Below the pieces are notes generated by a model. That model saw nothing but the letters and a program-made list of their open reading frames with translations. It was not told where the DNA came from and made no database searches. A DNA stretch of 64,000 bases from an uncultured Pseudomonadales bacterium (GTDB lineage Bacteria; Patescibacteriota; Microgenomatia; UBA1400; PJMF01): the NCBI GenBank assembly GCA_964648715.1, contig CAZYNM010000002.1, positions 25,056-89,055 of the forward strand, given 5' to 3'. The position numbers and the translations under genes were made by a program. Of the stretch, positions 1-64,000 are shown in pieces; positions within the stretch are counted from its first letter, which is position 1, and every line of letters starts with the position of its first letter.

Positions 1-1
1 A

Positions 2-412
2 TTTGACATCGCAAATAGTATTGGGACACCTGTCTATGCACCTTTTCCAGGGAAGGTATGTGACAAAGGCACTGATACAAAGCCCAGTGGTGGCTACGGT
101 CGCTATGCAAGCCTTGAGTTTTCTATGGGGTCTGCGACAGGTTTAGTTTTGTATTTTGGGCACTTTGCTCAGGGTCCAATGGAAGTGAGCGACGGTTTTG
201 ATAGCAGTCGCTGCAAGATGGTTAATCCGGGAGATATTATTGGTAAAATGGATGATACTGGCTATTCATTTGGCTCACACTTGCACTACGAACTACTTCG
301 TAACAGCCACGGTGTAAAATTGAAAGATCTTATTTTGGATTCGCCCCAAGTCATGAATAACTTTAATTCTGGTAAAGCAGTGTTTGTTAACCACTGTTTC
401 CCAGGAAAGTAA
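2..412 (+). CDS. M23 family peptidoglycan endopeptidase, C-terminal part (5' end lies outside the window)
   Basis: Reading frame is open from position 2: FDIANSIGTPVYAPFPGKV...GGYGRYASLEF...GDIIGKMDDTGYSFGSHLHYEL matches the M23/LytM catalytic core (xDI...GTPVxA, GYG, HLHYE). The track ORF 125..412 is the internal Met only. Confidence 0.7.
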   Translation, partial: FDIANSIGTPVYAPFPGKVCDKGTDTKPSGGYGRYASLEFSMGSATGLVLYFGHFAQGPMEVSDGFDSSRCKMVNPGDIIGKMDDTGYSFGSHLHYELLRNSHGVKLKDLILDSPQVMNNFNSGKAVFVNHCFPGK

Positions 413-416
413 CCAC

Positions 417-1409
417 ATGGAGTATATTGTTCAAGATCCAGTTCAACAAAAAAAACCAATCCCCTGGTTAGTTTATTTATTAGGAATAGTACTCATATTC
501 CTTGCTTTTAATTACGTATTAGCTTTCTTTACACCAAAAGGAGTGCCAGAACAGCCACTCCTCAGTACAAACTATGACGACACGAGCACGGCATTCTCTG
601 CAATTACGTATAGCGGAGTTCCTCCACAACTACCTTCTACACTACCAATCGCACAAGTGAGTACCACCTATAGTGACGCAGATGGATTTGAGAAGCGCGT
701 AAAAGATACCTATACTCTCAAACCTTTCCCTCAAATTTCAAACATGTGGGAGAGTGCTGAGTATTCACTCACTAAGCTGTCTCAACCAACACAATATATT
801 CTTATACGAAAAAATACAGAGCCGATTAACAAGACGATCATTGTTTCTGACGCACTAAGCACAGCACAAAAAGCGGTGAGTCAATTGTTTCCAGAAGAAA
901 AACTATCACCCATTAGTCAAACAGTAAAATTGTATCGTGTTCTTGATACTCCACACCCCGAACCAGCAGATCAACAAACAGCGAACTCTCTTGAAGTTTC
1001 TTTTGGCTACCAGTTGGGTCCCTATCCTGTTTTCTATCGAAAGGACTACACCTATCCTGTTACCATAATTGTGACTGCAGACGGGAAAGTTGGTAAAGTA
1101 ACGACCCAGCCATTTACTGCTGTTTTTTCAGAAAAAGGGAGTTATAAAACTGTCACGCTGAGCGAAGCATTAAAAAACATTGAGGCTGGAGATGGCGCAA
1201 TTATCTATCAGTCATTTCTAGGTTCAGGAACCCCATCGCTTAAAACCATATTACACGGTACGTTTACCTCTGTTTCACTTGAATATCGTGCTGACGAAAG
1301 CTCTGATTATCTGGTCCCTTACTACCGATTAAAAGGGACACTCACAAACAATGAAAATATTGATTTTGAAGCAGAAGTTATTACTCCCGCAATTCCAATA
1401 AAGCGGTAA
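417..1409 (+). CDS. Hypothetical membrane-anchored protein (one N-terminal TM helix, large extracytoplasmic domain)
   Basis: Track ORF 384..1409 begins at a TTG. The ATG at 417 lies 5 nt after the M23 stop and is preceded by GGAAAG. TM helix PIPWLVYLLGIVLIFLAFNYVLAFF. No recognisable catalytic motif. Confidence 0.5.
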   Translation: MEYIVQDPVQQKKPIPWLVYLLGIVLIFLAFNYVLAFFTPKGVPEQPLLSTNYDDTSTAFSAITYSGVPPQLPSTLPIAQVSTTYSDADGFEKRVKDTYTLKPFPQISNMWESAEYSLTKLSQPTQYILIRKNTEPINKTIIVSDALSTAQKAVSQLFPEEKLSPISQTVKLYRVLDTPHPEPADQQTANSLEVSFGYQLGPYPVFYRKDYTYPVTIIVTADGKVGKVTTQPFTAVFSEKGSYKTVTLSEALKNIEAGDGAIIYQSFLGSGTPSLKTILHGTFTSVSLEYRADESSDYLVPYYRLKGTLTNNENIDFEAEVITPAIPIKR

Positions 1410-1426
1410 AATAATAGGTGCTGCCC

Positions 1427-2611
1427 ATGAAAGAACACCCAATCCCGCAAGATATCACCAACTACCGCTTCCATATCGTGGGAAGCATGACACTCAAACA
1501 GTTTGGTGAGGTTGCAGCTGGTGTTGTCATTGCTTTTGTACTCTACAATACAAGTCTCATTGGCATTCTAAAGTGGCCACTTATAGCTATTTTTGCTCTT
1601 GGCGGCGCTGCCGCCGCCTTTGTTCCCATTGAAGAACGTCCTTTAAGCCATTGGATACAGACATTTATTGGTATTCTGTACCGGCCCACCCAGTTTTTTT
1701 GGAAACGCTCGTATAACATACCCGCACCTTTTTTGTTCAAAGGGAACGCAGAACAAGTTGTGCAGCTTAAGGAAATTGATTTAACACCAGCTCGTCGGCA
1801 ACGAATTAAAGAATTCATTTCTTCAACCCACGAACTTGAATCACATTCTTACACAGATGATGAAGTCACAAAAATGAACTCAGTCCTGACCTTGTTTGCT
1901 GATACAACTGTACGAGTACAGACTCGCTCAAAAGCAAGAGAAGTTGAAAAGCCCAGTCTTGAGGTTCGTGTACGCAGTATGCGTCAATTACATACCACTG
2001 AGATTGCATTGCCACATTCTGATGATCACGTTGCAATAAATGCACTTGATGGTGGAATTCGTATTGAAGATACCTACACCTTAGAAGATGTTGCTGCAAC
2101 CCGCGAGTACTCAGATAAGAAAACTGCTTACCTTGATCCATCACAAGTAGCACAATCACTACAAGTTCCTGAAATTGAAACAGTTAATCTTGATGTAAAA
2201 GTACTAACAGATGAAGCAGAAGCGTTGAGAAATCAACAAATATATTCTGGCGAGAGAGCCTTCAGTCCACAAACAGCACCAGAAAATAAGCCTGTGGCTG
2301 CCACAGAAACCGCGCTGTTTAATGCGACACTCCCGTTCCCAACAAAACCCAGTGTCCCCAATAAACTTGTGGGTATGGTTCTCACTCCACACAATGAGCT
2401 TATACCAGGTGCAATTGTTGAGATTAAAACATTGGAGGGACACGTTATTCGGGCTGTAAAAACAAACGCACTTGGCCAGTTCTTCATTACCACCCCACTC
2501 CTCAATGGGCAGTATGTAGTGAATGTTGAAAAAGATGGAAAATCCTTTATTCCTCAGTCTGTGGTGCTTGTGGGCGAAGTTGTAGAACCGCTTGAGATTC
2601 GTAGCAGTTAA
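1427..2611 (+). CDS. PrgI/VirB3-like T4SS membrane protein fused to a C-terminal carboxypeptidase-regulatory-like beta-sandwich domain
   Basis: N-terminus (ITNYRFHIVGSMTLKQFGEVAAGVVIAFVLY...WPLIAIFALGGAAAAFVPIE) fits the PrgI family pattern (short cytoplasmic lead, two TM helices). C-terminus (VGMVLTPHNELIPGAIVEIKTLEGHVIRAVKTNALGQFFITTPLLNGQYVVNVEKDGKSF) fits a CarboxypepD_reg-like fold. ATG at 1427 preferred over the GTG at 1418 (AGGTG 7 nt upstream). Confidence 0.5.
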   Translation: MKEHPIPQDITNYRFHIVGSMTLKQFGEVAAGVVIAFVLYNTSLIGILKWPLIAIFALGGAAAAFVPIEERPLSHWIQTFIGILYRPTQFFWKRSYNIPAPFLFKGNAEQVVQLKEIDLTPARRQRIKEFISSTHELESHSYTDDEVTKMNSVLTLFADTTVRVQTRSKAREVEKPSLEVRVRSMRQLHTTEIALPHSDDHVAINALDGGIRIEDTYTLEDVAATREYSDKKTAYLDPSQVAQSLQVPEIETVNLDVKVLTDEAEALRNQQIYSGERAFSPQTAPENKPVAATETALFNATLPFPTKPSVPNKLVGMVLTPHNELIPGAIVEIKTLEGHVIRAVKTNALGQFFITTPLLNGQYVVNVEKDGKSFIPQSVVLVGEVVEPLEIRSS

Positions 2612-2641
2612 AAATAGCCAAATACACGGTATACTAAACGT

Positions 2642-3613
2642 ATGTCTGAAGTTATCCAATCAACTACTCAGCAATTTTTGGATATATTTGATATAACCAA
2701 TAATTACGTCATCATGAAGGACGGAACCGCATCCGTTATCTTAACAGTTGATGCCATGAACTTTGGTTTGCTCGCTGAAGAGGAACAAGATGCCATTATG
2801 TATGCATATGCAGGACTCCTCAATTCGCTCAACTATCCTATCCAAATCTTAGTGCAGTCGCGCACAAAAGACGTAACAGCATACCTCAAACTACTTCAAG
2901 AACAAGAGGTGTCCACTGATAACCAGACAATGCAGCACAGAATACGCATGTATCGTGAGTTTGTAAGTAATTTAATTCATGAACGGAATGTGCTTGATAA
3001 GAAATTCTACGTAGTCATACCCGCCACAGCCATTGAAATGGGCATTGCTTCAGTAAAAGGACTTCTTCCTGGTCAAGCCCAGGTTGATCTTTCTACAGTA
3101 GAACGATCAGTCTTACTAGAAAAAGCACAAAACCTTCTTGATCCCAAGAGGGATCATTTAATCGCACAATTTGCACGCATTGGTTTGTATTCAAGACAGC
3201 TCAATACTCAAGAAATTATTCAGCTCTTCTACGTTCGGTACAATCCTGAGGCAGCAGAAGGTCAACAGATAGGAGAAAGTAGCAGCTACACCACACCATT
3301 GGTGAAAGCAAGTATGCAAGGTGCAGCTATAGCCGCAATCACTCAAGCGTCACAATTGGGTACTCCACAAGAGAGTACTACGGCATCACTTGTGAACACG
3401 CCAGATATACAACCCCCACAAGAATACTATGAACCTGCTCAACCCACTTTTGAACAACCTGAGGTATTACCACCAGTACAACCAATAGAAGAAATCCTGC
3501 CTCCACAAGTAGACACACCGCAACCAGTGGCTACAGAAGAGCTTCAACCTCTTTTCCCCTCTGTTGATGAAGCACCAGCCCCTGCCCTTCCCCCTCTACC
3601 TGAAATAAAGTAA
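2642..3613 (+). CDS. Hypothetical T4SS-associated protein; N-terminal ~100 aa reminiscent of the N-domain of VirB4/TrbE/PrgJ ATPases; P/Q-rich C-terminal tail
   Basis: DIFDITNNYVIMKDGTASVILTVDAMNFGLLAEEEQDAI...YPIQILVQSRTKDV resembles the conserved N-terminal segment of CagE/TrbE/VirB4. It sits directly upstream of the VirB4 ATPase gene. No P-loop. Confidence 0.4.
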   Translation: MSEVIQSTTQQFLDIFDITNNYVIMKDGTASVILTVDAMNFGLLAEEEQDAIMYAYAGLLNSLNYPIQILVQSRTKDVTAYLKLLQEQEVSTDNQTMQHRIRMYREFVSNLIHERNVLDKKFYVVIPATAIEMGIASVKGLLPGQAQVDLSTVERSVLLEKAQNLLDPKRDHLIAQFARIGLYSRQLNTQEIIQLFYVRYNPEAAEGQQIGESSSYTTPLVKASMQGAAIAAITQASQLGTPQESTTASLVNTPDIQPPQEYYEPAQPTFEQPEVLPPVQPIEEILPPQVDTPQPVATEELQPLFPSVDEAPAPALPPLPEIK

Positions 3614-3654
3614 GGCTTTGCTATTCGCTGTGTAGATAGGGTAAAATAGAAGTA

Positions 3655-5655
3655 ATGCCTAGTTTGTTGCCCACACTACCGCTGCCATTTCTTGGTAAGA
3701 AAAAACAAGAACCTACCTTAACGCCAGAACAACTCCAAGAAGAAAAAAACATGGAGAAGCTGCGTCAATTTTCTCGGGGACTCGTTACAATCCAGGATAT
3801 CATTGCACCAGAAGCTATTGAGGTAGACTTCACGTTTCAAAAAATTAATTCAACCTATACACGCACACTTTTTGTTGCAGGCTATCCACGCAGTGTTCCG
3901 GCCAACTGGCTTGCTCCGCTCATTAATTATCCCCATCAGATTACAACCAGCATGTTTGTATTTCCCGTTGATTCAGCAGAAATTCTTGACAACCTTAAGC
4001 GCAAAATCACCGAAATGGAAGCTGAAATTCAGTCAGATTTACGCGCAGGTAAGATTAGTAACATCAATACAGAAGTCAAACTCGAAGATGCCCGTTTTAT
4101 ACGTGAAGAGCTCGCAAAAGGATCAGAGCGGTTCTTCCAATTTGGCTTATATGTAACTATTCAAGCAAAAGACAAAGAAGAGCTTGATAGAGTCACCAAA
4201 AGTATTCAGTCAACACTCGGCGCTCTTTTGATTGTATCCAAAAAAGCCACTCTACAAATGGACGAAGGCTTCAAAACTACGCTCCCCATGGGAACCGATA
4301 AGTTACTGGTTACCCGTAACATGGATACTACTTCACTCGCTACGACATTTCCCTTTACTTCATCTGAGCTCACCATGGAGTCTGGCATTATGTATGGCAT
4401 CAATGAGCACAACGACTCTCTTGTCATCTTTGATCGCTTCAAAATGGAAAATGCGAACATGGTAATATTTGCTAAATCTGGTGCGGGTAAGTCATACACT
4501 GTCAAACTAGAGATTTTGCGCCAACTCATGTTTGGTGCTGAAGTAATTGTTATGGACCCCGAACATGAATATGAAGATCTCACAAAAGCAGTTGATGGTG
4601 AATACATTAATTTCACGTTTAACTCTAAATCAAAAATTAATCCCTTTGATCTAGCTAATCTGTACGAAGAAGGAGAAAATGAATTGGGACAAAAAATAAT
4701 CTCACTTCATGGACTTCTTAAAGTTATGTTGGGCGAGATGACTCCTCAGCAAGATGCCCTTCTTGATAGAGCGCTCGTTGCTGCCTATAAAGCCAAGGGT
4801 ATTACTCCCGATCCAGGGACTCAAAACAATGAACCCCCACTCATGGAGGATGTCTACAAAGCATTGATAGGCATGGAAAGCAAAGATGCAGACGATATTT
4901 CAGCTCGTTTAGAGAAGTTTATCACTGGTTCTTTTAGAGGTATATTTGATCAAAAATCAAATATAGATTTAACAAAACAACTCACTGTTTTTTCGGTAAA
5001 AGAAATGGAAGAAGAGATGCGTCCAATTGCTATGTATATTATCTTGGACTTTATCTGGACACGTGTACGAAAATCAATGAAAAAACGCTTACTTATTATT
5101 GATGAGGCTTGGTATTTTATGAAACACCCAGATTCTGCCTCATTTATTTATTCTATGGTGAAGAGAGCTCGTAAATATTACTTAGGGATCACTACGATCA
5201 CTCAAGACGTTGAAGACTTTTTACATACTGATTTCGGAAAAGCTATTGTTACCAATGCATCAATTCAGTTTCTTATGAAACAATCGACAGCATCTATTCC
5301 TGTGCTGGCTGAAACCTTTTACCTTTCACAAGGTGAACGGCAACTTTTGGTAACTGCAGATGTTGGTGAAGGAATTTTCTTTGCTGGACAAAACCATGTT
5401 GCTTTGCGTGTTGTCGCAAGCGATGAAGAACACACCCTTATCACTACCAATCCAGAAGAAGTTATGGCCCGTAAACAAACAATTCTCCAGCAAAGAACTA
5501 CTGTTACCATGCAGCAGCCTATTGCCCAAGCTCCTGTACAGACAGTCCAACCTATTGCAAAAGCAACGGTCCAACAAGCTTCCCAACCAGCCCAGCCCCG
5601 TCAATTAACATCATACGACTCAATTGAGAACTACGTTCCACCTCAAAGATCATAG
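3655..5655 (+). CDS. virB4: VirB4/TrbE/CagE-family type IV secretion ATPase
   Basis: N-domain pattern (TRTLFVAGYPRSVPANWLAPL), Walker A FAKSGAGKSYT, Walker B LLIIDEAWYF, 666 aa. Confidence 0.75.
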   Translation: MPSLLPTLPLPFLGKKKQEPTLTPEQLQEEKNMEKLRQFSRGLVTIQDIIAPEAIEVDFTFQKINSTYTRTLFVAGYPRSVPANWLAPLINYPHQITTSMFVFPVDSAEILDNLKRKITEMEAEIQSDLRAGKISNINTEVKLEDARFIREELAKGSERFFQFGLYVTIQAKDKEELDRVTKSIQSTLGALLIVSKKATLQMDEGFKTTLPMGTDKLLVTRNMDTTSLATTFPFTSSELTMESGIMYGINEHNDSLVIFDRFKMENANMVIFAKSGAGKSYTVKLEILRQLMFGAEVIVMDPEHEYEDLTKAVDGEYINFTFNSKSKINPFDLANLYEEGENELGQKIISLHGLLKVMLGEMTPQQDALLDRALVAAYKAKGITPDPGTQNNEPPLMEDVYKALIGMESKDADDISARLEKFITGSFRGIFDQKSNIDLTKQLTVFSVKEMEEEMRPIAMYIILDFIWTRVRKSMKKRLLIIDEAWYFMKHPDSASFIYSMVKRARKYYLGITTITQDVEDFLHTDFGKAIVTNASIQFLMKQSTASIPVLAETFYLSQGERQLLVTADVGEGIFFAGQNHVALRVVASDEEHTLITTNPEEVMARKQTILQQRTTVTMQQPIAQAPVQTVQPIAKATVQQASQPAQPRQLTSYDSIENYVPPQRS

Positions 5656-5669
5656 AATTTCCCCCTTGC

Positions 5670-5720
5670 GCTGTGGGGAAAACTCTGTGTATAACTACAG
5701 TACTTTCCTTGCCACAAACA
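5670..5720. promoter_or_regulatory. DnaA-box-like 9-mers upstream of dnaA (TGTGGGGAA at 5673..5681, TGTGTATAA at 5686..5694)
   Basis: Reverse complements TTCCCCACA and TTATACACA match the TTATnCACA DnaA-box pattern at 7 or 8 of 9 positions; typical autoregulatory placement. Confidence 0.35.
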
Positions 5721-5743
5721 GTAGTATGTAGGATCAGAGGTGT

Positions 5744-7213
5744 ATGTCTCGTGATATTATTTCTCTTTGGAACCAATATTGTGCTGAGATAACCACAAAA
5801 GTGAGTCCAGCGGTTTACAACACTTGGATTCTTTCCAACCCCATCACTGATTATTCTGACCAGAATTTGAATTCACGAGTTACTATTACCTGCCCCACTG
5901 CATTTCATGCGACTAATTTACAAAAGAACCTTCACATGACAATACAGTCTGTCCTTGAAGGCGTACTGGGTAAGCCATGTACTATACAATATGAAGTGGG
6001 AGACCCCATTGCACAGAAGAAAGAGCATAATGCACAACCTTCATCTGCAACGACACCCCCTCTTCTCGACCCCTTTACTCATTTTTCTCAGGCTCAGACG
6101 CAATCACCTCGAGTTGAAGAACTTTTTTCACAGCATACGCTTCAGTCTGCACAAGAAGATAGATTTCAACTTCAAGCACGAACAATTGGTCTACGAACAG
6201 ACTATACGTTTGCGACCTTTGCTGTCTCAACAACCAACGAGATGGCGCATGCTGCAGCTACTGCTGTGTCTAATAGGCCCGGACTTTCCTATAATCCACT
6301 TTTCCTGTATGGAGGTGTTGGTGTTGGAAAAACACATCTAATGCACGCTATTGGCAGTAATATCTTACAAGCCAATCCTATGACCAAGATTATCTATTGC
6401 ACTGGAGAAGAATTTACCAACGACATTGTGCATGCCATTCAGACAAAGAAAGCGACTTCATTTAAAGATAAGTTTCGTTCTCCCAATGTTCTTTTAATAG
6501 ATGACATCCAGTTCATAGCAGGTAAAAATGCCGTACAAGAAGAATTTTTTCATACATTCAACGCGCTTATTAAGCAGCAAAGCCAGGTAGTACTCACCTC
6601 AGACCGACCTCCACATGAAATCACGTTATTGGAAGACCGTCTTCGTTCCCGCTTTGAAGCTGGCTTAATGATTGATATCCAGCAACCATCATTTGAGTTA
6701 CGAACCGCAATTGTGTTGGTAAAAGCCAAGGCACAAATGATTGCTATGTCTATAGATATGGCAAAAATTATTGCATCCAAAGTAGAAAGTGCTCGCAAGA
6801 TCGAAGGAGTGATTACAAGTATTCGTTCAGCAATAGAGTTACGTCATAGAAGCTTGGATGCAGATTTACTTGATGAACTTTTACAGTCAGAAATAGAAAC
6901 TAAACGAAATAGAATCAAAGTTGCTCCTGCTGACGTAATTAAGACGGTTGCCAATCACTATCATATAAAACAAGCATCATTAAAGGGAACAAGTCGTCTA
7001 AAAAATTTAGTTACTGCACGTCATATTGCCATGTATCTGTTAAAAAAAGAGCTTTCACTTCCCTTGGTTGAGATTGGCCGTTGGTTTACCGGCAGAGATC
7101 ATACCAGTGTTCTACATGCTGTCAAAAAAATTGAAAAAGACATTGTTTTTGACGAACAATTAAAACAAGATATTTCCGCTCTTCAAACAACCCTTTCTGC
7201 TATTTCAAGATAG
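5744..7213 (+). CDS. dnaA: Chromosomal replication initiator protein DnaA
   Basis: AAA+ Walker A LFLYGGVGVGKTHLMHAIG; LLIDDIQFIAGKNAVQEEFFHTFNAL; sensor/box VIII LTSDRPP; C-terminal DNA-binding domain (RHIAMYLLKKELSLPLVEIGRWFTGRDHTSVLHAVKKI). RBS AGAGG upstream. Confidence 0.95.
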   Translation: MSRDIISLWNQYCAEITTKVSPAVYNTWILSNPITDYSDQNLNSRVTITCPTAFHATNLQKNLHMTIQSVLEGVLGKPCTIQYEVGDPIAQKKEHNAQPSSATTPPLLDPFTHFSQAQTQSPRVEELFSQHTLQSAQEDRFQLQARTIGLRTDYTFATFAVSTTNEMAHAAATAVSNRPGLSYNPLFLYGGVGVGKTHLMHAIGSNILQANPMTKIIYCTGEEFTNDIVHAIQTKKATSFKDKFRSPNVLLIDDIQFIAGKNAVQEEFFHTFNALIKQQSQVVLTSDRPPHEITLLEDRLRSRFEAGLMIDIQQPSFELRTAIVLVKAKAQMIAMSIDMAKIIASKVESARKIEGVITSIRSAIELRHRSLDADLLDELLQSEIETKRNRIKVAPADVIKTVANHYHIKQASLKGTSRLKNLVTARHIAMYLLKKELSLPLVEIGRWFTGRDHTSVLHAVKKIEKDIVFDEQLKQDISALQTTLSAISR

Positions 7214-7487
7214 AGGTTATGCACAGATGTGCATAACACTGTGCAGAACTACACAACAGCCTGTGAAAAAAAATAGTACTTATGCACTGCTTACACAGTT
7301 TTAAAAGTTGTTCACAAAATACTCCCCACATTGTGCACAGAGAAATACACAGATAGCACCAGGTCATATTCACAGGCTGTACACAGTAGTATTTCCAGAT
7401 GTATACTAGGGCATTCTCCACATTTTCCGACTGCCCTACTATTACTACAACTAATATATAGTAAGAAAAATAGAGAAAAGAACTTTC
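7202..7487. promoter_or_regulatory. oriC candidate (dnaA-dnaN intergenic): cluster of DnaA-box-like 9-mers plus AT-rich unwinding tract
   Basis: TTATGCACA at 7207..7215 and its inverted partner TGTGCATAA at 7218..7226 form a near-perfect palindrome TTATGCACAGATGTGCATAA. Further boxes: TGTGCAGAA at 7230..7238, TTATGCACT near 7280, TTGTTCACA near 7310, TTGTGCACA near 7332, TGTACACAG near 7378. AT-rich stretch ACTAATATATAGTAAGAAAAATAGAGAAAAG immediately upstream of dnaN. Confidence 0.6.
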
Positions 7488-8594
7488 ATGCAATTTCATA
7501 TACAACAAAAAGAATTAGAGCGTGCATTGAACTTCCTCCAAAAGGCAATTCCTGCTCGTCCACAATTGCCAGTACTTTCTGCTCTGCTCATTACCACTAC
7601 GAAAGATACGTGTAGTATTGCCGCAACAGATCTGTATTTTGGAGTACGGGTAACTATGCCAATTACTGAATCACAAGAGGGTTCTGTAGCTGTTCCGGGG
7701 AAAGAGTTCAGAGAACTTATTCAGTCTTTGCCTTCAACTGCAACTGTACAACTCACCTTGAATGAGAATACAGTGACTCTAACTGCTGGAAAGATTAGAT
7801 GCACGTTACAATGCCTGGATAGTAAAGATTATCCAGCTTTTCCAGAACTATCTGGTGAGACCATCTCACTCAGTAGTACATTACTTCAACAAGTTGTTAA
7901 GTATGTAACCCAAAGCACTTCGCTAGATCAAGCACGCCCGCTGCTAACTGGTATTCTCTTCTCTTTTTCTGATAGCACAGTCCGTTGTGTAGGAACAGAT
8001 GGCTTTCGTCTGTCTATTCTTGATGCTGAAAGTATGAGCTCTTATGCAGAATCATTTATATTGCCAGCCAAGACCCTTGCAGAAGCTGTTAGAATCATTG
8101 ACCAGTTATCAGTTTCAGAGGCTGTTTTGACCATCTCCAAGACCCTTAAACAAGTGTATTGCACAGCAGAGGGGGTTGAGATTTTTATGCGTTTGCTAGA
8201 AGGTGAATATCCTCCGTACCAAAAAATAATCCCTGTTACTCATGCTACAGAGCTAGTTGTGTCTGCAGAAGTTCTTATAGAACAAGTGAAACGGGCACTA
8301 ATCTACTCGCGAGATTCTTCAAGCGTGATTACTTTTTCTATAACAGAGCAACACTGCAGTATCTCAGCAACATCTTCCACTCTAGGTAACTACCATGCAG
8401 AAGTAGAAGAAGCTCAAGTAAAAGGTACTGATGTTACTATCTCATTTAAAGCAAAGTACTTGCTCGATTTTTTAAGTACAGTTCCTGATTCAGATATCTG
8501 GATGGGAATGAACGAAAGTCTCAAACCTGTGCTCTTCAAAGCACAAAAAGTGTCGAACCTCCAGTATGTTGTTATGCCCTTCCGAGTAACGTAA
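7488..8594 (+). CDS. dnaN: DNA polymerase III beta subunit (sliding clamp)
   Basis: MQFHIQQKELERALNFLQKAIPARPQLPVLSALLITT...; three-domain length of 368 aa; canonical position after dnaA. Confidence 0.9.
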   Translation: MQFHIQQKELERALNFLQKAIPARPQLPVLSALLITTTKDTCSIAATDLYFGVRVTMPITESQEGSVAVPGKEFRELIQSLPSTATVQLTLNENTVTLTAGKIRCTLQCLDSKDYPAFPELSGETISLSSTLLQQVVKYVTQSTSLDQARPLLTGILFSFSDSTVRCVGTDGFRLSILDAESMSSYAESFILPAKTLAEAVRIIDQLSVSEAVLTISKTLKQVYCTAEGVEIFMRLLEGEYPPYQKIIPVTHATELVVSAEVLIEQVKRALIYSRDSSSVITFSITEQHCSISATSSTLGNYHAEVEEAQVKGTDVTISFKAKYLLDFLSTVPDSDIWMGMNESLKPVLFKAQKVSNLQYVVMPFRVT

Positions 8595-8617
8595 TCATCT
8601 GATATACTACGCATCTT

Positions 8618-8755
8618 ATGACAAAACGAACGTGGAACCCTAAAAAAAGAAAACGAGCTCGAACACACGGCTTTTTACGCCGTATGAAAAGCGTGGGTGG
8701 TATGAAGGTGCTTAAACGACGCCGCGCCAAAGGTCGTGCACGGCTTGCTGTATAA
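8618..8755 (+). CDS. rpmH: 50S ribosomal protein L34
   Basis: Manual translation gives [45 protein letters not shown] (45 aa), the classic L34 sequence. Absent from the supplied ORF track because it is under 60 aa. Confidence 0.85.
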
Positions 8756-8759
8756 CTCC

Positions 8760-9110
8760 ATGGTAGCACGGCAGAAAAAAGTACCGCTGAGAACAATCCC
8801 TCAGTATTTTTCATTGGCTCAAAAAAGAAAAGTTGGAAGATTGATACTCTATGTAGTACCAACAACTACAAGAAGAGTGCGTTTCTCCTGTATCATATCT
8901 TCTCAGAAACAATCATTTACAGCGGTAGAACGAAATAGAATTAAGCGCTTGCTGTACAGGGGGATCGAAGATCTGCTTACTATGAAACTAGTGTATAATC
9001 TTGACATTGTCTGCGTCGCATTTTGTGCTCCCACAGTGCAAGAGCTACAGTCAATACGCCATGAAATATCTCTTCTTGCCGTATCACCTACTCCGAGTAT
9101 TCAGGCATAG
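8760..9110 (+). CDS. rnpA: Ribonuclease P protein component
   Basis: Basic protein with RnpA signature ...RNRIKRLLYRGIED...; canonical rpmH-rnpA adjacency. ATG at 8760 chosen, 4 nt after the rpmH stop; the track ORF starts earlier at 8736. Confidence 0.8.
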   Translation: MVARQKKVPLRTIPQYFSLAQKRKVGRLILYVVPTTTRRVRFSCIISSQKQSFTAVERNRIKRLLYRGIEDLLTMKLVYNLDIVCVAFCAPTVQELQSIRHEISLLAVSPTPSIQA

Positions 9111-9252
9111 TGTGCTTTTGGCTGTTTTTGGGAGTGTGAGTTACTGCAAACATACACCAAGTTGCAGTGTATTTATGCAGCAAAGTATGAAGGAAAAAGG
9201 AATACTTAAAGGCGGCATGCTTGGGTTACAAAGAGTACTCAGCTGTTGGTAA
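9061..9252 (+). CDS. yidD: YidD-like membrane protein insertion efficiency factor (short form)
   Basis: MKYLFLPYHLLRVFRHSVLL...YCKHTPSCSVFMQQSMKEKGILKGGMLGLQRVLSCW matches the YidD core (FYxxxISPLLxxxCRFxPTCSxYAxEAIxxHGxxKGxWLxxKRxLRC) but lacks the C-terminal HPxGGxDPVP tail. Overlaps the rnpA 3' end out of frame. Confidence 0.55.
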   Translation: MKYLFLPYHLLRVFRHSVLLAVFGSVSYCKHTPSCSVFMQQSMKEKGILKGGMLGLQRVLSCW

Positions 9253-9255
9253 TAT

Positions 9256-10008
9256 ATGCAATTTTTATTTGACACATTTACTCACCTTATTCTTTTCTTG
9301 TATCAAACCACAGGAAACTTGGGCCTGGCACTCATCGTTTTCACTCTTGGTGTGCGCACTGTTCTCTTCCCTCTCTCTCACTCCTCACTTAAAGCGGCAA
9401 AAGCTATGAAAGAGCTGCAACCGGAACTAAAAAAACTGCAAAAGAAACATAAAGGTGACTCAGTTAAGCTACAAGCTGCCCAGTCGGAACTCTATAAAAA
9501 ATACAATGTTAATCCTTTTGCTGGATGTATTCCTCAAGTTGCACAAATTGTAATTCTCATTTTTCTCTACAATGTACTCTCTAAATTTTTCACACATTCA
9601 GAAATAAATGGAGTTGCAATTAATGCTTCATTTTTAGGGCTGCAGCTGAATCATCCAGATCCTACATATATAATTCCCGTTCTTGCTGGAGCAACACAGT
9701 TACTTCTCTCTCTCATGATCGCTCCTGGAGCGGAACAACCAGATATTGTTCCCAATGATAGTACTCAGAAAAAAGTTCAGAAGGAAAATGAAAAAGAAGA
9801 AGATATTGCCGAAATGGCTTCAAGCATGCAAAAGCAGATGCTGTTTATCATGCCAATAATGACCGGATTTATAGCAATTAAATTTCCTGCAGGGCTGGGC
9901 CTCTACTGGATCATTACCACTGTGGTGAGTATTGCACAACAATGGTATGTTTCAGGTTGGGGAGGCGTCACGCTCTACATACAACGTTTAAAAACAAAAC
10001 TAGGTTAA
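9256..10008 (+). CDS. yidC: YidC/Oxa1-family membrane protein insertase (short monoderm-type)
   Basis: LGLALIVFTLGVRTVLFPLSHSSLKAAKAMKELQPELKKLQKKHKGD...YNVNPFAGCIPQVAQIVILIFLYNVL; five predicted TM helices. Confidence 0.85.
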   Translation: MQFLFDTFTHLILFLYQTTGNLGLALIVFTLGVRTVLFPLSHSSLKAAKAMKELQPELKKLQKKHKGDSVKLQAAQSELYKKYNVNPFAGCIPQVAQIVILIFLYNVLSKFFTHSEINGVAINASFLGLQLNHPDPTYIIPVLAGATQLLLSLMIAPGAEQPDIVPNDSTQKKVQKENEKEEDIAEMASSMQKQMLFIMPIMTGFIAIKFPAGLGLYWIITTVVSIAQQWYVSGWGGVTLYIQRLKTKLG

Positions 10009-10021
10009 CCAGAAAGGGATT

Positions 10022-10480
10022 ATGACCATAGAACAATTTGTGACAACTGTGTGTGAACACTGTGGTGTTGCTGCAGAAGATATTAGTGTTCAACTTGAAG
10101 AATCTGAGGGAATGATGCATGTACACATCACTCTTCCAGAAGAAGATTCAGGTAGATTCATTGGTTTCCATGGGGAAAGTCTTGAAGCATTGCAACGTGT
10201 TGCTCGTGTGGTGTTCGCAAAGGAATATCCAGAAACGAAATTGGTGATTAATATTAACCAATACCGAGAAGAAAGAAGTGAAAAACTGCAAGAGCTTACT
10301 AAATCTATTGTAGAACGTGTTCTTTCTACAGGAATGCCGTATACATTCCAGTCATATCTTCCAGCTCACGAACGTTTTATTATTCACTCCACCATATCTC
10401 AGGTAGAAGGTGCTGACGAAGTGCAAAGCATTTCAGAAGGTGAAGGAAAAAACAGACGTCTTACTATTCGCAAAAAATAA
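10022..10480 (+). CDS. jag: Jag/KhpB-like R3H-domain RNA-binding protein
   Basis: KH-like then R3H region (GRFIGFHGESLEALQRVARVVF...SQVEGADEVQSISEGEGKNRRLTIRK); canonical yidC-jag adjacency. Confidence 0.75.
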   Translation: MTIEQFVTTVCEHCGVAAEDISVQLEESEGMMHVHITLPEEDSGRFIGFHGESLEALQRVARVVFAKEYPETKLVININQYREERSEKLQELTKSIVERVLSTGMPYTFQSYLPAHERFIIHSTISQVEGADEVQSISEGEGKNRRLTIRKK

Positions 10481-10482
10481 CT

Positions 10483-10896
10483 ATGAAGCTAGAAATCTAT
10501 ACTGATGGTGGCTCACGAGGCAATCCAGGTGCCGCAGCAAGTGCTTTTATTGTTGTTGATGCAGAATCCCAGACCACCTTACAAGAAAAGGGTTTGAGCT
10601 TGGGAGTCGCAACCAACAACGAAGCTGAGTATCAAGCGTTTATAGAATCTCTGAAGTGGATTACAGAACAATCGTTTACACTTGAGAATGTGCTATGGAA
10701 GCTCGACTCTCTCTTGGTCGTACAACAGCTCAATAAAGTATGGAAAATTAAAGATGAACGGATGCAAAGCTTTGCACAAAAAGCCTGGACTCTTCTCCAA
10801 GAACTTGCTGTTCCCTACTCCATACAACATATCCCAAGAGAACAGAATGCACGTGCTGACGCAGTAGTGAACTCCACCCTAGATTCTTTATCCTGA
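10483..10896 (+). CDS. rnhA: Ribonuclease HI
   Basis: IYTDGGSRGNPGAAASAFIVV...TNNEAEYQAFIESLK...DSLLVVQQLNKVWKIKDE...HIPREQNARADAVVN contains the RNase H catalytic D-E-D-D residues in conserved contexts. Confidence 0.8.
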   Translation: MKLEIYTDGGSRGNPGAAASAFIVVDAESQTTLQEKGLSLGVATNNEAEYQAFIESLKWITEQSFTLENVLWKLDSLLVVQQLNKVWKIKDERMQSFAQKAWTLLQELAVPYSIQHIPREQNARADAVVNSTLDSLS

Positions 10897-10956
10897 ACTA
10901 TACGAACAGCAGGAAATTTTTTACAATGAGATATACGTCCAAGAACGTATTCCTCT

Positions 10957-13875
10957 ATGTCTCACTTTAACGTAACTACTGAAGTATACGAGCACACCAT
11001 ACCGGTTGTTATTTTTGATGAAAAAAGCATTCTCTCAGAAGAAATTCAGAAAGGATTAGCGCATTATCCTACCAGTATTTCTTGTTTAGAAGTATGGTCA
11101 GCAAAAATAGACTATGTAAAAATGTTGGAATCTGCATATAAAATTGTATGTGTTATCCACCCACAACAGTTTTCTGAAGAACAAATAACTCTTCTTAAAG
11201 AACTGGGCCCCTATCAGGAAAGCGTTGTTCTGGTTATTCCCATTTTTAGTGTTTTTTCACAAGAAATAGTGGGTGAAATTCCTCGACTTGAAGATGCATA
11301 TTACCAACAAAAATCTTGTATTGAGCTATGTAATACACTATTACCTCGTGCTACCTGTATCTTCATTAAAGACATGATATCCAAGCCAGGTACTGGCACA
11401 ATCCTTGATTATTTCTTTCAAAGTTTACAGGCAGACTTTGCCTTTATACCTACAGCAACCATGACGCTAGTTTCAAAAGAGCTTGCGATAGATACAGTTG
11501 TTCGTGAACTACTCAGACCTGAAAGAACCAGTAGCTGCATTCAGGGGCAAAAAAAAAGCTGTGAACAAGCCATAAAAAAAATTGCTTTTTTCTACGATCA
11601 ATATCATAGACACGACACAACCTTCCAAGTAGTGAAAGGACAAGAAGCTGCAAGCATACCTTTTAGCGTAAAGACGGTTGTCTTGAAAGAAAGCTTTGAA
11701 GATGTGTGTAGAACATATAGCCAAGAATTGCCAGCCCCTTCCCTCCTTCCTTTTGAGCTCCTCAAATCATCGGTAGATCTATCTCAAAGACACAGTAGTT
11801 TACCGGAAGAACAGCAAGTAGATGCAGTAATAACGCATGAAGAGTTGTCAGATGATTTTCAACAAACTGTATCTGGTAATGAGTTTGAACAAACTGAGCA
11901 AAAGGCAGCTCTACTGGATTCCATCCCCACTGAACAACAATTTGATTTGCAATCTGAACTGCAAAAGATATTTATTCCCAGTCGGAAAGAACAAAAGCGC
12001 GAACGAGTAGCTCAAGTACTTACAACTGTGCATACGATTGAAAAGAAAAAGAAAAAAAGAGCAGCACTATTTTATGGTGGGCTGGTATTTACCTTGGCGG
12101 GCGTTTGCGCTGGTGTTGCTAGTTGTATTTTTATTGTTTCATCTCACTTATACACACAAGTACTAGAAGATTATCTCTCTGCGCTGCTTACCGATAAACC
12201 AATCTCACAATCACTTACCAAAAAAGTTGAATTTTTCTCTGGAATTGTAAGTAAGCAAGTTGATATTTACACAACACTTTTTGAACTTCCTGCACTTGAT
12301 GAAGCAAAACACCTTCTCACCTTGCCAGCAGAAGCACGAGAAGTTTCTCTAAAAAAAAGAGAAAAAAATGAACGCCTTTTATTACTTATAAAAAGTATTC
12401 TCGGTAAGAGTGCGTCAGTATCTATTCATGACGAAATTGCGGCACTTGAAGGGCTAGAAAACCCAGAAAAAAACTACCAGTTCAATAGTGCTGTTCAGGT
12501 ACTTACTTTATCAGAGGAAGCACAAAAATCGCTTAAAGAGAAATTTAGCGGTGCCCAAGATACTTCAAAACAAGAAGAAAAGACTCTGCAGTTTGTGCAA
12601 ACAGCAGCACCATCCCTTTTTGGAGAGTCTTCTGAAAAGGTGTATGCGATTATTCTTCAAAATAATCAAGAATTACGACCTACCGGTGGTTTTATGGAAG
12701 CTGTTGCTTTGGCACATTTTAAGAATGGCTCACTCACGGATGTTCCTGTGTATTCATCGTATGAAATTGACAAAAAGTTACCCGGAGAAATTCCCGCACC
12801 AGCCGAGATAGCTCATTATACAGGAGAAAAAAGACTCACATTTTTTGAGACAAATTGGGAGCCAGACCTTCCAACGTCAGCTGAAAAGATACGCTTTTAT
12901 CTTCAAAAAAGTCTGGGAGTATCTGTGGATGGAGTTCTCACTCTAGACTTGTACGCTCTGCAACATATTCTTGAAGTGACTGGACCACTTGATGTTCCAG
13001 AACACAATGAAGTGATCACCAGCAAAAACATTTTTGAACGTATGGAAGCACACTCAGAAGTGGTGTTAATTCCCACCGCTGAACGCCGTGAGTATCGAGT
13101 GTTGATACTAGAAAAAATCTTAGAAAAAATGAGAACATTATCAGACGAAAAAATGATTCCACTTTTATCTGCTTTGCTCACTAATCTCTCAACCAGATCT
13201 CAACTGTTTACTACTTTTGACGCTGAAACTCAGGCTGGTTTGCAAAATCTTGGCTGGACCGGAAGTGTGATCTCTCCACCCTGCCCTACCGAGTTCCAAG
13301 ATCCTTGTCTGGTTGATACATTCTTAAACGTTGAAACAAATGTTGGTGTTAATAAAGCCAATGCTTCAATTCACCGCACAAGCACACACCGTATTGAGTT
13401 AACGGGAACAACAGTAGTACATACACACCTTCTTGAATTAACAAATACAGCTCTGTCTGGTGCCTGGCCAAAAGGTCCTTACAAGGTTTTCATGAGGACA
13501 TACTTGCCCTCCTCTGCTCGCTCAGTGCAAGTTGCTGTTGATAGCTCTCCTCTGCCCGCTACACAAATACAAATTGCTTCTGCATATGGCAAGAAAGTAG
13601 TGGCTTTCGCCTCCGAAGTCCCTTTGGCTTCTACAAAAAAGATAAGTATCTCCTACACAATCGATGCACCGTTACATGATTCAAGTTATGTTTTTGCCCT
13701 GCAAAAACAGGCCGGTTTATCTCAAGAGGCTGTTGCTGTCACTGTTTCTGTTCACCCTTCTCTTTCTCCGCAACTTATCACTCCAATAACTGACGTGATT
13801 GAACATGTGTATACCTTTCCTCCTCAAATAAAGCCCGTTGAGGTGTACGGATTCCAGTTCCATCAAGCAAAATAA
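10957..13875 (+). CDS. Large envelope protein with a DUF4012-like domain (single internal TM helix)
   Basis: 972 aa. TM helix AALFYGGLVFTLAGVCAGVASCIFIVSS around aa 365. Downstream motif QNNQELRPTGGFMEAVALAHFKNGSL matches the conserved RPTGGF core that I recall for DUF4012; the domain name is from memory. Confidence 0.45.
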   Translation: MSHFNVTTEVYEHTIPVVIFDEKSILSEEIQKGLAHYPTSISCLEVWSAKIDYVKMLESAYKIVCVIHPQQFSEEQITLLKELGPYQESVVLVIPIFSVFSQEIVGEIPRLEDAYYQQKSCIELCNTLLPRATCIFIKDMISKPGTGTILDYFFQSLQADFAFIPTATMTLVSKELAIDTVVRELLRPERTSSCIQGQKKSCEQAIKKIAFFYDQYHRHDTTFQVVKGQEAASIPFSVKTVVLKESFEDVCRTYSQELPAPSLLPFELLKSSVDLSQRHSSLPEEQQVDAVITHEELSDDFQQTVSGNEFEQTEQKAALLDSIPTEQQFDLQSELQKIFIPSRKEQKRERVAQVLTTVHTIEKKKKKRAALFYGGLVFTLAGVCAGVASCIFIVSSHLYTQVLEDYLSALLTDKPISQSLTKKVEFFSGIVSKQVDIYTTLFELPALDEAKHLLTLPAEAREVSLKKREKNERLLLLIKSILGKSASVSIHDEIAALEGLENPEKNYQFNSAVQVLTLSEEAQKSLKEKFSGAQDTSKQEEKTLQFVQTAAPSLFGESSEKVYAIILQNNQELRPTGGFMEAVALAHFKNGSLTDVPVYSSYEIDKKLPGEIPAPAEIAHYTGEKRLTFFETNWEPDLPTSAEKIRFYLQKSLGVSVDGVLTLDLYALQHILEVTGPLDVPEHNEVITSKNIFERMEAHSEVVLIPTAERREYRVLILEKILEKMRTLSDEKMIPLLSALLTNLSTRSQLFTTFDAETQAGLQNLGWTGSVISPPCPTEFQDPCLVDTFLNVETNVGVNKANASIHRTSTHRIELTGTTVVHTHLLELTNTALSGAWPKGPYKVFMRTYLPSSARSVQVAVDSSPLPATQIQIASAYGKKVVAFASEVPLASTKKISISYTIDAPLHDSSYVFALQKQAGLSQEAVAVTVSVHPSLSPQLITPITDVIEHVYTFPPQIKPVEVYGFQFHQAK

Positions 13876-13883
13876 AAAAAAGC

Positions 13884-13892
13884 TGGTATAAT
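13884..13892 (+). promoter_or_regulatory. Extended -10 promoter element TGGTATAAT upstream of rplY
   Basis: TGnTATAAT consensus about 90 nt upstream of the rplY ATG, in an otherwise noncoding A-rich gap. Confidence 0.35.
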
Positions 13893-13984
13893 CTATACCC
13901 TGTTGTGCTCAACACTCACGCATGTAGTAGTACTATAATTCAGGAAAAGAGAAAAAGATACATATTTCTTACTCATTAATAGAT

Positions 13985-14656
13985 ATGAAAAACACAGATG
14001 CGCATATATTTCACGTGTTAGCTCGCGATGTCCAAGGTAAAAAGAACAAAACCCTGTTGAATCAAGGTAAAATACCCGCAAACATCTTTGGACTGGGAGA
14101 CACATCTGCTCAGATAAGTATTGATTCAGCAATTATTACAAAACATCTCAAAGAGCAGGGCGATTCTGGTTTGGTGTATTTGCAAATCGGTGAAGGAAAA
14201 CAAATTCCTGTGCTTATTGAAGAAGTTCAATCAAATGCACTAACTGGTCAACCTATTCATATTTCATTCAAACGCGTAAACATGAATGTAAAAATAGTCT
14301 CAGAAGTTGCGCTTGAACTCACTGGTACACTTGAACTAGCAAATGCAACTGCACTCTTAACACAAAATGTGTTGAGTGTTGAAGCTTTACCAGCTGACCT
14401 TCCTGAGGGTATCGTTATTGATATATCTAAGCTTACCGAGGTGGGGCAGGGGATATACCTCAAAGATTTACCAATTGATCACTCAAAAATTACTGTGCTC
14501 TTATCTGAAGAAGAAAAAGAACAACCACTTGTCATAGTTAAAGAAGTAAAAGAAGAAGTAGTGGAAGAAACAACTCCTTCTGAAGCTACTGGAGAAGGTG
14601 CGGAAACACCTACCGAGACATCTGCCGCTGAAGAAGTAGCAGATAAGACTGAGTAA
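13985..14656 (+). CDS. rplY: 50S ribosomal protein L25 / general stress protein Ctc (long form)
   Basis: ARDVQGKKNKTLLNQGKIPANIFGLGDTSAQISID...FKRVNMNVKIVSEV plus an acidic C-terminal tail typical of Ctc-type L25. Confidence 0.8.
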   Translation: MKNTDAHIFHVLARDVQGKKNKTLLNQGKIPANIFGLGDTSAQISIDSAIITKHLKEQGDSGLVYLQIGEGKQIPVLIEEVQSNALTGQPIHISFKRVNMNVKIVSEVALELTGTLELANATALLTQNVLSVEALPADLPEGIVIDISKLTEVGQGIYLKDLPIDHSKITVLLSEEEKEQPLVIVKEVKEEVVEETTPSEATGEGAETPTETSAAEEVADKTE

Positions 14657-14668
14657 TTTTCAGTATTT

Positions 14669-15091
14669 TTACTGTTTTTTAAACACCTGTGCGTTGGGAT
14701 CTAGTCTCTGTGCTTGTTCGAAGCTCTCTTGAGAGATTGAGTCTTTCCCGATGCTATGCGTGAGCAAACTGATGTTAATAAGAACATCTCGATGTGGGAG
14801 ATATGTCTGTTGTAATGAACGTAGTTGTCTATATCTTTCTTCTGCAGACGACAGCGTGAATGACACATCAGCGTGTGGTACATCCTGTGGTAGTGTAACT
14901 GGCAGTAATTGTTTATTTTCCGATACAAGCTTTGTTTGCTGGATGTGCACCAACATGCTCACCACAATGACAGACATCAATGCAATCGTATAAAAAAACG
15001 TTCGAATCTGCTTAACATGTAGCCAAAAGAGGCTGTGTAAAAAAAGAATTAGCACACAAAGAAGACGGATCCGAAACAGGAAAAAGGACAT
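14669..15091 (-). CDS. Hypothetical small membrane protein
   Basis: 140 aa with two hydrophobic helices (LLCVLILFLHSLFWL; IALMSVIVVSMLV). Lies 23 nt downstream of valS on the same strand. Could be a spurious ORF. Confidence 0.3.
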   Translation of the reverse strand: MSFFLFRIRLLCVLILFLHSLFWLHVKQIRTFFYTIALMSVIVVSMLVHIQQTKLVSENKQLLPVTLPQDVPHADVSFTLSSAEERYRQLRSLQQTYLPHRDVLINISLLTHSIGKDSISQESFEQAQRLDPNAQVFKKQ

Positions 15092-15114
15092 GCTCTTTTT
15101 ATAGCAGAAAATAC

Positions 15115-17352
15115 TTATCCTGCCCAGGATGAAGTAATCAAAAATTCTTCACTTACCAGTCCAATAGTCTTTAATTCCTGCCAGACTGCTTCGGTTACAA
15201 AAGGAATAAAAGGGTGTAATAACCTGAGGAAGGTAATTAAAATCTGTGTTGTCGCTTGTGAAGAAATGGTGCCTGCTTTTTGTGCTTCAATACACTCATC
15301 ACAAAACCAATGCCAAAATTCGTTATAGAGCGTATCCGCTACTAAACCAACCTTGTGCTCAGTCATGTTCTCTGTGACTTCTTTAACGATAGTGTTCAGT
15401 TTAGTCAATGCTGCAGCGTCACCCGTATGTGGAGCAGAATCAGCTTCATTTTTCTGATTCTCTAATATACAAAATCGACTCGCATTCCACACTTTGTTGG
15501 CAAAATTACGCGCTGCTTTGAAATCCTGTTCTCCCACTGACTTGTCTTGACCTGGGGTAGAGCGAATGATAAGCGCTAGTCGTAGCGCGTCTGCGCCATA
15601 TTTTTCTACAATAGCCAAGGGATTAATCACATTTCCTTTGCTTTTACTCATTTTTTGACCTTTTTCATCACGAACTAACCCATGCAGATACACATCACTA
15701 AAAGGTGCTTTGTCGGTGAGGTAGATGCTCATGAGCATCATACGCATCACCCAAAAGGGCAAAATATCATACCCAGTTTCCATAACTGAAGTAGGGTAGA
15801 AACGTTCAAAATCAGTGGGTTTCCCCGTTTTCAATGTTACAACAGGCCATTGTGCAGAAGAAAACCAAGTATCAAAGGTATCTGTCTCTGGTAAATACTG
15901 CTTGTTTGTTTGTGGTGCTTTTACAGAAATAGAGTAGGGGACATCGTTATCTGCAAAAAGTTGTTGCAAACCGCTGATTACATCTGAAAGTGTGTGCGTG
16001 TGCAGAATGTCGGACAACACTCCTTGTTTGAGTTCTTGATCTTTGGTTATGAACGAAACAGTTATCTTATCCTCATATCCTTCTACTTCGTACCATACAG
16101 GAATACGAATGCCCCACACAATTTGTCTGCTAATGTTCCAATCCTTGAGGTTTTCTAGCCAATGACGCAGAATCTTTTCCCTACCTGCTCCCAAGACTCG
16201 CGTCTCTCCAGAATCAAGTGCGCTAAGTGCAGCTCGGGTTAAGCTTTTATGAGAATCATTTACTTTGATAAAAAACTGAGGGAGTGGAAGTGGCTCTAAA
16301 ACACGACCACAACGATAACATGTTCCAATTCTATTTTGGTATGTTGTATCAATTTTTTCTATACAACCTTTTGTAGTAAGATCTGCCACAACTGCTTCAC
16401 GAGCAGCCTTCGTTGAAAGTCCGGTATACACACCTGCCTGAGAGGTCATCTTACCTCTTCTATCCACGGCTACAATAATGGGCAGACCATGCTTTTTAGC
16501 AACAGCAAAGTCATTGAAGTCATGTGCTGGTGTTAGCTTCACAATGCCAGTTCCAAACTCTTGATCAACAAACTCGTCTGCAATTATTTGCATTGGTGCG
16601 TCAGTTAAGGGATTCTTAACTTTTTTACCAATGAGATGCTTCGTCTTGGCGTTATCGGGATGAACAGCTAGATGTGTGTCTGCCCAGATGGGCTCAGGAC
16701 GCGTAGTAGCTAGTGTAATATACTGGGTTGGAGCGTCTACAAAGAAGTATTTTATGTAATACAACTGTGTGGTTTGGTCAATGTGATTTACTTCAAGTTC
16801 AGAAAAAGAGGTACCACAGTTCACGCAAAAATTTACCAACTGTAAGTCTCGGTAAACAAGTTTGTCTGCAGCTAATTTTTTAAATGTATCAGTAACATAG
16901 GCAATTACATCGTCATCAAGCGTAAAGGTAAAACGGCTCCAATCTGCACTTGCTCCAAGTTTTTTTATTTGATTGACCGCAATATCTGAATTTTCTTTTA
17001 CATAGGACATAATGTTGTTAAAAAGCGTTTGGCGATCAAAGTCAAATCGTGACTGATTATTCTTCTTTAATTTCTTCTCGTACACAAACTGTGTTTCAAT
17101 ACCCGCATGATCTGTACCCGGTATCCACACTGTGGCATCACCAACCATACGATGAAATCGTGTTAATGCGTCTTCGATAGAAACAAACATTGCATGACCA
17201 ATGTGAAGAGGATCATTGGCATTAGGTGGTGGCATAATAATACAGAATGTTTTTCCTGTTCGTGCATGTGCAACAGGTGCGAAACAACCAGCCTGTTCCC
17301 AGGATGTATAGATGTGTGTTTCTTGTGAGATATGCTCAAAGCGAGATTCCAT
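15115..17352 (-). CDS. valS: Valyl-tRNA synthetase (compact form)
   Basis: Class I motifs: PPPNANDPLHIGHA (ValRS-type PPPNxxGxLHxGHA) and KMSKSKGNVI. At 745 aa it is shorter than proteobacterial ValRS; the C-terminal coiled-coil is presumably absent. Confidence 0.85.
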   Translation of the reverse strand: MESRFEHISQETHIYTSWEQAGCFAPVAHARTGKTFCIIMPPPNANDPLHIGHAMFVSIEDALTRFHRMVGDATVWIPGTDHAGIETQFVYEKKLKKNNQSRFDFDRQTLFNNIMSYVKENSDIAVNQIKKLGASADWSRFTFTLDDDVIAYVTDTFKKLAADKLVYRDLQLVNFCVNCGTSFSELEVNHIDQTTQLYYIKYFFVDAPTQYITLATTRPEPIWADTHLAVHPDNAKTKHLIGKKVKNPLTDAPMQIIADEFVDQEFGTGIVKLTPAHDFNDFAVAKKHGLPIIVAVDRRGKMTSQAGVYTGLSTKAAREAVVADLTTKGCIEKIDTTYQNRIGTCYRCGRVLEPLPLPQFFIKVNDSHKSLTRAALSALDSGETRVLGAGREKILRHWLENLKDWNISRQIVWGIRIPVWYEVEGYEDKITVSFITKDQELKQGVLSDILHTHTLSDVISGLQQLFADNDVPYSISVKAPQTNKQYLPETDTFDTWFSSAQWPVVTLKTGKPTDFERFYPTSVMETGYDILPFWVMRMMLMSIYLTDKAPFSDVYLHGLVRDEKGQKMSKSKGNVINPLAIVEKYGADALRLALIIRSTPGQDKSVGEQDFKAARNFANKVWNASRFCILENQKNEADSAPHTGDAAALTKLNTIVKEVTENMTEHKVGLVADTLYNEFWHWFCDECIEAQKAGTISSQATTQILITFLRLLHPFIPFVTEAVWQELKTIGLVSEEFLITSSWAG

Positions 17353-17365
17353 AGGCGATAGTATA

Positions 17366-17842
17366 TCACCTGAGAGCCTTGTAGAGCGATTTTATTTCGT
17401 CAGAAAGGAGGAGCACAGCAGGTACGATAATAGTCAGTATGAAACCCCATGGCGTTCGTATGAACTGTACAACGTACCCAAATTTTGGGATGACAAGTAT
17501 AACGGTGCCTACTATTTGTGAAAGTGAAATCGTTTCGGTATCTGGAGTTTGATTGGCATCACCCTTGGTGGTGTAGCTGGGCGGTTGGGTTGTTCGTACA
17601 GCAGTAATGCGGTGTGTGATGGTGTGTTTGTTTTCATCCTTAAACGTTATGACTTCATTAAGTTGGTATGAATTGTGTTTTGCAATGATAATAATATCTC
17701 CCACACGTATTGTGGGTTCCATAGAACCAGATTGCACGACATAGCTTTTAAAAGGAGTATGTGTGCGGAAAAAGCGAACTGCTGCATACGTTGTAACTCC
17801 GGCTAAAATGGCAATAAAAAGTAAGAACAGAAATTGACGCAT
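17366..17842 (-). CDS. sipW: Signal peptidase I, SipW/archaeal-eukaryotic type (S26), copy 1
   Basis: N-terminal TM helix then VVQSGSMEPTIRVGDIIII (Ser nucleophile in the SGSMEP context typical of SipW/Sec11-type SPases); 158 aa. Confidence 0.8.
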   Translation of the reverse strand: MRQFLFLLFIAILAGVTTYAAVRFFRTHTPFKSYVVQSGSMEPTIRVGDIIIIAKHNSYQLNEVITFKDENKHTITHRITAVRTTQPPSYTTKGDANQTPDTETISLSQIVGTVILVIPKFGYVVQFIRTPWGFILTIIVPAVLLLSDEIKSLYKALR

Positions 17843-17848
17843 AGCTAA

Positions 17849-18517
17849 CTATTCTTGAGTTGGTGATGAGGTTGCCCCGGGCAGTACTTGTCTCAGTTGG
17901 AAGGTAGTTGCAAAAGTGACACTGTCACTTTGTACCTCGTTCTCAAAATGGCTTTCTGCGACAGACCAAGAAAGCTCTACTGTTTTTGTTTCACCCGGTG
18001 GAATTATCACCTTTCCAGCTTTTTCCTGCCACAGTTGTGCAAATGTTTCACTTCCTTGAGTGCTTAGTATATGGCTAAAAAGTGTGGTAGATGAGCCGCC
18101 ATCTTTAAGTGAAACTGTGGTAGTGATGTGCTGGCCAAGTTCACCTTGATTGTCACCTGGGTCAGCACAAGTGGTATCAACCAGCGCCTCGGGTTCATTA
18201 CAACCGTTTTCAAGGTTGTGGATATTTGTTACCGCAAAATGCAGTTCACCTGGTAGTGTACCTACGTTTTTGATGTTCCATCGTTTTCCACCGTTTGTGA
18301 TATGTTGCGCACCTATGCCTTGTACTGTAAGGGTATCAGCTTGAGTAGAGGATTCTCCGCTCACAGTCATGTCTAGTGTACCCACTACAAATTGATTTTC
18401 ACCAGAAGTCTCTCGATCAATAAAAAGAGCTTGGGTGGTCATAAAGCCTACTACGGCAATCACAGAAAAAATAAAAACACTCTTTACTGCTATCAATGAA
18501 TGACTCTTTTTTTTCAT
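17849..18517 (-). CDS. TasA/camelysin-like secreted protein with SipW-cognate class signal peptide, copy 1
   Basis: MKKKSHSLIAVKSVFIFSVIAVVGFMTTQALFIDRETSGENQFVVGTLDMTVSG fits the AxFxDxExSxxNxFxxGTLD(L/M) signature of SipW-dependent signal peptides. ATG at 18517 preferred; the track ORF starts at a GTG at 18526. Confidence 0.7.
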   Translation of the reverse strand: MKKKSHSLIAVKSVFIFSVIAVVGFMTTQALFIDRETSGENQFVVGTLDMTVSGESSTQADTLTVQGIGAQHITNGGKRWNIKNVGTLPGELHFAVTNIHNLENGCNEPEALVDTTCADPGDNQGELGQHITTTVSLKDGGSSTTLFSHILSTQGSETFAQLWQEKAGKVIIPPGETKTVELSWSVAESHFENEVQSDSVTFATTFQLRQVLPGATSSPTQE

Positions 18518-18540
18518 GCTCCACACATCATTGTCTCATT

Positions 18541-19194
18541 TTACTGCTGGTGCGTCCATGCACCCGTCGTTACTGTGTTTTGTAGTACTTCAGTATCGGA
18601 AAAGTGATCTTCTTCTGTTCGTTGTGTTGAAAAATCAAAAGCAAAGTGACAACTGCTATTCATAAGTTCAGACTCACTTCCTGGTAGCTCAAGAGCAAAG
18701 ACATAATCAAGTGCTGCGCTACCACTAGGAAGAACATCTGAAAAGTGTGCTTCAAGTAGAGGACCACTATAGACTGCTGCCCAATTCTTGAATATTTTAA
18801 GTTGTAAATTGACACACACTGCAGCTGTGCCACCTGTCTGGCGCGTGGAAAGGGTAAATGGTGTGCTCTGCTGCCCGGTATTTTTTATTCTCACGCTTTC
18901 TACTGCTAATCCTGTATATTTCATGTCAGAAATGGAGAAGAGGAGTGAAGTATCTTGTTCTGTTGCCGAGTTTAATTGGGAAAAGTCGAGTGTTGTTGCT
19001 TGCAGAGAGTGTGGGCTAACAACTTCTTCATCAAATAAATCCGCGTCAGTGAAATCGGAATAGCCAGCAAATAATGCTGTAATGAAAATGACAAGTAGGA
19101 GGAAACGTACTCCGTGCTTCACCGTATCTTTATGTACTTGTACGTTGTTTCTTAAATACTTCAGATGCAGCAATGACAACAAGTGGAGTGACAA
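18541..19194 (-). CDS. Third SipW-cognate-signal protein (TapA-like accessory or minor subunit?)
   Basis: ...KHGVRFLLLVIFITALFAGYSDFTDADLFDEEVVSPHSLQATTLDFSQ has h-region + ALF + acidic + TLD(F) like the two TasA-like proteins. Start uncertain: TTG at 19194 (overlaps sipW-2 by 65 nt) or GTG at 19122 (gives M-K-H-G-V-R + hydrophobic core, no overlap). Confidence 0.45.
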   Translation of the reverse strand: MSLHLLSLLHLKYLRNNVQVHKDTVKHGVRFLLLVIFITALFAGYSDFTDADLFDEEVVSPHSLQATTLDFSQLNSATEQDTSLLFSISDMKYTGLAVESVRIKNTGQQSTPFTLSTRQTGGTAAVCVNLQLKIFKNWAAVYSGPLLEAHFSDVLPSGSAALDYVFALELPGSESELMNSSCHFAFDFSTQRTEEDHFSDTEVLQNTVTTGAWTHQQ

Positions 19195-19630
19195 TTAGGA
19201 TGAAAACACCTGGTCTACTACTGGCGTATAAAAGAACCTTTCCAATTTTTGGAATTGAAAATAGTAGCTTTCCAATAACTTTATCTTGAGACACAGGATC
19301 AACATCTTTGGTTTTATTGTTATCACCCTTGGTTGTATAGGAGAAAGCGTCCGTGGTTTTTTTCTCGATAATCCTGTGCGTAATGACAGAGTCTTTTGTT
19401 CCTCTAAAGGTAATGACATCATGTACTGCATACTCCGGTGCTTCACGAGTAAAAATTACGTCGCCCGGTGTGAGCATAGGAAGCATAGAGCCTGTTGTGA
19501 CGATGAAACTGCGAAAAGGTAATCCACTTGATTGTCGTGCAGATGCACCAATTAAAAGAGATGCAATTGCATAGCTACAGTACACAATCCAAAAAAGTAT
19601 TTGTGCCAAGTGAAGTAAAGCATGTTTCAT
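19130..19630 (-). CDS. sipW: Signal peptidase I, SipW type (S26), copy 2
   Basis: TM helix then IVTTGSMLPMLTPGDVIFT; 166 aa; paralogous to 17366..17842. Confidence 0.8.
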   Translation of the reverse strand: MKHALLHLAQILFWIVYCSYAIASLLIGASARQSSGLPFRSFIVTTGSMLPMLTPGDVIFTREAPEYAVHDVITFRGTKDSVITHRIIEKKTTDAFSYTTKGDNNKTKDVDPVSQDKVIGKLLFSIPKIGKVLLYASSRPGVFILIVTPLVVIAASEVFKKQRTST

Positions 19631-19697
19631 TGTTTCTTTCCTTTAACGCAAAGAGGAGGGGACACCCCTCCTCATATGCGTTTAGTGTTCGTTAGTA

Positions 19698-20342
19698 TTA
19701 AGATGGTGTTACTTGTGTTAGGTCGAACTGAACTCCAAAAGTGAGACTGTCACTTTGAATTTCATTGCCATATGAAGAAGGATCGTTGGCCCAGTTCATC
19801 TTAACTTTAACTTGGCCGCCAGCTGGAATTGTGACTGTACCTGCATTTGTGCCCCATTGTGTGGCGTATTGAGGTTGGTTGGCAGTTGCTAGATTTGCTG
19901 AGACGACTGTTTGATATGTCTCACTAGATCCAGCACCATCTTTATCAAGTTGCACAGTTGTTGCTACTGCGTTACCAAGTTCTCCCTCGCCATTGCCGGG
20001 GGTACTGCACGTTGTATCAACAATAGCTTCTGGCTCATTGCAGCCATTTTCTGTATTGGTAAGAGAGTTAAGTCTGAAGGTTAAAGTTCCTGGCACGGTT
20101 CCAGAATTTCGAATAACCCACTCTTTTTCTCCAGAAACTGTTCCATCAACACCAATGTTATTAACTGCAATAGTGTCAAAAGCCGTTCCGTTGTTACCAT
20201 CAACAGTCATATCTAATGTACCAGCAGTAAGTGCGTTTGTCCCTGAAGTTTCTGTATCACTGAACAGAGCTTGCGTGAGCGCATAGCCACCTCCAATAAG
20301 TGATGCAGTTACCAGAAGAAAGAGCAGAATTTTTTTCTTCAT
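19698..20342 (-). CDS. TasA/camelysin-like secreted protein with SipW-cognate class signal peptide, copy 2
   Basis: MKKKILLFLLVTASLIGGGYALTQALFSDTETSGTNALTAGTLDMTVDG. Shares a conserved core with copy 1 (NGCNEPEAIVDTTCSTPGNGEGELG versus NGCNEPEALVDTTCADPGDNQGELG). Confidence 0.7.
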   Translation of the reverse strand: MKKKILLFLLVTASLIGGGYALTQALFSDTETSGTNALTAGTLDMTVDGNNGTAFDTIAVNNIGVDGTVSGEKEWVIRNSGTVPGTLTFRLNSLTNTENGCNEPEAIVDTTCSTPGNGEGELGNAVATTVQLDKDGAGSSETYQTVVSANLATANQPQYATQWGTNAGTVTIPAGGQVKVKMNWANDPSSYGNEIQSDSLTFGVQFDLTQVTPS

Positions 20343-20611
20343 ATTTCCTTTTATATTTTTGTACTAGTACGCTTTCCTATACTTTTATTTTTACTGCTTT
20401 ATATCTGTGTATCGCATGTTTCTTTGATGCATACATGATGCACATTGGTATTTGGCTTTGTTATGCATAAAATGGAATTGTCTGTCTATTTTTGATGTTT
20501 ATTACACTGATTGATAATAAAAAATATATGACAATAACACTGCAACTCATCTAGCATACGTACTATGAGTGACAGCGTCAACTGAATACAAAATGATCAA
20601 AGATACACAAT

Positions 20612-21691
20612 CTATTCTTGGGATGATGAATCACGTTTTTTTCTCCAGAAGAGAAAAAAGAAAAGCCACAATAGTGCAACAAAACAAAAAACAGCATAAA
20701 GCAATATAATTGATCTCTTTGCACTAGATGCATTCCTGTACTCTTGCTTTATTGGTTGAGGTACCGTAGTGGTAGCGCCTAAAACAATACCACTTTGGGT
20801 AGCTGGTGTTGCTGAGGGGAGTGATTGATGATGTTCTGCTTTTTCTTTAGCAAGAACAGTGAGAAGTACGGGTTCGCTCATGCCACACCTATTACTTGAG
20901 CGTATGTCCACTCTATGTGTCTCTGTAGTAGAGAGTCCCGCTACATCCCAGTGAGAAGCGTGTTCAACCTGAATGTTGTCAAACTGCTTATTTGTCTCTA
21001 GCGCATGGATGGTAATGTGATAAGTAACAGCAGGCTGCGTTGTCCAACTTATACGGAGTTTTTTCTCTTTCCACACAGCTGTAACATCTGTGGGTGAGAT
21101 TGGAATAACGCAGTGCGGGGGGGGACTTGCAGTTGGCACTGGGGAGGAAGTTGGCAGTGCTGTAGGTGGAAGGGGAGCGTGAAAATCTGGACCACACATT
21201 GTATGAAAGGTAAAGAAAAACGATGTTGTTTTGTTTTGATATGTGTTATCTGCATTTTGTGGAAATAGTATTTGCCACGTTGTGTGTGCGACTGCGTTGG
21301 GATTAACAATAAGGAGTGTTGTAGGGGTTGAGCGAGAAAATAACGTTGCTAGAAGTACTGGGGTAACTAATTGTTGTGGATATGCAGCTTGGTAAAGTGA
21401 CAGCTGTAGAACAGTGGCGAGCTCCTGCGAGGTTCCCTCTGTGGGGTGTGTCTGGAATGAAACTGAACAGCCATATCGTGGATGGGTATTGTGAAACACG
21501 ACTTCTTTAGAAAGAATGGTCCCCGGAACAAAGCTTGTTTGTGAAAACAGTACTGGTTGCTCTGGAACAGTTTTGCAATCTGATTCACCATCACACACAA
21601 TCTTGACCTCTTCAGCATCCGCGAGCGTTTCCTCAGGAATGCTAAGAAAAAGTATAGAAAAAAGTAACAAAAGAAGAAGGGTTTTTTTCAC
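20612..21691 (-). CDS. Secreted surface protein: signal peptide, Cys-containing extracellular domain, C-terminal TM anchor with basic tail
   Basis: MKKTLLLLLLFSILFLSIPEETLA...; C-terminus IILLYAVFCFVALLWLFFFLFWRKKRDSSSQE. GTG start. No LPXTG seen before the anchor. Confidence 0.5.
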   Translation of the reverse strand: MKKTLLLLLLFSILFLSIPEETLADAEEVKIVCDGESDCKTVPEQPVLFSQTSFVPGTILSKEVVFHNTHPRYGCSVSFQTHPTEGTSQELATVLQLSLYQAAYPQQLVTPVLLATLFSRSTPTTLLIVNPNAVAHTTWQILFPQNADNTYQNKTTSFFFTFHTMCGPDFHAPLPPTALPTSSPVPTASPPPHCVIPISPTDVTAVWKEKKLRISWTTQPAVTYHITIHALETNKQFDNIQVEHASHWDVAGLSTTETHRVDIRSSNRCGMSEPVLLTVLAKEKAEHHQSLPSATPATQSGIVLGATTTVPQPIKQEYRNASSAKRSIILLYAVFCFVALLWLFFFLFWRKKRDSSSQE

Positions 21692-21700
21692 AAAGTACAG

Positions 21701-23443
21701 TTATACACCCTTTAAGTACTTTGCTGCCCATGGTCGATACTTGGACACGTAGATATCCTCTCTGATAACAGAACCGTTTTTGTCCTTTATCACGTTCTTA
21801 AAACTGGCATCAATTCCTGGTGCAGCCCAATCAACTTGTACAATCTTTCCTGGTGGTAGTGTTGGGTCTGGAATATACTGTGGTGGGAGAGCAGGACGTG
21901 CATTCCACGTTTTATGATCTACAATTTCTGTAGTCCTACCATCTGAGGTTCCATAGAGTTCCACGTACATAGCAAGTTTCTTACTATCTGCCTGTGCATA
22001 GACTAAAATATGGTGATCAGTATCATTGATAAATCTAAAATCAGTTTCACCAGAATAGACAGTCGCGTCAACTCCTGGCTTTCTATCAAGTTCGTAGTAA
22101 CTTACACGATAGCTGTGTGGCAATCTTCGAGTAACATGTAAACCAGCATTTAAAACGGATCGAAAGAGCGTTGTGCTTACTTGACATACCCCACCACCGT
22201 CACCAAGTGTTGTTTGCCCATTCTTAATAACATAGGCAGATTTATATCCAGTTTGTGCAGAAACATCGCCTACTGTTTTATTAAAAGAGAACTCCTCACC
22301 AGGCTTAACTATATGGAGGCTGATACGTTCTGTAGTAAGGGCAACGTTATGAACTCTATTGGGTATGGAGTGGGCATAGTAACTTTCGCCAAAACCAATG
22401 CGTTCTGCAATTCCAAGGTCATTAGTTTCAGCAAGTCCTTTGGTGGGGGGAGTAAATACAAGCTTGAGATCAAGTACAGTTTCCTTAGCTGTTAGGGGTG
22501 TTAGTGAATGTATGTATGTCATCAATGCTTCTTGTAAAGCTAAAAGTGATAGCTTTCGTCCATCACGAGGTGGTGTGAACGAAGTGACCACCAATGTCTG
22601 GGGATTATAGGTAAACTCTGCTTCTATCGGATCTGTCTCTACTTGCTTTTGCCAAAGGGCGATTTCTTTTTCAAAAGCAGCAGGAATGATCTGTGCATCT
22701 GGGTCTACCAATGAAATGAGTGTTTGATCAGTAAGCGTATGTGAAAACCGTTCAGCTTTCAAAATAATGCTTTTACCTACAAGGCGTGTATACATTTCTT
22801 TTGCTGCTTGTAGTTGTAACTCTGTCAGTACTTTCCCAGTAGGTTCAAGGACTGGAGTAATACGGGCAGATTTCCCTTCATGTAATGAAATGAGTGTGTT
22901 GAGTGTTTTATCCTCCTGCAGCTCAGCGCCTTGTGTACCTGCATCAATGATAAGACTTTGGAGAGAGCCAGAGGTTTTGAGGACTGCTTTGGGAAGTGTG
23001 GGCATTCGATCAACTTGTTTTTTAAAAACACTTACAAATTCTCGACTGCGTTCTTCATTATAAATAGTCTTTACTGGTAGATCATGCTCTTGAAAGAAAA
23101 ATTGATAACTCTGCCAGATTTTCTGTAGACTCAATGGTGCCTGATGTATCGCTTCAAACTGGTCAATAATTTCATTGGTTGTGTAACGAGCCCCCAGTTC
23201 TGCAGAACTCGAAGCAAGTGTGGCGTCTTCATAGGAAAGAGTCAATACATGTGGCGGTACTTCTGAAAAGTGAGTGCTCAATAGGATTTGCGCAGCGCTT
23301 GGTGAAAGGAGCCCAATATTGACTCCACCAACCAATGTTCGAATAGGAAGATGTGTGCTTGTAATCTGGTAGCCAAGTACTCCAGCAATGAGTGCCAGCA
23401 TAGTTGCTTTAATAGGCAGTGGTACTTGAGGGAAATGTCGCAT
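21701..23443 (-). CDS. VanW family protein
   Basis: N-terminal TM helix. C-terminal region FSFNKTVGDVSAQTGYKSAYVIKNGQTTLGDGGGVCQVSTTLFRSVLNAGLHVTRRLPHSYRVSYYE matches the VanW core (GGGVCQVSSTLYxAxLxAGL). Confidence 0.75.
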   Translation of the reverse strand: MRHFPQVPLPIKATMLALIAGVLGYQITSTHLPIRTLVGGVNIGLLSPSAAQILLSTHFSEVPPHVLTLSYEDATLASSSAELGARYTTNEIIDQFEAIHQAPLSLQKIWQSYQFFFQEHDLPVKTIYNEERSREFVSVFKKQVDRMPTLPKAVLKTSGSLQSLIIDAGTQGAELQEDKTLNTLISLHEGKSARITPVLEPTGKVLTELQLQAAKEMYTRLVGKSIILKAERFSHTLTDQTLISLVDPDAQIIPAAFEKEIALWQKQVETDPIEAEFTYNPQTLVVTSFTPPRDGRKLSLLALQEALMTYIHSLTPLTAKETVLDLKLVFTPPTKGLAETNDLGIAERIGFGESYYAHSIPNRVHNVALTTERISLHIVKPGEEFSFNKTVGDVSAQTGYKSAYVIKNGQTTLGDGGGVCQVSTTLFRSVLNAGLHVTRRLPHSYRVSYYELDRKPGVDATVYSGETDFRFINDTDHHILVYAQADSKKLAMYVELYGTSDGRTTEIVDHKTWNARPALPPQYIPDPTLPPGKIVQVDWAAPGIDASFKNVIKDKNGSVIREDIYVSKYRPWAAKYLKGV

Positions 23444-23559
23444 AAGTACTAGGGGCTTTTACCGTCAATATATGGTATGATGTACATGTGTTTTTGTTAT
23501 AGAAAGACACCTTATATTTTGTCAGAATACCACGTATCATACCAGCAGTAACTTGTTCT

Positions 23560-25755
23560 ATGCCAAACTTACCTCTGCCAAAGCCCGCTGCTCCTACTAC
23601 ACTAAAACCAGTGACTTCTACTGCGCCTGCAGCTCAGACACCTCCAGTAGTTACACCAAAGCCACTTGTAGTTCCCGTTGCTGCGAATACTCAGATTCAA
23701 CAGCCCTCAGCACCGCCCCTTGTGTCTGGTCAACCTATCTCAACTCCGCAGCTTGTGCCAAAACAACCTGTGTCACCCAATAGTTCACCACGTTCACAAG
23801 TAGCTTCTGCAGCTTCTCGTATACCACAGGCCCCACCAACAACTCCTCTGGTCGCCAAGCAATCAGTTCAGCCTGTTCAGACCCCCTTGGTAGCAACGTC
23901 AAAAGCGAGTGCTCCAGCAGCTATGCCAGCGCCACAGAAAGCTCCTCAGAATCCAGCCATCTCTACCACCGTTCCTGTGAGCGCAGTACCTGCAAACAAG
24001 ACCTCCATTACTTCGTCTGTACCTGCTCAATCAGCAAGTGCTGCTCCTACGCCAGTTCCTAAACCTCCTCAGATGCTAACTTCAATGGGTACACAACTTG
24101 TGCAAAAAACAGCGCCTGTAGCCCAACCAGTACGTGTGCAGCAGCCACCTCAAACGCTTACAGCACTTTCTTCGATGGCAAGTAACAAATTGCCCACAGG
24201 TGCTTTGAAGACCACGCCAGAAGTTCAAGCGGATGCAGCTCCCGATGCAGCAAAAAAAGCAGCTGCCCAACCAACAGCACCCAATGAGCCCACTCTTGGA
24301 CCTCAGAAGCCACAGCCGGAGTTTGTCCAGCCCAGGCAATCTGTTTTCCGATTTCTGCCCTTTATTGCTGGCGGTATTCTCCTGCTTCTGATTGTGGCAT
24401 TCGTATTTCTGCGTTTCTTTGGAAGTTCACGAACATCAGTGACAAGCGCCCCAACTCAATCAGGAGGAACGAGTACTTCTGGAACAACCAACTCTGGCAG
24501 TGGCACTTCTTCAGGAACTAATTCTAATTCAACAACACCAGCAAACACTTCAACTGGTAAACAAGTAACACTTGAGTACTGGGGCTTGTGGGAACCAACG
24601 GAAGCGATGACAGAGGTTATTAAGGGTTTCGAGTCGCAAAATTCTGGTATTACTATTAAGTATGTTAAACAGTCTCACAAAGATTATAGAACACGTTTGC
24701 AATCGGCAATTAATTCGGGGAATGGACCAGATATTTATCGGTTCCATGCCTCTTGGGTGCCAATGCTCAAACAAGAACTCTCCCCGTTACCATCAGCGAT
24801 AATGTCTGCCTCAGAATATCAATCTACCTACTATCCCGTTGCAGTGCAACAGTTACAAAATAATGGTCAGCTAGTTGGTATTCCTCTCATGTATGATGGG
24901 CTTGTGTTGTACTACAACACAGATATTTTCAAAACTGCAGTTGTTGATCCTCCCAAAACCTGGCCAGACTTAAGGACACTTGCGAGTAAATTAACAGTCA
25001 AAGCAGATGGGAAGCTCACCCGAAGCGGTATTGCCTTGGGAAATGCTGTTAACGTTGAGCATTTTGCGGATATACTTGCGGTACTTATCTTGCAGAATGG
25101 TGGTGATTTAACAAAACCTAATTCTGCAGAGGTGCGCGATGCGTTATTGTTCTACACCAATTTTATTAAAACTGATGCAGTTTGGAATGATACATTACCC
25201 AGCTCAACCGTTGCTTTTGCACGAGGTGAGGCCGCGATGATGTTTGCACCATCTTGGAGAGCTCACGAGGTCAAAGCTATTAATCCCAATTTGCAGTTTG
25301 CCACCGTACCTCTTCCTCAGCTTTCTGATAAGCGTATCGCTTGGGGAAGCTACTGGGCGGAAGGTGTCAGTGCTAAAAGTGGTAACAAAGATGAAGCTTG
25401 GAAGTTCATTAAGTATTTAAGCTCCAAAGAGGCACAGCAAAAAATGTTTGCAGAGCAAGCAAAGACACGCAGCTTCGGTGAGCTGTATGCGCGCAAAGAC
25501 CTTGCAGACACATTAGCCAAGGATCCGGTAGTAGCTAGTGTCTTACAGGATGCTGGATACGCACAAGGTTGGCACATGAGTACATTTACTCATGATAATG
25601 GTATCAACGATCAAATAATTCAATACTACAAAGATGCTGTAACTGGTTTACTTGAAGGTAAATCCATAGATGAGGTGTTAGTAACATTAGATACAGGTGT
25701 ATCTCAGGTACTTCGTCAATATGGTGTGACGCAAGGCACTGGACAGGCACGATAA
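23560..25755 (+). CDS. ABC transporter substrate-binding protein (family 1, sugar type) with ~260-aa Pro/Ala/Thr/Gln-rich N-terminal region and single TM anchor
   Basis: TM helix FLPFIAGGILLLLIVAFVFLRFF, S/T/G linker, then TLEYWGLWEPTEAMTEVIKGFESQNSGITIKYVKQSHKDYRTRLQSAINSGNGPDIYRFHASWVPML, typical of the SBP_bac_1 N-lobe. The N-terminal low-complexity region is in frame from the ATG at 23560; the true start could be an internal Met. Confidence 0.7.
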   Translation: MPNLPLPKPAAPTTLKPVTSTAPAAQTPPVVTPKPLVVPVAANTQIQQPSAPPLVSGQPISTPQLVPKQPVSPNSSPRSQVASAASRIPQAPPTTPLVAKQSVQPVQTPLVATSKASAPAAMPAPQKAPQNPAISTTVPVSAVPANKTSITSSVPAQSASAAPTPVPKPPQMLTSMGTQLVQKTAPVAQPVRVQQPPQTLTALSSMASNKLPTGALKTTPEVQADAAPDAAKKAAAQPTAPNEPTLGPQKPQPEFVQPRQSVFRFLPFIAGGILLLLIVAFVFLRFFGSSRTSVTSAPTQSGGTSTSGTTNSGSGTSSGTNSNSTTPANTSTGKQVTLEYWGLWEPTEAMTEVIKGFESQNSGITIKYVKQSHKDYRTRLQSAINSGNGPDIYRFHASWVPMLKQELSPLPSAIMSASEYQSTYYPVAVQQLQNNGQLVGIPLMYDGLVLYYNTDIFKTAVVDPPKTWPDLRTLASKLTVKADGKLTRSGIALGNAVNVEHFADILAVLILQNGGDLTKPNSAEVRDALLFYTNFIKTDAVWNDTLPSSTVAFARGEAAMMFAPSWRAHEVKAINPNLQFATVPLPQLSDKRIAWGSYWAEGVSAKSGNKDEAWKFIKYLSSKEAQQKMFAEQAKTRSFGELYARKDLADTLAKDPVVASVLQDAGYAQGWHMSTFTHDNGINDQIIQYYKDAVTGLLEGKSIDEVLVTLDTGVSQVLRQYGVTQGTGQAR

Positions 25756-25766
25756 AATAGAGTGGC

Positions 25767-26684
25767 ATGAAAGTATCCGCCCTTAAGCGTGCTGTATTGA
25801 TAACGCTTGGCTACACACATCATTTTTCTTTTCCTTTAACAGCTCGTGAGTTGTTTGTGCGCCTCATTCTGCCTCATGAAAAGGAAAAGATAACGCCCAC
25901 ATTGTTTGCAGCTGCACTCTACGCATTACGAATTGAAGGGCACATTATCCAAAGTGGAGAGTATTTCTCACTCTCGCGCATGTTGGCGAATCAGGCTGAA
26001 GAGATACGAACCAGAAGAAAAAAAGAGTCAGAGCGCAAAATACGAGAACTCATGCCCTTACTTGAATGGATGACCATCCTCCCCTGGGTAGTTGCAGTAG
26101 GAGTAACTGGCTCTGTCGCCGTGGGAAGTGCTGAAGAAGCTGATGATACTGATATCTTCATAGTAGTTGAACCAGGAAGTTTGTGGCTGACTCGCCCGTT
26201 ACTTGTTGGTTTATCACTTTGGTATAAGAAAAGACGAACCTGGCATTCAGAGGAACCACGTAGCTGGTGTTTAAATCTCTGGCTTGAGAGCAGTCATCTT
26301 GCATTGCCTCCCAGCCGTTGGAGTGTCTACAGTGCATACGAAGTATGTCAGATTAAATGGCTCATAGATAAAAACGGGATTTGCAAATCATTTTTGACAA
26401 AAAATAGATGGGTAAGCTACTATCTTCCGCAGTATTTTGCAGTATGTATGCTACAGTGCAGTGCACATCAAAGAAATAGAATCACCACGATTCTTCTGTA
26501 CTTCTTAAGAGTATGGACGATACCACTGAACGCTTTAGCATTTATTGCTCAGTGGTGGTATATGCTGCCACACATGACAAGAGAGAAGGTCTCATACAAT
26601 ACAGCATTTTTTCATCCTCGTAATACGGGATATTTATTGACAGAAAGATGGCGAGACAGCTTACAAAAGTACATCAGCATCTAG
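25767..26684 (+). CDS. Hypothetical protein with nucleotidyltransferase-fold motif
   Basis: GVTGSVAVGSAEEADDTDIFIVV resembles the Pol-beta-type NTase hGSxxxG...DxD signature. Rest unrecognised. Confidence 0.4.
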   Translation: MKVSALKRAVLITLGYTHHFSFPLTARELFVRLILPHEKEKITPTLFAAALYALRIEGHIIQSGEYFSLSRMLANQAEEIRTRRKKESERKIRELMPLLEWMTILPWVVAVGVTGSVAVGSAEEADDTDIFIVVEPGSLWLTRPLLVGLSLWYKKRRTWHSEEPRSWCLNLWLESSHLALPPSRWSVYSAYEVCQIKWLIDKNGICKSFLTKNRWVSYYLPQYFAVCMLQCSAHQRNRITTILLYFLRVWTIPLNALAFIAQWWYMLPHMTREKVSYNTAFFHPRNTGYLLTERWRDSLQKYISI

Positions 26685-28051
26685 CGCTGCTTCTCATAAG
26701 CAGCTGGCTATGTGTAGGCACTTTGGCGAGTGTCGCTGGTTTTGTGGGACTATACTCTTGGCCGCTTGTGTTTTTCCTTTTCCTGCCGGGAATTATTTTA
26801 ATTGTTCTCATATCCAAAGTGTTTGTGGTTATGCAAAGATGGGGAATAAGAGAACAATCTCTTGTGTACTTATTGGCTACAACATGGCTTATTCACTTGG
26901 TTAGTGTGTTTGTTCCTGAACACGGTTTTGATGCCGTCTGGTATCACTTGCCTCTTATACAAACTTATAGTGAGGCAAGCCGATTTGTTTTTTTGCCCCA
27001 GTTTTATCAGTCGGTAAACCCTCAGTTCTCAGATGCACTTTTAGGGTTGGGCTACTTTGTAGCACAAGATACTGGTGTGAAGATGGTTGCCTATGCACTC
27101 GCAGTAACTCTTGCAGCGCTAACCTACTTTTCAGCGCGGTTATGGATAGAACGCAGGTGGGCACTTCTCATTGCTTGTGTCGTTTCGCTCATGCAAGTGG
27201 TTGCTTGGCAAGCAAGTAGCGCGTATGTTGATGTCGCAAAAGCACTGTGGGAAGTTGGGGCCGTGATGGTTGCTTGGCAAGTTTCACAGATAAAAAGTAA
27301 CTTCAAGATACGTACTCTGCTCGTACTTCTCTATGGAGCATTATGTGGCGCTAGTTTAGCAACAAAGCTGTTTTCAGTTATCTTACTCCCTGTCTTCATC
27401 TATATGCTCTGGGAAATGAGGCCACATATTCGTGTTTTCCTTATGTCTATGATGCTGATGATAGCTTTTGCTGTTCCGTTTTGGGCATGGAGTTGGTACC
27501 ACACGGGTAATGCATTTGTGTCTGCGGGCATACACCTAGATAAACTCACCGAACTTACCGGTGCACACTCATGGTCAGCGTACATTCAAGAAAAAACTAT
27601 TTACAGCTGGGAGGCACCCTTTGTAGCTTCTTTTGGAATCCGTGATTACACCAATCCATGTATGTGGCTCTTTATTGCATACATCCTGTATATCATGGTA
27701 CGGCGTCGCATCATGCAGCAAGTTATCGGTAGTCTTTTATTTGCTTTTTTCCAGGTATGTATATGGTGGTATATACCACCATTATCAACTAGATATGCAC
27801 TTTCTGGCTTTATCATTATTCCATTGATTTTTTGTATACACTTTGTGCAAGATGCTAGGGTACAATGGCTTGAGCGTCTGTTGTATATGGGGATAGCAGC
27901 CTCGTGTGTGGCCTTGCTCGTGCCACGACTATTCGTCACCGCACGTGACTTGCAGTATCTCTTGGGCTACCAAACAAAAAAAAACTACATAGAACAATTC
28001 TATGATGGGAATGCTGACACACACTTACGATCTTGGCATCAGCTTCCCTAG
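26648..28051 (+). CDS. Polytopic integral membrane protein (about 11-13 TM helices), GT-C glycosyltransferase-like
   Basis: Continuous hydrophobic helices throughout. Architecture resembles ArnT/PMT/O-antigen-related GT-C enzymes, but no catalytic motif was verified. Overlaps the upstream gene by 37 nt. Confidence 0.45.
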   Translation: MARQLTKVHQHLALLLISSWLCVGTLASVAGFVGLYSWPLVFFLFLPGIILIVLISKVFVVMQRWGIREQSLVYLLATTWLIHLVSVFVPEHGFDAVWYHLPLIQTYSEASRFVFLPQFYQSVNPQFSDALLGLGYFVAQDTGVKMVAYALAVTLAALTYFSARLWIERRWALLIACVVSLMQVVAWQASSAYVDVAKALWEVGAVMVAWQVSQIKSNFKIRTLLVLLYGALCGASLATKLFSVILLPVFIYMLWEMRPHIRVFLMSMMLMIAFAVPFWAWSWYHTGNAFVSAGIHLDKLTELTGAHSWSAYIQEKTIYSWEAPFVASFGIRDYTNPCMWLFIAYILYIMVRRRIMQQVIGSLLFAFFQVCIWWYIPPLSTRYALSGFIIIPLIFCIHFVQDARVQWLERLLYMGIAASCVALLVPRLFVTARDLQYLLGYQTKKNYIEQFYDGNADTHLRSWHQLP

Positions 28052-28060
28052 AAAGCATAC

Positions 28061-28507
28061 ATGAAACGTCCATTAGTGCTGGTGACCGGAGTCTTTGATT
28101 TACTCCATGCAGAGCACATAGCCTTTTTGCAAAAAGCCAAAGCACTTGGTGGGTCTTTGTACGTTGGGGTAGAGTGTGATGCACGAGTAAAAAAAATAAA
28201 AGGTGAGGGGAGACCGGTTCAAACTGCTGAAACTCGTGTGCAGGCAATTGAAAATCTCAAAATAGCTGAGAAAGTTTTCGTGCTTCCCGAGCACTTTGAC
28301 TTGCCCGAGCAACACCGCCAATTGTTGATAAAAATACTTCCCGATATCCTTGCAATCTCCTCACATACAGCGCACCAACCTGAAAAACACAAACTAATGG
28401 AAGAGATTGGTGGAACTGTGGTGGTTGTCCATCCACACAATCCAGCCATATCAACAACGCAACTCCTAGCGAACAGCAACTATAAGGAGCATGCATGCCA
28501 AAGCTAA
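28061..28507 (+). CDS. Cytidylyltransferase-family nucleotidyltransferase (TagD/RfaE-domain-II-like)
   Basis: LVLVTGVFDLLHAEHIAFLQKAKALG carries the (T/H)xGH motif (GxFDxxHxxH) of class-I-like cytidylyltransferases; 148 aa. Confidence 0.7.
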   Translation: MKRPLVLVTGVFDLLHAEHIAFLQKAKALGGSLYVGVECDARVKKIKGEGRPVQTAETRVQAIENLKIAEKVFVLPEHFDLPEQHRQLLIKILPDILAISSHTAHQPEKHKLMEEIGGTVVVVHPHNPAISTTQLLANSNYKEHACQS

Positions 28508-29877
28508 AGACAGTTTTTGTTTGCCATACTTGCGGAAGTGAATTCCCCCGTTGGAGTGGCCAATGTAGCAACTGCGGAGCATGGAATACCCTTGTAGAAG
28601 AAGTTAAAGAGAAGAATCAAACCAAGACCTCTAGCGTTCTCGCCGAAAAAAGTAGTATCTTCTTTTCTCAAGTCGAGCTCGTAAAAGGCTCAAAAAAGCG
28701 TTTTTCTACGGGAGTTAGTGAGTTGGATAGGGTATTGGGTGGAGAAAAAAGTGAACAAGGTATGATTGCTGGTGCTGTTATGCTCTTGGGTGGAGAACCG
28801 GGGATTGGAAAGTCAACTTTACTTACCCAAGTTGTGCTACATGCTCTAAAACAACAAGGTACTAATAGTCCTGCTCCTGTGGTGTATGTCTGTGGTGAAG
28901 AGAGTCCAAGTCAAATAGCATTAAGAATCAATAGATTATTAGAATCAGAACAAGAAAAAAACAGTGACACTTCATACGTTAAAAATCTCTTGTTCGTGAC
29001 AACTACGGATATTGACGCCGTCGCAGCTGTTCTGGAACAGGAAAAACCTTCACTTGTCATTGTTGATAGTATTCAGACAGTACATACCGAGCAATTGTCG
29101 GGTGGAGCAGGTAGTGTGGGGCAAGTGCGCTACTGTACAGAGATCCTTACTGAGCTTGCAAAGAAGTTAAGCTTCCCATTATTTCTGGTGGGTCATGTCA
29201 CTAAGGAAGGTCAGATTGCTGGTCCCAAGGTTCTAGAACATGTAGTTGATGCAGTCATTGAACTCACCGGGGAGCGAACGGGGGAATTGCGATTACTTCG
29301 GGCTATTAAAAATAGATTTGGTGCCACCGATGAAGTAGGTGTGCTTCAATTGACTGAGTACGGTTTTTACTCAGTTGAAAACGCAAGTAGCTTTTTTATT
29401 GAGCATCAAGAAAAAGCAGTGCCCGGCTCAGTATGTACCTGTGTGCTTGAAGGTACGCGACCATTGGCTCTGGAAGTTCAAGCACTGGTTGTTAAGTCAC
29501 CCCTAGCAATGCCAAGGCGAGTAGGCAGAGGAGTGGAAATAAGCAGGTTGCAAGTTATTACCGCAGTATTACAGAAATATTCCCGCATGCCGTTTGATGA
29601 GTATGATATTTTTGTTAGTTTAGCTGGTGGCTATACCACCAAAGAGCCTGCACTTGATTTAGCAATAGCAGTAGCACTGGTGAGTTCACTTAAAAACACC
29701 AGTATTCAGGCTGGTACGGCTGTAGTAGGAGAGGTGGGACTTTTGGGTGAAGTTCGGTCTGTGCAGTTGTTGGACAGGAGAAAGAAGGAACTTGAAAGAA
29801 TAGGATTTAAAAACATTTTTCTTCCAAATGAGTACAAAAATGTAAAAAATGTGCTAGCTGAATTAAAGCTACTGTAA
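28495..29877 (+). CDS. radA: DNA repair protein RadA/Sms
   Basis: N-terminal zinc finger CHTCGSEFPRWSGQCSNCGAWNT; Walker A GGEPGIGKSTLL; RadA KNRFG motif (AIKNRFGATDEVGV); Lon-like C-terminal domain. Confidence 0.9.
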   Translation: MPKLKTVFVCHTCGSEFPRWSGQCSNCGAWNTLVEEVKEKNQTKTSSVLAEKSSIFFSQVELVKGSKKRFSTGVSELDRVLGGEKSEQGMIAGAVMLLGGEPGIGKSTLLTQVVLHALKQQGTNSPAPVVYVCGEESPSQIALRINRLLESEQEKNSDTSYVKNLLFVTTTDIDAVAAVLEQEKPSLVIVDSIQTVHTEQLSGGAGSVGQVRYCTEILTELAKKLSFPLFLVGHVTKEGQIAGPKVLEHVVDAVIELTGERTGELRLLRAIKNRFGATDEVGVLQLTEYGFYSVENASSFFIEHQEKAVPGSVCTCVLEGTRPLALEVQALVVKSPLAMPRRVGRGVEISRLQVITAVLQKYSRMPFDEYDIFVSLAGGYTTKEPALDLAIAVALVSSLKNTSIQAGTAVVGEVGLLGEVRSVQLLDRRKKELERIGFKNIFLPNEYKNVKNVLAELKLL

Positions 29878-29880
29878 CAA

Positions 29881-32019
29881 CTACTTTTTATTTGCAGCGT
29901 AACGCTCACGACTTACTTTAACCACTTTATCTTTGTTTTTATTGCTACTCTTTGCCAGAGGGAGTGTCTCGGCTGGGAAGGGCTCCGAGATCATGTTGTT
30001 GATGGTAATTTTATTGACTATTTGATGTTTACCTAATGAAACAAGTTCATCTGCTGTGTAGCGGTTGTTAAATTCACGAGCCAGAACACCTGCATCCTCA
30101 GATCCAGTGACAAAGCTCACTATACTACCACAGTTGCCGAAAATTGCTTTTTGTACATCTTCTGGAATCTGTCCCATATATTGGTTAGCAAGAATAAGGT
30201 CAAGACGATACTTACGTGCTTCAGATAGAATCTTGGTAAATGATTCGGTTGCGAAGTTCTGGAACTCGTCTACGTACAAATAAAAATCGCGCCGTTCCTC
30301 TTCAGGAATATGAACACGAGCCATAGCAGCAAGCTGAATCTTGGTGATAAGCATGGCTCCTAGCAGTGTCGCATTATCTTCTCCCAACTTGCCTTGTGAT
30401 AGGTTGACCAAGATAATCTTGCCGGTATCCATCGCTTCTTCAATACTAAACGAACTATAGCGCGAATTGACCACATCACGAACCAATGGAGAGGAAACAA
30501 ACTGTCCCACTTTATTTAAGATAGGAGCAATTGCCTCGGTGCGTAACTTCTCTTGCATGGTGTCAAACTCTTGTTCCCAGAAATTCTTGAGAATATCATC
30601 ATCAAGTTGGGCAACCAGTTTTTGACGGAATGACTTGTTGGTAAGCATCTCAATAATGTCCGACAAGCGCGCTGTCTCACTCTTAAGGAGGGTTAGTAGT
30701 GCATTGCGTAGAATGTACTCAAGCCTAGGTCCCCAGGAGTAGGCATATAACTTGCGAAAAACAGACACGATACCAGATGCAATAAGTTCACGATGCACAA
30801 TATTAGTTCCCTCAAAGAGGTTTATCTGAACTGTTTTTTCTGGATCGCTGGGATCAAAGTAAATGACGTCATTAATACGACGTGAGGGAATATAGTTAAG
30901 GAGTGTCTCAACTAAATCGCCATGAGGATCAATCACACACATCCCCTCATCATTCTTTAAGTCACTGATAGCCATGTTGGCCAATAGAGTAGATTTACCG
31001 GTGCCGGTTTTTCCGATTACGTACATATGACGTCGTCTATCAACACGATGAACACCATACACATTTGCCACGTTCTTATAAATTGTTCTAGCAAAGGCAT
31101 TAATGTCTTTTTTCTGTTCCGCAGGAGTTTGAGCGGTGATCACAGGGAGATTCTCTGGTGGTTCACCCAGTAACTTTCTGCCCCAGGCAATGTTGGGAAT
31201 ACTAGCAATAACTGGAGTAGGGAGATGAAACATCGTGGCCAACTCATCAACCGAAAAATGTTGGGTGTCAAACAGGCCAAATGACCGATCGAGTATTTTT
31301 TGTTTAAGCAGCTCGGGAAAGAAATATGCTCGTTTCAAACTCAGCGAATTGCTTTCACTTTTAGTGATTCCTTGGAATGTTTGTGCGATTGTCTCGAGCA
31401 AATGGACGCTTCTGTGTTTTGTTTCTGCACCCACAAGTATCCGCAGGGCAACATCACACGATTGCTGGTTCCGTTTCATATCTATGAGTGCTTGTTGGGG
31501 ATGTGGTGTAGAGGAAGTAGAGAGTGCAGAAGAAGGAAAATAGTGACTTGGTCTACTAATTACATACTGAATCACTGCATGATCTTGTGCCCTTAATTGT
31601 GAGAGTGTTGCTATAAGTGGCATGAGTGGATCTGTCTGTGAGAAGTCTTTGTATGTTTTGAGCGGCAGAGCGGAGCCGTTTGAAAGCACCATGGTTCCAA
31701 CTGTGTACTCTCTTGGTTGTCCAGTAGCTGAAGTAAAGAGAGGATCGTGATCAAGTTTGGTGACATGCACATCCGGGTATGCAGCAGTGAGAATACTAAT
31801 AGTGTAATCAGCTACTCTCTCTGGACAATATAAAACAAAGCTAATCCGCTGTTCTTTGACATGAATCTCAAGACTCATATGTTCAAAACGCTGCAGAAGG
31901 TGATCCCACCAATAGTTGTGTAGATCTGGAAGCGTAGAGATAAACTGAATTATTGCCTCTGAGGTGTATGTGTTCGTTTTGGACACTTTAAGCTCGTATG
32001 CTACATGGCTTACTGACAT
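29881..32019 (-). CDS. P-loop NTPase of the FtsK/HerA/TraG-VirD4 (AAA-like, DUF87-type) superfamily; possible type IV coupling-protein-like ATPase
   Basis: Walker A MYVIGKTGTGKSTLLANM; Walker B DFYLYVDEFQNFAT; 712 aa with no N-terminal TM helices. Family assignment is approximate. Confidence 0.5.
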   Translation of the reverse strand: MSVSHVAYELKVSKTNTYTSEAIIQFISTLPDLHNYWWDHLLQRFEHMSLEIHVKEQRISFVLYCPERVADYTISILTAAYPDVHVTKLDHDPLFTSATGQPREYTVGTMVLSNGSALPLKTYKDFSQTDPLMPLIATLSQLRAQDHAVIQYVISRPSHYFPSSALSTSSTPHPQQALIDMKRNQQSCDVALRILVGAETKHRSVHLLETIAQTFQGITKSESNSLSLKRAYFFPELLKQKILDRSFGLFDTQHFSVDELATMFHLPTPVIASIPNIAWGRKLLGEPPENLPVITAQTPAEQKKDINAFARTIYKNVANVYGVHRVDRRRHMYVIGKTGTGKSTLLANMAISDLKNDEGMCVIDPHGDLVETLLNYIPSRRINDVIYFDPSDPEKTVQINLFEGTNIVHRELIASGIVSVFRKLYAYSWGPRLEYILRNALLTLLKSETARLSDIIEMLTNKSFRQKLVAQLDDDILKNFWEQEFDTMQEKLRTEAIAPILNKVGQFVSSPLVRDVVNSRYSSFSIEEAMDTGKIILVNLSQGKLGEDNATLLGAMLITKIQLAAMARVHIPEEERRDFYLYVDEFQNFATESFTKILSEARKYRLDLILANQYMGQIPEDVQKAIFGNCGSIVSFVTGSEDAGVLAREFNNRYTADELVSLGKHQIVNKITINNMISEPFPAETLPLAKSSNKNKDKVVKVSRERYAANKK

Positions 32020-32257
32020 ATATTTAGTATACCATTGAAGAGAGTAGGAGTTTTTTTACATCTTTTCCACTGTGTGTTTTTGATGTTAATAAGTTCAGAT
32101 TCAGTTGGCTTTATTTTATAAAATATTAATTATGAGATATTAAAAAATGAGGGTATAGATAGTTATAGGTTGACGATGATAAGGCGAAACGCTATACTAT
32201 CAGCACAGCACAAATAACCTTGAGTGCAGTAAGAACTAACAGCATGGGGGGAGACGA

Positions 32258-32306
32258 AAAAAAGCATCATTATCGCTGGACAGACCACGTATAACAATGC
32301 TTTTTT
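32258..32306. terminator. Imperfect hairpin flanked by A-run (5') and T-run (3'): candidate bidirectional intrinsic terminator
   Basis: AAAAAGCATCATTATCGCTGGACAGACCACGTATAACAATGCTTTTTTCTG. Stem GCATCAtTAT / ATAacAATGC, followed by TTTTTT on the plus strand and an equivalent T-run on the minus strand. Confidence 0.3.
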
Positions 32307-32546
32307 CTGAATATCTCCATCTTTTAAGGGATGGAAAAGTGTAAGTAGGGTTACTATAGATGTATCCAACTACTTTGTAAACAAAATCTTTCTCCATCCT
32401 TGTGTATACAAGTGTGCTAAAGTGTTGAATGGAGGTTCGGCAGTTGGGCAGGCAGCCGAGCTTCCATCCAGCACTTATTGATATATTACTTAATAATATC
32501 CTATATTGTTGTATATTTTGCCTATCTTTGATATACTACACGAACG

Positions 32547-33299
32547 ATGTCGTTAGTTCTTGCAACCCATGGACAGCTCCTCCAAACGAACTTTCCTAGA
32601 GTACGTAATCGTCTTGTTGGTGTACGTTTGGCAGGACTTCCACAAAGAAGTGCGACAATTAAAAAATTAAAAGCGTATAGCATTGTTGTTCTACGCTTTG
32701 TTTTATTTTCCATTATTATCACCGCATGTCTCGTTATTGGTAGTTTGGTTATACCTGAGTTAAGCAGTCGTCTGTTCTCAGACACCCAAGAAGGGGTTTT
32801 TGTACAGGCGGGTGAGCAACATGTAGAACCCAGTACTGCTCAAGTAAAAAAACCTATTGAGCGTCCTGTTGATGCAACACTGCCACAGGGGACATGGATC
32901 CGCATTCCGTCAATAGGGGTCAATACTCAAGCGAGACCTTTGCAGAATGCAGATGAAGCGCTGGCCGAAGGTGCGTGGATGGTCCCTGATTTTGGCAGAC
33001 CAGGAGACGAGACACAACCAACTATTATGGCTGCGCATCGATATGGCTGGAAGTGGTGGTGGCAAAGTGACTATTGGAAGCTAAACTCATTTTATCTGCT
33101 CACCGAAACAAAACCAGGAGACACAATTGAGGTTGTGTCTGATCAAAAGAAGTATATATACGAGATTTATGCCAGTGGGGAAGGTGAAGAGATAACCGAC
33201 TACTCAGCAGACTTAATCTTATACACCTGTAAGTTTATGAACTCTCCAATTCGCTATTTTAGATATGCCAAACTACACCCCTATGTGGACGCAGTTTAG
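32547..33299 (+). CDS. Sortase-family transpeptidase (membrane-anchored)
   Basis: N-terminal TM helix, then TWIRIPSIGVNTQARPLQ...TIMAAHRYGW...LILYTC: conserved sortase His (AHR) and catalytic Cys (YTC) contexts. Confidence 0.7.
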   Translation: MSLVLATHGQLLQTNFPRVRNRLVGVRLAGLPQRSATIKKLKAYSIVVLRFVLFSIIITACLVIGSLVIPELSSRLFSDTQEGVFVQAGEQHVEPSTAQVKKPIERPVDATLPQGTWIRIPSIGVNTQARPLQNADEALAEGAWMVPDFGRPGDETQPTIMAAHRYGWKWWWQSDYWKLNSFYLLTETKPGDTIEVVSDQKKYIYEIYASGEGEEITDYSADLILYTCKFMNSPIRYFRYAKLHPYVDAV

Positions 33300-33302
33300 T
33301 TT

Positions 33303-34979
33303 CTAGAGCTGTGATGGTATCTGTGAAATCTGTTGCGCTAGTTGGTCCAAGACAACAGGCTCTCCTTTGATGGCTGAAAATATTTGTGTAGCACCTTCCA
33401 TAATATCTGAATCATGATTAATGAGATCTGGATAGAGGATAGCAAACTTAATCAGCTCGGCATATTGCTCATGAATGCAGCTTTTAAAGGTCTCAGAAAA
33501 CAGTTCCTTAAAGTATCCTTTTAGATGGATCTGACCTCCAGCAACCTGAGATGCAAAATCCACCATATTTGACCGCTCAAAAACGGCCTTCGGTTCAACA
33601 CCACCTTTCCCGTCTGGCTGACAAAAAAGCGAAAGAAACTTGATGGCATCCTCTTCTGTTTCAAAAAGATTGAGTCTGTCTTTGCCAATGACATCATGGA
33701 AGTGCATCGTCATATATTCATTAAATTTCTTAAACATATCGCTGATTGTTGTGTCATCAGGGTGATTAAGAAAGAGATCGGGAAAATTAAACACCCTTGT
33801 CACCATGCGAGCTTTGCCGTGCAGTACACGAACATACACTTCTGGAGAAAACTGATTCACTTCTAATTCAGGGTCGGTGCCGTGGCCAGCAACTTCGTGC
33901 AAGAAGTATTCAGCACACTCACTGAGTGGATATATGCTCTGCATACTAGCGGGAATAAGAAGTTTGTGTTCAGACGGAGAAAAGGCTGTTTGCTCAGGAT
34001 TAGTGGGATCCGTATATGAACCTATACAAATTTGATGCTCATGCTCACCAAAACAGCATGCAGTAAATTTCTCAAGATAGCGTGTATACACTTCATTTTT
34101 GAAGTCTACACGGTGCTGGTATTCTTGGCTGATGTGCATCTCAGCTTTCTGCCAAAGTTCTTCATCAATATTTTTATCAAAGTTTTCTGGCAGCTCAGGA
34201 AGACCGAGGAGACTACGATAATATTTTATTTCTCCCACGAGTCTACGTAGTTCTGCCTCACTCGCTTCTTGAGACGCAGTGTGAGCTTCAGAGTAAGAAG
34301 TATTGGACATAGTCGCTGCGACATCAGCCGATTCTTTTGTTCTACCGCTTAACCACCCAAACTTACTTCCTGCTGCTCCAAGTGCGGCGCTGCCCAAGAG
34401 CCCAAGCGTCCCATACAAGAATCTTCTTCTTGAAGGATCTGACACCCTCTGAGCCTGTTGCTTGCTGACTTGGACGACTTTGTGCTCACTGATTACTTGG
34501 CTGCCACAGCACTGGATACGTATGTTTTGAGAAATGAGGAACAGCTCTGCTGAGGCTAATGCTTTCATCCCCAGATCAATAAGTTTTTGATTGGGCACGT
34601 TTTTTCCAAGTTCTTTTTGTAAAATATACGCAAGTGCATTGATATGTTCAAAGATCGTTGACTCGAGAACCGAAGTAGAGTTGCAGCTTTCTGGGTTGGC
34701 AATGAGTGTGAGCAAGGCAACAACCGCCGGTTGTACTGCTTCTGGCGCGTGCTCTTCTCGCAGGCGCTGGGGACGAGAGCCAGCGCGAAAAAACTGAAGC
34801 GTAACCCCATCACGCATAATATCCAATTGACTCTGTGCCAGTGTGAGTGTGTGTTGTGTAAGTTTCTCTGGAGGCGTGTGACTATGTGACTCAACCATCA
34901 ATGAGAATGCACTGTTGATTCTTGTGAGATGGGATGAGCTATACGGCTCGTGGGCACCGTTGTTGTCTTCAATTGCCAT
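33303..34979 (-). CDS. Hypothetical protein (558 aa) with an internal Tat-like/TM segment
   Basis: No family recognised. Internal SRRRFLYGTLGLLGSAALGAAGS around aa 180 resembles a twin-arginine signal but is not N-terminal. Confidence 0.4.
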   Translation of the reverse strand: MAIEDNNGAHEPYSSSHLTRINSAFSLMVESHSHTPPEKLTQHTLTLAQSQLDIMRDGVTLQFFRAGSRPQRLREEHAPEAVQPAVVALLTLIANPESCNSTSVLESTIFEHINALAYILQKELGKNVPNQKLIDLGMKALASAELFLISQNIRIQCCGSQVISEHKVVQVSKQQAQRVSDPSRRRFLYGTLGLLGSAALGAAGSKFGWLSGRTKESADVAATMSNTSYSEAHTASQEASEAELRRLVGEIKYYRSLLGLPELPENFDKNIDEELWQKAEMHISQEYQHRVDFKNEVYTRYLEKFTACCFGEHEHQICIGSYTDPTNPEQTAFSPSEHKLLIPASMQSIYPLSECAEYFLHEVAGHGTDPELEVNQFSPEVYVRVLHGKARMVTRVFNFPDLFLNHPDDTTISDMFKKFNEYMTMHFHDVIGKDRLNLFETEEDAIKFLSLFCQPDGKGGVEPKAVFERSNMVDFASQVAGGQIHLKGYFKELFSETFKSCIHEQYAELIKFAILYPDLINHDSDIMEGATQIFSAIKGEPVVLDQLAQQISQIPSQL

Positions 34980-35016
34980 ATAATCATAGTAGCATTAGCC
35001 TACCCAAGGCGTAAAC

Positions 35017-35045
35017 TTGACAAAATGATTAGTATTTGCGATACT
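35017..35045 (+). promoter_or_regulatory. Sigma-70-like promoter candidate upstream of rho (TTGACA-17-GATACT)
   Basis: TTGACA at 35017..35022, 17-nt spacer, GATACT at 35040..35045, about 100 nt upstream of the rho ATG. Confidence 0.3.
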
Positions 35046-35149
35046 ATCACTGTTGTTTTTCTGTTTGTTTTAGAGATATTTTCACACTTGATGATTTTCA
35101 CCGTTTTGAACAATTGTAGTATGTAGTGTCATAAAAGGGTGGCGTATAT

Positions 35150-36487
35150 ATGCCAAAGACTGCGACAGTAAAAAAAGAAGAAGTGGTGCAAGAACCTGTA
35201 GCTAGTGAGATTCAAGCGCCAGCAAAGGTTATTCCCATTGTCCCTGTGGTCCCTGTTGTACCTGCACAGCCATCACCAGTTAAACCATTACCTAAAATCA
35301 TGCCGTTACGCACACCTGCTCCTCAGCACCGTGAAGAGCGTGTAGAGAAGGATGTGCCAAGTGCAGTGGTGACGGGTATCCTTGATACTTCAAAAGATGG
35401 TCATGGAGTCCTGCGTGTTCACATGAGTGGAGATGATGAAAATGATATCTATATATCCACCTCTCAAATTCGTCGTTCCAAGTTAAGACCTGGTGATGTT
35501 ATTACTGGTCCTGCTCGCTATCCTAAAGAAAATGAGCGGTATTGGGGATTGCTTAAAATTGATTCAGTAAATGGCTATCCAATCGAAGAGTTCTTGCAAC
35601 TGGATCGCATTAAGTTCAAATCACTTACGCCTGTTTATCCAAATGAGCAGATAAAACTGGAGACTGGAGAAGAACCTCTTGCGCTACGTGTAATTGATCT
35701 TATCGCACCAATTGGCAAAGGGCAGAGAAGCTTGATCGTTTCTCCTCCCAAAGCAGGTAAAACCACTCTTCTCAAGGAAATTGCAACTGGTGTGGCTGCC
35801 AATCACCCAGAGATTCATGTAATGGCAGTTCTGGTTGGAGAACGCCCTGAAGAAGTGACTGATATTCGTCGTCATATTGACCAGATCACCAAAGGAAAAG
35901 GAGAAGTAGCTGCCAGTAATTTTGATGAGTCTGCAGATGATCAGTGCCGAGTCGCTGAGCTGGCGCTTGAAAAAGCAAAGCGCATGGTTGAAGCAGGTAA
36001 AGATGTTTTGATCCTCCTGGACTCAATTACCCGTCTGGCTCGTGCTTACAATCTCTCAATTCCTACATCAGGTAGGACGTTATCGGGTGGATTTGATCCG
36101 GCAGCGTTGTTCCCTCCCAAGAAGTTCTTTGGAGCAGCTCGTAACTTTGAAGTTCAAGGCTCATTGACCATCATTGGTACTGCTTTGGTTGATACTGGTT
36201 CGCGCATGGACGACCTCGTCTACGAAGAGTTTAAAGGAACTGGTAACCAAGAAGTACATCTAGATCGTCGTTTGGCTGAGCGAAGGATTTTTCCTGCGAT
36301 TGACGTTCAGAGATCTGGTACACGCAGAGATGATCTCCTAGTGGATAGTATGACCTATCAGTCTGTTGCAACATTGCATCGCATGCTTGATACCTTTGAT
36401 AAAGAAGAACGAACACAAATACTCATTGAACAACTTAAAAAGAGTAAATCAAACAAGGCATTCTTAGCATCTCTAAAAGAGGGCTAA
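35150..36487 (+). CDS. rho: Transcription termination factor Rho
   Basis: Walker A LIVSPPKAGKTTLLKEIA; Q- and R-loop region; RNA-binding CSD-like GVLRVHMSGDD. N-terminal ~70 aa are Pro/Val-rich low complexity instead of the usual helical subdomain. Confidence 0.9.
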   Translation: MPKTATVKKEEVVQEPVASEIQAPAKVIPIVPVVPVVPAQPSPVKPLPKIMPLRTPAPQHREERVEKDVPSAVVTGILDTSKDGHGVLRVHMSGDDENDIYISTSQIRRSKLRPGDVITGPARYPKENERYWGLLKIDSVNGYPIEEFLQLDRIKFKSLTPVYPNEQIKLETGEEPLALRVIDLIAPIGKGQRSLIVSPPKAGKTTLLKEIATGVAANHPEIHVMAVLVGERPEEVTDIRRHIDQITKGKGEVAASNFDESADDQCRVAELALEKAKRMVEAGKDVLILLDSITRLARAYNLSIPTSGRTLSGGFDPAALFPPKKFFGAARNFEVQGSLTIIGTALVDTGSRMDDLVYEEFKGTGNQEVHLDRRLAERRIFPAIDVQRSGTRRDDLLVDSMTYQSVATLHRMLDTFDKEERTQILIEQLKKSKSNKAFLASLKEG

Positions 36488-36534
36488 TCTATCTTGCGCT
36501 GTACTGCATGTGTGCTCGTATAATGGAGTGAGGT

Positions 36535-37653
36535 ATGTTTCATACAGTGAAAGTAAAGCTTCACGAAGTAACTAGCGAAGTAAGAGAGTTTGGTGCATTT
36601 ATTGTTCACTACATGAGAGTGCGCTCATATGTCTGGTTTCATAAATTTGAAGTAGTAAAAGACGCTCTTGTTGACTTGCTGTATCGCAAGCGAGGTCGCT
36701 ATGTCAGGCCATTCTTGCACCTTGGGACTATCGGTCTTATTTTCTTGGTTATTACTGTCGGTCCAGTGATTTTTGCGAGCGAAGAGGAAAAAGCGAAACA
36801 AGGAGGAGGCATTCTTGATACAGGGACACAAGTAGTTTCTTTATATACTGAGCAGGCAGAGGAGGTGCGTGCATTCCGCGGTGGTGAAATAACGGTACAT
36901 GTTGTCTCGCAAGGAGAAACACTTTCTAGCATTGCTGAGCGGTATGGATTGCAAGTGAGTACAATAGTTTGGGAGAACAAGATCCAGGAGAAAGCCGCAC
37001 TCAAGCCTGGAACTGAACTTAAGATTTTGCCTGTGGATGGTGTACGTCACCAGGTACAGCGCGGTGAAACAATTTTCTCTATTGCGAAGAAATATGGTCT
37101 AGATAGCTCTCAAGCCCAGGTAATTGTTGACTATCCATTTAATGAGTTCCTGAATGATGAAACATTTGAATTAGCAACTGGGCAGTTCTTGATGGTGCCA
37201 GATGGTGTGCCTCCGGTTGAGGAAAGCATCCAGCCCAAGATTGCTCAAAAAGTTATTCTTACACCAGATGCGGGTTCTGTGTCGGCAACCGGTTCATTCC
37301 GCTGGCCTGCGGCAGGCACAATTACTCAGGGATATCGCTTCTACCACAAAGCAATTGACATTGCTAATAGAGCGGGAGGACCAATTTTAGCTGCAGACAG
37401 TGGAGTAGTGGTTGGTGCGGGATGGGATACAAGTGGCTATGGTAATAGAGTTCTGATAGACCATGGGAATGGATATGTTACACTCTATGCCCACATGAGT
37501 GTCTTGCAAGTTACTCCTGGACAAAAACTTAATAGAGGTGATGTAGTAGGACAAATGGGAAGTACAGGAAGATCAACAGGTACCCACCTGCACTTTGAAA
37601 TTAGACAAAGTGGAGCGCTCTTGAATCCGCTCACGTTCTTGGGAGGTGGCTAA
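36535..37653 (+). CDS. LysM-domain M23 family peptidase
   Basis: TM helix, two LysM motifs (VVSQGETLSSIAERYGL; VQRGETIFSIAKKYGL), M23 core (HKAIDIANRAGGPILAADSGVV...GYGNRVLIDHGNGYVTLYAHMS...GSTGRSTGTHLHFEI). A TATAAT at 36517..36522 and GGAG-rich RBS lie upstream. Confidence 0.85.
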   Translation: MFHTVKVKLHEVTSEVREFGAFIVHYMRVRSYVWFHKFEVVKDALVDLLYRKRGRYVRPFLHLGTIGLIFLVITVGPVIFASEEEKAKQGGGILDTGTQVVSLYTEQAEEVRAFRGGEITVHVVSQGETLSSIAERYGLQVSTIVWENKIQEKAALKPGTELKILPVDGVRHQVQRGETIFSIAKKYGLDSSQAQVIVDYPFNEFLNDETFELATGQFLMVPDGVPPVEESIQPKIAQKVILTPDAGSVSATGSFRWPAAGTITQGYRFYHKAIDIANRAGGPILAADSGVVVGAGWDTSGYGNRVLIDHGNGYVTLYAHMSVLQVTPGQKLNRGDVVGQMGSTGRSTGTHLHFEIRQSGALLNPLTFLGGG

Positions 37654-38874
<1,221 letters not shown>

Positions 38875-38884
38875 GAACTGCTCG

Positions 38885-41005
38885 CTAAGGTGCCGGAGTA
38901 GGAGAAGGCTTTGCACCTTCAAGCTCACCGCTGAGGGTGGTTTTCTTATCAGCTGGCACATCATTACTCACAGGCGCTTTGATGACGCTGCTCTCATTCT
39001 CTCCAAGACTTTGATCTAAAATTGAGGGAGGTTTCTTACCGTCGCTTGTTTGTTGTTGCTGAGTCGTCCCAGCTTTCTTTGCAGCATTCTTTTCATCTTC
39101 TGCAACCAATTTATTGATCTGCTCAAGCTCTGCACTAACCTTCTTATATTCCTCTGTCTCAGTTCCAGTTGTGCTCTGCAAGAGGGTTACTAGAGTAGCA
39201 TAGGATGCTTGAGCTTCTTTATGCGCGCCCAACTGCATATAAGCATATCCAAGATTGTAGTAAGCATTGGGAAAATCCTGCTTTATATCAACAGCTTGCT
39301 GGAATATGGAAGCGGCTTGTTGATATTGCTTTTGGTCAAGAAAGATACCTCCTAATGCAATTCTTAAACCTGGATTGGTGGGGTCATTGTTAATTGCTTG
39401 AATATAGGATTGTACGGCAAATTGATCCGCTTGATCTACAGCTCCAATCATGTTTTTGTATACTTGTGCGAGTACTGCCCAATTTTCAACATCGAGCGAA
39501 TCAAGCAGTGTTGCAGAACGTGCTTCACGAACTGCCTGTTGAAGAAGTTGCGCAATCTGTTGCTTTTCCGCATCTGTTACATCTGTTTTACTCGAGAGTG
39601 ATGTCGCGATAAACATATTTGTCAAAGCATAATCGCGTCGCAAGACGTCAATGTATGGATTGAGTTGAATAGCCTTTTGTTGCAATTCATAGGTCTTCAC
39701 CACATCTTGAGCAGCGAGTGCTCTTGATGCTTGCATAACTGTGTAGCTTGCCAAAGCAAACTTACTGAAATGGTAACCACTGAACAGCACACCAATTAAA
39801 AGTACCCCACTCATAATAAATACGGGGAATGAGGCTTTCTGAGCAGTGGCTCCATGTACATGAGGAGAGTCAACTTCCATGGTCATTGTTAAGGCTTGGA
39901 GCTTGAAAACAGGAAGCTTCTCACTTTGTGCAGCAAAAAGAGCAGTTATCAATACAGCCTGAACAATAACTATACTCAGCGTAGTAGGGAATAAAAGTTG
40001 GAGTACAAACAGAGCTGCTACCATAGCTGCCACAGCTCTTGATGTACCTGTGTAAGCTTGGAACATACGAACACTCTGCCATGCAACTAAAGTCCATGTG
40101 GCAAGTCCGAAGAAGCCCATCGTTACAAGTAGCGTAAATGGGACGTTGCTTGCTTGTGAGAAAGGTACATTCCAAGTGCTGAGTGCGTTCAACCAAATTG
40201 GTTTAAATCGCAAATACAAATTTGAATATGATGATGCACCACCACCAATAAGTGCTGCTTTTGGTGAACGTATGGTGTCAAGTGCAATAGACCAGCTGCC
40301 TGTCCACGAAGCAGTAGTGACGGCACCAGGTTTTCCAGGTAATACTGTCCACAAATGGAGGACAATTCCCACAACAAGTATGGGAGTAACTGCGAGCATC
40401 CATTTACTAATATGTTTGTGAGAAATCGCATCTACAGCAATACCAATCATAGCAATGATCAGAATTTGCAAAGCAAAGAAGCTACTTCCTGCAAGACTAA
40501 ACCCAGTAGCACCTGTTGTGGGAATTGTGACACCGAAGAGTGCATTAAGTAATTGAACTGGTCCATAGCCAATCATTTGTGCTGCCAATGCAACAGTAAG
40601 TACAACACCAATCGCGCCAAGCATTGGAAGCACTTTCTTGGCTAAGCCGGAACTCGCTACACTTCCACCTAAAAGGCTCATGATGACCAAAGCCATATAT
40701 GCGCCACCAAATCCCAACACTGCCTCTACAGGATAATTATTGGTGAAAAATGTAGATGCGGTAGCTGCAAGCCCAAACAAAAAGAGTGGCAAAGTAAGAG
40801 GTGAGATCTTAACCTCAATAGTTTTTTTGCTGAGGGTGTAAAAAATATATACTATCGCAGTAAGGAGTGTGCCAACTACAAAAAAAGCATACTTAGAAAA
40901 GAAGACAAAGTTATCAAAAAGAGGAACAACTGCCAACACACCCAAGACAAGCGTTGTGAGCAACACACTATCAATTGTTTTCTTGAGCATGTTTGTGGTA
41001 ACCAT
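38885..41005 (-). CDS. Polytopic membrane protein (>=10 TM helices) with C-terminal TPR repeats; O-antigen-ligase/Wzy-like architecture
   Basis: N-terminal 450 aa are continuous TM helices. C-terminal region has TPR-like repeats (AYYNLGYAYMQLGAHKEAQASY; WAVLAQVYKNMIGA...) and a Lys/Pro-rich tail. Confidence 0.5.
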   Translation of the reverse strand: MVTTNMLKKTIDSVLLTTLVLGVLAVVPLFDNFVFFSKYAFFVVGTLLTAIVYIFYTLSKKTIEVKISPLTLPLFLFGLAATASTFFTNNYPVEAVLGFGGAYMALVIMSLLGGSVASSGLAKKVLPMLGAIGVVLTVALAAQMIGYGPVQLLNALFGVTIPTTGATGFSLAGSSFFALQILIIAMIGIAVDAISHKHISKWMLAVTPILVVGIVLHLWTVLPGKPGAVTTASWTGSWSIALDTIRSPKAALIGGGASSYSNLYLRFKPIWLNALSTWNVPFSQASNVPFTLLVTMGFFGLATWTLVAWQSVRMFQAYTGTSRAVAAMVAALFVLQLLFPTTLSIVIVQAVLITALFAAQSEKLPVFKLQALTMTMEVDSPHVHGATAQKASFPVFIMSGVLLIGVLFSGYHFSKFALASYTVMQASRALAAQDVVKTYELQQKAIQLNPYIDVLRRDYALTNMFIATSLSSKTDVTDAEKQQIAQLLQQAVREARSATLLDSLDVENWAVLAQVYKNMIGAVDQADQFAVQSYIQAINNDPTNPGLRIALGGIFLDQKQYQQAASIFQQAVDIKQDFPNAYYNLGYAYMQLGAHKEAQASYATLVTLLQSTTGTETEEYKKVSAELEQINKLVAEDEKNAAKKAGTTQQQQTSDGKKPPSILDQSLGENESSVIKAPVSNDVPADKKTTLSGELEGAKPSPTPAP

Positions 41006-41099
41006 AGAGTGCCTCTCAGGTTGAAGAAAGTACCATTCATTTAAGCAAATGTGAGCCCCTCTTGTAAAGAGATAAATATGCTACACTTTGTAGGTAGCA

Positions 41100-41585
41100 A
41101 TGAAAAAAAAGACATCAGCTGGCATGACGCTCATTGAAGTTATGATTGTAGTAGGCACTCTTGTTGTCCTGATGACTGCACTTATGGTGAGCATTCTTCC
41201 TGCACTAGCTAAAGGAAGAGATGGAAGAAGAAAAGCAGATTTAGAACGTATTTCCAAAGCCCTTGAAGAGTATTATAACGATAATGGGGGATATCCAGCA
41301 TCCTTAGATACCTGTGGGAGGGGCACTGTCTTAGCTCCGTACCTCGCTGATGTGCCTTGTGATCCCATTACGAAAGAGGAGTACACCTATTATGTAAATA
41401 CTGATGATCAATGTACTCCTTTGTGTAGAAGTTACACCCTTTACACAAACCTTGATAATAAAAAAGATCCTCAAATTGAAAAAATAGGCTGTGGGGGGGC
41501 AAGTGGATGTTATACATCTGCACCACCCTCAAATACTAAATATAATTATGGTGTTGCATCTTCTAATAGATCGGTGAAACGGTAA
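41100..41585 (+). CDS. Type IV pilin / pseudopilin (prepilin-type N-terminal cleavage/methylation domain)
   Basis: MKKKTSAGMTLIEVMIVVGTLVVLMTAL: G|MTLIE class III signal peptide; Cys-rich C-terminal domain. Confidence 0.75.
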   Translation: MKKKTSAGMTLIEVMIVVGTLVVLMTALMVSILPALAKGRDGRRKADLERISKALEEYYNDNGGYPASLDTCGRGTVLAPYLADVPCDPITKEEYTYYVNTDDQCTPLCRSYTLYTNLDNKKDPQIEKIGCGGASGCYTSAPPSNTKYNYGVASSNRSVKR

Positions 41586-41608
41586 ACAAAATGTGCTACA
41601 ACTATAGT

Positions 41609-42142
41609 ATGCGGACAAAACGCGGTTTTACCCTTATAGAACTGTTGGTAGCTATAACCATACTGGGTGTTTTGGTATCGGTGGGATTAGGGGCTTTTGC
41701 TTCTTCCCAGAAGAAGGCTCGAGATTCTAAAAGAAAAACTGATCTAGAAAGCATCTCAAGAGCAATGGAGTTGTACTATAACGACTGCGGTGCATATCCC
41801 ACTACAAGTGGCTCGGGTGATATTGTTGGTTGTGGAAATACTGGAAGCTGTAATACGAGCGCTGCCACATGTACCCCCGGACAACAATGGATACGAAATG
41901 GCATTATTTATATGCAGGAACTACCTTCTGACCCACTTGGCAATTACTATTATGATTGGTCATCTAGTGGCTATGTTTTGTATGCTCGTTTAGAGAACAC
42001 CAGTGATAGCGCTGTGCCTCATTCTGGAGGCACGCCACTTGGATATAAAGATATTTGGTGCAGAGTCAGCCCTCATGATCAATGTAATTATGGATTAGCT
42101 GGTCCAGGGGCAAGCGTGAGCACGCTAACAGTGGTTGACTAG
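41609..42142 (+). CDS. Type IV pilin / pseudopilin
   Basis: MRTKRGFTLIELLVAITILGVLVSVGL (G|FTLIE). Track ORF starts 18 nt earlier (MCYNYS...), but the ATG at 41609 gives the canonical short leader. Confidence 0.75.
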   Translation: MRTKRGFTLIELLVAITILGVLVSVGLGAFASSQKKARDSKRKTDLESISRAMELYYNDCGAYPTTSGSGDIVGCGNTGSCNTSAATCTPGQQWIRNGIIYMQELPSDPLGNYYYDWSSSGYVLYARLENTSDSAVPHSGGTPLGYKDIWCRVSPHDQCNYGLAGPGASVSTLTVVD

Positions 42143-42145
42143 ATT

Positions 42146-42577
42146 ATGAAAAAGATAACGCAACTGAATGGCTTTACACTAATCGAGGTGCTCGTAGTAA
42201 TTTCTATCATTGGTATTCTTGCCTCGTTTATTTTACCCAACCTACTGGGAATGCGGCAGCGTGCAGCTGACACCAAAACAAAAAATAATATGAATCAGTT
42301 TAAGAACGCGCTCAGATTATATTATAATGATAACCAAGCATATCCAGATGTGGCAAGCGAAACAGACTGCAACGCAGCCTCATTAACATCTGCCCTGGCT
42401 CCTTATATCGACACAGATAATATTCCACTCGGTTGCAAGTATCTTGATCAAGACTCAGCAAATGGCTTTTATGCCTATGTTTCACTTGCTACAAGTGCAG
42501 GTACTGAGGATACAGAAAGTGCTGACCAATGTGGAAGAACGTCAATTGACCAGAGATATTATGTATGCGGCAAGTAG
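42146..42577 (+). CDS. Type IV pilin / pseudopilin
   Basis: MKKITQLNGFTLIEVLVVISIIGILASFILPNL (G|FTLIE). Confidence 0.75.
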   Translation: MKKITQLNGFTLIEVLVVISIIGILASFILPNLLGMRQRAADTKTKNNMNQFKNALRLYYNDNQAYPDVASETDCNAASLTSALAPYIDTDNIPLGCKYLDQDSANGFYAYVSLATSAGTEDTESADQCGRTSIDQRYYVCGK

Positions 42578-43047
42578 GTTTTACTCTCATTGAGATACTT
42601 GTGGTTGTAGCAGTAATTGGTGTATTGACTGCTGTTCTTCTTGTTAATATCACAAGCATACGTGAACGTGCTGCTGATACTAAAAAAATTCAAAAACTCG
42701 AGCAGTTTATGTTTGCGCTGCGTATGTATTACAACGATAATAAAAAATATCCTGAGACAGGTGGGCCGCAAAATGCGCGTAATATTACTGGAGCATCAAG
42801 CATATATATGAAGAAGTACTTTGGTGAGCTTATGTATTACAATCGTTTGCTTTCTCATAGGAATGCAGCAAATGAAATGCAGTTTGATGCAGTTGTGGCC
42901 TGCATAGTCGTTTCCAGTTCAAGCCAAAAAGAGATTGAGAGGTCGCAGGCAAAGTGCTTCCCCAATGGCATAGATGCAAACCAGGACAACGAACTTACTA
43001 TCTACAACTGCCGTAAGGCCACTTGCTACTGTGACTGTATCTTCTAG
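42565..43047 (+). CDS. Type IV pilin / pseudopilin
   Basis: MRQVGFTLIEILVVVAVIGVLTAVLLVNI (G|FTLIE). Overlaps the preceding pilin gene by 13 nt; Cys-rich C-terminus. Confidence 0.7.
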   Translation: MRQVGFTLIEILVVVAVIGVLTAVLLVNITSIRERAADTKKIQKLEQFMFALRMYYNDNKKYPETGGPQNARNITGASSIYMKKYFGELMYYNRLLSHRNAANEMQFDAVVACIVVSSSSQKEIERSQAKCFPNGIDANQDNELTIYNCRKATCYCDCIF

Positions 43048-43058
43048 TCTCACTCAGC

Positions 43059-44387
43059 TTATGGAGTTACTATCAAAGGAAAGTATAGGTAGTTTTTTTC
43101 TTCAACTGGTTTTTCTATCTCAGCAGGAAGTTGTGTGTGTGTATCAGGAGAACCATCTCCATTGGTATCGATAGCGATAGGAATATTAACATCAGCACCG
43201 TGGGACTGCTCTATAGCAGCGGCAACTTCACGTGTATTGAGACTTATGCTCCCAGAAGAAAATGAATCTGGACTGATGAAACTTTTGGTAGTTGTACCAT
43301 CCGCAAATCCTACGCTAAGTGTGAAGCCGTCTGCGTCGCCAGTTGTGGCTGCCACAGTGATATCATAGTCTGCGGTTGCAAGTGAGGTGGCCTCGGCTGC
43401 GCCCACTAATTCGTTGGATGAGAGCGATAGCTCTCCAGAAGTCTCAAAGTCTGACACTTCAACATGTGTGCCATCTGGACTGCTATTAAGACCAATGGTA
43501 TCACTCAACACAACCCCAGATATATCTAAGTTAATAGGAAGTGGAGTCGGGGATGATTGATCTGGAGTCGGAGTGATTATTGGTGTAGGCGTCAAATCTG
43601 GAGTTTCAGTAGGTGCTGTTGTTGCAGTTGACTCTGGGTTTTGAGTAGGCGCTTGAGTTGCAGTTGGCTCTTCTGTTGCAGTGGCTGCTGGAGTAGCTGT
43701 GGGCTCATCATCGTATGCACCAGCGCCTCTGAGCTGGAGTGCTGATTGGTGAGTGGTAGAAACCTCAACAGACGAAGTTAAATGTTCGCCTTCTTCATGG
43801 GTAAGTACTATTTTATTAAATAATTGATTGTTGGTATCAACAGTGTATACAGCTTTTTCTACCATATTTGGGCCAGTGGTAGAGAGGCTGGCAGTTTGAC
43901 CATCAAGAAAGGCCTCTGAGACTGATCCTTCTATGCCTGTTGTCGACATGCTGTCTTGTTGTGGATCCTCTTTGTGGATAGTTATTGGTTCATCCGCAAC
44001 TGGTTGATTATTCCTGTCATACACAGTGACTGAAATAATCGAGTACGTATCTTGTGAATGGTCTACTGTGGGAGTAGCTGTGGGCTCAGCTGGTGTAGGG
44101 GTAGCCGTGACATCTGCTTGTTGTTCACTTGTAGCGGTTGCAGTAGGTGCTTCTGGGGTGGGTGTGGAGACAGTAGGGGTTGGGGTCGCGGCTTCTGTTG
44201 TTGGTGTATCGGTAGGGTCAGGAATTGTTTGGTTAAATTCACGTCCTATGCTAGACCGATTGTTGATCACATTGAGCGCAGCATGAGCAACGGAGGGTTG
44301 ATCAGCACCATAGCTCATTCCTACGAACGCCATAAGAGCAGAAAGCAGCCCTGCCCCGATAAGTTGTTCACGCCGCAACATGCTCAT
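43059..44387 (-). CDS. Secreted Thr/Pro/Ala/Glu-rich protein (signal peptide, PT-linker repeats)
   Basis: MSMLRREQLIGAGLLSALMAFVGMSYGADQPSVAHA signal peptide; multiple TPTPT/ATATEEPTAT linkers. Starts 45 nt downstream of the giant gene stop on the same strand. Confidence 0.5.
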   Translation of the reverse strand: MSMLRREQLIGAGLLSALMAFVGMSYGADQPSVAHAALNVINNRSSIGREFNQTIPDPTDTPTTEAATPTPTVSTPTPEAPTATATSEQQADVTATPTPAEPTATPTVDHSQDTYSIISVTVYDRNNQPVADEPITIHKEDPQQDSMSTTGIEGSVSEAFLDGQTASLSTTGPNMVEKAVYTVDTNNQLFNKIVLTHEEGEHLTSSVEVSTTHQSALQLRGAGAYDDEPTATPAATATEEPTATQAPTQNPESTATTAPTETPDLTPTPIITPTPDQSSPTPLPINLDISGVVLSDTIGLNSSPDGTHVEVSDFETSGELSLSSNELVGAAEATSLATADYDITVAATTGDADGFTLSVGFADGTTTKSFISPDSFSSGSISLNTREVAAAIEQSHGADVNIPIAIDTNGDGSPDTHTQLPAEIEKPVEEKNYLYFPLIVTP

Positions 44388-44431
44388 AAAACCTCCGCCA
44401 TACTAGTACCTAGTATAGTACACTTTTTATA

Positions 44432-47400
44432 TTAATTCACGATCCACCAGTTGAAGCTCACATCGCCAGAAACTGCGGCGTCAAACCCCACTACAAACTT
44501 ACCTTCTTTTTCTGAGGTAGAAATGTTTTCTGTTGTTTGTGATTTGACATACAGCACTTGATTTTGAGTACTGCCAACAGGTGTTACATAGATAAGTGAA
44601 GTATCAGTTATACTTTCTGACTCAATGGTGATCTCTGAAGTGCCAGCGGGAACTTTTGCTTTTCCAGAAGTCTTTTGTGCAGAAACAGTAACGGAACTGC
44701 CGCTCGCTACAGAAGGAACTGCTATCTCTTCACTCCCAACACCAATGCCTCCAGCAAAGTTGGCTTTACCTTCTGCAGAAATTGTTGCAACAGGGGTGCC
44801 CAGTTCATTGATAATCTCAAAGCGTGATTTTTTAAGCTCACCAGATTGAGTAGAAATACCAGCCACTTGCACCTGGAATGGATTACCAAAGTCAGCTGGC
44901 TGAATGAGATTGGTAAGCAATGTATTCGTTTTGGTTTTACCAGCAATAGTAAGATCACCAGCAATAGTTGCGGTACCGTTTTGGAGCGTGATGAGGCCCG
45001 CCAAGATCTCTACTTTTCCTGTTCCACTTGGCTGAATTTGTAATACGGTGGTAGCTGGTGAAGTGCCAGTATACGCAATCACGCCGTCAGTGATGATAGT
45101 ACCGGCTCCAATCTGTAATGTCTCGCCAATTCCCAGTGCCTTAGTAACATAGGCCACACCATTCACCTCGAGATACTTACGCACAAAGACGGCAGCTGAA
45201 TCAATAAGTACATCACCGGTCACGAGTGAAACACCTTCGTGCTCAGCAAAGAACGTAGGATTCACTGGAGTGTAACCAGCTGAGCTGACTGGCTCGTATA
45301 CACTTATTGGATTCGCAGCGGGTGGAGGAGTTGGTTCATTGCCAGTCAAGAGATCTATAAAATTAGGCTGCTGGATGGCGCTGGCAATCTTAGCATCAAG
45401 GTCAGCAATATTTTGCGCGTACAAAGTGCCAGAGACTGTTGCATCAAACAGTTCTGCTGTGGTAGCTTGAACCGCCATTAATTGTGCCTGTTGTGCCTCA
45501 ATTTGTGCCAAGCGAGTACTGCCTGATATGGTGAGATTTTGTGCAATAAGTTCACCACTGATACTTGCAGTTTGAGCTGTTAAGCTGCCACTAATACTTG
45601 CTGATTCTGCCAGGAGAACGCCCAGCTGACTTTGACCGGTTGCAGTGAGTGTCCCTGCAACACTTAAATCTTGAGTAGAGAGTTGATCTACCGTTGCAAT
45701 CTCAGCATGGAGGCTTCCACTTACCGTAGCAACTTGTGTAGTCAGAGTAGTGGCATCAAGATTGGCTACACTTGCTCGCTCACTCACAAAGAGTTCTCTC
45801 GTCTGAAGGAAGCTGGTCTTCATTTTTGCGCTCATTACCTGTGCTGCTGCAATAATGTTGCTCAGAACAGTGCCATTTTGTTGAGCAGTAATGGTGTAAT
45901 TTGATTGTCCTGTACCGTTAAAAACTAATTCACCCTCAGAACCAAAAATCATGTTTGGATAGTAGTATCCTGCATGGACGTATAATAGAATTTTTCCTTC
46001 ACCTTGATCTGTAGGATCAATAGGTTCAGCGTTAAACTTAGCAATATTATTTGCACGGAGTGCTTCTTGTTCACGTGTGCCTGTTGAAACTATTGGAGAG
46101 TTTTCATTGAAGCTCTCGATTGCGTAACCAATAATCTTACCTGGTCTAATCGCTTTTGCAGCTACACCTGGGGTAGAGGATTCGGTTAATGCGTCACCTG
46201 CGGAGATTGGTCCATTGCTCAGATTGACTCTTACTGGCACTCTACCTGCAAGACCTATAGCTACTGGATTCTCTGTCGAGCTATAAAGCTCATGACCGAG
46301 CGGCTTCCCAAACTGACCTACAGGGAAGGTTGAGACTACGCCAAAAACTGAAGCTCCTTGAATTGATGAAGAACTAACCAATGTTGGGACTCCACTAATC
46401 TCAGTGAGAGAGACAACATCTCCTGGTCTAAGGCCAGCTTCAGCTCGGTAAAACTCGGCAATATCTGATGGAGTACCATTACATTCTCTGAATTCTGTAG
46501 CCGTACTTGTGCCGTCTGCTGTATTTTTGCAGACACCGATTGTTGTGTCATTTGCGGTATCAATGTCAAACTGTATTTGTCCTGCGACGTCAAGTTTCTG
46601 TGAAGCTGATGTAGCGCCAATGCCCACATTCGCCCCAGAGTTAAAATAAGATACAGTTGCCGAGTTTGCAGATAGCTTCACATCAATGTTGCCACTGAGG
46701 TCTTTGATATTGATATCACCATCCTGTGTACTTCCACCACCAATGTAGAGGTCATTACCTCCTTCGCCATACCACATGCCTACCTGCGTAGTTGTTGTGT
46801 TTGAGACCTGGAATGTTGTGCTAGACCCGTAGACGTGAAGTTTTGCTGTAGGCCCTGTTGTACCAACACCCACGTTGCCGGAGCTGTATGCATAGGCATT
46901 GAGGGTGATAGGGCTGGTACCTTTGGATAAGAAATTGAGATCTTGGTTGGTGTTTGTACCGGCTTGATAAATGGTGTTGTAACCAAATCCGATACCTTGT
47001 GTAGCGTTATCGTGCCTGAACTCTATGTTACCTGTACCACCACCTGTTTGCCCACTTTGCATGGTGCCGGTAACATACATTGTCTGTGTGTTCGTATGCG
47101 TGCCCGAACGTGTCGCACCACGAATATCCAGTTTACCCACCGTACTTGTAGTGCCTATACCCAGATTGCCACCATTAAAGTAACTATCACCTGCAGAGTT
47201 AAGAGTAACCGCTGTAACTGCTGAAAGGTTAAGTACATTAATGTTTCCATCTTGTGTTGAACTTCCACCAATATAGAGGTTGTTATTAGATTCTGAGTAA
47301 TACATGCCTCTCTGTGCTGTGGTTGTGCTGGCAATTTGGAAAGTTGTGTTTGCACCATAGACATTGAGATTGGTATTGGGTACTGTTGTGCCAATACCCA

Positions 47401-50400
47401 CATTCCCAGAAAAGTACGTGCGTCCGGATGTGCCTCCTGCTATGGTAAGGTGTGCCGCAGTATCATTGCTAATGGTGCCTCTCTGGATTAAAGAACCAGC
47501 ATTGTATAAAGTTCCACCATTATTAAACATGCCAGATGTAAATTCACACAGGGTACTTGAACCGACATTATTTTGACAGAAAATATCTGGGTAATTTGCT
47601 GAGACAGATTGTTTGAGTACTAGAGCAACTTCGCTGGATGAGCCAGAATCTACCTGCAGTCTTCCGGAAGTAGATGTGGTTCCTACACCCACATTTCCTG
47701 AAGACAGAAGCACCAAGTTATTTCTCCAATCCCATGCCGCGCCTGTGTAGTAGCGTGTTTGTAAATACATCCTTCCTGATGCATCACCATTGCTACTATT
47801 GTCTGCTGCACCTAGAATGCGTGCCTGATCCCAAATATTAGTACCATCAGTATTTGCAGCTGAAGCAAATGCGAGAGCAGCACCGTTTCCTGCAGTTCGA
47901 TTGCCTGTTCCATAAATACTGGCGTTTGAAGTAGTCACCGAATTGGTGTCTGATGCAGACTTGGCAGCTCCTACAACGTTGAAAGTAGTTAATGGGTTAG
48001 TAGTGTTGATACCTACATATCCATTACTATCAATATTAATTCTGTCGGCACCTGCAGTGGAATCATAGATTCTTAAATTGGTGCTAGGTGTTCCATTTCC
48101 CGCAATAATAGACCAGACTCTATCTGTTCCTGTCATGGTTGTTTTGAGGGAAATAGCCGCATGTGCGTCGTTTGAGACTGGCTCAATATACAGTTGTCCA
48201 GTCCATGGTGATCCTGCCGTTTCATCTTTTCTAATGTGTAAGCCGTTATTGGCAGTTGTAGTACCAATACCCACATTTCCACCACTCAAGGCCAAGAATG
48301 CTCCTTGTGAAGTTGTAAGCTCGCCATAGGCAAGGTTCTTACCTTGATAGTAACCAACATTAAGATTACTGGCTGTCTCCACACTGGGACTTTCATCAAC
48401 ACCAGTGACATGTACGCTTGCGACATCCCATGTAAAGGCAGCATTTGATCCGCTATCAACGTACCAGAATCCTATGGTGCTCAGGGTGCCGCCAGTTCCA
48501 ATTGTCTGCACGATAATGTACTCTTGCCAGTTGCCCGTGCCGGCTTGGGAAGTTAACCACTGGTAGTTACCTCCTGTGCCATATGCGTTGTTTGCATAAT
48601 ATAACGATCTACCAGATGGGATGTTTGCCCATATGCGCACAACATAGCGGTTACCTTCTCGGTAACAGTATGTATTCACGCCATTATTGGTGCCACCACA
48701 CACAGGAATGCTAGCGTAAAAGCCACCATATCCTGGATTTGGGTTACTATTTGGAGTACCCGTTCCATTGTATGAAATACGCAGTGCTTGCCCAGAAGTA
48801 TTGGGGGCAGTTGTACTCGCAACTGCACTCAAAGTTGTCTTTCCACCAGCTGAGTTATCATAGACAGTGTATCCAGTGGTGCCATCTAACATTTCTGCAT
48901 TCCGGTTGATTAATCTCCCTGCCATACTACCCAGCAAGTTGATAAGGTAGTTGTTGCGAGAAGCACTGTAATTTGTGGAGTTTCTTAAGTAAATGGAGCC
49001 AACGTTTGCTACCGCACTTGCATCAAATGTTGTGTTACCAGAAAGAACGTTGTAATCAAGAGAAGTGCCGTTTGTAGTAATAGTTAAGCCGTTACTCACA
49101 CCGGTTTGTCCGGCACGGAAGATGTTTGCTGAACCTGCTGCTACCTGGGTATCAAGTTTGTATGACGCCCCTGTTGTGCCAATACCCACGTTACCAGCAA
49201 ATGTGTTGATATCAGCTGAGCCAGCCTGAAGAATACCGTATCCAGTCCCTACACCAGATACATCCTGTGGCCAAATATACGCACCCACTGCATTGGTAAT
49301 TGCTCCAGCAGTGACAGCGGGAGAATTAGCATTGAGACCAACAGCTGTTGAGATGGTGCCACCAGCATTATTAAGCTTTATCCCAGTGTCTACACCGATA
49401 GCAGTGGGAATGGTGCCAGATCCAGTACTTTGTGCATAGAAGTATCCAGCTGTTACATTGCCAGTATTGCTGTTGCTGACAGTACCCTTAATACCGTAAA
49501 TACTACCCGCACTGTTAAAGCTGGTAGCTCCTGTGTCAAAGCTGAGTACATAGCTGCCAAAACTTTCGGTTGCACTGTTAAGACGTAATCGACCATTACT
49601 ATCAACCACGAAGTTGTCAGAACTACCAACAGTAAGCAAACCAGAAGGTGTTGTATCACCCACACCAACATTAGTGCCGTCATCCCACAAGACACCAGTG
49701 CCGATAGAGCCGGTGCCAGTCCATCGGGCAACTCTGTTGGTGACGCCACTACCAGTGACGAAGCTACCAGAACAATCAGTCAATACACCACTTCCGTCTT
49801 TACACACTGCTGTTGTGGTGCCCGCACCGTATGTTCGTACACGTAAGGTACCATTCACATCAAGAGTATTGGTGGGGCCTGTTGTGCCAATACCAGTATT
49901 CCCGTTGTTGAGTAGGGTAAGTTTGGCGGCAAGACCATTATCACCACCCGGTGAGGTTTGGAAGTCAAGTCTTCCACCATTGAGCATATCAATTGTACTG
50001 ACGGTGGTGTTACGTAGTACCAGTGAGCCAGAAGCAGATGCATCGCCAGCCACATCAAGTTTGGCAGTTGGGGTAGTGGAGCCCACACCAACATTACCAG
50101 TACCATTTGGAGAAAGTATGATGTGTCCATTCCCCGCGTTTGTAGCCAAAGTAAGGTTCCCAGTGCTTGTGCGAATGGTTGAGGCACCATTGCTTTCAAG
50201 TTGCCCACCTGATAAAACACTCCATTTTAAACTGCCATTTGTGTTGAAGCGAACAGCGTTGGCACCCGTAGCACTTATATCTAGGTTCCCTGCGTATGTG
50301 TATAGTGGACTATCGACAGAAGTGTTGAAATAGCCAGTTCCATATTTGAGTGAAGCAGTACCAAGGTTTAAGCCATTATTTGTAGCAGGCTGCAGAGCGG

Positions 50401-53400
50401 TGCCATTTAGTTCCAATTCAGCTGTTCCTGATGAGGCACTAGTACCCCCAACTCTCCAGCGGAATGTAGAAGCACTCCAGTTGGTAAGGGTACTTGACTC
50501 GATACCAGTTCCATAGTTGGTAGAGTACCAGTAAATCTTATCTGTGACTTCATCTGCAAAATCAATTTGAACGCCTGTCCCTCCGGTAATATCGGCTCCT
50601 GAGACATCGACACCACTACTCACATCAAGGTTGCCAGTGATGTTTGTATTGCCATTAACATCGAGCTTGGCTATAGGTGCAATACTTCCTATTCCTATGT
50701 TCCCGTTGTTGAGGAGGGTAAGTTTGGCGGCAAGACCATTATCACCACCCGGTGAGGTTTGGAAGTCAAGTCTTCCACCATTGAGCATATCAATTGTACT
50801 GATGGTGGTGTTACGTAGTACTAGTGAGCCAGAAGCAGATGCATCGCCAGCCACATCAAGTTTGGCATTTGCGATGGTCGTGCCAATTCCCACATTTCCG
50901 GCAGTATCTATTCTCATTCGCTCAACACCATCTGTGCCGGCATTTGTGTAGAACTGAATGCCAGAGGCACTATTCGTTCTTGAAGACAATATGAGATGAC
51001 CGGTACTATCAACAATAATTTGTGCAGGCAGGACGTTGTCTACGACGCCTGTTGCATGTCCATAGCCAATCTTAAGACGTTCAGATGTATCCCCAATACC
51101 CACATAGTTTTCGGTATTGCTACTACCTGCCACGGTGAGCTTCTGTGAGGCAGTCGTGGTGCCAATTCCCACACTACCGGCAAATAATCCAGATGTACTT
51201 GTAAGGCCAGGCTCAATGTAGTAATTTTGACTATCAATATCAATGTAGCGTTTGGCATAGACATATCCAGACAAGTTTGAACCACCATTGCCACTACCTG
51301 TTACCCTAAAGGTTGCAGCGACGGTTGATGTTCCACCAATGGCTAAGTCACTGACAGCTCCATATTCATTCCGTGGGTGTAGAACATTTTCTGTGTTATC
51401 CCACCACCCAGAATCAAGGAGTGTCTCAGGGTTTATCCATGAAGTACCGGTTCCAGTAGAAGTGAAGATGTATCCGTTTGATCCTGGACTATTTGATGCA
51501 TCGTAGAGTGCCCCCGTAATACGAGCATTACCCGCTACATGTAAGCCCTGAGTAGGGGCAGTAGTGCCTATACCAACACTTCCCATAAACCAGTTAGTGC
51601 CAGTTCCACCAAAAGTTGCATGAGCATTGCCGCCATTATTGATTTCGCTCCCACTCATGCTCTTGGTAGCCCAGTCAACTACAGAGAAAGTGCCACGATG
51701 TCCTTCACCGTGACCAGAAAGAACTTCCATGACCGTTACTTCAACAGAATCATCAAAGTTTCCTGCGGCAGCAGCGCGGTCATCATCGGTGAGCGTCCAT
51801 TGAATTTCTAAGTTAGCACCCGAGTTAGTAACTTCGTATGCACGAACTTTCTTGGTACCAGAAATACGTTGCATGGTATATGCATACCCATTGCTGTTGT
51901 ATTGTGCCTGGGTACCAAAGTACCATACTTCATCGAGTTGGATGTTTGAGTCGTCTCTGGCTTTAAAGTAGATCATGAATGAAGCAGTCCCATACCCACC
52001 TCCTGTACTATCTGCGTACTTCAAAACCATTGGTGCATTGGCTACGTTGTAGGTTTGTGGTCCATACTTGTAACGCATCAATTGAGTCCCTGCTACTTCA
52101 AATGCAGGGAGTGTAGTTCCTGCTATTTCCAACACTGAACTTGGTGTCGTTGTTCCAATTCCCACGTTGCCTCCACTTGGCTGAATATTGACGTAGGAAC
52201 TGGTTCGTGTCGTGTGGCTTGTACCTTGAATGACCAGATCCCCATCGGATCCTGATGATCCATTCAGTGTGCCTCCAGTTGCACTTGCACCAAGAGTGAT
52301 AACAGCACTGTTACCCAAGTTGAGTGCTGTTGTGGAAGTCATACCCAAAGTTGCATTCGTAGTAAAGGTTGCTAGTGAAGAAGCGGTGATGGTGCTAGTT
52401 CCTGATAATGTCGTGGTGCTATTGCTTAATGTAGTCGTTGATCCAAGGGTCAGACGAGTTGCATCTCCAGAGTCAGTGATGAGATTCCCTCGTACACGCA
52501 GGTTACCACTAATATCTAGCGATTGAGCAGGCGTTGTAATATTACCAATACCTATGTTCCCATTACTTGCAATAAATATTCTTGAGGTAAGACCAGCATT
52601 GCCCCCGGGACTTTGACGTATATTAAGTGTGCCATCATCCAGAATATCAAGTGTAGAGCCAGGAGTTGATCCAGTTGGTACGGTGAGTGCAAGGTTACCA
52701 GAAATCGAAGCTGTGGGTGAACCAGCTGCAATATTTGTAAATGCAAACTTGGCTGATGCAGTTGATGTTCCGCCAATAAGCACGTCAGCGACACTTGCAA
52801 ACTCATTACGAGGGTGGAATGCGTTTTGGTTGTTTTGCCACAAGCCAGCGTTACTACAGTTGCCAGAAAGGTCACATACTTGGTAGTTGCCCTGATATAA
52901 GGCAGTACCATAAATGTTGTTCCAACGAAGTGAGTTTGAACCCAGGTTGTAGGTAGTCGTGGCAGATGGTCCCACATCACCGCCAACTTGAAGTTTAAAC
53001 GAAGATGCAGAGCCATCATTAATACCTACATTTCCTGCTGCATCAACATAGATGCGTTGGGTGTTGTTGCTGATGATGCCAAAACTATGGTTGGATTCAG
53101 TTCCTGCATACCCAAAAGTATCAAGGGCCTGCAATTTAGTAATAACATTGTTCGTGCTATCTTGTGCGCGTAGGTATGGATTGGTGGGACCAAATGAGCG
53201 TATGGAAGCAGTGCCTGTACTTTGAACATCGAGTGTTTGGCCGGGTGAATTGGTCCCTACACCTATACTGCCTCCAGAAGAAATGAGTGTGGGAGTAGCG
53301 GTGCCAGAAGTATTGATTGCTACGGTTCCTGTTGCTCCAGATAGGCCACCAATCACGATACCGCCACTGGCACCATAGATATCGGGGGTTGTGTAACCAG

Positions 53401-56400
53401 TGCCAGCACTCCTATTTAAGATCAAGGAATGAAGATTAGAGGCAGCAGCATTTTCAGAAAGATAATAGGTGCCACTACCATCCAGACTTACTCTGTTGCC
53501 GGTACTATTGAGTGTTAAGTAACCATTTGTGTCAGTGCTAACGTTGGCATATACAGCACCACTGTAATTTAAGCGCAACTGGGTACCTGTTGATTCAATG
53601 GTTGTTCGAGCATTAGATGTAGTTGTGGTACCTATACCTACGTTTCCTGCTAGAACTCCTGCCGTTGTAGTGTTACCAGGTTCAACGTAGTAGTTGGCGT
53701 CCTCTACGTCAAGGTAGCGACGGGCATAGGTGTAGCCGCTCAAGTTTGTTGTCCCATTGCCTTTGCCTGTAACTCGGAATCCAGCAGATGCGGTAGATGT
53801 ACCACCCACAGTCACGTCTACAACTTCTCCCCATTCATTACGAGGATGATAGACGTTATCTGTGCGGGCCCATAGACCTGAAGTGGTACAGTTGCCTGAG
53901 CTGTCGCAAACATCATTCCCAGCTTGTTTAAAGGATGTTGCATACACAGTAGCCCATCGAAGTGCATTAGAACCTAAATCATAGCTATTGTTTGTTTGCG
54001 GACCAATGGATCCATTCACTTGGAGCTTGAAAGTTGAGGGATTCGTTGTCCCTATACCCACATTGCCCAAGTTACTGACGCGCACCTGTTCTGTTCCTCC
54101 AGTCGATATAGCGAAGTTACCAGAGGAGGGCAGGAAACTGCCCGTTGTTGCATCACTCGAGAAGGTTTGTGCCGGTGAACCCGCGTTGCCATTGGCTGTT
54201 TGAAGTATTCTGCCTGAAGTGAGAACTGTTGTTCCACCAATTGCAAAGTTATCACCGGTAGCGATGGACAGAGTGTCGGTACCGCTTCGGTAGAGATCAA
54301 CGTCACTTCCAAAACCGATGCCACCTGTTACAGCAGTGTGGTCGGCGAGTTCAATCTTGTTGTTAATGGTGCTCGTGCCAAATCCAATGTTGCCAGCGAA
54401 GTATGATGGAGTATTTGTACCTGCTGAGTAAATTGCATAATCTAATGAAGATCCTTTGGCTAATGAGTCAATATAAATACCGTAATTGTTTGTGATGGCT
54501 CCTGCACCTGTGGGATCAGTGATTCTTATCCCATAAACATCAGTGATGGTTGCACCAGAACCAACAGCCAAGGACTCATAATATGCATGGTATGAACTGT
54601 TGGTATTATTGACTGTTGCCTGGGAATTAACTCCGTATACTGTAGTGGAGCTATCAGTGAAAGTTGGCGATGAATAGATACCAACTCTACTTAAATAGCC
54701 TGCGCTGCCTGCTGCGATTCTTGATGCAGCATTATTGGCAAGAAATGAGCCTGTAATAGTAAGTTGTTGAGAAGGGGTTGCGCCAATTCCCACACTACCT
54801 GCAAATACACCAGCAGTTCCAGTATTACCCGGCTCAACGTAATAGTTAGTGTCATCAATATCAAGATAGCGTTTTGCATACACATATCCAGGCAGATTTG
54901 TTGTACCATTTCCTTGACCAGTCACTCTGAACTCAGCAGAGAGAGTAGCTGTTCCTCCAATGAGTAAGTCTGCAACCTGTCCAAACTCATTGCGAGGGTG
55001 GAGTGCATTTTGATTGTTTTGCCATAAACCAGCGTTACTACAGTTGCCTGAGCTGTCACACACTTGATAGGCAGTCCCTGATTGGTACTGGTACACTGAA
55101 GCACCATAGATAGAACCATCTGCTTCTATGTTACTCTGTACATACAGATCAGCACCAGCGGTAGGGTTGGTAAACGTAAATCCAGTTGTGGCTACGTAGG
55201 TATCACCAGCCACCTGCAATCTCCCGTTACTTGTTGTGGTGGTACCTATGGAAATGTTTCCAGCACCATCTATACGCATTCGTTCGGTGAGAGCTGTGTT
55301 GTTACTGGTATATAGACCTAAAGTATCAGCAGCTGCATAGCCAACAGCAGCACCATCTGCAGCAAGTGTAGATGCACCACCTGGACCAAAAGAGATTGCA
55401 GCTTGTCCACTTCCAGCACCGTCTCTCCCAATCTGGAAACGAGGGTTGGCCTCTGCCTGGTAGTATTCGGCAAATGCGCCATTTGCGAACCTAAAGTTTC
55501 CACTTGATACATCAAAAACTTGTAGTTTGGCGAGTGGTGCAGTAGTTCCAACACCAAGATTTCCGTTAGAAAGGAGAGATACCTTTGCGGCAAGACCATT
55601 GTCACCACCCGGTGAGGTCTGGAAGTCAAGTCTTCCACCATTGAGCATATCAATTGTACTGAATGTAGTACTGCGTAGTACCAATGAGCCAGAAGCAGAT
55701 GCATCACCTGCCACATCAAGCTTGGCACGAACATTTGCAGCAGTAACACCTATACCTAGATTGCCAGCGGCATTGCCACCTGTAAGGGTCATGCCTACTG
55801 CATTGTTGGTGACAAAGTTGATGCTGCCAAAAAGTCCTCCAGCGGCGGTGTAGTTATTTACGATATTTGTATCAATATATGTGCCATAGCGGAAGGGCGA
55901 GGTACTACTATTGTTTTGTTCAAAATCACTGGTATTTGTCCCCGCAGTTACTCTACTAATAGTACTACCACCACCGTTCACAGGTGCACTCTGGATGTTT
56001 GAGAGTACTAAGTTTGTGCCTGTTGCAAGTGAATCATAGACATTGAGTCGAGCGCCAGGACTCGTACTGTTGATACCAATATTGCCGTTATTACTAATGT
56101 AGAGACGTGAGTTTGTTACTGCATCTCCACCAACCGATGTCCGGAAGTTAATACTGCCACCATTAAATGCAGTGTACGTTGTAGTGGGGTTAGAGCCTGT
56201 TGGAGAAGCGATGGCCAAGTTGCCTGATATACTAGCCGTTGGTGTTCCACTCATGACGTTCATGAATGCAAACTTTGCTGATGTTGTTGCATTTCCACCA
56301 ATCAGCACATCAGAGTTGTTTGTATAGGGAGAGGAAGGAGAAATAGCACCATTAACGTACTGCCAGAAATTGCCTATAGCAGAACAATTGCCAGACGTAT

Positions 56401-59400
56401 CACAGACTTGGTTATTTCCTTGGTAGATGGTTGTGCCATAAATATTGTTCCATCTCAGGGCATTTGATCCAAGGTCATAGGTGGCGCTTGCTTGTGGTCC
56501 AACACCCCCCTGCACTTGTACTTTGAAACCTGTAGCAGCTGTGGTGCCAATTCCCAAATTGCCTCCAGCTGAAACAAGTGTTGAGGTTCCGCTTGATGTG
56601 TTGAGAACATTATTGCCCGCACCGGTGGTAACAGAGTCATAAAAGTAAAAGCCAGAAGTTGCATCGGTATCGACATGCGCATACGTCGCATTCTGTGCAC
56701 CAATACGGACAAACTTTCCAGAAGATACTAAGTTCAGTGGATACTGTGATGTGGCACCTAAGTCGACATGAAGCGCATAGGCTGGTGCAGTCGTCCCAAT
56801 ACCAACACTTCCTCCAACTTGTCTGATGGCTGTTGCACTATAGTACGCAGTAGGAGCAGCAACACTTGAAGTAGAGGTTGATGCAGTAAAGCTATCTGTG
56901 TGGATGCCTTCTTGTCTAATGACAACATACGCTGTGCCAGCTGTGGAACCTGCCGTGCGGCGTATTCTCAAAGATGTAGTCCCGTTATTGACGTTTACAT
57001 CAAGATCAAAATCATTTGATGAGTACACACCTGTGTCACTGATAGGTTGTGCAATCACCCAGGTATTAGTTGTTTCGTTATATGCAATAGGGATGTTGTA
57101 TTCTTTTGCTACAGAAAACGAGCCGCTTGGTACCGTGATTGAAACCCAGAGAGAAGCCCCACCATTTGTAAAGCTAAAAGAACCAATGTCTACAACATCA
57201 TTCACCACTGTTGGCATGGTGCGAGTCATAGTCCGGGTTCGAGCATTGTTCTGTAGAATATCGCCCGCGACTTGGAGTGTTTCTGTAGGGTTAATGGTCC
57301 CTATGCCAAAATTACCATTACTAAGTAACGTTAGTTTACTCACCAGGCCAGCGTCACCACCAGGTGATGTTTGAATGTCGAGGCGGTTACCGTTGAGGAT
57401 ATCAATTGTTGATGGGTTGGTGCCTCTTAACACAAGAGAGCCAGAAGCGGATGCATCTCCTATAACATCAAGCTTCGCTCTGGAGACTGTAGTACCAATA
57501 CCAACGTTCCCTTCTACAAGTAGTCCTTGAGTAGGAGGAGTAGTTGTTAGGTATGTTCCAGATCCAATTCCAACACCTCCCGCAGCATTGATTGCCATTC
57601 GTACATTACTATACCCGCTGGTATAAAAGCGTAGATTGGTTGCTTGATCGGTCCCCATTTCGAATACACCAGAGTTTCTGGGGAAGTAAGAGAAAATTGG
57701 ATTGGTGGTACTGTAGGTATCATTGTAGATTTGGGCGGCATAGGGTGTTTCACTGGGTGCATGAATGCCCAGTGCAGTAACAGATCCGGTAGCTTTTACT
57801 TCTAGTGTATGGGTGGGAATCGTCGTTCCTATACCAATATTGCCGTTATTATTGATGTAGAGACGTGAGTTTGTTACTGCATCACCACCAACTGATGTGC
57901 GGAAGTTAAAGGTACCGCCATTATAGGCAGTGAACGTAGTAGCAGGATTGGAACCAGTTGGAGACGCAATAGCAAGGGTACCTGAGATGGAGGCAGTGGG
58001 TGTGCCACTATTTACATTGATAAAAGCGAACTTTGCTGCACTTGTTGCATTGCTACCTAAGAGGAGATCTGCTACACCCGCATATTCAGCTCTTGGGTGT
58101 AGCGCGTTCTGAGTATTATCCCACCACCCAATGTCATACAGAGTATTCCCATCTACCCATTGGGTGGCACTACCGGTGCTTTTGAGCACATACCCATTTG
58201 TTCCGACTGAGTTGGTGCTGTCATACAATCCACCTACTAGACGCATATTGTTCTGGACATGCAGAGACTGAGTAGGGCCAGTTGTTCCTATGCCCAAGCT
58301 TCCTTCAAAAATCGCATTGTTTGCGCCCGGATTAGTTGAGTAGTAGGTACTTCCAAAAGAAAGCCCTCCGGCTGCACTTATCTGCATTCTGTTTGTATTG
58401 TTGGTATAGAAGCGCAATGGGGAGTTTGAACTTAAACCAAGATATCCATCAGAGGAAGTTACACCCTGCTCAAGTGTATGGGTGGTATTAGTAACTGTTT
58501 CTTGTACCGTTCCCGAAGTCCCGTAGAGAACGAGCTTTGTGTTGGGATTTGTGGTGCCCAATCCAAGATTACCGTTATTTAGTATCGAAACTTTACTCGC
58601 AAGGCCCGCATCGCCCCCTGGGGAGGTATTGATATCAAGCCGCTGCCCATCAAGTACATCGATTGAAGAAGTTCCTGTTCTGAGTACAAAACTTCCAGAT
58701 ACAGATGCGTCTCCTGCTGCATCAAGAGTAGCTCTTGTACTCGTTGTTCCAATGCCGATATTGCCCGTGGCAGAAATAACACCCAAGGTACTTCCTGCGC
58801 TTGATTGCCATTTAACAATATCCGCTGTCGCGCTGGGGCCAGCTTTGAGGGTGAGGGCAGTGCCTCCAGCATAGGTTGCAGATAGCGTCGCTCCTGGTGC
58901 ACCGATATAATCTCGAGCAATGATTTGTCCGAGACCGTCTGGGTCAAGCACAATGTTGCCGTTTGATCCAGATGTCGTCTGCAGGTTGAGCGTCGTTCCC
59001 TCGAGAGTGAGCGAAGTGCTAGAAGCCTTTAATTTGGGCGTTGCTCCACCGAGTACTACCTCACCACTGTTATTCATAACAACCACCGTATTTGCGGTGG
59101 CGGGGTCTGCAGGTGGAAATCCTTGAAGTGTTTCAGAGTTGAGTGCGTATGCGACACTTTTAATGCTTTGACGGGGAGAGAGAGTCTCAGCACCTACTTC
59201 AACCTGTAACCATACGTTTGCATTCTCACTAAAGACGCTGGAGGCAATCTCTGTTCCACAATCTGAGCCAAGACCGGAAGAAAAAATGCCGTCTTGGTCG
59301 GGCGTAATGCTGCATGTGCCAGAATCCCATAACTGTGTGCCGCTTCCAGTCCCGGGACCTGAATCATAGAGACGGAACCTAAAGTTTGTAGCTGCTGTGA

Positions 59401-60328
59401 TAGGGTTTTGTGCTGTATCAGTCAAACGGCCTTGAAAAGAAAGCGTTCTATTGGGTCGCGTAAGTGTACTGGGGAATGCGAGTGGCTTATCTGGAGTAAC
59501 AATAAACTGTTGATAGCCAAAATAACTAAATGAAATCAAAAAGAGTAATATCATCGCTACATTTGCATAGCGAGTAATAAAAGAATCACCCTTCTTTTGA
59601 AGAGACTGCTGTAATAATCGTGCGTTTTCTTTGATGATTTGAGTGTATTCTTGTGATTTATTTGCCTTTTGTTTGTGTGTTAGATCTCCCTGAGGAGAAA
59701 GAAGCGCACTTAGTGAGAACCGCTTGCGTAGGCCACTGATAACTCGATCTCCTCTTAAGTCATGAGGTTGCTCATCATGACTGAGATTCTCTAACCAAGA
59801 ATAAGTACCGGCTGTGACAACACCTAGTGTTTCTAGCCATAAGCTAAATTGGGCTAGGCTCACTAATTTGCGTTTAATTGTAGCTCCCGCCAAGTTGCTG
59901 CTTCTTTGAGAGCGGATAAACTCGAGGACTTTTTGTTTAGTTAGGGTTTTTGTTAGTTCTGCTGATTTAGAAAATTCAATAAATTGATTGATATCACTGC
60001 GATAATTTTTTATGGTTGATGTTGAGCAGTTGGCAGACTTAAGTGCTAATAGGTATTCTGAGAGGAAGACATCCATCTGGGAAAGGGAAAATGAACTCAC
60101 AAACTGAGTCACACTGGTACACGCATTTTCAGAGAAGGAATGCTTCTTGGCTAGCTCTTGAATACAAGATGCTGGCTCTACAAAATCTGTTACAGAAACT
60201 AGTGAACGTAGTACAGTAACGAGAAGCGCATGTGCTTCTTCAAAACGAGAATCATCAACACCTATGGTCTTCATGAATGTAGAAAACAGTTTGCGGACGC
60301 TGGTGATATACAGTTCCTGGGCAGTCAT
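44432..60328 (-). CDS. Giant (5298-aa) repeat-rich fibrous cell-surface protein: N-terminal cytoplasmic integrase-SAM-like domain, single TM helix, >4900-aa extracellular tail-fibre-like repeat region, C-terminal coiled-coil-like segment
   Basis: A single uninterrupted 15,897-nt ORF. TM helix ANVAMILLFLISFSYFGYQQFIV (aa ~255-277). At least 25 copies of GN(I/V/L)GIGTTxP...L(D/H/Q)V. Several module families each repeated 3-5 times (e.g. VAGDASASGSLVLRNTTISTIDMLNGGRLDFQTSPGGDNGLAAK...; PRNEFxxVxDxxIGGTxTxSAxFRVTGxGNGTTNLxGYxYAxRYLDxDxxNYYxEPGNTxTAG). Recurrent QVCDxSGNCS Cys pairs. Confidence 0.85.
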   Translation of the reverse strand: MTAQELYITSVRKLFSTFMKTIGVDDSRFEEAHALLVTVLRSLVSVTDFVEPASCIQELAKKHSFSENACTSVTQFVSSFSLSQMDVFLSEYLLALKSANCSTSTIKNYRSDINQFIEFSKSAELTKTLTKQKVLEFIRSQRSSNLAGATIKRKLVSLAQFSLWLETLGVVTAGTYSWLENLSHDEQPHDLRGDRVISGLRKRFSLSALLSPQGDLTHKQKANKSQEYTQIIKENARLLQQSLQKKGDSFITRYANVAMILLFLISFSYFGYQQFIVTPDKPLAFPSTLTRPNRTLSFQGRLTDTAQNPITAATNFRFRLYDSGPGTGSGTQLWDSGTCSITPDQDGIFSSGLGSDCGTEIASSVFSENANVWLQVEVGAETLSPRQSIKSVAYALNSETLQGFPPADPATANTVVVMNNSGEVVLGGATPKLKASSTSLTLEGTTLNLQTTSGSNGNIVLDPDGLGQIIARDYIGAPGATLSATYAGGTALTLKAGPSATADIVKWQSSAGSTLGVISATGNIGIGTTSTRATLDAAGDASVSGSFVLRTGTSSIDVLDGQRLDINTSPGGDAGLASKVSILNNGNLGLGTTNPNTKLVLYGTSGTVQETVTNTTHTLEQGVTSSDGYLGLSSNSPLRFYTNNTNRMQISAAGGLSFGSTYYSTNPGANNAIFEGSLGIGTTGPTQSLHVQNNMRLVGGLYDSTNSVGTNGYVLKSTGSATQWVDGNTLYDIGWWDNTQNALHPRAEYAGVADLLLGSNATSAAKFAFINVNSGTPTASISGTLAIASPTGSNPATTFTAYNGGTFNFRTSVGGDAVTNSRLYINNNGNIGIGTTIPTHTLEVKATGSVTALGIHAPSETPYAAQIYNDTYSTTNPIFSYFPRNSGVFEMGTDQATNLRFYTSGYSNVRMAINAAGGVGIGSGTYLTTTPPTQGLLVEGNVGIGTTVSRAKLDVIGDASASGSLVLRGTNPSTIDILNGNRLDIQTSPGGDAGLVSKLTLLSNGNFGIGTINPTETLQVAGDILQNNARTRTMTRTMPTVVNDVVDIGSFSFTNGGASLWVSITVPSGSFSVAKEYNIPIAYNETTNTWVIAQPISDTGVYSSNDFDLDVNVNNGTTSLRIRRTAGSTAGTAYVVIRQEGIHTDSFTASTSTSSVAAPTAYYSATAIRQVGGSVGIGTTAPAYALHVDLGATSQYPLNLVSSGKFVRIGAQNATYAHVDTDATSGFYFYDSVTTGAGNNVLNTSSGTSTLVSAGGNLGIGTTAATGFKVQVQGGVGPQASATYDLGSNALRWNNIYGTTIYQGNNQVCDTSGNCSAIGNFWQYVNGAISPSSPYTNNSDVLIGGNATTSAKFAFMNVMSGTPTASISGNLAIASPTGSNPTTTYTAFNGGSINFRTSVGGDAVTNSRLYISNNGNIGINSTSPGARLNVYDSLATGTNLVLSNIQSAPVNGGGSTISRVTAGTNTSDFEQNNSSTSPFRYGTYIDTNIVNNYTAAGGLFGSINFVTNNAVGMTLTGGNAAGNLGIGVTAANVRAKLDVAGDASASGSLVLRSTTFSTIDMLNGGRLDFQTSPGGDNGLAAKVSLLSNGNLGVGTTAPLAKLQVFDVSSGNFRFANGAFAEYYQAEANPRFQIGRDGAGSGQAAISFGPGGASTLAADGAAVGYAAADTLGLYTSNNTALTERMRIDGAGNISIGTTTTSNGRLQVAGDTYVATTGFTFTNPTAGADLYVQSNIEADGSIYGASVYQYQSGTAYQVCDSSGNCSNAGLWQNNQNALHPRNEFGQVADLLIGGTATLSAEFRVTGQGNGTTNLPGYVYAKRYLDIDDTNYYVEPGNTGTAGVFAGSVGIGATPSQQLTITGSFLANNAASRIAAGSAGYLSRVGIYSSPTFTDSSTTVYGVNSQATVNNTNSSYHAYYESLAVGSGATITDVYGIRITDPTGAGAITNNYGIYIDSLAKGSSLDYAIYSAGTNTPSYFAGNIGFGTSTINNKIELADHTAVTGGIGFGSDVDLYRSGTDTLSIATGDNFAIGGTTVLTSGRILQTANGNAGSPAQTFSSDATTGSFLPSSGNFAISTGGTEQVRVSNLGNVGIGTTNPSTFKLQVNGSIGPQTNNSYDLGSNALRWATVYATSFKQAGNDVCDSSGNCTTSGLWARTDNVYHPRNEWGEVVDVTVGGTSTASAGFRVTGKGNGTTNLSGYTYARRYLDVEDANYYVEPGNTTTAGVLAGNVGIGTTTTSNARTTIESTGTQLRLNYSGAVYANVSTDTNGYLTLNSTGNRVSLDGSGTYYLSENAAASNLHSLILNRSAGTGYTTPDIYGASGGIVIGGLSGATGTVAINTSGTATPTLISSGGSIGVGTNSPGQTLDVQSTGTASIRSFGPTNPYLRAQDSTNNVITKLQALDTFGYAGTESNHSFGIISNNTQRIYVDAAGNVGINDGSASSFKLQVGGDVGPSATTTYNLGSNSLRWNNIYGTALYQGNYQVCDLSGNCSNAGLWQNNQNAFHPRNEFASVADVLIGGTSTASAKFAFTNIAAGSPTASISGNLALTVPTGSTPGSTLDILDDGTLNIRQSPGGNAGLTSRIFIASNGNIGIGNITTPAQSLDISGNLRVRGNLITDSGDATRLTLGSTTTLSNSTTTLSGTSTITASSLATFTTNATLGMTSTTALNLGNSAVITLGASATGGTLNGSSGSDGDLVIQGTSHTTRTSSYVNIQPSGGNVGIGTTTPSSVLEIAGTTLPAFEVAGTQLMRYKYGPQTYNVANAPMVLKYADSTGGGYGTASFMIYFKARDDSNIQLDEVWYFGTQAQYNSNGYAYTMQRISGTKKVRAYEVTNSGANLEIQWTLTDDDRAAAAGNFDDSVEVTVMEVLSGHGEGHRGTFSVVDWATKSMSGSEINNGGNAHATFGGTGTNWFMGSVGIGTTAPTQGLHVAGNARITGALYDASNSPGSNGYIFTSTGTGTSWINPETLLDSGWWDNTENVLHPRNEYGAVSDLAIGGTSTVAATFRVTGSGNGGSNLSGYVYAKRYIDIDSQNYYIEPGLTSTSGLFAGSVGIGTTTASQKLTVAGSSNTENYVGIGDTSERLKIGYGHATGVVDNVLPAQIIVDSTGHLILSSRTNSASGIQFYTNAGTDGVERMRIDTAGNVGIGTTIANAKLDVAGDASASGSLVLRNTTISTIDMLNGGRLDFQTSPGGDNGLAAKLTLLNNGNIGIGSIAPIAKLDVNGNTNITGNLDVSSGVDVSGADITGGTGVQIDFADEVTDKIYWYSTNYGTGIESSTLTNWSASTFRWRVGGTSASSGTAELELNGTALQPATNNGLNLGTASLKYGTGYFNTSVDSPLYTYAGNLDISATGANAVRFNTNGSLKWSVLSGGQLESNGASTIRTSTGNLTLATNAGNGHIILSPNGTGNVGVGSTTPTAKLDVAGDASASGSLVLRNTTVSTIDMLNGGRLDFQTSPGGDNGLAAKLTLLNNGNTGIGTTGPTNTLDVNGTLRVRTYGAGTTTAVCKDGSGVLTDCSGSFVTGSGVTNRVARWTGTGSIGTGVLWDDGTNVGVGDTTPSGLLTVGSSDNFVVDSNGRLRLNSATESFGSYVLSFDTGATSFNSAGSIYGIKGTVSNSNTGNVTAGYFYAQSTGSGTIPTAIGVDTGIKLNNAGGTISTAVGLNANSPAVTAGAITNAVGAYIWPQDVSGVGTGYGILQAGSADINTFAGNVGIGTTGASYKLDTQVAAGSANIFRAGQTGVSNGLTITTNGTSLDYNVLSGNTTFDASAVANVGSIYLRNSTNYSASRNNYLINLLGSMAGRLINRNAEMLDGTTGYTVYDNSAGGKTTLSAVASTTAPNTSGQALRISYNGTGTPNSNPNPGYGGFYASIPVCGGTNNGVNTYCYREGNRYVVRIWANIPSGRSLYYANNAYGTGGNYQWLTSQAGTGNWQEYIIVQTIGTGGTLSTIGFWYVDSGSNAAFTWDVASVHVTGVDESPSVETASNLNVGYYQGKNLAYGELTTSQGAFLALSGGNVGIGTTTANNGLHIRKDETAGSPWTGQLYIEPVSNDAHAAISLKTTMTGTDRVWSIIAGNGTPSTNLRIYDSTAGADRINIDSNGYVGINTTNPLTTFNVVGAAKSASDTNSVTTSNASIYGTGNRTAGNGAALAFASAANTDGTNIWDQARILGAADNSSNGDASGRMYLQTRYYTGAAWDWRNNLVLLSSGNVGVGTTSTSGRLQVDSGSSSEVALVLKQSVSANYPDIFCQNNVGSSTLCEFTSGMFNNGGTLYNAGSLIQRGTISNDTAAHLTIAGGTSGRTYFSGNVGIGTTVPNTNLNVYGANTTFQIASTTTAQRGMYYSESNNNLYIGGSSTQDGNINVLNLSAVTAVTLNSAGDSYFNGGNLGIGTTSTVGKLDIRGATRSGTHTNTQTMYVTGTMQSGQTGGGTGNIEFRHDNATQGIGFGYNTIYQAGTNTNQDLNFLSKGTSPITLNAYAYSSGNVGVGTTGPTAKLHVYGSSTTFQVSNTTTTQVGMWYGEGGNDLYIGGGSTQDGDINIKDLSGNIDVKLSANSATVSYFNSGANVGIGATSASQKLDVAGQIQFDIDTANDTTIGVCKNTADGTSTATEFRECNGTPSDIAEFYRAEAGLRPGDVVSLTEISGVPTLVSSSSIQGASVFGVVSTFPVGQFGKPLGHELYSSTENPVAIGLAGRVPVRVNLSNGPISAGDALTESSTPGVAAKAIRPGKIIGYAIESFNENSPIVSTGTREQEALRANNIAKFNAEPIDPTDQGEGKILLYVHAGYYYPNMIFGSEGELVFNGTGQSNYTITAQQNGTVLSNIIAAAQVMSAKMKTSFLQTRELFVSERASVANLDATTLTTQVATVSGSLHAEIATVDQLSTQDLSVAGTLTATGQSQLGVLLAESASISGSLTAQTASISGELIAQNLTISGSTRLAQIEAQQAQLMAVQATTAELFDATVSGTLYAQNIADLDAKIASAIQQPNFIDLLTGNEPTPPPAANPISVYEPVSSAGYTPVNPTFFAEHEGVSLVTGDVLIDSAAVFVRKYLEVNGVAYVTKALGIGETLQIGAGTIITDGVIAYTGTSPATTVLQIQPSGTGKVEILAGLITLQNGTATIAGDLTIAGKTKTNTLLTNLIQPADFGNPFQVQVAGISTQSGELKKSRFEIINELGTPVATISAEGKANFAGGIGVGSEEIAVPSVASGSSVTVSAQKTSGKAKVPAGTSEITIESESITDTSLIYVTPVGSTQNQVLYVKSQTTENISTSEKEGKFVVGFDAAVSGDVSFNWWIVN
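49900..50066. repeat. Intragenic direct repeat copy A (~165 bp) within the giant gene
   Basis: tcccgttgttgagtagggtaagtttggcggcaagaccattatcaccacccggtgaggtttggaagtcaagtcttccaccattgagcatatcaattgtactga... About 96% identical to copy B at 50700..50866. Confidence 0.8.
50700..50866. repeat. Intragenic direct repeat copy B (~165 bp)
   Basis: Near-identical to copy A (differences such as gagtaggg/gaggaggg, gacggtgg/gatggtgg, accagtg/actagtg); 800 bp downstream of copy A. Confidence 0.8.
55585..55730. repeat. Intragenic direct repeat copy C (~145 bp, ~90% identity to A/B)
   Basis: cctttgcggcaagaccattgtcaccacccggtgaggtctggaagtcaagtcttccaccattgagcatatcaattgtactgaatgtagtactgcgtagtaccaatgagccagaagcagatgcatcacctgccacatcaag. 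More diverged copies occur near 57340 and 58600. Confidence 0.7.
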
Positions 60329-60863
60329 GATGAATATTTTTCTTGCAGCTCTTGTCTTGTGTCTAATCCAGATTGATTAGACTATTTTTTCTCAACAAGT
60401 TACAGTGTACGGATTTCCTCAAGTACAAGTCAAGAAGTCATACATAGTCAAAAAACGCCAGTTTTTCACATTGCAAGTTTCTCTGGTATCAATGCAGAAA
60501 AAAGAACACTTTTCACCTTTTTCATGAATATCAATCAATATCAAACAAAGCTAACTATGAAAAAAATTGAAGCAAAGAGTTGCATAAATGATGTATTGTT
60601 GACTAATAATCTAGGCTGTTGAAATGTGTTTTTTTTTGAAGTATAGTAATCAAAAATTAATAATACATATAAAAAACATCTGCGCATGCCTTTAAAAGTT
60701 GTTTTTTATCCACAGCTTAATCACCATTTATTAAAAAGTAGATGGATTCGTGTTGAATGCACAAGTTTGCCGCAACTCATGTGTCATTTTGAGTAGTTGA
60801 TATTTATGAATAAAAAGAAGTAAATATACTAAATTCGAGTTATTTTCGCATATATACTAGAGT

Positions 60864-61622
60864 ATGGCCCTAAAACAAAACACATTAAAAGTGCTTCTCG
60901 TACTTGCTGCAACAAGTTCTACAGAGGCTCAAGGCTTACCAAGCCCCATAATTAAAGCGCTTCTCCCAGATATAACCATAACGGGAACTAGATCTCTCTT
61001 GGTTCTCTTAGTGCGTAAGAAACTTATTTACAAACGTAGGGTGTTTGGAACTACTACGTTTCACATTTCTGAGCAAGGACAGCGCAGCTTAAATACAGCA
61101 TTTCCGGCTTTACATGCAACCTGGCACGATTGGGACGGTAGCTGGGTTGTAGTGGTCTTTTTAGACGCGCCTAAAGGTGACTCACAGTTTCGTTACCTAC
61201 GTAAACTCATTCTTAGTCATGCGGGTATGCAAGTAACTAGAGGTATGTATGCAAAAGCGGGAGGGTTTGCTCCTGAAGTATTGGCTCAGCTACAGAACAC
61301 ATACCTGGGGCATGTTATTATTTTTTCGGTCTTTAAGTGGATTCAAGGCTTTGATAAGCCTGTAGTATTTGAATACTACAACCTACCAGATAAGGCAACG
61401 GCCTTGTCTGGAATTAGCAATGAAGTTAATGAACTGCTAAATATTATCAATAGAGAAAAAAGATTGACTGAGAAACAAAAAATTAATATAGTTACTCTTG
61501 TTGATCGGTTTATCGATTTCTTGAGGGAAGATCCCGGATTTATTCATTATTATTTTCCAGGCACACCAGATGAAGGTGAGTTACTAGCAAATATCGGCAC
61601 ACTGTTATCCTTATGGGACTAA
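60864..61622 (+). CDS. PaaX-like winged-helix transcriptional regulator (tentative)
   Basis: WDGSWVVVVF (PaaX WDGxW), YLRKLILSHAGMQVTRGMYAKAG (PaaX LRxxLxxxGFGxLxxGVWISP-like) and C-terminal LREDPGFIHYYFPGTPDEGELL (PaaX DPxLPxxLLPxxWPG-like). Stand-alone gene between AT-rich spacers. Confidence 0.4.
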   Translation: MALKQNTLKVLLVLAATSSTEAQGLPSPIIKALLPDITITGTRSLLVLLVRKKLIYKRRVFGTTTFHISEQGQRSLNTAFPALHATWHDWDGSWVVVVFLDAPKGDSQFRYLRKLILSHAGMQVTRGMYAKAGGFAPEVLAQLQNTYLGHVIIFSVFKWIQGFDKPVVFEYYNLPDKATALSGISNEVNELLNIINREKRLTEKQKINIVTLVDRFIDFLREDPGFIHYYFPGTPDEGELLANIGTLLSLWD

Positions 61623-62044
61623 AATGCGCAACCGAAGAAAAATGTATGTCGGTGTGTGAAAAAAATATTTGTCCTGACTAAAGTATTGTTATTAATATTT
61701 CCATAAGTGATGGGTGAAAATGGTCAAATCTGTTTCGGGTATGTTTTTTCATAGCTTTACACTTTTATACTTATATATAGTTAAGTACAGTAATAATAAA
61801 AAAAATCAAAAGCGAAAATAAAATTCCAGATCTAATTTCATTTGCGTAAAATATGCAATATATTTATTTCTTGCGATTAATCTGGGAAAAAAATTCGGAA
61901 AATAAAATAGAAAAGGCGAATGTTCTCTTTATCTGGAAAAAAGTGAATAACTTTTGCCTTTTGTATGCCGAAGATAATGCGTATGTGATAATGGAGAGCT
62001 AAAACTAATCTTTTGTGTTTCCCGTAAGCATGGGGGAGAGCTCA

Positions 62045-63955
62045 TTATCGGATGAAATTGATAACACGTGGGGACGGTATAACGATCTGCTCCATGGTGT
62101 TGACCTGTTCTAGTTCAGAGAGAATAGTGTGCTCAAAGTCTATGTACTGAATAGTTGATGTGGTATGAGTTTTGATTAACACAGTGCCGTGCTCGTCTGT
62201 TTGGCATATTTCGTCCGTATGCGTTTTATCGTCTCGTATAGACATAACAACAGAGTGTACTGTTGGTGTACCTAGACGACTTTGATATAGCTTTTTAATA
62301 AAGTATCCACGAGAACGAGCTTTCTTCCTCAGATACAGTGCACTATAAAGCATAAGAGTGATGGCGTTGATAAGTGATGGGTTTAAAAACACCAAAACAA
62401 AGCATCCAGTAGTCACTGGAGCGTTGAGGAGTGGTGCCTCTAATATCCACTTTCTGAATGGTGATTTCTGTTGATATTTTTCAGTTTTATCAACGGGAAT
62501 ACACAGTGGTGGTTCTGGCCTCTCTTGTGTGATGCTAATTGGTGAACCTCGATAGAAGGTAGTCTCCGAGAGATGCTCTGGCTGTGAGCGCAGTGTCGGG
62601 AAAATACAGCCATCTTCTGTCACGGTATAGGAGAATGTTCCTTTTGGAAGGTCCAGGCGAAAGAAAATACCTTCTTTATTGGTAACTGTCTCTGTATGGT
62701 AGGGTTGTTTATTGTCTTCAGTGCCAGCAAGATGAACGGGTGCAAACGGGAGGGCAATCTGAGTTCTACTGTCAACCACAATACCCTGTGGATGAGCATC
62801 ATTCAGAATACCTATGGCTCTCCATATATTTCTCAAGGTAGAAAAAGAAAGGCTAAAACCAAAAGGTTGAGCTAGTAGTACCGTTTTAATGAGAGGGTGC
62901 AAGAGAAGTATTACTAAGCCAGCATAGTTAAGTATGGTGAGCCAGCTCTGGTTCGTTGAACGCGGGGACGGACGAACTGGTCCAGTCGCGCTTATGAGTT
63001 GCTGTACAGTTGGTGGTGCATAGGTGAGTAGAGAAGATACAATCTTTTCTTTCATTTCAACTGCACTGATAATGGGAACTGAAATAACTATTGGAGTAGT
63101 GGGTACGGGTATAACAATTTCTTTTGAATAGACAATAATAGGTACGTCCTCAAGTGCGCTTATATTTCCTGCTGTATCTGTGATGAGAAAATCAAGATAG
63201 ATGATGACATCTCTCGGTATACGATCAAGCTGTTGAGACCAAGTGCCGTCAGAAGCAATGGTGAATGTTGAGGTAAGCTGCGGGGAAGAACCATCCCGAA
63301 CGGTAAGACGTACCGTACTTCCTGCCTCACCGGTTCCTTTAAGTAGTGGCTCAATGCTAGTACTCACCACAGGTTTCTCTGGAACGGTACTAAGGTCTTG
63401 TGCAGAAATACTTACTTTGGTTATGTCTATGATCGTAATAACAAAGATGGGAGCTCGAGAATCTATGGTAAAGGTCCATGTTACCGAGCTGGTTTGATTA
63501 CTATAAAAATCATAGGCAACGATCTTCCAACTATGTGACCCTTCAGTAAGTCCTGATTTTGGTACAAGTGTGTACTCTTTGGTAGTTCCTGAGTAGCTGA
63601 GACTAAAAGCACTAGTATCTGTGTTGGTAAGGGGAATGGGGGCAAACGTTGTGATTCCATCTAGAATCAACTCGTATTTCTGCACCGCAAAGTTATCTAC
63701 CGACTCTTTCCAGACAAATGTAGGAGTATTGGTAACAACAATGCTGGTGTTAGCAGGAGCAATTAAGATAGGGGTGCTTGGTGCTTCTGTGTCACGTATA
63801 CCTGCTGTTACCTTCGTGGCGCGAGTCTTGGGTTGACTCAAGGTCTCACCAGGCTCAATCTCAAGTCCCTGCGCATGGACAGAGGTAACAGCAAAAAAGC
63901 AGAGCATTATGCAGAAGCAACTATAGAATGCAGTTAGAATTGACTTCCTGAGCAT
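62045..63955 (-). CDS. Hypothetical secreted/membrane surface protein (signal peptide, beta-rich extracellular region, internal and C-terminal hydrophobic segments)
   Basis: MLRKSILTAFYSCFCIMLCFFAVTSVHAQG signal peptide; 636 aa; hydrophobic segments around aa 335-365 and 520-545. No family recognised. Confidence 0.45.
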   Translation of the reverse strand: MLRKSILTAFYSCFCIMLCFFAVTSVHAQGLEIEPGETLSQPKTRATKVTAGIRDTEAPSTPILIAPANTSIVVTNTPTFVWKESVDNFAVQKYELILDGITTFAPIPLTNTDTSAFSLSYSGTTKEYTLVPKSGLTEGSHSWKIVAYDFYSNQTSSVTWTFTIDSRAPIFVITIIDITKVSISAQDLSTVPEKPVVSTSIEPLLKGTGEAGSTVRLTVRDGSSPQLTSTFTIASDGTWSQQLDRIPRDVIIYLDFLITDTAGNISALEDVPIIVYSKEIVIPVPTTPIVISVPIISAVEMKEKIVSSLLTYAPPTVQQLISATGPVRPSPRSTNQSWLTILNYAGLVILLLHPLIKTVLLAQPFGFSLSFSTLRNIWRAIGILNDAHPQGIVVDSRTQIALPFAPVHLAGTEDNKQPYHTETVTNKEGIFFRLDLPKGTFSYTVTEDGCIFPTLRSQPEHLSETTFYRGSPISITQERPEPPLCIPVDKTEKYQQKSPFRKWILEAPLLNAPVTTGCFVLVFLNPSLINAITLMLYSALYLRKKARSRGYFIKKLYQSRLGTPTVHSVVMSIRDDKTHTDEICQTDEHGTVLIKTHTTSTIQYIDFEHTILSELEQVNTMEQIVIPSPRVINFIR

Positions 63956-64000
63956 TACTCTTCATATTGCTTGAGGTCTTGTCCTTGAGCTCGCTTTAAC

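Follow-up and report, generated by a model that had tools for sequence, protein, structure and literature searches.

The five-gene block lying immediately upstream of dnaA, at the beginning of the 64,000-nucleotide stretch of DNA analysed here (the window), is very probably an intact chromosomal type IV secretion (T4SS) cluster of the ultra-small Patescibacteria, kept beside the replication initiator gene. The kind of system, its position next to dnaA and the absence of conjugation genes have already been published between 2023 and 2025, and the locus is an ordinary member of this group; the window adds no new kind of system and provides a clean, compact five-gene example with a split VirB4. 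The machine it encodes probably serves as a translocon for interaction with the host, and not for conjugation, in ultra-small episymbionts that live off their hosts.

The first-pass annotation of this DNA had proposed five co-directional genes upstream of dnaA, the last of them ending 88 bp before it. All five ORFs were found on the + strand where it had placed them, and the same spacing was measured. The features considered below are the following.

2..412, + strand, open at the window start: ORF 1, tail of an M23 peptidase (Pfam Peptidase_M23)
417..1409 (alternative start 384), + strand: ORF 2, 330-aa single-pass membrane protein (TM prediction, AlphaFold model)
1427..2611 (alternative start 1418), + strand: ORF 3, 394-aa PrgI/VirB3-like protein (Pfam PrgI and CarboxypepD_reg)
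2642..3613, + strand: ORF 4, 323-aa TrsD-like detached VirB4 N-domain (NCBIfam VirB4_plasma, TrsD)
3655..5655, + strand: ORF 5, 666-aa VirB4 ATPase (NCBIfam conju_CD1110)
5656..5743, no strand: 88-bp VirB4-dnaA spacer, with one DnaA-box-like 9-mer at 5686-5694
5744..7213, + strand: dnaA (Pfam Bac_DnaA, E 1.7e-64; Bac_DnaA_C, E 4.6e-24)
7214..7487, no strand: spacer from dnaA to dnaN, where two DnaA-box-like 9-mers in inverted orientation form a palindrome (TTATGCACA) at 7216-7237
7488..8594, + strand: dnaN (ORF; the orthologue in relative L001 has DNA_pol3_beta domains)
29881..32019, - strand: VirD4-like ATPase (Pfam TrwB_AAD_bind, TraG-D_C)

The intergenic gaps from ORF 1 through dnaA measure 4, 17, 30, 41 and 88 bp and, judging from these short spacers, the five ORFs may form an operon; promoter and terminator scans gave results at chance level. 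The arrangement is not due to chance, because it recurs in related genomes, whose labels are Woesebacteria, Pacebacteria and Microgenomates. In a set of 80 species-representative loci, counting those with enough flanking sequence, dnaA lies directly downstream of VirB4 in 69/69 and PrgI and TrsD lie upstream in 61/61, so that the comparison of synteny in relatives suggested by the earlier annotation returned the same order. Since the loci were picked by VirB4 similarity, the median VirB4 identity of 79% is inflated; the other medians were 60% for TrsD, 56% for DnaA, 44% for PrgI, 38% for both DnaN and the M23 protein and 26% for the 330-aa protein. The comparison with DnaA within each genome holds regardless of this selection, and VirB4 was the more conserved of the two in 72/72 loci. 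A VirB4 motor conserved beyond DnaA fits an essential, housekeeping-level role.

Specifically, the 666-aa protein scored 381.2 bits against the NCBIfam model NF045971 (VirB4-like CD1110, conju_CD1110), above its cut-off of 325, and among solved structures it comes nearest to 4ag5, a VirB4 C-terminal domain (E 2.8e-44). It comprises the middle and C-terminal motor domains followed by a Gln-rich C-terminal tail; Walker A (AKSGAGKS, residues 273-280, nt 4471-4494) and Walker B (LLIIDE, residues 479-484, nt 5089-5106) are both intact, which bears out the earlier description of a bona fide VirB4. More than 7,999 relatives were found, and the best 120 are 76-97% identical to it; of those 120 that carry a name, most are Patescibacteria and one is labelled Pseudomonadales. 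This is consistent with a place for the window VirB4 in the Patescibacteria clade, which is nested in the monoderm conjugation class MPF_FATA and whose commonest partner is TrsD (Quinonero-Coronel 2025, PMC12102498).

On the CD1110 model the 666-aa protein covers positions 176-734 of 752, and the N-terminal domain is found on the separate 323-aa ORF. An unsplit VirB4 of 787 aa (P0248) aligns with the two window proteins in succession, through residues 3-199 with the 323-aa protein (48% identity) and through residues 213-771 with the 666-aa protein (64% identity), and we therefore conclude that VirB4 is split in the window. In addition, both proteins fall side by side on the 894 positions of VirB4_plasma, the 323-aa protein on 103-238 (E 2.2e-8) and the 666-aa protein on 285-893. 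As read from the sequence, the block specifies its VirB4 motor (monoderm CD1110/MPF_FATA type) as two polypeptides.

The 323-aa protein consists of a VirB4 N-terminal domain (residues 1-205) and a Pro/Gln/Glu-rich tail (206-323), and 70/75 of its orthologues match VirB4_plasma. Its AlphaFold model (pLDDT 85.6) found TrwK/VirB4 chains in all of its best 13 PDB fold matches; model placement, alignment with P0248 and fold thus agree on the resemblance to the VirB4 N-domain that had been noticed earlier, for which a structure prediction had been proposed as a check. The superposition is best on TrwK in the TrwM(VirB3)-TrwK(VirB4) complex of R388 (PDB 7o41, 8rtb), with TMq up to 0.47 and a probability of 0.9-1.0, although R388 belongs to the diderm systems and has its VirB4 in one chain, the identity is only 7-15% and the Foldseek E values are weak (0.005-0.1). 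The model suggests that the 323-aa protein may have the same docking role beside VirB3 as in R388.

In the Staphylococcus Trs system the VirB4 homologue is TrsE, encoded beside TrsD. Among conjugative prototypes, only the Trs system of pGO1/pSK41 has TrsD, a homologue of the VirB4 N-terminus, as a protein of its own (PMC12102498). The window protein matches the TrsD model NF041427 weakly (E 2.6e-5, 24.1 bits, far under the cut-off of 200), and it is related to the TrsD/TraD family but falls short of membership under the curated threshold; it differs in being nearer to the N-domain of a CD1110-type single-chain VirB4, at the identity given above for P0248, and in its long Pro/Gln-rich tail.

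The product of ORF 3 had been described as PrgI/VirB3-like. It matched PrgI PF12666 with E 1.7e-5 and 25.7 bits, slightly below the cut-off of 27, and the same model was matched by 69/69 of its orthologues (E<=1e-3, best 2.4e-9), in support of that description. Its 394 residues comprise an N-terminal PrgI domain, a two-helix hairpin (two predicted TM helices within residues 29-62), a variable linker and a C-terminal CarboxypepD_reg-like beta-sandwich (E 2.7e-6; 68/69 orthologues), and the protein is not small owing to this added C-terminal part. HMM surveys gave few such genes in Microgenomatia, VirB3 being near virB4 in only 22.6% of homologues (PMC12102498), whereas here a PrgI-type gene adjoins the TrsD-VirB4 pair, on its upstream side, in each of the 61 related species genomes.

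The window edge truncates ORF 1, leaving inside it the C-terminal 136 aa of a giant protein. This portion matched Peptidase_M23 (E 1.6e-12) with 47.9 bits, the Pfam cut-off being 28.7, and carries the HLH (HxH) metal-binding motif at residue 93, in agreement with the cell-wall hydrolase gene annotated earlier; a SHxxxD motif, invariant in relatives, falls just outside the window on the upstream side, and GCWPTSG, SHxxxD and HLH form the conserved columns in the orthologues. Full-length orthologues in the two closest relatives (L001:1854-6716, L002:1585-6399) measure 1,604-1,620 aa. Across relatives the protein has 1,100-1,620 aa, in which a long N-terminal stretch is followed by 3-6 TM helices, then by a surface domain and finally by M23; the TM clusters are predicted 530-320 aa from the C-terminus, so that the membrane portion falls outside the window. 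The earlier statement that the block has no VirB6-like polytopic protein does not hold in this form, and a VirB6-type subunit may be present, because ORF 1 encodes the last 136 residues of a protein of about 1,600 aa that is polytopic in close relatives. The TrbL/VirB6 Pfam profiles gave no match to the giant protein of the relatives, and hhalign, at low power, gave none to PrgH.

The second gene product had been taken to be TM-anchored, and one N-terminal TM helix is indeed predicted (residues 18-36). The protein, present in NCBI in its 330-aa form (P0121), has no family match and evolves fast, its orthologues being 22-39% identical. In its AlphaFold model (pLDDT 85.5, pTM 0.73) three alpha/beta domains follow the helix, and the best Foldseek match in the PDB was YycH, a regulator of the WalK kinase in Bacillus (9a5d_B, E 2.6e-5, TMq 0.43, 283 aligned columns). 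The two proteins share their layout, a TM anchor at the N-terminus and then three alpha/beta domains; the identity is just 13%, no kinase of WalK type was seen in the window, and a functional analogy is not implied. The top 50 Foldseek PDB entries include none described as VirB8-like, and the NTF2-like domain that VirB8-like proteins (PrgL/TcpC/TraM) have behind their N-terminal TM helix was not recognised.

No VirB6, VirB8 or VirB2 homologue was recognised, and a complete channel is therefore only a possibility. The giant polytopic and the YycH-like proteins, both missing from the main text of PMC12102498, are constant members of the putative operon and candidates for unrecognised VirB6 and VirB8 roles. 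We tentatively consider, as a possibility at rather long odds, that the giant protein could be a fusion of a VirB6-type channel with a VirB1-type wall cutter (the M23 part being optional) and the YycH-like protein a VirB8 scaffold. If so, the block would be a complete but unrecognisable five-gene T4SS, with a motor evolving more slowly than DnaA and predicted surface parts evolving very fast.

Regarding conjugation genes, no relaxase, integrase or MobC was matched among the window ORFs of at least 120 aa or in the annotation of L001, as the first-pass annotation had said of the relaxase, and no tRNA was found. That annotation had also reported no adjacent coupling protein. None lies beside the block, but the window does hold a VirD4-like ATPase, 24 kb from VirB4 on the minus strand, with matches to TrwB_AAD_bind (E 6.6e-11), TraG-D_C (E 2.2e-5) and NCBIfam conju_CD1115 (E 3.1e-14, 52.7 bits, below the cut-off of 250). 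No TM helix is predicted anywhere in this ATPase, and its 320-aa N-terminal region is without assignment; the protein is a possible partner of the VirB4 system. A crude search based on hydrophobicity only revealed no small two-TM ORFs, as in a VirB2-like pilin array, in the unassigned parts of the window.

By comparing the block with known systems, it appears closest to the Patescibacteria-clade T4SS, in which relaxases are absent, coupling proteins lie far off and dnaA/dnaN are often near (PMC12102498). Shared features (PMC12102498, PMC10633639) are the chromosomal location, VirB4 with adjoining TrsD-like and PrgI/VirB3 proteins, the lack of a relaxase, a distant VirD4-like gene and a position beside dnaA/dnaN and rnpA/rpmH. 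VirB2-like pilin arrays are frequent in that clade, not universal, and none was seen near virB4 here by the crude search above; VirB6 is scarce among the Microgenomatia homologues (PMC12102498). The nearest plasmid VirB4s, from Bacillota and Actinomycetota, are at most 36% identical and sit in modules with a relaxase and an adjacent VirD4. The Prg/Pcf system of pCF10 (Enterococcus faecalis) and a Brevibacillus plasmid module resemble the window in that PrgI immediately precedes a VirB4 of the CD1110 family, the block includes a large cell-wall hydrolase, and there is a VirD4 relative of CD1115 type. They differ in that VirB4 is one chain of about 800 aa, PrgI is small (117-136 aa), the hydrolase follows VirB4 and is of PrgK, NlpC/P60 or lysozyme type and not M23, VirD4 is adjacent, MobC and a relaxase are present, and the location is a plasmid. 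The earlier claim that the gene order mirrors the Gram-positive T4SS core thus stands for PrgI followed by VirB4 and fails for the hydrolase, which in pCF10 comes after VirB4 (PrgH-PrgI-PrgJ-PrgK-PrgL).

We propose a mechanism in which the VirB4 hexamer would be docked to the membrane by PrgI and the N-domain protein, in the manner of VirB3 and the VirB4 N-domain in the R388 structure, and in which the giant protein would provide the membrane channel and cut the wall locally. The M23 domain, the 330-aa protein and the PrgI tail are predicted to lie outside the cell, facing the host, and they may diverge fast because of this exposure. The machine would move macromolecules between epibiont and host, rather than mobilise its own DNA. 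In Southlakia epibionticum the T4SS genes SEML1_0006-0019 are essential for epibiotic growth (Wang 2023, PMC10633639; PMC12857230). No T4SS had earlier been reported as indispensable to the growth of the cell that carries it (PMC12857230), and this essentiality is established only in a saccharibacterium, a lineage other than that of the window.

An alternative reading, which we consider unlikely, is that of a machine for DNA import, like the Ced system of archaea or ComB of Helicobacter, bringing nucleic acid from the host or the environment into a cell unable to make nucleotides. Consistent with import, the window lacks a relaxase and contains four type IV pilin-like genes, type IV pili being required for Ced import (PMC12102498), and a 2026 preprint ties a monophyletic VirB4 clade to the transfer of macromolecules in a relative for which host RNA serves as food, with tubular structures seen at the host interface. 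The 666-aa protein also matches CedB (E 4.7e-16) and CedD (E 4.2e-8), but far under their cut-offs, CedB reaching 58.5 bits against 381 for the conjugation-type CD1110 model, and no Ced-type membrane partner was identified in the window. Moreover, the essential role of the T4SS in S. epibionticum is not competence, because comEC-dependent DNA uptake is dispensable there while the T4SS is essential (PMC12857230).

Far less probable, and strongly disfavoured, is the reading as a conjugative element (ICE), resident or decayed, that integrated beside dnaA by chance. The closest named relatives of every recognisable part are monoderm conjugation systems and a VirD4-like gene lies within the same window; however, the identical order beside dnaA in 69/69 species-level relatives, a VirB4 more conserved than DnaA, the intact Walker motifs, a GC content of the block matching that of its neighbours, the housekeeping genes (flavokinase, EamA) upstream in L001 and L002, and the lack of relaxase, MobC, integrase and tRNA all argue against it. 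The same fixed synteny and very high conservation, together with the missing relaxase and integrase, uphold the chromosomal, non-conjugative reading already put forward in the first-pass annotation. Finally, the first-pass annotation had named two findings that would overturn it, an ATPase classifying as FtsK/HerA and a 1427..2611 protein without a PrgI/VirB3 match, and neither came about. To a translocase of FtsK/HerA type with no relation to type IV secretion, and with coincidental envelope proteins as neighbours, we give next to no credence: the Pfam DUF87 match (HerA central domain, E 1.4e-9) points that way, but the CD1110 score above the curated cut-off and the 4ag5 match refute it, and a PrgI and a VirB4 N-domain protein are invariably adjacent.

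Downstream of the secretion block, the dnaA-dnaN spacer with its palindrome is a candidate oriC, and the cumulative GC skew reaches its minimum at about 12-14 kb in the window.

The five genes that the first-pass annotation had placed just upstream of dnaA, and had read as a minimal chromosomal, non-conjugative type IV secretion system (T4SS), map as follows together with dnaA and dnaN:

2..412, + strand: ORF 1, M23 metallopeptidase domain, open at the window start
417..1409, + strand: ORF 2, 330-aa protein with a single transmembrane (TM) helix; start codon agrees with the NCBI sequence
1427..2611, + strand: ORF 3, PrgI-like protein of 394 aa; start codon agrees with the NCBI sequence
2642..3613, + strand: ORF 4, TrsD-like VirB4 N-domain
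3655..5655, + strand: ORF 5, VirB4
5744..7213, + strand: dnaA
7488..8594, + strand: dnaN

The spacers from ORF 1 through to dnaA measure, in order, 4, 17, 30, 41 and 88 bp; ORF positions and spacer measurement thus bear out the coordinates initially reported and the 88-bp gap before dnaA. Promoter and terminator scans gave chance-level results only, and the Rfam and tRNA scans found nothing in the window.

ORF 5 belongs to the VirB4 proteins of the NCBIfam CD1110 family (381 bits versus a cut-off of 325), covering positions 176-734 of the 752 of the model, with intact Walker A and Walker B motifs. Among solved structures, the VirB4 C-terminal domain 4ag5 is closest to it (E 2.8e-44). Assignment of this ATPase to the FtsK/HerA translocases, the alternative named at the outset, was rejected on the basis of this match and of the CD1110 score above the cut-off. 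Within one single-chain VirB4 model, ORF 4 matches positions 103-238 and ORF 5 positions 285-893. When 1.84 billion representative proteins were scanned with ORF 4, 1,708 relatives emerged, among them P0248, an unsplit VirB4 of 787 aa which covers CD1110 positions 3-735. Residues 2-201 of ORF 4 align with residues 3-199 of P0248 at 48% identity, and residues 50-607 of ORF 5 with its residues 213-771 at 64% identity. The AlphaFold model of the ORF 4 N-domain (pLDDT 85.6) found R388 TrwK/VirB4 chains as all of its 13 best PDB matches, with probabilities of 0.9-1.0, TMq up to 0.47 and weak E-values (0.005-0.12). Searches of PDB sequences with ORF 4 and its 75-sequence profile gave low-complexity matches only, none of them meaningful. 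Since ORF 4 and ORF 5 match successive parts of the VirB4 model and of P0248, and the ORF 4 fold resembles that of TrwK/VirB4, we conclude that VirB4 is split into two genes in the window. Model coordinates, alignment and predicted fold therefore agree with the proposed resemblance of the 323-aa protein to the VirB4 N-domain; this protein has gained a Pro/Gln/Glu-rich tail of about 118 residues.

ORF 3 matches Pfam PrgI with an E-value of 1.7e-5, slightly below the cut-off, and consists of a two-helix hairpin followed by a C-terminal CarboxypepD_reg-like beta-sandwich. Its initial description as PrgI/VirB3-like is sustained by its orthologues in related genomes, all of which (69/69) match the PrgI model at E<=1e-3, the C-terminal domain being present in 68/69. 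The PrgI-like profile matched only beta-sandwich domains in the PDB. The hhalign comparison of family alignments with single pCF10 proteins (PrgH, PrgL and PrgI) was powerless, failing even for PrgI, and its negatives were not counted.

ORF 1 proved to be an M23 hydrolase as first described, with a Peptidase_M23 match above the Pfam cut-off (E 1.6e-12) and an HLH motif. The region upstream of the window start was read from two close relatives, L001 (VirB4 96% identical) and L002 (86%, on a 1.37-Mb contig), in which the M23 domain terminates a giant protein of 1,604-1,620 aa, preceded by flavokinase and EamA genes. In the relatives, the long N-terminal part of this protein shows no convincing TM helices. 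Next come 2-4 clustered TM helices, lying about 530-420 residues before the C-terminus, then a low-complexity loop and a further one or two TM helices; a conserved surface domain leads into M23, whose SHxxxD and HLH columns are invariant. In six loci (L007, L008, L014, L032, L070 and L082) no M23 is detectable in the giant ORF that precedes the PrgI-like gene, and the remaining length of this ORF is homologous, which makes M23 an optional C-terminal module of the giant operon protein. VirB6/TrbL profiles did not match the giant protein.

ORF 2 carries a single N-terminal TM helix, and family searches gave no match. Its AlphaFold model, built from a 14-sequence alignment (pLDDT 85.5, pTM 0.73), has three alpha/beta domains after an N-terminal helix. 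The sole significant PDB fold match was YycH (E 2.6e-5, 283 columns, TMq 0.43), and none of the top 50 fold matches bore a VirB8-like description, so that an identification as VirB8 is unsupported. We infer a possible scaffold role from position and topology.

At least 7,999 relatives of VirB4 were found; the best 120 of these are 76-97% identical and, where named, mostly labelled Woesebacteria, Pacebacteria or Patescibacteria. For synteny, the window proteins were mapped onto 80 loci from species-representative genomes. dnaA comes next in 69/69 loci with sufficient downstream sequence, and the TrsD-like and PrgI-like genes lie upstream in 61/61 loci with sufficient upstream sequence. Median identities to the window are 79% for VirB4, 60% for TrsD-like, 56% for DnaA, 44% for PrgI-like, 38% for both DnaN and M23, and 26% for the 330-aa protein; as the loci were selected by VirB4 similarity, these absolute values are biased, while the ranking within genomes holds. 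VirB4 is more conserved than DnaA in 72/72 genomes. According to this ranking, the cytoplasmic motor is very strongly constrained and the predicted extracellular parts diverge fast. The record titles of L003-L082 often read 'uncultured Pseudomonadales bacterium', with single cases of 'Limisphaerales' or 'candidate division TM6'; these MAG records look mislabelled, because all share the same patescibacterial dnaA-proximal locus.

ORFs of at least 120 aa were annotated or scanned across the window, short ORFs nested in longer genes excepted, and none matched relaxase, MobC or integrase catalytic families. An integrated ICE was considered and rejected, given the constant position beside dnaA in the relatives, the conservation of VirB4 above DnaA, the housekeeping genes upstream in L001 and L002 and the lack of relaxase, MobC or integrase matches. 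A further ATPase gene was found:

29881..32019, - strand: VirD4-like ATPase (TrwB_AAD_bind E 6.6e-11; TraG-D_C; NCBIfam CD1115 E 3e-14, its score far below the NCBIfam cut-off)

The initial statement that relaxase and adjacent coupling protein are lacking stands for both, with the addition of this VirD4-like gene 24 kb away. Coupling proteins typically have N-terminal TM helices; this ATPase has no predicted TM helix and a 320-aa N-terminal region without assignment, and may have been repurposed for another use. No VirD4-like gene occurs within 10 kb in any of the 80 fetched loci, and a crude search by hydrophobicity among the unassigned stretches of the window gave no VirB2-like pilin candidate (small two-TM ORF).

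The nearest plasmid VirB4s, from Bacillota and Actinomycetota, are at most 36% identical. In a Brevibacillus plasmid module and in pCF10, PrgI is small, VirB4 is a single chain, the hydrolase follows VirB4, VirD4 is adjacent, and MobC and relaxase are present; in the window, PrgI is extended (394 aa), VirB4 occupies two genes, VirD4 is 24 kb distant, MobC and relaxase are absent, and the location is the chromosome, beside dnaA, rather than a plasmid. The hydrolase precedes VirB4 here, so that the likeness of gene order to Gram-positive T4SS cores, proposed initially, fails at this gene.

In a survey of 3,035 Patescibacteria genomes (Quinonero-Coronel et al. 2025, PMC12102498), a Patescibacteria VirB4 clade was monophyletic and lay within MPF_FATA; TrsD, which is homologous to the VirB4 N-terminus, accompanied VirB4 most often, PrgI/VirB3 homologues occurred as well, most coupling proteins were encoded at a distance from virB4, relaxases were almost absent, and dnaA, dnaN, rnpA and rpmH were often nearby, also in Microgenomatia. 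In Southlakia epibionticum, epibiotic growth requires the T4SS genes SEML1_0006-0019, and protein export or another non-conjugative role was proposed (Wang et al. 2023, PMC10633639); a 2025 review restates this essentiality (PMC12857230). Since PMC12102498 and PMC10633639 describe such systems, the first-pass interpretation, confirmed as an observation and supported with the corrections made here, is right and already published, and the system belongs to a known kind. Our data go slightly past published work in the PrgI adjacency (PrgI adjoins virB4 in 61/61 relatives here, versus 22.6% of Microgenomatia VirB3 homologues in PMC12102498), in the constant giant polytopic and YycH-like operon members, and in the conservation of VirB4 above DnaA. 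Judging by the source labels, the lineage studied here probably falls within GTDB Microgenomatia; NCBI taxonomy places it no more closely than Minisyncoccota.

All together, these data demonstrate that the VirB4 motor is split and accompanied by a PrgI-type membrane partner, that the metal-binding motifs of the M23 domain are intact and that the chromosomal position is fixed; conjugation-specific gene families gave no match. By analogy with the R388 complex, the N-domain protein and PrgI would dock the ATPase at the membrane. The giant protein would provide channel and wall cutting, the parts predicted to be extracellular would contact the host, and the machine may move macromolecules between epibiont and host. 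The present data would fit export of effectors as well as import of host nucleic acid; we consider import unlikely.

As for the origin region, two inverted DnaA-box-like 9-mers form a perfect palindrome, GTTATGCACA-TCTG-TGCATAAC, in the dnaA-dnaN spacer (7216..7237), and a third such site lies upstream of dnaA at 5686-5694. The DnaA-box search returned 5 matches versus 3.9 expected, and the clustering of three of the five around dnaA is only suggestive. Over 1..24000, cumulative GC skew is lowest not at dnaA but around 12-14 kb, at the point where genes switch from + to - orientation. Transcription of the T4SS operon proceeds towards dnaA and would meet the leftward fork head-on if oriC lay at dnaA.

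Elsewhere in the window, a single ORF of 5,298 aa (44432..60328, - strand; GC about 0.46 versus about 0.41 elsewhere) has a short Phage_int_SAM-like domain near its N-terminus as sole Pfam match, its last 1,298 aa being without match. A cluster at 17366..21691 (- strand) comprises an S26 signal peptidase, a Peptidase_M73 (camelysin/TasA-like) protein and four unassigned ORFs, and is reminiscent of a SipW/TasA-type fibre locus. A sortase gene (32547..33299, + strand) adjoins an unassigned 558-aa ORF (33303..34979, - strand), and 36535..37653 (+ strand) encodes another M23 hydrolase that carries two LysM domains. Finally, four tandem type IV pilin-like genes at 41100..43047 (+ strand), with an N-terminal methylation motif and a T2SSG domain, probably encode minor pilins of the type IV pilus used by Patescibacteria for host adhesion.

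What the first reader, a model, noticed from the sequence alone, without database searches (positions are those of the whole stretch)
17366..20342. Tandemly duplicated SipW-type signal peptidase / TasA-like fibre-protein modules
Two paralogous pairs in one co-directional minus-strand block. Each pair has a SipW/Sec11-type signal peptidase I (SGSMEP / TGSMLP motif) directly downstream of a ~215-225-aa secreted protein. The N-terminus of each secreted protein matches the SipW-cognate signal-peptide class (…QALFSDTETSGTNALTAGTLDM… / …QALFIDRETSGENQFVVGTLDM…) and they share a conserved Cys-containing core. In Bacillus this peptidase-substrate pairing builds TasA biofilm fibres. In archaea the same signal class marks surface filament proteins. 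A dedicated, duplicated SipW-TasA system next to valS in a reduced genome suggests a second filament system alongside the type IV pili. I am not aware of this being described for this kind of organism.
Basis: partly seen in the sequence, partly recalled or inferred. Interest (0 to 1): 0.7.

Follow-up and report, generated by a model that had tools for sequence, protein, structure and literature searches.

The report
TasA-type fibre operon in a Patescibacterium
This ultra-small bacterium carries a conserved gene cassette for a Bacillus-TasA-like surface fibre: two fibre subunits, two dedicated signal peptidases, an overlooked starter/tip protein and a likely membrane anchor; the protein family was already known in this phylum, but this layout has not been described.

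Summary
Both peptidases are Sec11/SipW-type: they pass TIGR02228, keep the Ser/His/Asp catalytic residues and match human SEC11 best. Both about-215-aa proteins are TasA/camelysin-family jelly rolls with SipW-style signals.

The reading as two tandemly duplicated pairs is wrong in three ways.
- A third conserved gene (18541-19122) lies between the pairs. It has the same signal class and a TasA-like N-terminal half. It also has a late strand that copies the TasA donor strand and changes together with it across genomes.
- In 79 related loci the conserved cassette is TasA–SipW–third protein–[optional TasA2]–SipW. The two peptidases are old, distinct paralogues.
- The upstream 359-aa protein has a TasA-like domain without a donor strand, followed by fn3 and a C-terminal membrane anchor.

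My best model is a donor-strand-exchange fibre. The third protein would act as a TapA-like starter or tip, TasA1 and TasA2 as shaft, and the 359-aa protein as anchor. This is inferred, not shown.

TasA homologues in Patescibacteria were already reported (Wang et al. 2022), and NCBI names relatives accordingly. I rate this a new variant of a known kind, of moderate interest.

The parts
20612..21691 (-). 359-aa accessory protein ('P359'). It has an ordinary signal peptide and a Cys-containing N-domain homologous to the TasA/third-protein core but without the FxDxE...GTLD donor-strand segment. A Pro-rich linker, an fn3-like domain, a conserved VLGxQ motif, a C-terminal TM helix and a basic tail follow. 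Proposed role: membrane anchor or terminal acceptor.
   Evidence: Family found in 15 of 79 related loci. hhalign of the N-domain gives prob 93% (E 2.9e-7, P359 44-165 to TasA 53-209) against the TasA family, and prob 95% (E 1.9e-8) against the third-protein family. fn3 is detected in 7 of 14 members. TM segments at 1-23 and 324-351. A shallower profile comparison was not significant.
19698..20342 (-). TasA-like subunit 1 (214 aa), the probable major fibre subunit. Signal peptide, predicted SipW cleavage after TQA, donor-strand-like LFSDTETSGTNALTAGTLD, then a jelly-roll core with an invariant GCNEPE...C loop.
19653..19673 (-). GC-rich hairpin (9 bp, 7 GC) followed by TTTGCGTT, between TasA1 and SipW-a. 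Probably a terminator or attenuator that gives an excess of the major subunit.
   Evidence: A stable hairpin (z < -2 against shuffles) occupies the same intergenic position in 47 of 58 related loci, with different sequences.
19130..19630 (-). SipW-a, a Sec11/SipW-type signal peptidase I (166 aa) with N- and C-terminal TM helices.
   Evidence: TIGR02228 90.4 bits against cut-off 51.85. Best PDB hit SEC11C, E 2e-5. In the 'a' group Ser (SM), His (THR) and Asp (GDxN) are conserved in 75 of 75 members. TM segments.
18541..19122 (-). Signal peptide, predicted cleavage after TDA, donor-strand-like DLFDEEVVSPHSLQATTLDF, a small β-sandwich with two invariant Cys, and a terminal strand HFSDTEVLQNTVTTGAW that copies the TasA1 donor strand. 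Proposed role: TapA-like initiator or tip subunit.
17849..18517 (-). TasA-like subunit 2 (222 aa from the ATG used in the NCBI call; the ORF list starts 3 codons earlier at GTG 18526).
   Evidence: 46% identical to TasA1. PF12389 15.8 bits, below GA. TIGR04088 15.7 bits, below the cut-off of 19. A second TasA in this position is present in L001-L016 (absent in L009) and in two more distant loci, L032 and L039.
17366..17842 (-). SipW-b, the second Sec11/SipW-type signal peptidase I (158 aa) with N- and C-terminal TM helices.
   Evidence: TIGR02228 103.4 bits. SEC11C E 1e-4, with the SGSMEP, HR and KGDxN motifs aligned. Catalytic residues conserved in 55-56 of 57 'b' members. A paralogue group distinct from SipW-a.

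Best explanation
The block 17366-21691 (minus strand) encodes a TasA-type, donor-strand-exchange surface fibre system of a Microgenomates-group Patescibacterium.

Shown:
- Two Sec11/SipW-type signal peptidases with intact Ser/His/Asp catalytic residues.
- Two TasA/camelysin-family jelly-roll proteins with SipW-style signals.
- A third conserved protein whose N-terminal half (signal, donor-like strand, first β-strands) is homologous to TasA.
- An upstream membrane-anchored protein with a TasA-like domain that lacks the donor-strand motif.
- Gene order conserved across about 75 related genomes.

Inferred, by analogy with B. subtilis TasA/TapA/SipW (Böhning 2022; Roske 2023):
- The SipW enzymes cut after TQA or TDA and expose the segment (L/D)-x-F-x-D-x-E...GTLD. 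This segment would act as the donor β-strand that fills the open groove of the next subunit.
- TasA1 is the major shaft subunit, because a conserved hairpin follows its gene. TasA2 is a second shaft subunit.
- The third protein is a TapA-like initiator or tip. Its own sandwich is completed in cis by a late strand that is a copy of the donor strand, so it can donate but not accept. In relatives this module is followed by LTD, CBM96 or fn3 domains, as expected for an adhesin-bearing end subunit.
- The 359-aa protein has a groove domain but no donor strand, a stalk and a C-terminal TM helix. It is a candidate acceptor-only anchor that ties the other fibre end to the cell.

Why two peptidases are kept is unresolved.
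For: - Family assignments.
- Cassette: TasA–SipW–third–[TasA2]–SipW is conserved in 79 loci.
- Third protein against TasA profile: prob 96%.
- P359 N-domain: prob 93% against TasA and 95% against the third protein.
- Concerted change of residues +4 and +6 in the TasA N-terminus, the third protein's N-terminus and its late strand: (D,E) in all three in 19 loci and (A,R) in all three in 20 loci, plus a smaller group with K or R at +6. Same-locus against shuffled-locus z = 7.4-9.1. In 137 representatives at 50% or less identity, the N and C segments agree at +4 in 105 and disagree in 4.
- Long relatives place LTD, CBM96 or fn3 domains after the module.
- A hairpin follows the major subunit gene in 47 of 58 loci.
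- The signal motif is confined to these three proteins within the window.
Against: - There is no experimental or multimer-model evidence of polymerisation.
- The window's own TasA copies fall below the TIGR04088 cut-off (14.1 and 15.7 against 19), and TasA2 falls below the Pfam gathering threshold.
- The third-protein model is of modest quality (pLDDT 67), and its fold hits do not include TasA or TapA in the top 60.
- The concerted changes rest on only about 2-3 independent state changes. They could instead reflect shared recognition by the peptidase.
- P359 is found near the cassette in only 15 of 79 loci, and a shallower profile comparison was not significant (prob 3%).
- The role of the second peptidase is unexplained. 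A Shapirobacteria-like clade manages with one.
Confidence: 0.6

Rival explanations
1. The TasA-like proteins are secreted or cell-surface proteins that do not polymerise. They could be a monomeric coat, an adhesin or a camelysin-like protease. The SipW enzymes would then simply be the export peptidases for them.
Against: None of the 22 invariant columns in 69 homologues is a His, so an HExxH-type metal site is absent. The strongly conserved post-cleavage strand, its copy inside the third protein and the concerted changes are hard to explain for monomers. The hairpin-regulated major/minor gene layout resembles pilus operons.
Confidence: 0.2
2. One reading: a two-gene substrate+peptidase module was recently duplicated in tandem, giving two redundant TasA–SipW systems.
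For: There are two TasA-like and two SipW-like genes in alternating order. TasA1 and TasA2 are 46% identical.
Against: SipW-a and SipW-b are only 32-37% identical. They form separate position-specific groups across about 57 genomes. The second SipW is present in most loci that have a single TasA. A third conserved gene separates the 'pairs'.
Confidence: 0.07
3. The conserved FxDxE-type segments, including the late strand of the third protein, are recognition elements for the SipW peptidases rather than donor strands. They would act as substrate P' residues and as a pseudo-substrate or regulatory tail. The concerted changes would then track peptidase specificity.
For: The segments begin exactly at the predicted cleavage site, so positions +4 and +6 are P4' and P6'. 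Two co-encoded peptidases could impose specificity. The changes occurred in few events.
Against: The late strand is not preceded by a hydrophobic signal, and in long relatives it is internal and followed by folded domains. AF2 places it as a paired β-strand of the sandwich. In B. subtilis the same segment is the donor strand.
Confidence: 0.13

Closest known systems
Bacillus subtilis tapA–sipW–tasA operon (TasA biofilm fibres; Böhning et al. 2022, PMC9674648; Roske et al. 2023, PMC10151520)
   Same: - Major subunit of the PF12389 jelly-roll family.
- A dedicated Sec11/SipW-type peptidase encoded in the operon.
- A minor secreted protein that shares the SipW-type signal and a TasA-like N-terminal strand, but has its own complete, disulfide-containing Ig-like sandwich.
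- The same three-part gene content as the minimal cassette TasA–SipW–third protein.
   Different: - Gene order is tasA–sipW–third, not tapA–sipW–tasA.
- There are two peptidase paralogues and, in this clade, two TasA paralogues.
- The third protein has no detectable sequence match to any curated family (no Pfam or NCBIfam hit). Its N-terminal half is homologous to TasA, and it has a late strand copying the donor strand; I found no mention of such a strand for TapA in the papers read.
- There is an extra membrane-anchored, donor-less TasA-like protein.
- The host is a reduced-genome Patescibacterium.
Archaeal bundling pili AbpA/AbpB of Pyrobaculum calidifontis (Wang et al. 2022, PMC9245690)
   Different: No dedicated signal peptidase sits in the ABP operon. 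Sequence similarity to the window proteins is not detectable.
Chaperone–usher (type 1/P) pili and self-complemented pilin subunits
   Different: There is no usher or periplasmic chaperone, the cell is presumably monoderm, and the families are unrelated. The resemblance is functional and structural only.
Clostridium perfringens sipW–bsaA pilus-like biofilm fibres (preprint PMC11580942, listed; abstract only read)
   Same: From my own knowledge, this is a SipW-linked TasA-family matrix protein outside Bacillus.
   Different: BsaA polymers are reported to involve intermolecular isopeptide bonds and a type IV pilus-associated secretion route. Neither was tested here.

Membership tests
TasA/camelysin family (Pfam PF12389 Peptidase_M73) | Score at or above the Pfam gathering threshold (22.5 bits) | tested here: met
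   TasA1 scores 30.3 bits over residues 11-211. TasA2 scores only 15.8 bits but is 46% identical to TasA1. Many orthologues carry a precomputed PF12389 hit.
TasA/camelysin family (Pfam PF12389 Peptidase_M73) | Jelly-roll fold like TasA (PDB 5OF1/8AUR) | tested here: inconclusive
TasA/camelysin family (Pfam PF12389 Peptidase_M73) | Polymerisation by N-terminal donor-strand exchange | not testable with these tools
   There is only indirect support. The segment after the cleavage site is conserved and disordered in the monomer model, and it changes together with the strands of the third protein.
SipW-cognate signal peptide class (TIGR04088) | Score at or above the curated cut-off (19 bits) | tested here: not met
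   TasA1 14.1, TasA2 15.7, third protein no hit. The orthologues P0056 (22.9) and P0081 (27.8) pass. The window copies match at the right place but below threshold.
Archaeal/ER-type signal peptidase I (TIGR02228; SipW/Sec11 type) | Score above the curated cut-off (51.85), and better than the bacterial LepB-type model | tested here: met
   SipW-a 90.4 and SipW-b 103.4 bits. TIGR02227 (bacterial type) scores 20.3 and 33.3, below its cut-off of 47.
Archaeal/ER-type signal peptidase I (TIGR02228; SipW/Sec11 type) | Ser-His(-Asp) catalytic residues (SM..P, HR, GDxN) instead of a Ser-Lys dyad | tested here: met
   The motifs SGSMEP/TGSMLP, THR and KGDAN/KGDNN align with human SEC11C. They are conserved in 75 of 75 'a' and 55-56 of 57 'b' orthologues.
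Archaeal/ER-type signal peptidase I (TIGR02228; SipW/Sec11 type) | Extra C-terminal TM helix (as I recall it for B. subtilis SipW and archaeal enzymes) | tested here: met
   Hydrophobic segments at 10-31 and 137-160 in SipW-a, and at 1-25 and 130-151 in SipW-b.
Bacillus SipW orthologue (NF046067) | Equivalog cut-off of 190 bits | tested here: not met
   84.5 and 96.3 bits. They are the same type of enzyme, not orthologue-level members.
TapA (B. subtilis TasA anchoring/assembly protein) | Sequence membership in a curated TapA family | tested here: not met
TapA (B. subtilis TasA anchoring/assembly protein) | Functional hallmarks: a SipW-type signal, an N-terminus resembling the TasA donor strand, its own complete Ig-like fold with a disulfide, and a gene next to sipW | tested here: met
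   N-terminal homology to TasA, prob 96%. Two invariant Cys. An Ig-like sandwich with a paired last strand. The gene lies between the two sipW genes. Whether it nucleates TasA assembly is not testable here.

The most novel reading that the evidence does not exclude
Microgenomates-group Patescibacteria build a polar, three-part donor-strand-exchange fibre.
- A self-complemented, donor-only starter or tip subunit. Its cis strand is a co-evolving copy of the shaft donor strand, and in relatives it carries LTD or carbohydrate-binding adhesin domains.
- TasA-like shaft subunits.
- A donor-less TasA-like acceptor on an fn3 stalk, anchored in the membrane.

This would be a second attachment organelle, besides type IV pili, for contact with host cells or surfaces. 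Two specialised Sec11-type peptidases would control when each donor strand is released.
Probability: 0.3. Interest if true: 0.7.

Novelty: new variant of a known kind. Interest (0 to 1): 0.45.

Why it matters
Patescibacteria (the candidate phyla radiation) are thought to live attached to other cells. Type IV pili are the best-known appendage discussed for them. If this cassette does build fibres, they would have a second surface organelle.

The cassette is compact, widely conserved in Microgenomates and homologous to the Bacillus biofilm fibre system. It therefore gives concrete targets for cryo-ET, proteomics and heterologous assembly: subunits, cleavage sites, a candidate tip and a candidate anchor.

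The late strand of the third protein copies the donor strand and changes together with it. This is a natural experiment on how donor-strand systems make start or end subunits without a chaperone or usher. It could also inform the mechanism of TapA and TasA.

The basic claim, TasA- and SipW-like genes in this phylum, is not new.

Tried and rejected
- A profile of 69 TasA-like homologues against PDB sequences gave no hit at E<=1. Only fold comparison links them to TasA.
- The look-up of encoding contigs for the third protein found nothing on record.
- The first, shallow profile comparisons were weak: third protein against TasA prob 48%, P359 against TasA prob 3%. Only deeper alignments built from the 79 loci gave 93-96%. 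The P359 link therefore deserves caution.
- Promoter scan: sigma-70-like sites are fewer than in shuffles (12 against 19.1), so I claim no promoter.
- I considered a sortase-type sorting signal for P359, because of the conserved VLGxQ, TM helix and basic tail, with a sortase at 32547-33299. The motif lies about 20-30 residues before the TM helix, unlike LPXTG signals, so this is left as an observation.
- I considered a metalloprotease function. It is rejected for lack of conserved His ligands.
- valS linkage and VanW linkage are not conserved and are not treated as parts.
- There are no Rfam families in the window at gathering thresholds.
- Literature searches for TasA, camelysin or M73 in CPR/Patescibacteria found only the survey sentence in Wang et al. 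2022.
Full report
**1. What is there**

On the minus strand, read 5' to 3', the block contains the following genes:
- a VanW-like gene (21701-23443);
- a 359-aa gene, here called P359 (20612-21691);
- after a 269-nt gap, TasA-like 1 (19698-20342, 214 aa);
- SipW-a (19130-19630, 166 aa);
- TasA-like 2 (17849-18517, 222 aa);
- SipW-b (17366-17842, 158 aa);
- valS (15115-17352).

Gaps inside the block from SipW-a to valS are 6-22 nt. All of these products exist with these lengths in an NCBI record of a 122,837-bp contig. Each has conserved homologues, so these are real genes.

The window also holds dnaA/dnaN, yidC, type IV secretion genes, a sortase and type IV pilin-like genes. Homologues are labelled Pacebacteria, Woesebacteria, Shapirobacteria and Roizmanbacteria. 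The source is therefore a Microgenomates-group Patescibacterium.

**2. The peptidases**

Both pass the archaeal/ER-type signal peptidase model TIGR02228 (90.4 and 103.4 bits, cut-off 51.85). Both fail the bacterial LepB-type model. Their best solved relatives are human SEC11A/C, with the SGSMEP, HR and KGDxN motifs aligned; a LepB-type enzyme appears only at E 0.8. Each has an N-terminal and a C-terminal hydrophobic helix. The catalytic Ser, His and Asp are kept in essentially all orthologues of both copies.

**3. The TasA-like proteins**

TasA1 passes Pfam PF12389 (30.3 bits against 22.5). TasA2 is below threshold but 46% identical to TasA1.

The curated SipW-cognate signal model TIGR04088 matches the right residues but below its cut-off (14.1 and 15.7 against 19). 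Two orthologues pass. None of the 22 invariant columns is a His, which argues against a metalloprotease. Within the window the signal motif occurs only in TasA1, TasA2 and the missed gene, against 0.045 expected by chance.

**4. The missed third protein**

This is a conserved family: 643 clusters in the representative library, present in 75 of 79 related loci. It has an invariant TDADLFDxE...ATTLD after its signal peptide and two invariant Cys.

Its last strand, HFSDTEVLQNTVTTGAW, is nearly a copy of the TasA1 post-cleavage segment LFSDTETSGTNALTAGTL.

Across genomes, residues +4 and +6 switch together in three segments: the TasA N-terminus, the third protein's N-terminus and this late strand.
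- (D,E) in all three in 19 loci, and (A,R) in all three in 20 loci.
- A smaller clade has K or R at +6.
- Same-locus against shuffled-locus z is 7.4-9.1.
- In 137 representatives no more than 50% identical to each other, the N and C segments agree at +4 in 105 cases and disagree in 4.

These counts are not corrected for phylogeny and reflect perhaps 2-3 independent switches. In longer relatives the 'tail' is internal and is followed by Lamin-tail, CBM96 or fn3 domains. It is therefore a structural strand of the sandwich, not a free tail.

**5. The 359-aa protein**

This family is found near the cassette in 15 loci. The protein has, in order:
- an ordinary signal peptide;
- an N-domain homologous to the TasA core (prob 93%, aligned to TasA 53-209, that is, after the donor segment) and to the third protein (prob 95%);
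- a proline-rich linker;
- an fn3 domain (7 of 14 members);
- a conserved VLGxQ motif;
- a C-terminal TM helix with a basic tail.

A shallower comparison was not significant, so this link is the weakest one.

**6. Conserved anatomy**

In 79 loci the order is TasA–SipW–third–[TasA2]–SipW. A second TasA between the third gene and SipW-b occurs in the closest relatives (L001-L016) and in two more distant loci. A Shapirobacteria-like clade has only TasA–SipW–third.

SipW-a and SipW-b are separate, position-specific paralogue groups. In 127 of 132 cases the nearest neighbour from another locus holds the same position, and within-locus identity has a median of 32%. The block is therefore not a recent duplication of a two-gene module.

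A GC-rich hairpin follows TasA1 (19673-19653). A stable hairpin sits at the same place in 47 of 58 loci, with unrelated sequences. This fits the idea that the major subunit is made in excess.

**7. Mechanism (inferred)**

In B. subtilis the residues right after the SipW cut (28-38) are the donor strand that completes the next subunit. A monomer cannot extend its strand until its own groove is filled (PMC9674648). TapA starts the chain by donating its N-terminus. Its own disulfide-containing Ig fold is already complete, so it is not built in further (PMC10151520).

Mapping this onto the cassette gives the following roles:
- SipW-a and SipW-b release the strands.
- The third protein is the TapA-like starter or tip. 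It is donor-only, because its groove is filled in cis by the donor-strand copy.
- TasA1 and TasA2 form the shaft.
- P359, which has a groove domain but no donor strand and carries a membrane anchor, is a candidate acceptor-only end that fixes the fibre to the cell.

My confidence that this is a TasA/SipW/TapA-like system is high. Confidence that it makes fibres is moderate. Confidence in the tip and anchor assignment is low to moderate. The need for two peptidases is unexplained.

**8. Novelty**

Wang et al. 2022 already list Patescibacteria among the phyla with PF12389 homologues. NCBI names relatives 'TasA family protein' or 'SipW-dependent-type signal peptide-containing protein'. I found no paper that describes the cassette, the third protein, its donor-strand copy or the anchored donor-less paralogue.

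Verdict: a new variant of a known kind, interest about 0.45.

Noticed in passing
window 44432-60328 (-): A single 5298-aa ORF. Its N-terminal 1000 aa contain a phage-integrase SAM-like domain (residues about 89-165), and the C-terminal 999 aa have no Pfam hit. Giant proteins are typical of CPR genomes, but the integrase-like N-terminus is odd.
   Followed up: partly
window 20612-21691 (-), residues about 300-359, and relatives in alignment A5: A conserved (V/I)LG(A/S/T)Q motif lies about 20-30 residues before the C-terminal TM helix and basic tail of the P359 family. It resembles a sorting signal in layout but not in spacing. A sortase gene lies at 32547-33299.
   Followed up: partly
window 1418-5655 (+) and 29881-32019 (-): Conjugation-type type IV secretion components flank the dnaA/dnaN origin region (5744-8594): a PrgI-like protein, a VirB4/TraG-type P-loop ATPase and a TrwB/TraD-type coupling protein.
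   Followed up: no
window 41591-42142 (+) and 42565-43047 (+): Two small proteins with the N-terminal methylation (type IV pilin) motif.
   Followed up: no
window 60001-62000: GC content drops to 0.356 against 0.40-0.46 elsewhere, next to the start of the giant ORF and a 252-aa ORF without a Pfam hit (60864-61622).
   Followed up: no
window 10957-13875 (+): A 972-aa protein whose only recognisable part is DUF4012 (residues 560-697).
   Followed up: no
P0214-P0288 (relatives of the third protein), e.g. P0217, P0250, P0269, P0278: About 43 of the 149 best relatives other than the window's own protein are 270-1000 aa long. All ten that I scanned carry a Lamin Tail Domain after the module, some with CBM96, fn3 or Ig-like domains as well. 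P0242 looks like a SipW-like peptidase fused to the module.
   Followed up: partly
L019:5201-5770, L021, L026, L038, L047, L049 and others (13 loci): A family of about 189 aa, with no obvious signal peptide or hydrophobic segment, recurs next to the cassette in distant relatives. Members begin MK(V/I)(Y/F)FT and contain a conserved RFNFF(I/L)(S/T)P.LL.YL motif. It is absent from the window.
   Followed up: no
window 19698-20342 (-) residues 99-112, and all orthologues: An invariant N-x-C-N-E-P-E...C loop, a likely disulfide-bridged acidic loop. In the AF2 model it has lower confidence than the core (pLDDT 61-73). I do not recall an equivalent loop in B. subtilis TasA. Its function is unknown; it may bind a metal or form a contact site.
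   Followed up: no

Follow-up and report, generated by a model that had tools for sequence, protein, structure and literature searches.

Microgenomates-type Patescibacteria are a very large uncultivated group for which no host-contact mechanism has, to our knowledge, been described, and we know of no cultivated representatives of, and no genetics in, the Microgenomates lineage of the genome studied here. In the Wzy_C family of O-oligosaccharyltransferases, PglL and TfpO glycosylate pilins and WsaB the S-layer, while WaaL is the O-antigen ligase. Mosaic adhesive trimer (MAT) fibers sit on the surface of Bdellovibrio, and in an array experiment one of them, Bd2439, bound O-antigen glycans (PMC10769870). 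Cultivated Saccharibacteria cannot grow epibiotically without type IV pili and adhesins (PMC10633639, PMC11665869), and their host-interaction genes (type IV pili, adhesins, and T4SS) are essential by Tn-seq (PMC10633639, PMC11623550). In Ch65, a complete Microgenomates genome, the pilin genes share a single locus with PilB, PilC, PilD, PilM, and PilT (PMC7143001). Our literature search found no description in Microgenomates of the gene neighborhood that we report below.

We analyzed a stretch of 64 kb (the window), in which ORF calling confirmed all seven ORFs of the locus and their coordinates (Table 1). The identities given to them in the original prediction—a polytopic TPR protein, pilins, a PT-rich secreted protein, and a giant fiber—proved essentially right. 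The organism is an ultrasmall Patescibacteria/Microgenomates-type bacterium. DUF4012 and T4SS parts adjoin dnaA in the window, an arrangement that has been described (bioRxiv 10.1101/2025.01.22.634366). In our preferred reading, which we hold to have about an even chance of being correct, the locus is a vertically inherited, conserved host-contact surface module of Microgenomates-type Patescibacteria, with the fiber and a WaaL-like ligase or docking protein as its core pair. A joint role of the locus genes in host attachment is plausible by analogy with the systems named above.

Table 1. Coordinates of the locus features within the window (a slash marks the end of the pilin leader)
Feature	Position	Strand	Remarks
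706-aa polytopic membrane protein	38885..41005	-	Probable WaaL/Wzy_C-like fold, TPR, disordered tail
Divergent intergenic region, WaaL-like/TPR gene to pilin 1	41006..41099		94 bp
Pilin 1, 161 aa	41100..41585	+	Leader MKKKTSAG/MTLIE
Pilin 2, 183 aa	41591..42142	+	...RTKRG/FTLIE
Pilin 3, 143 aa	42146..42577	+	...QLNG/FTLIE
Pilin 4, 160 aa	42565..43047	+	MRQVG/FTLIE
PT-rich protein, 442 aa	43059..44387	-	Signal-peptide-like N terminus
Conserved C-terminal domain, last ~75 to 85 aa of giant protein	44435..44689	-	Ends ...FVVGFD.....DVSFNWWIVN, then stop
Giant fiber protein, 5,298 aa	44432..60328	-	Single uninterrupted ORF, 5,298 codons
TM anchor, aa 249 to 277 of giant protein	59498..59584	-	Hydropathy scan
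Integrase SAM-like (core-binding type) domain, aa 89 to 165 of giant protein	59834..60064	-	Predicted cytoplasmic
AT-rich intergenic region 5' of giant gene, divergently common to orf252	60329..60863		535 bp
orf252, 252 aa, divergent from giant gene	60864..61622	+

The gene for the 706-aa WaaL-like/TPR protein and that for pilin 1 diverge, with 94 nt between them, and the pilin genes follow one another with operon-like spacing (gaps of 5 and 3 nt and then a 13-nt overlap). The giant gene and the PT-rich gene run in the same direction with 44 nt between them and converge tail to tail with the pilin genes as first described, except that the gap between the stop of pilin 4 (43047) and the stop codon of the PT-rich gene (43059 to 43061) is 11 nt rather than 12. 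Since the pilin genes separate the fiber and WaaL-like genes in this genome and are read from the other strand, no transcript can be common to all three here. A consensus promoter scan found no site in the 94-bp divergent region, promoter and terminator counts over 38.5 to 44.6 kb were not above those of shuffled sequence, and an Rfam scan of 36 to 64 kb gave zero matches. The AT-rich intergenic region on the 5' side of the giant gene falls in the 60- to 62-kb bin (GC, 0.356). The product of orf252, beyond it, had no family match at E ≤ 0.01 in Pfam, NCBIfam, or PHROG; its homologues occupy the same position in related loci L010 (where the fiber is missing) and L056, and L094 carries a candidate counterpart, 252 aa long and placed and oriented like orf252, with a weak PaaX_M match.

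The giant protein has a single TM anchor whose K/R-rich N-terminal flank predicts an N-in/C-out orientation. Some 5,000 of its residues would thus lie outside the cell, probably as beta-helix repeats of the MAT/phage-tail-fiber type, and we infer, by analogy, that the fiber is trimeric. The protein contains 26 GN(V/I)GIGT motifs and CX5C pairs and matches PHROG tail fiber families (E = 9.5e-18 and 4e-15) and, in phmmer searches, Bdellovibrio Bd2133 (8OND; E = 2.7e-7) and 8OML (E = 3.1e-4); internal DNA repeats of the gene reach 91% identity over 212 nt. Its integrase SAM-like domain (Pfam Phage_int_SAM_1, 28.6 bits; SAM_4, 28.3 bits) also occurs in the giant ORFs of L005, L008, P0047, and L094, and it is because of this N-terminal domain that 5' fragments of such giant genes are called site-specific integrases, the annotation of partial homologues reading "site-specific integrase, partial." Neither Pfam nor the SDxRLK motif revealed S74 in the giant protein of this genome; in relatives, the S74 motif is internal, 620 to 750 aa before the protein end. 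An LPXTG-type sortase motif was found in neither the giant protein, the PT-rich protein, nor their neighbors.

Related loci contain 37 distinct copies of the conserved, FNWWIVN-ending domain that closes the giant protein, each next to the WaaL-like/TPR gene. Copies from relatives reach K1-lyase_C (PF24146) at 27 to 29 bits; the copy in this genome does not. At E ≤ 1e-3, a search with the domain returned 979 cluster representatives; of the best 150, 149 carried it at the very C terminus. The domain adjoins the WaaL-like gene even at 25 to 32% identity, where its carrier is either a giant protein or a short one with a TM helix and TPR repeats, and searches begun from the domain recovered pilins (L091 and L092), the WaaL-like gene (L093), and the whole arrangement (L094).

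The 706-aa protein consists of a membrane domain with 11 TM helices (aa 1 to 424), a TPR domain (aa ~425 to 645) that is predicted to be extracytoplasmic, and a disordered K/Q/P/T-rich tail. Pfam recognized the TPR only (TPR_11, 43 bits, C-terminal repeats), an exact-product look-up gave no record, and the matches listed in a single-sequence scan of genome contigs were TPR-repeat noise alone. AlphaFold models of the protein and of its membrane domain had pLDDT values of 81.5 and 77, the latter domain having been re-predicted alone because PDB comparison of the full-length model was swamped by TPR matches. The sole confident fold match of the membrane domain in the PDB was WaaL (7TPG; E = 2.7e-3; probability, 1.00), which is a modest match (TM-score, 0.42 to 0.44), and the next had a probability of only 0.20; a profile search against PDB sequences gave nothing meaningful. 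Pfam Wzy_C (PF04932) was reached neither by the 706-aa protein (E ≤ 1) nor by 36 close homologues and was not among the 25 families most often matched by 38 aligned members. A distant homologue, P0052 (E = 1.9e-33 to the 706-aa protein), does match Wzy_C, with 45.2 bits (cutoff, 31.7) over a stretch corresponding to aa ~183 to 305 of the 706-aa protein, and this match and the modest WaaL fold match together back the "Wzy-like" label of the original prediction.

Topology predicted from the K+R counts of 38 homologues (means of 1.7 to 5.0 in loops L0, L2, L4, L6, L8, and L10 versus 0 to 0.4 in L1, L3, L5, and L9) places the N terminus inside and both loop 223-289 and the TPR domain outside. This loop holds the invariant residues W238, G254, G256, Y260, P269, N273, and W278 and the near-invariant D243 and R246. 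The protein is thereby predicted to combine a cytoplasmic N terminus with a large external loop of conserved residues, as members of the Wzy_C superfamily do. In the preferred reading, it would be a WaaL-like glycan ligase or docking protein. Glycan-synthesis genes occur near the module in only two distant loci (GT2, DegT, and Hexapep in L092; GT2 in L093). No glycosyltransferase was detected in the 64-kb window, and a Pfam scan of every ORF of at least 120 aa not nested in a larger ORF yielded, among glycan-synthesis genes, only one cytidylyltransferase-like ORF.

The genes of the locus are not scattered in related genomes. The order of fiber, pilins, and WaaL-like gene is kept in L004 to L008, in L094, and in most of 67 non-redundant related loci, and because it is found again in relatives whose TPR protein has as little as 34% identity, the arrangement is not due to chance. 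In closer relatives, the pilins were kept in 28 of 32 cases, the large ORF in 20 of 21, and the fiber C terminus in 17 of 21. Housekeeping neighbors were kept at least as well (Obg, 35/37; M23, 33/33; Rho, 28/28), the conserved block continuing past the WaaL-like gene through Obg, M23/LysM, and Rho, and Sortase, VirD4, and RadA are also order-conserved in the closer loci. Synteny alone is therefore no proof of a dedicated unit, and much of it may be frozen collinearity without functional meaning. Chromosomal position was identical in every related locus with enough flank, and relatives with as little as 34% identity still have the giant gene between orf252 and Obg. GC content is 0.42 to 0.47 in the locus versus 0.39 to 0.46 elsewhere in the window, where a tRNA search found none and the sole integrase-like signal, in place of a complete integrase, was the SAM-like domain inside the giant ORF. 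With none of the marks of a genomic island (composition, tRNA or integrase border, and patchy distribution), the locus is a frozen core segment near the origin that is vertically inherited and not a mobile island.

It is possible, though somewhat unlikely, that collinearity is the whole explanation, in that this origin-proximal segment of small Microgenomates genomes with few rearrangements seldom breaks up and the fiber, the pilins, and the WaaL-like protein act independently, the last, for example, by polymerizing or ligating a cell-wall glycopolymer and the pilins in motility or DNA uptake. In small collinear genomes, gene-order conservation is weak evidence of common function, and besides the equal or better retention of Obg, M23, and Rho (and, in closer loci, Sortase, VirD4, and RadA), this reading accommodates the loss of components one at a time: L010 lacks the fiber and keeps the pilins and the WaaL-like gene, L056 and P0047 lack pilins, and L092, with the fiber C-terminal domain and pilins, lacks a WaaL-like gene within 8 kb. 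In L081 and L084 to L090, where M23-Rho seems to have moved, inversion of the WaaL-like gene alone accounts for the change, which this reading likewise accommodates. However, several divergent lineages have an operon-like arrangement of FNWWIVN genes with the WaaL-like gene on the same strand. Where pilins are absent, the fiber gene lies directly 5' of the WaaL-like gene, which it overlaps by 32 nt in P0047, and in L057, L066, and L070, short FNWWIVN-domain genes are 16 to 40 nt away. Obg, by contrast, is always convergent with the WaaL-like gene, and in the 25 to 32% identity clade, where Obg is kept in only 3 of 10 loci, the FNWWIVN adjacency outlasts its loss. The pilin cassette, moreover, stays between the fiber and WaaL-like genes in either orientation, sharing one strand with both in L061 and L064.

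The original prediction had proposed a dedicated surface-attachment island, in which pili, giant fiber, and PT-rich linker form one integrated host-binding apparatus. Its observation of clustering stands, since the cluster is real and conserved; all products of the locus are predicted to be extracytoplasmic, and a possible interplay of MAT fibers and type IV pili has been raised (PMC10769870). The island itself we consider unlikely, given that hallmarks of an island and nearby assembly machinery are absent, that housekeeping genes are kept at least as well, and that some lineages retain the fiber and WaaL-like genes without pilins. The PT-rich protein, moreover, was rejected as a conserved component, contrary to its inclusion in the predicted cluster: a homologue (59% identity by tblastn) exists only in L004, an 88%-identity relative, the first 84 aa alone match in L006, and in other loci the slot either stands empty or is taken up by genes unrelated to it. 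The protein (T, 15.2%; P, 8.8%; hydrophobic aa 9 to 27) had zero matches in Pfam, NCBIfam, and PHROG, and its sequence and distribution point to a lineage-specific filler of a variable slot. Compared with L004, pilins 2 to 4 and the PT-rich protein have 53 to 59% identity, versus 86 to 92% for Obg, M23, and the WaaL-like protein, a difference that is consistent with exposed, fast-evolving surface proteins and counts in favor of the host-contact module.

Each of the four pilins has a leader ending in Gly, a hydrophobic N-terminal helix, Glu5, and a family-specific ...YYND..(A/G/K)YP motif. N_methyl (PF07963; cutoff, 21.2 bits) was matched by pilins 2 to 4 with 36, 28.4, and 24.9 bits and by pilin 1 just below the cutoff, with 20.2 bits; TIGR02532 (cutoff, 16.3 bits) gave 34.6, 33.3, and 26.1 bits for pilins 2 to 4, and pilin 2 also matched T2SSG at 31.8 bits. 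All four being prepilin type by motif and HMMs, T4SS (VirB2-type) pilins were rejected. Pilin 1 has a positional orthologue in all relatives examined (37 to 76% identity); the positional orthologues of pilins 2 and 3 have 43 to 55% and 37 to 53% identity, respectively. The fourth was found only in this genome and L004. It has 48% identity to pilin 3 over 80 aa and its best match is the third pilin in most loci with three pilins (L005, L006, L007, and L008/L009, but not L010); it is a recent duplicate of pilin 3, with the other three as conserved orthologues. That this trio forms not an adhesive pilus but a short pseudopilus, T2SS-like or competence-like, for fiber export or display or for DNA uptake is very unlikely. 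The T2SS major pseudopilin GspG is the best NCBIfam match of all four pilins (34 to 57 bits; 34 for pilin 1 and 56.5 for pilin 3), ComG-type matches occur too, and three distinct ordered orthologues suggest a heteromeric set rather than an antigenic-variation array. All scores nonetheless fall below the GspG cutoff of 88.85 bits, no pilin reaches an equivalog cutoff, no secretion ATPase or platform gene lies nearby, and the fiber has its own signal-anchor helix, with which a single membrane would be crossed without a pseudopilus. The Pfam scan of ORFs of at least 120 aa found no PilB, PilC, PilM, PilT, or PilD in the 64-kb window, and no pilus assembly genes were listed within ±10 kb of the related loci. 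A prophage or tailocin remnant as the source of the tail-fiber gene, to which the PHROG matches and the Peptidase_S74 and K1-lyase_C-type domains of relatives might point, is extremely improbable and was rejected, as capsid, terminase, baseplate, and complete integrase genes are absent from the window, the giant protein is membrane anchored and extends a domain into the cytoplasm, and its position between orf252 and Obg is fixed down to 34% identity.

Under the preferred reading of a host-contact module, the persistent core would be two genes, the giant anchored fiber and the 11-TM WaaL/Wzy_C-type protein, with a type IV pilin-like operon between them and, beside it, a variable slot occupied here by the PT-rich gene. 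The fiber would project from the cell and recognize the surface of a host or of prey, in the manner of Bdellovibrio MAT fibers, and a type IV pilus machine whose genes lie elsewhere in the genome would process the pilins and assemble them. The WaaL-like protein would act on the external side of the membrane, where it may either transfer a lipid-linked glycan to Ser/Thr-rich surface proteins, as PglL and TfpO do to pilins, or dock the fiber C-terminal domain through its TPR repeats; such glycosylation or docking, and the cooperation with pili, we infer from the features above. A more specific and quite unlikely version is that the WaaL-like/TPR protein is a protein-directed ligase for which FNWWIVN is the recognition module. 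The external TPR domain would then capture the FNWWIVN domain and the WaaL-type loop couple the fiber to a lipid-linked glycan or wall polymer, S74-bearing relatives might instead couple a cleaved C-terminal fragment, and the ligase would also serve the pilin trio. If so, Patescibacteria would have a sortase-independent means of sorting and anchoring giant fibers.

For the question of host contact, these results supply a concrete recurrent gene set of MAT-like giant fiber, WaaL-like/TPR partner, and pilin trio. A MAT-like fiber, known so far from the predator Bdellovibrio, appears here in a membrane-anchored form that has a cytoplasmic domain, and the FNWWIVN C-terminal domain marks about a thousand such surface proteins.

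Compared with WaaL, PglL, and TfpO, the 706-aa protein is likewise polytopic, has WaaL as its best fold match, and bears a large external loop with invariant residues, and its gene, like tfpO, directly adjoins pilin genes. It differs in an extra eleventh TM helix, which exports the C-terminal TPR domain, and in the absence of a Pfam Wzy_C match from it and 36 close homologues. Since the organism presumably has no lipid A-core, the protein is no classical WaaL. The pilins resemble the GspG, PilA, and ComGC class in their short basic leader ending in Gly, Glu5 helix, N_methyl/TIGR02532/T2SSG matches, and tight operon, but, unlike those of Ch65 (PMC7143001), they lie away from any assembly genes within 64 kb. 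The Saccharibacteria are also Patescibacteria with pili and large surface proteins, and an epibiotic attachment role may be proposed here by analogy; they belong to a class other than the Microgenomates-type one, and the likeness to their adhesins is one of proposed role.

The closest likeness of the fiber is to the MAT fibers of Bdellovibrio (Bd2133, 8OND, and 8OML; Caulton et al. 2024, PMC10769870), with which the repeat ...ERMRIDT(A/S)GN(V/L)G(I/L)GT... aligns (E = 2.7e-7). The giant protein is about five times longer (5,298 versus ~1,000 aa), its own TM helix and cytoplasmic integrase-SAM-like domain replace the MAT N-terminal surface-binding domain, and at its extreme C terminus a conserved domain takes the place of a variable tip, S74 being internal, 620 to 750 aa before the end, in its relatives. 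Both families are nevertheless phage-tail-fiber-like, both include S74 and non-S74 members, and both have distal parts that are swappable on a more conserved frame, and Bdellovibrio bacteriovorus, the bearer of the MAT fibers, is itself a bacterium living off other bacteria.

The gene map of the original prediction, a convergent arrangement of a polytopic TPR protein, four pilins, a PT-rich protein, and a giant fiber protein, was reproduced exactly by an ORF scan, and the gap between pilin 4 and the PT-rich gene, given there as 12 bp, measured 11 nt. The chromosomal origin is marked in the window by dnaA, dnaN, rnpA, yidC, and jag; a DUF4012 protein, a sortase, and scattered type IV secretion system (T4SS) parts (PrgI-like, VirB4-like, and VirD4-like) are also encoded, and no tRNAs were found in the window. 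The T4SS parts flank dnaA/dnaN on both sides, in agreement with the T4SS genes beside dnaA described as a trait of Microgenomates (10.1101/2025.01.22.634366). Homologues came from sources named Pacebacteria, Woesebacteria, Microgenomates, and "Patescibacteria group." Proteins of one related locus (P0038/L008; GCA_020632265.1, a 1.08-Mb contig) are labeled "Pseudomonadales bacterium" by their source, a taxonomy that is probably wrong, since gene content and order match those of Patescibacteria loci. Elsewhere in the window, the row of genes from the signal peptidase to the TasA-like gene may be a TasA-type fiber cluster and a second surface-filament system.

Coordinates and strands of features in the window
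Feature	Position (nt)	Strand	Description
T4SS parts	1418-5655; 29881-32019		PrgI-like, VirB4/TraG P-loop, VirD4/TrwB-like coupling protein
Signal peptidase to TasA-like row	17366-20342	-	Consecutive signal peptidase S26/SipW-like gene, three unassigned ORFs, camelysin/TasA-like (Peptidase_M73) gene
Polytopic TPR (WaaL-like) protein	38885-41005	-	706 aa; ORF scan; many hydrophobic segments, C-terminal TPR repeats
Four small pilin ORFs	41100-43047	+	Head to tail; spacings 5 nt, 3 nt, then 13-nt overlap
Convergent gap	43048-43058		Between pilin 4 and PT-rich gene
Thr/Pro-rich (PT-rich) protein	43059-44387	-	442 aa; ORF scan
Giant protein	44432-60328	-	Single unbroken ORF, 5,298 codons; ORF scan
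Predicted cytoplasmic tail of giant protein	59585-60328	-	aa 1-248; integrase SAM-like (DNA-binding type) domain, kept in relatives
Spacer	60329-60863		535 bp, AT-rich, GC ~0.36
orf252	60864-61622	+	252 aa; divergent from giant gene
636-aa protein	62045-63955	-	Big_13 and CarboxypepD_reg-like Ig domains, several hydrophobic segments

Pfam detected TPR repeats alone in the polytopic protein and in 36 close homologues, and the family profile matched only TPR proteins among PDB sequences. Because TPR matches also swamped the fold search with a full-length AlphaFold model (pLDDT 81.5), residues 1 to 425 were modeled separately (pLDDT 77, pTM 0.81). The sole confident PDB match of this model was the O-antigen ligase WaaL (7TPG; E = 2.7e-3, probability 1.00, 424 aligned columns; runner-up probability, 0.20), which we take as fold-level support rather than proof, since the TM score was only 0.42 to 0.44. 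Independent support comes from P0052, a more distant family member (E = 1.9e-33 to the window protein over 84% of its length) with a Pfam Wzy_C match of 45.2 bits (cutoff, 31.7); the matching stretch corresponds to window residues ~183 to 305, the same region that holds the invariant residues of the family (W238, G254, G256, Y260, P269, N273, and W278). Lys plus Arg counts across 38 homologues gave an unambiguous positive-inside pattern, and the predicted topology has a cytoplasmic N-terminus, the loop of residues 223 to 289 outside, and an eleventh helix that puts the TPR domain outside. The earlier description as "Wzy-like" is therefore reasonable, although the window protein itself falls outside Wzy_C by sequence; more precisely, it is probably a protein of WaaL fold whose TPR domain faces outward. 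The polytopic TPR gene is present in two tandem copies in related loci L042 and L054/L055, with surrounding pilin genes on both strands.

The giant protein is predicted to be oriented N-in/C-out without a separate signal peptide, based on a single TM helix (aa 249 to 277) ahead of the remaining ~5,020 residues. Residues 89 to 165 match the integrase N-terminal SAM-like domain, because of which partial N-terminal sequences of the family widely carry the name "site-specific integrase, partial," a label that is an annotation artifact; possible roles of the cytoplasmic domain include signaling, nucleoid tethering, and protein docking. The outer part is rich in G, T, S, A, and N, contains 26 GN(V/I)GIGT motifs and several CX5C pairs, and matches PHROG tail-fiber families, and the gene has internal DNA repeats with identity of up to 91%. 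By phmmer, the outer part also matched two solved mosaic adhesive trimer (MAT) fibers of Bdellovibrio, Bd2133 (8OND; E = 2.7e-7) and 8OML. Scaled roughly from Bd2133, in which 370 aa span 150 Å, the fiber would be about 200 nm long.

Every giant ORF adjoining a WaaL-like gene ends in a domain of ~75 aa with the terminus …F.VG(F/L)D…D(V/I).F(N/K)WW(I/V)(V/I)(N/K/E)* (the FNWWIVN domain), of which 37 distinct copies were found in 954 kb of related loci in addition to the one in the window. In relatives, the domain matches Pfam K1-lyase_C (the C-terminal domain of a phage depolymerase) at 27 to 29 bits, a family that the window copy does not reach. When 1.84 billion representatives were scanned in full with HMMER, 979 clusters were returned at E ≤ 1e-3; among the best 150 clusters, the domain was the extreme protein end in 149, with protein lengths reaching 7,697 aa. 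The giant protein's homologues at the same position in relatives carry Peptidase_S74, which was absent from the window protein by Pfam and by a search for its SDxRLK motif. The motif is internal in four relatives' giant ORFs (L007, L008, L022, and L056), 620 to 750 residues before the C-terminus, so that autoproteolysis there would free a large C-terminal fragment bearing the FNWWIVN domain. Large ORFs with other ends were also observed: the large upstream ORF of L042 has a different C-terminal motif (…F.FEN.NFE), and those of L020 and L047 have non-FNWWIVN ends.

In all four pilins, a short basic leader with a terminal Gly precedes (F/M)TLIE and a hydrophobic helix. Pilins 2 to 4 exceeded the N_methyl cutoff and pilin 1 fell 1 bit short; the top NCBIfam matches of all four were GspG-like, each under its equivalog cutoff. 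Relatives usually have three pilins, orthologous position by position, making this an ordered trio of distinct subunits, not a variation array. Pilin 4 was found only in the window and its closest relative, L004, is 48% identical to pilin 3, and in most three-pilin loci has the third pilin as its best match, all of which point to a recent tandem duplicate. No PilB, PilC, PilM, PilT, or PilD was found in the 64-kb window, and in a complete Microgenomates genome this machinery is encoded with its own pilins at a single locus (PMC7143001); the trio thus looks like an orphan set that presumably depends on machinery encoded elsewhere.

The surface genes, which the original prediction grouped as a surface-attachment island, were not scattered in relatives. 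Seven WaaL-like homologues (88% to 34% identity) were looked up by exact product. In loci L004 to L008, the giant fiber gene comes first, in some cases with a small gene after it; three or four oppositely oriented pilin genes and the WaaL-like gene are next, and beyond these lie Obg, M23/LysM, and Rho, again in the opposite orientation, with sortase, VirD4, and RadA after them in most of the loci. At P0047, the fiber gene overlaps the WaaL-like gene without pilins, while L010 has pilins and retains an orf252 homologue but lacks the fiber. L094, with a 7,697-aa fiber, repeats the window arrangement on both sides (Big_13 protein, a 252-aa gene at the orf252 position, fiber, pilins, WaaL-like gene, Obg, M23, Rho). 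Scanning metagenomes with the WaaL-like family alignment added 80 loci, and collapsing near-identical ones left 67 lineages. Among lineages at ≥33% identity with enough flank, pilins were present on the 5′ side in 28/32, the fiber C-terminus in 17/21, and any ORF of at least 1,000 aa at the fiber position in 20/21. The Big_13/CarboxypepD_reg protein lies on the same side of the fiber gene in L094 as in the window, so the conserved surface-protein neighborhood may extend past the originally proposed boundaries. The orf252 position is also kept in L056; the L094 gene there, compared with orf252 by position and size only, has a weak PaaX_M match, and orf252 might be a regulator.

Collinearity alone is no evidence for a functional unit, since the flanking genes Obg (35/37), M23 (33/33), and Rho (28/28) were retained even better than the surface genes. 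The main rival reading, that the neighborhood reflects frozen gene order only, draws on this retention but seems less likely to us than a functional module. FNWWIVN-domain genes frequently share a strand with the WaaL-like gene at operon-like distances, in contrast to Obg, which is convergent in all cases; the pilin cassette, in one orientation or the other, sits between the FNWWIVN-domain and WaaL-like genes (codirectional with both in L061 and L064); and a clade at 25 to 32% identity has kept these two genes adjacent but mostly lost Obg (3/10). These observations speak against collinearity as the whole explanation. Where the WaaL-like protein is 25 to 34% identical, a short FNWWIVN-domain protein (390 to 460 aa) adjoins its gene at 16 to 700 nt on either strand (L057, L066, L070, L071, L081, L082, L085, L086, L088, and L090); the two scanned, from L070 and L085, combine the FNWWIVN domain with TPR repeats and a TM helix at the N-terminus. 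Some such loci additionally encode a giant protein that ends in the same way. Loci anchored on the FNWWIVN domain instead gave mixed support: L091 has a pilin next and then the contig end; L092 has three pilins, an unrelated Gly/PT-rich secreted protein, and glycan-synthesis genes, with no WaaL-like gene found within 8 kb; and L093 has a WaaL-like gene 2.1 kb downstream, past an Abi/toxin insertion. The Gly-rich L092 protein, which adjoins the pilins, has a (TP)n linker. Within a few kilobases of the fiber/pilin module lie GT2, DegT aminotransferase, and hexapeptide acetyltransferase genes in L092 (8537 to 11820) and a GT2 gene in L093 (11889 to 13134).

The PT-rich protein, in contrast to its original inclusion in the island, is not a conserved member. 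Its only homologue by tblastn was in L004 (59%), with an 84-aa N-terminal match in L006; the slot between fiber gene and pilins is empty in seven loci and elsewhere holds single unrelated ORFs or, in several, multigene insertions (e.g., ATPase-like genes or the Abi/toxin insert). This slot downstream of the fiber gene is an insertion hot spot, with insertions in L013, L025, L027, L043, and L093 that include ATPase-like genes, small paired ORFs, an AbiEii toxin, a 23S_rRNA_IVP-type gene, and a Y1 transposase. Compared with L004, the fastest-evolving products were exposed components: identity was 92% for M23, 88% for the WaaL-like protein, and 86% for Obg versus 76% for pilin 1, 53 to 59% for pilins 2 to 4, and 59% for the PT-rich protein. 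The fiber was 90% identical over its last 508 aa, 82% in the best patch of its midsection, and 59% overall across aa 4192 to 5298. Such fast change would be expected of host- or phage-facing proteins.

Our best reading, to which we give an even chance, is a functional-module one, in which a vertically inherited surface module would have a MAT-like giant fiber and a WaaL-fold/TPR membrane protein as its core, the pilin trio as a frequent insert, and a variable slot. A putative O-oligosaccharyltransferase-like or docking role would fit the WaaL-like protein, given its conserved loop and TPR domain predicted outside, beside Ser/Thr-rich clients. Each component is of a known kind. In the searched literature, we found no description of a TM-anchored, SAM-domain-bearing giant MAT-like fiber, of its conserved FNWWIVN terminus, or of the recurrent pairing of fiber, WaaL-like/TPR protein, and pilin trio across Microgenomates-type genomes, all of which appear to be undescribed. 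The MAT fibers of Bdellovibrio are phage-like, are located on the predator surface, and include S74 and non-S74 subfamilies, and one of them binds O-antigen glycans (PMC10769870). By analogy with these fibers and with the pili and adhesins that are essential in Saccharibacteria (PMC10633639, PMC11665869), a host-contact role of the surface module is plausible.
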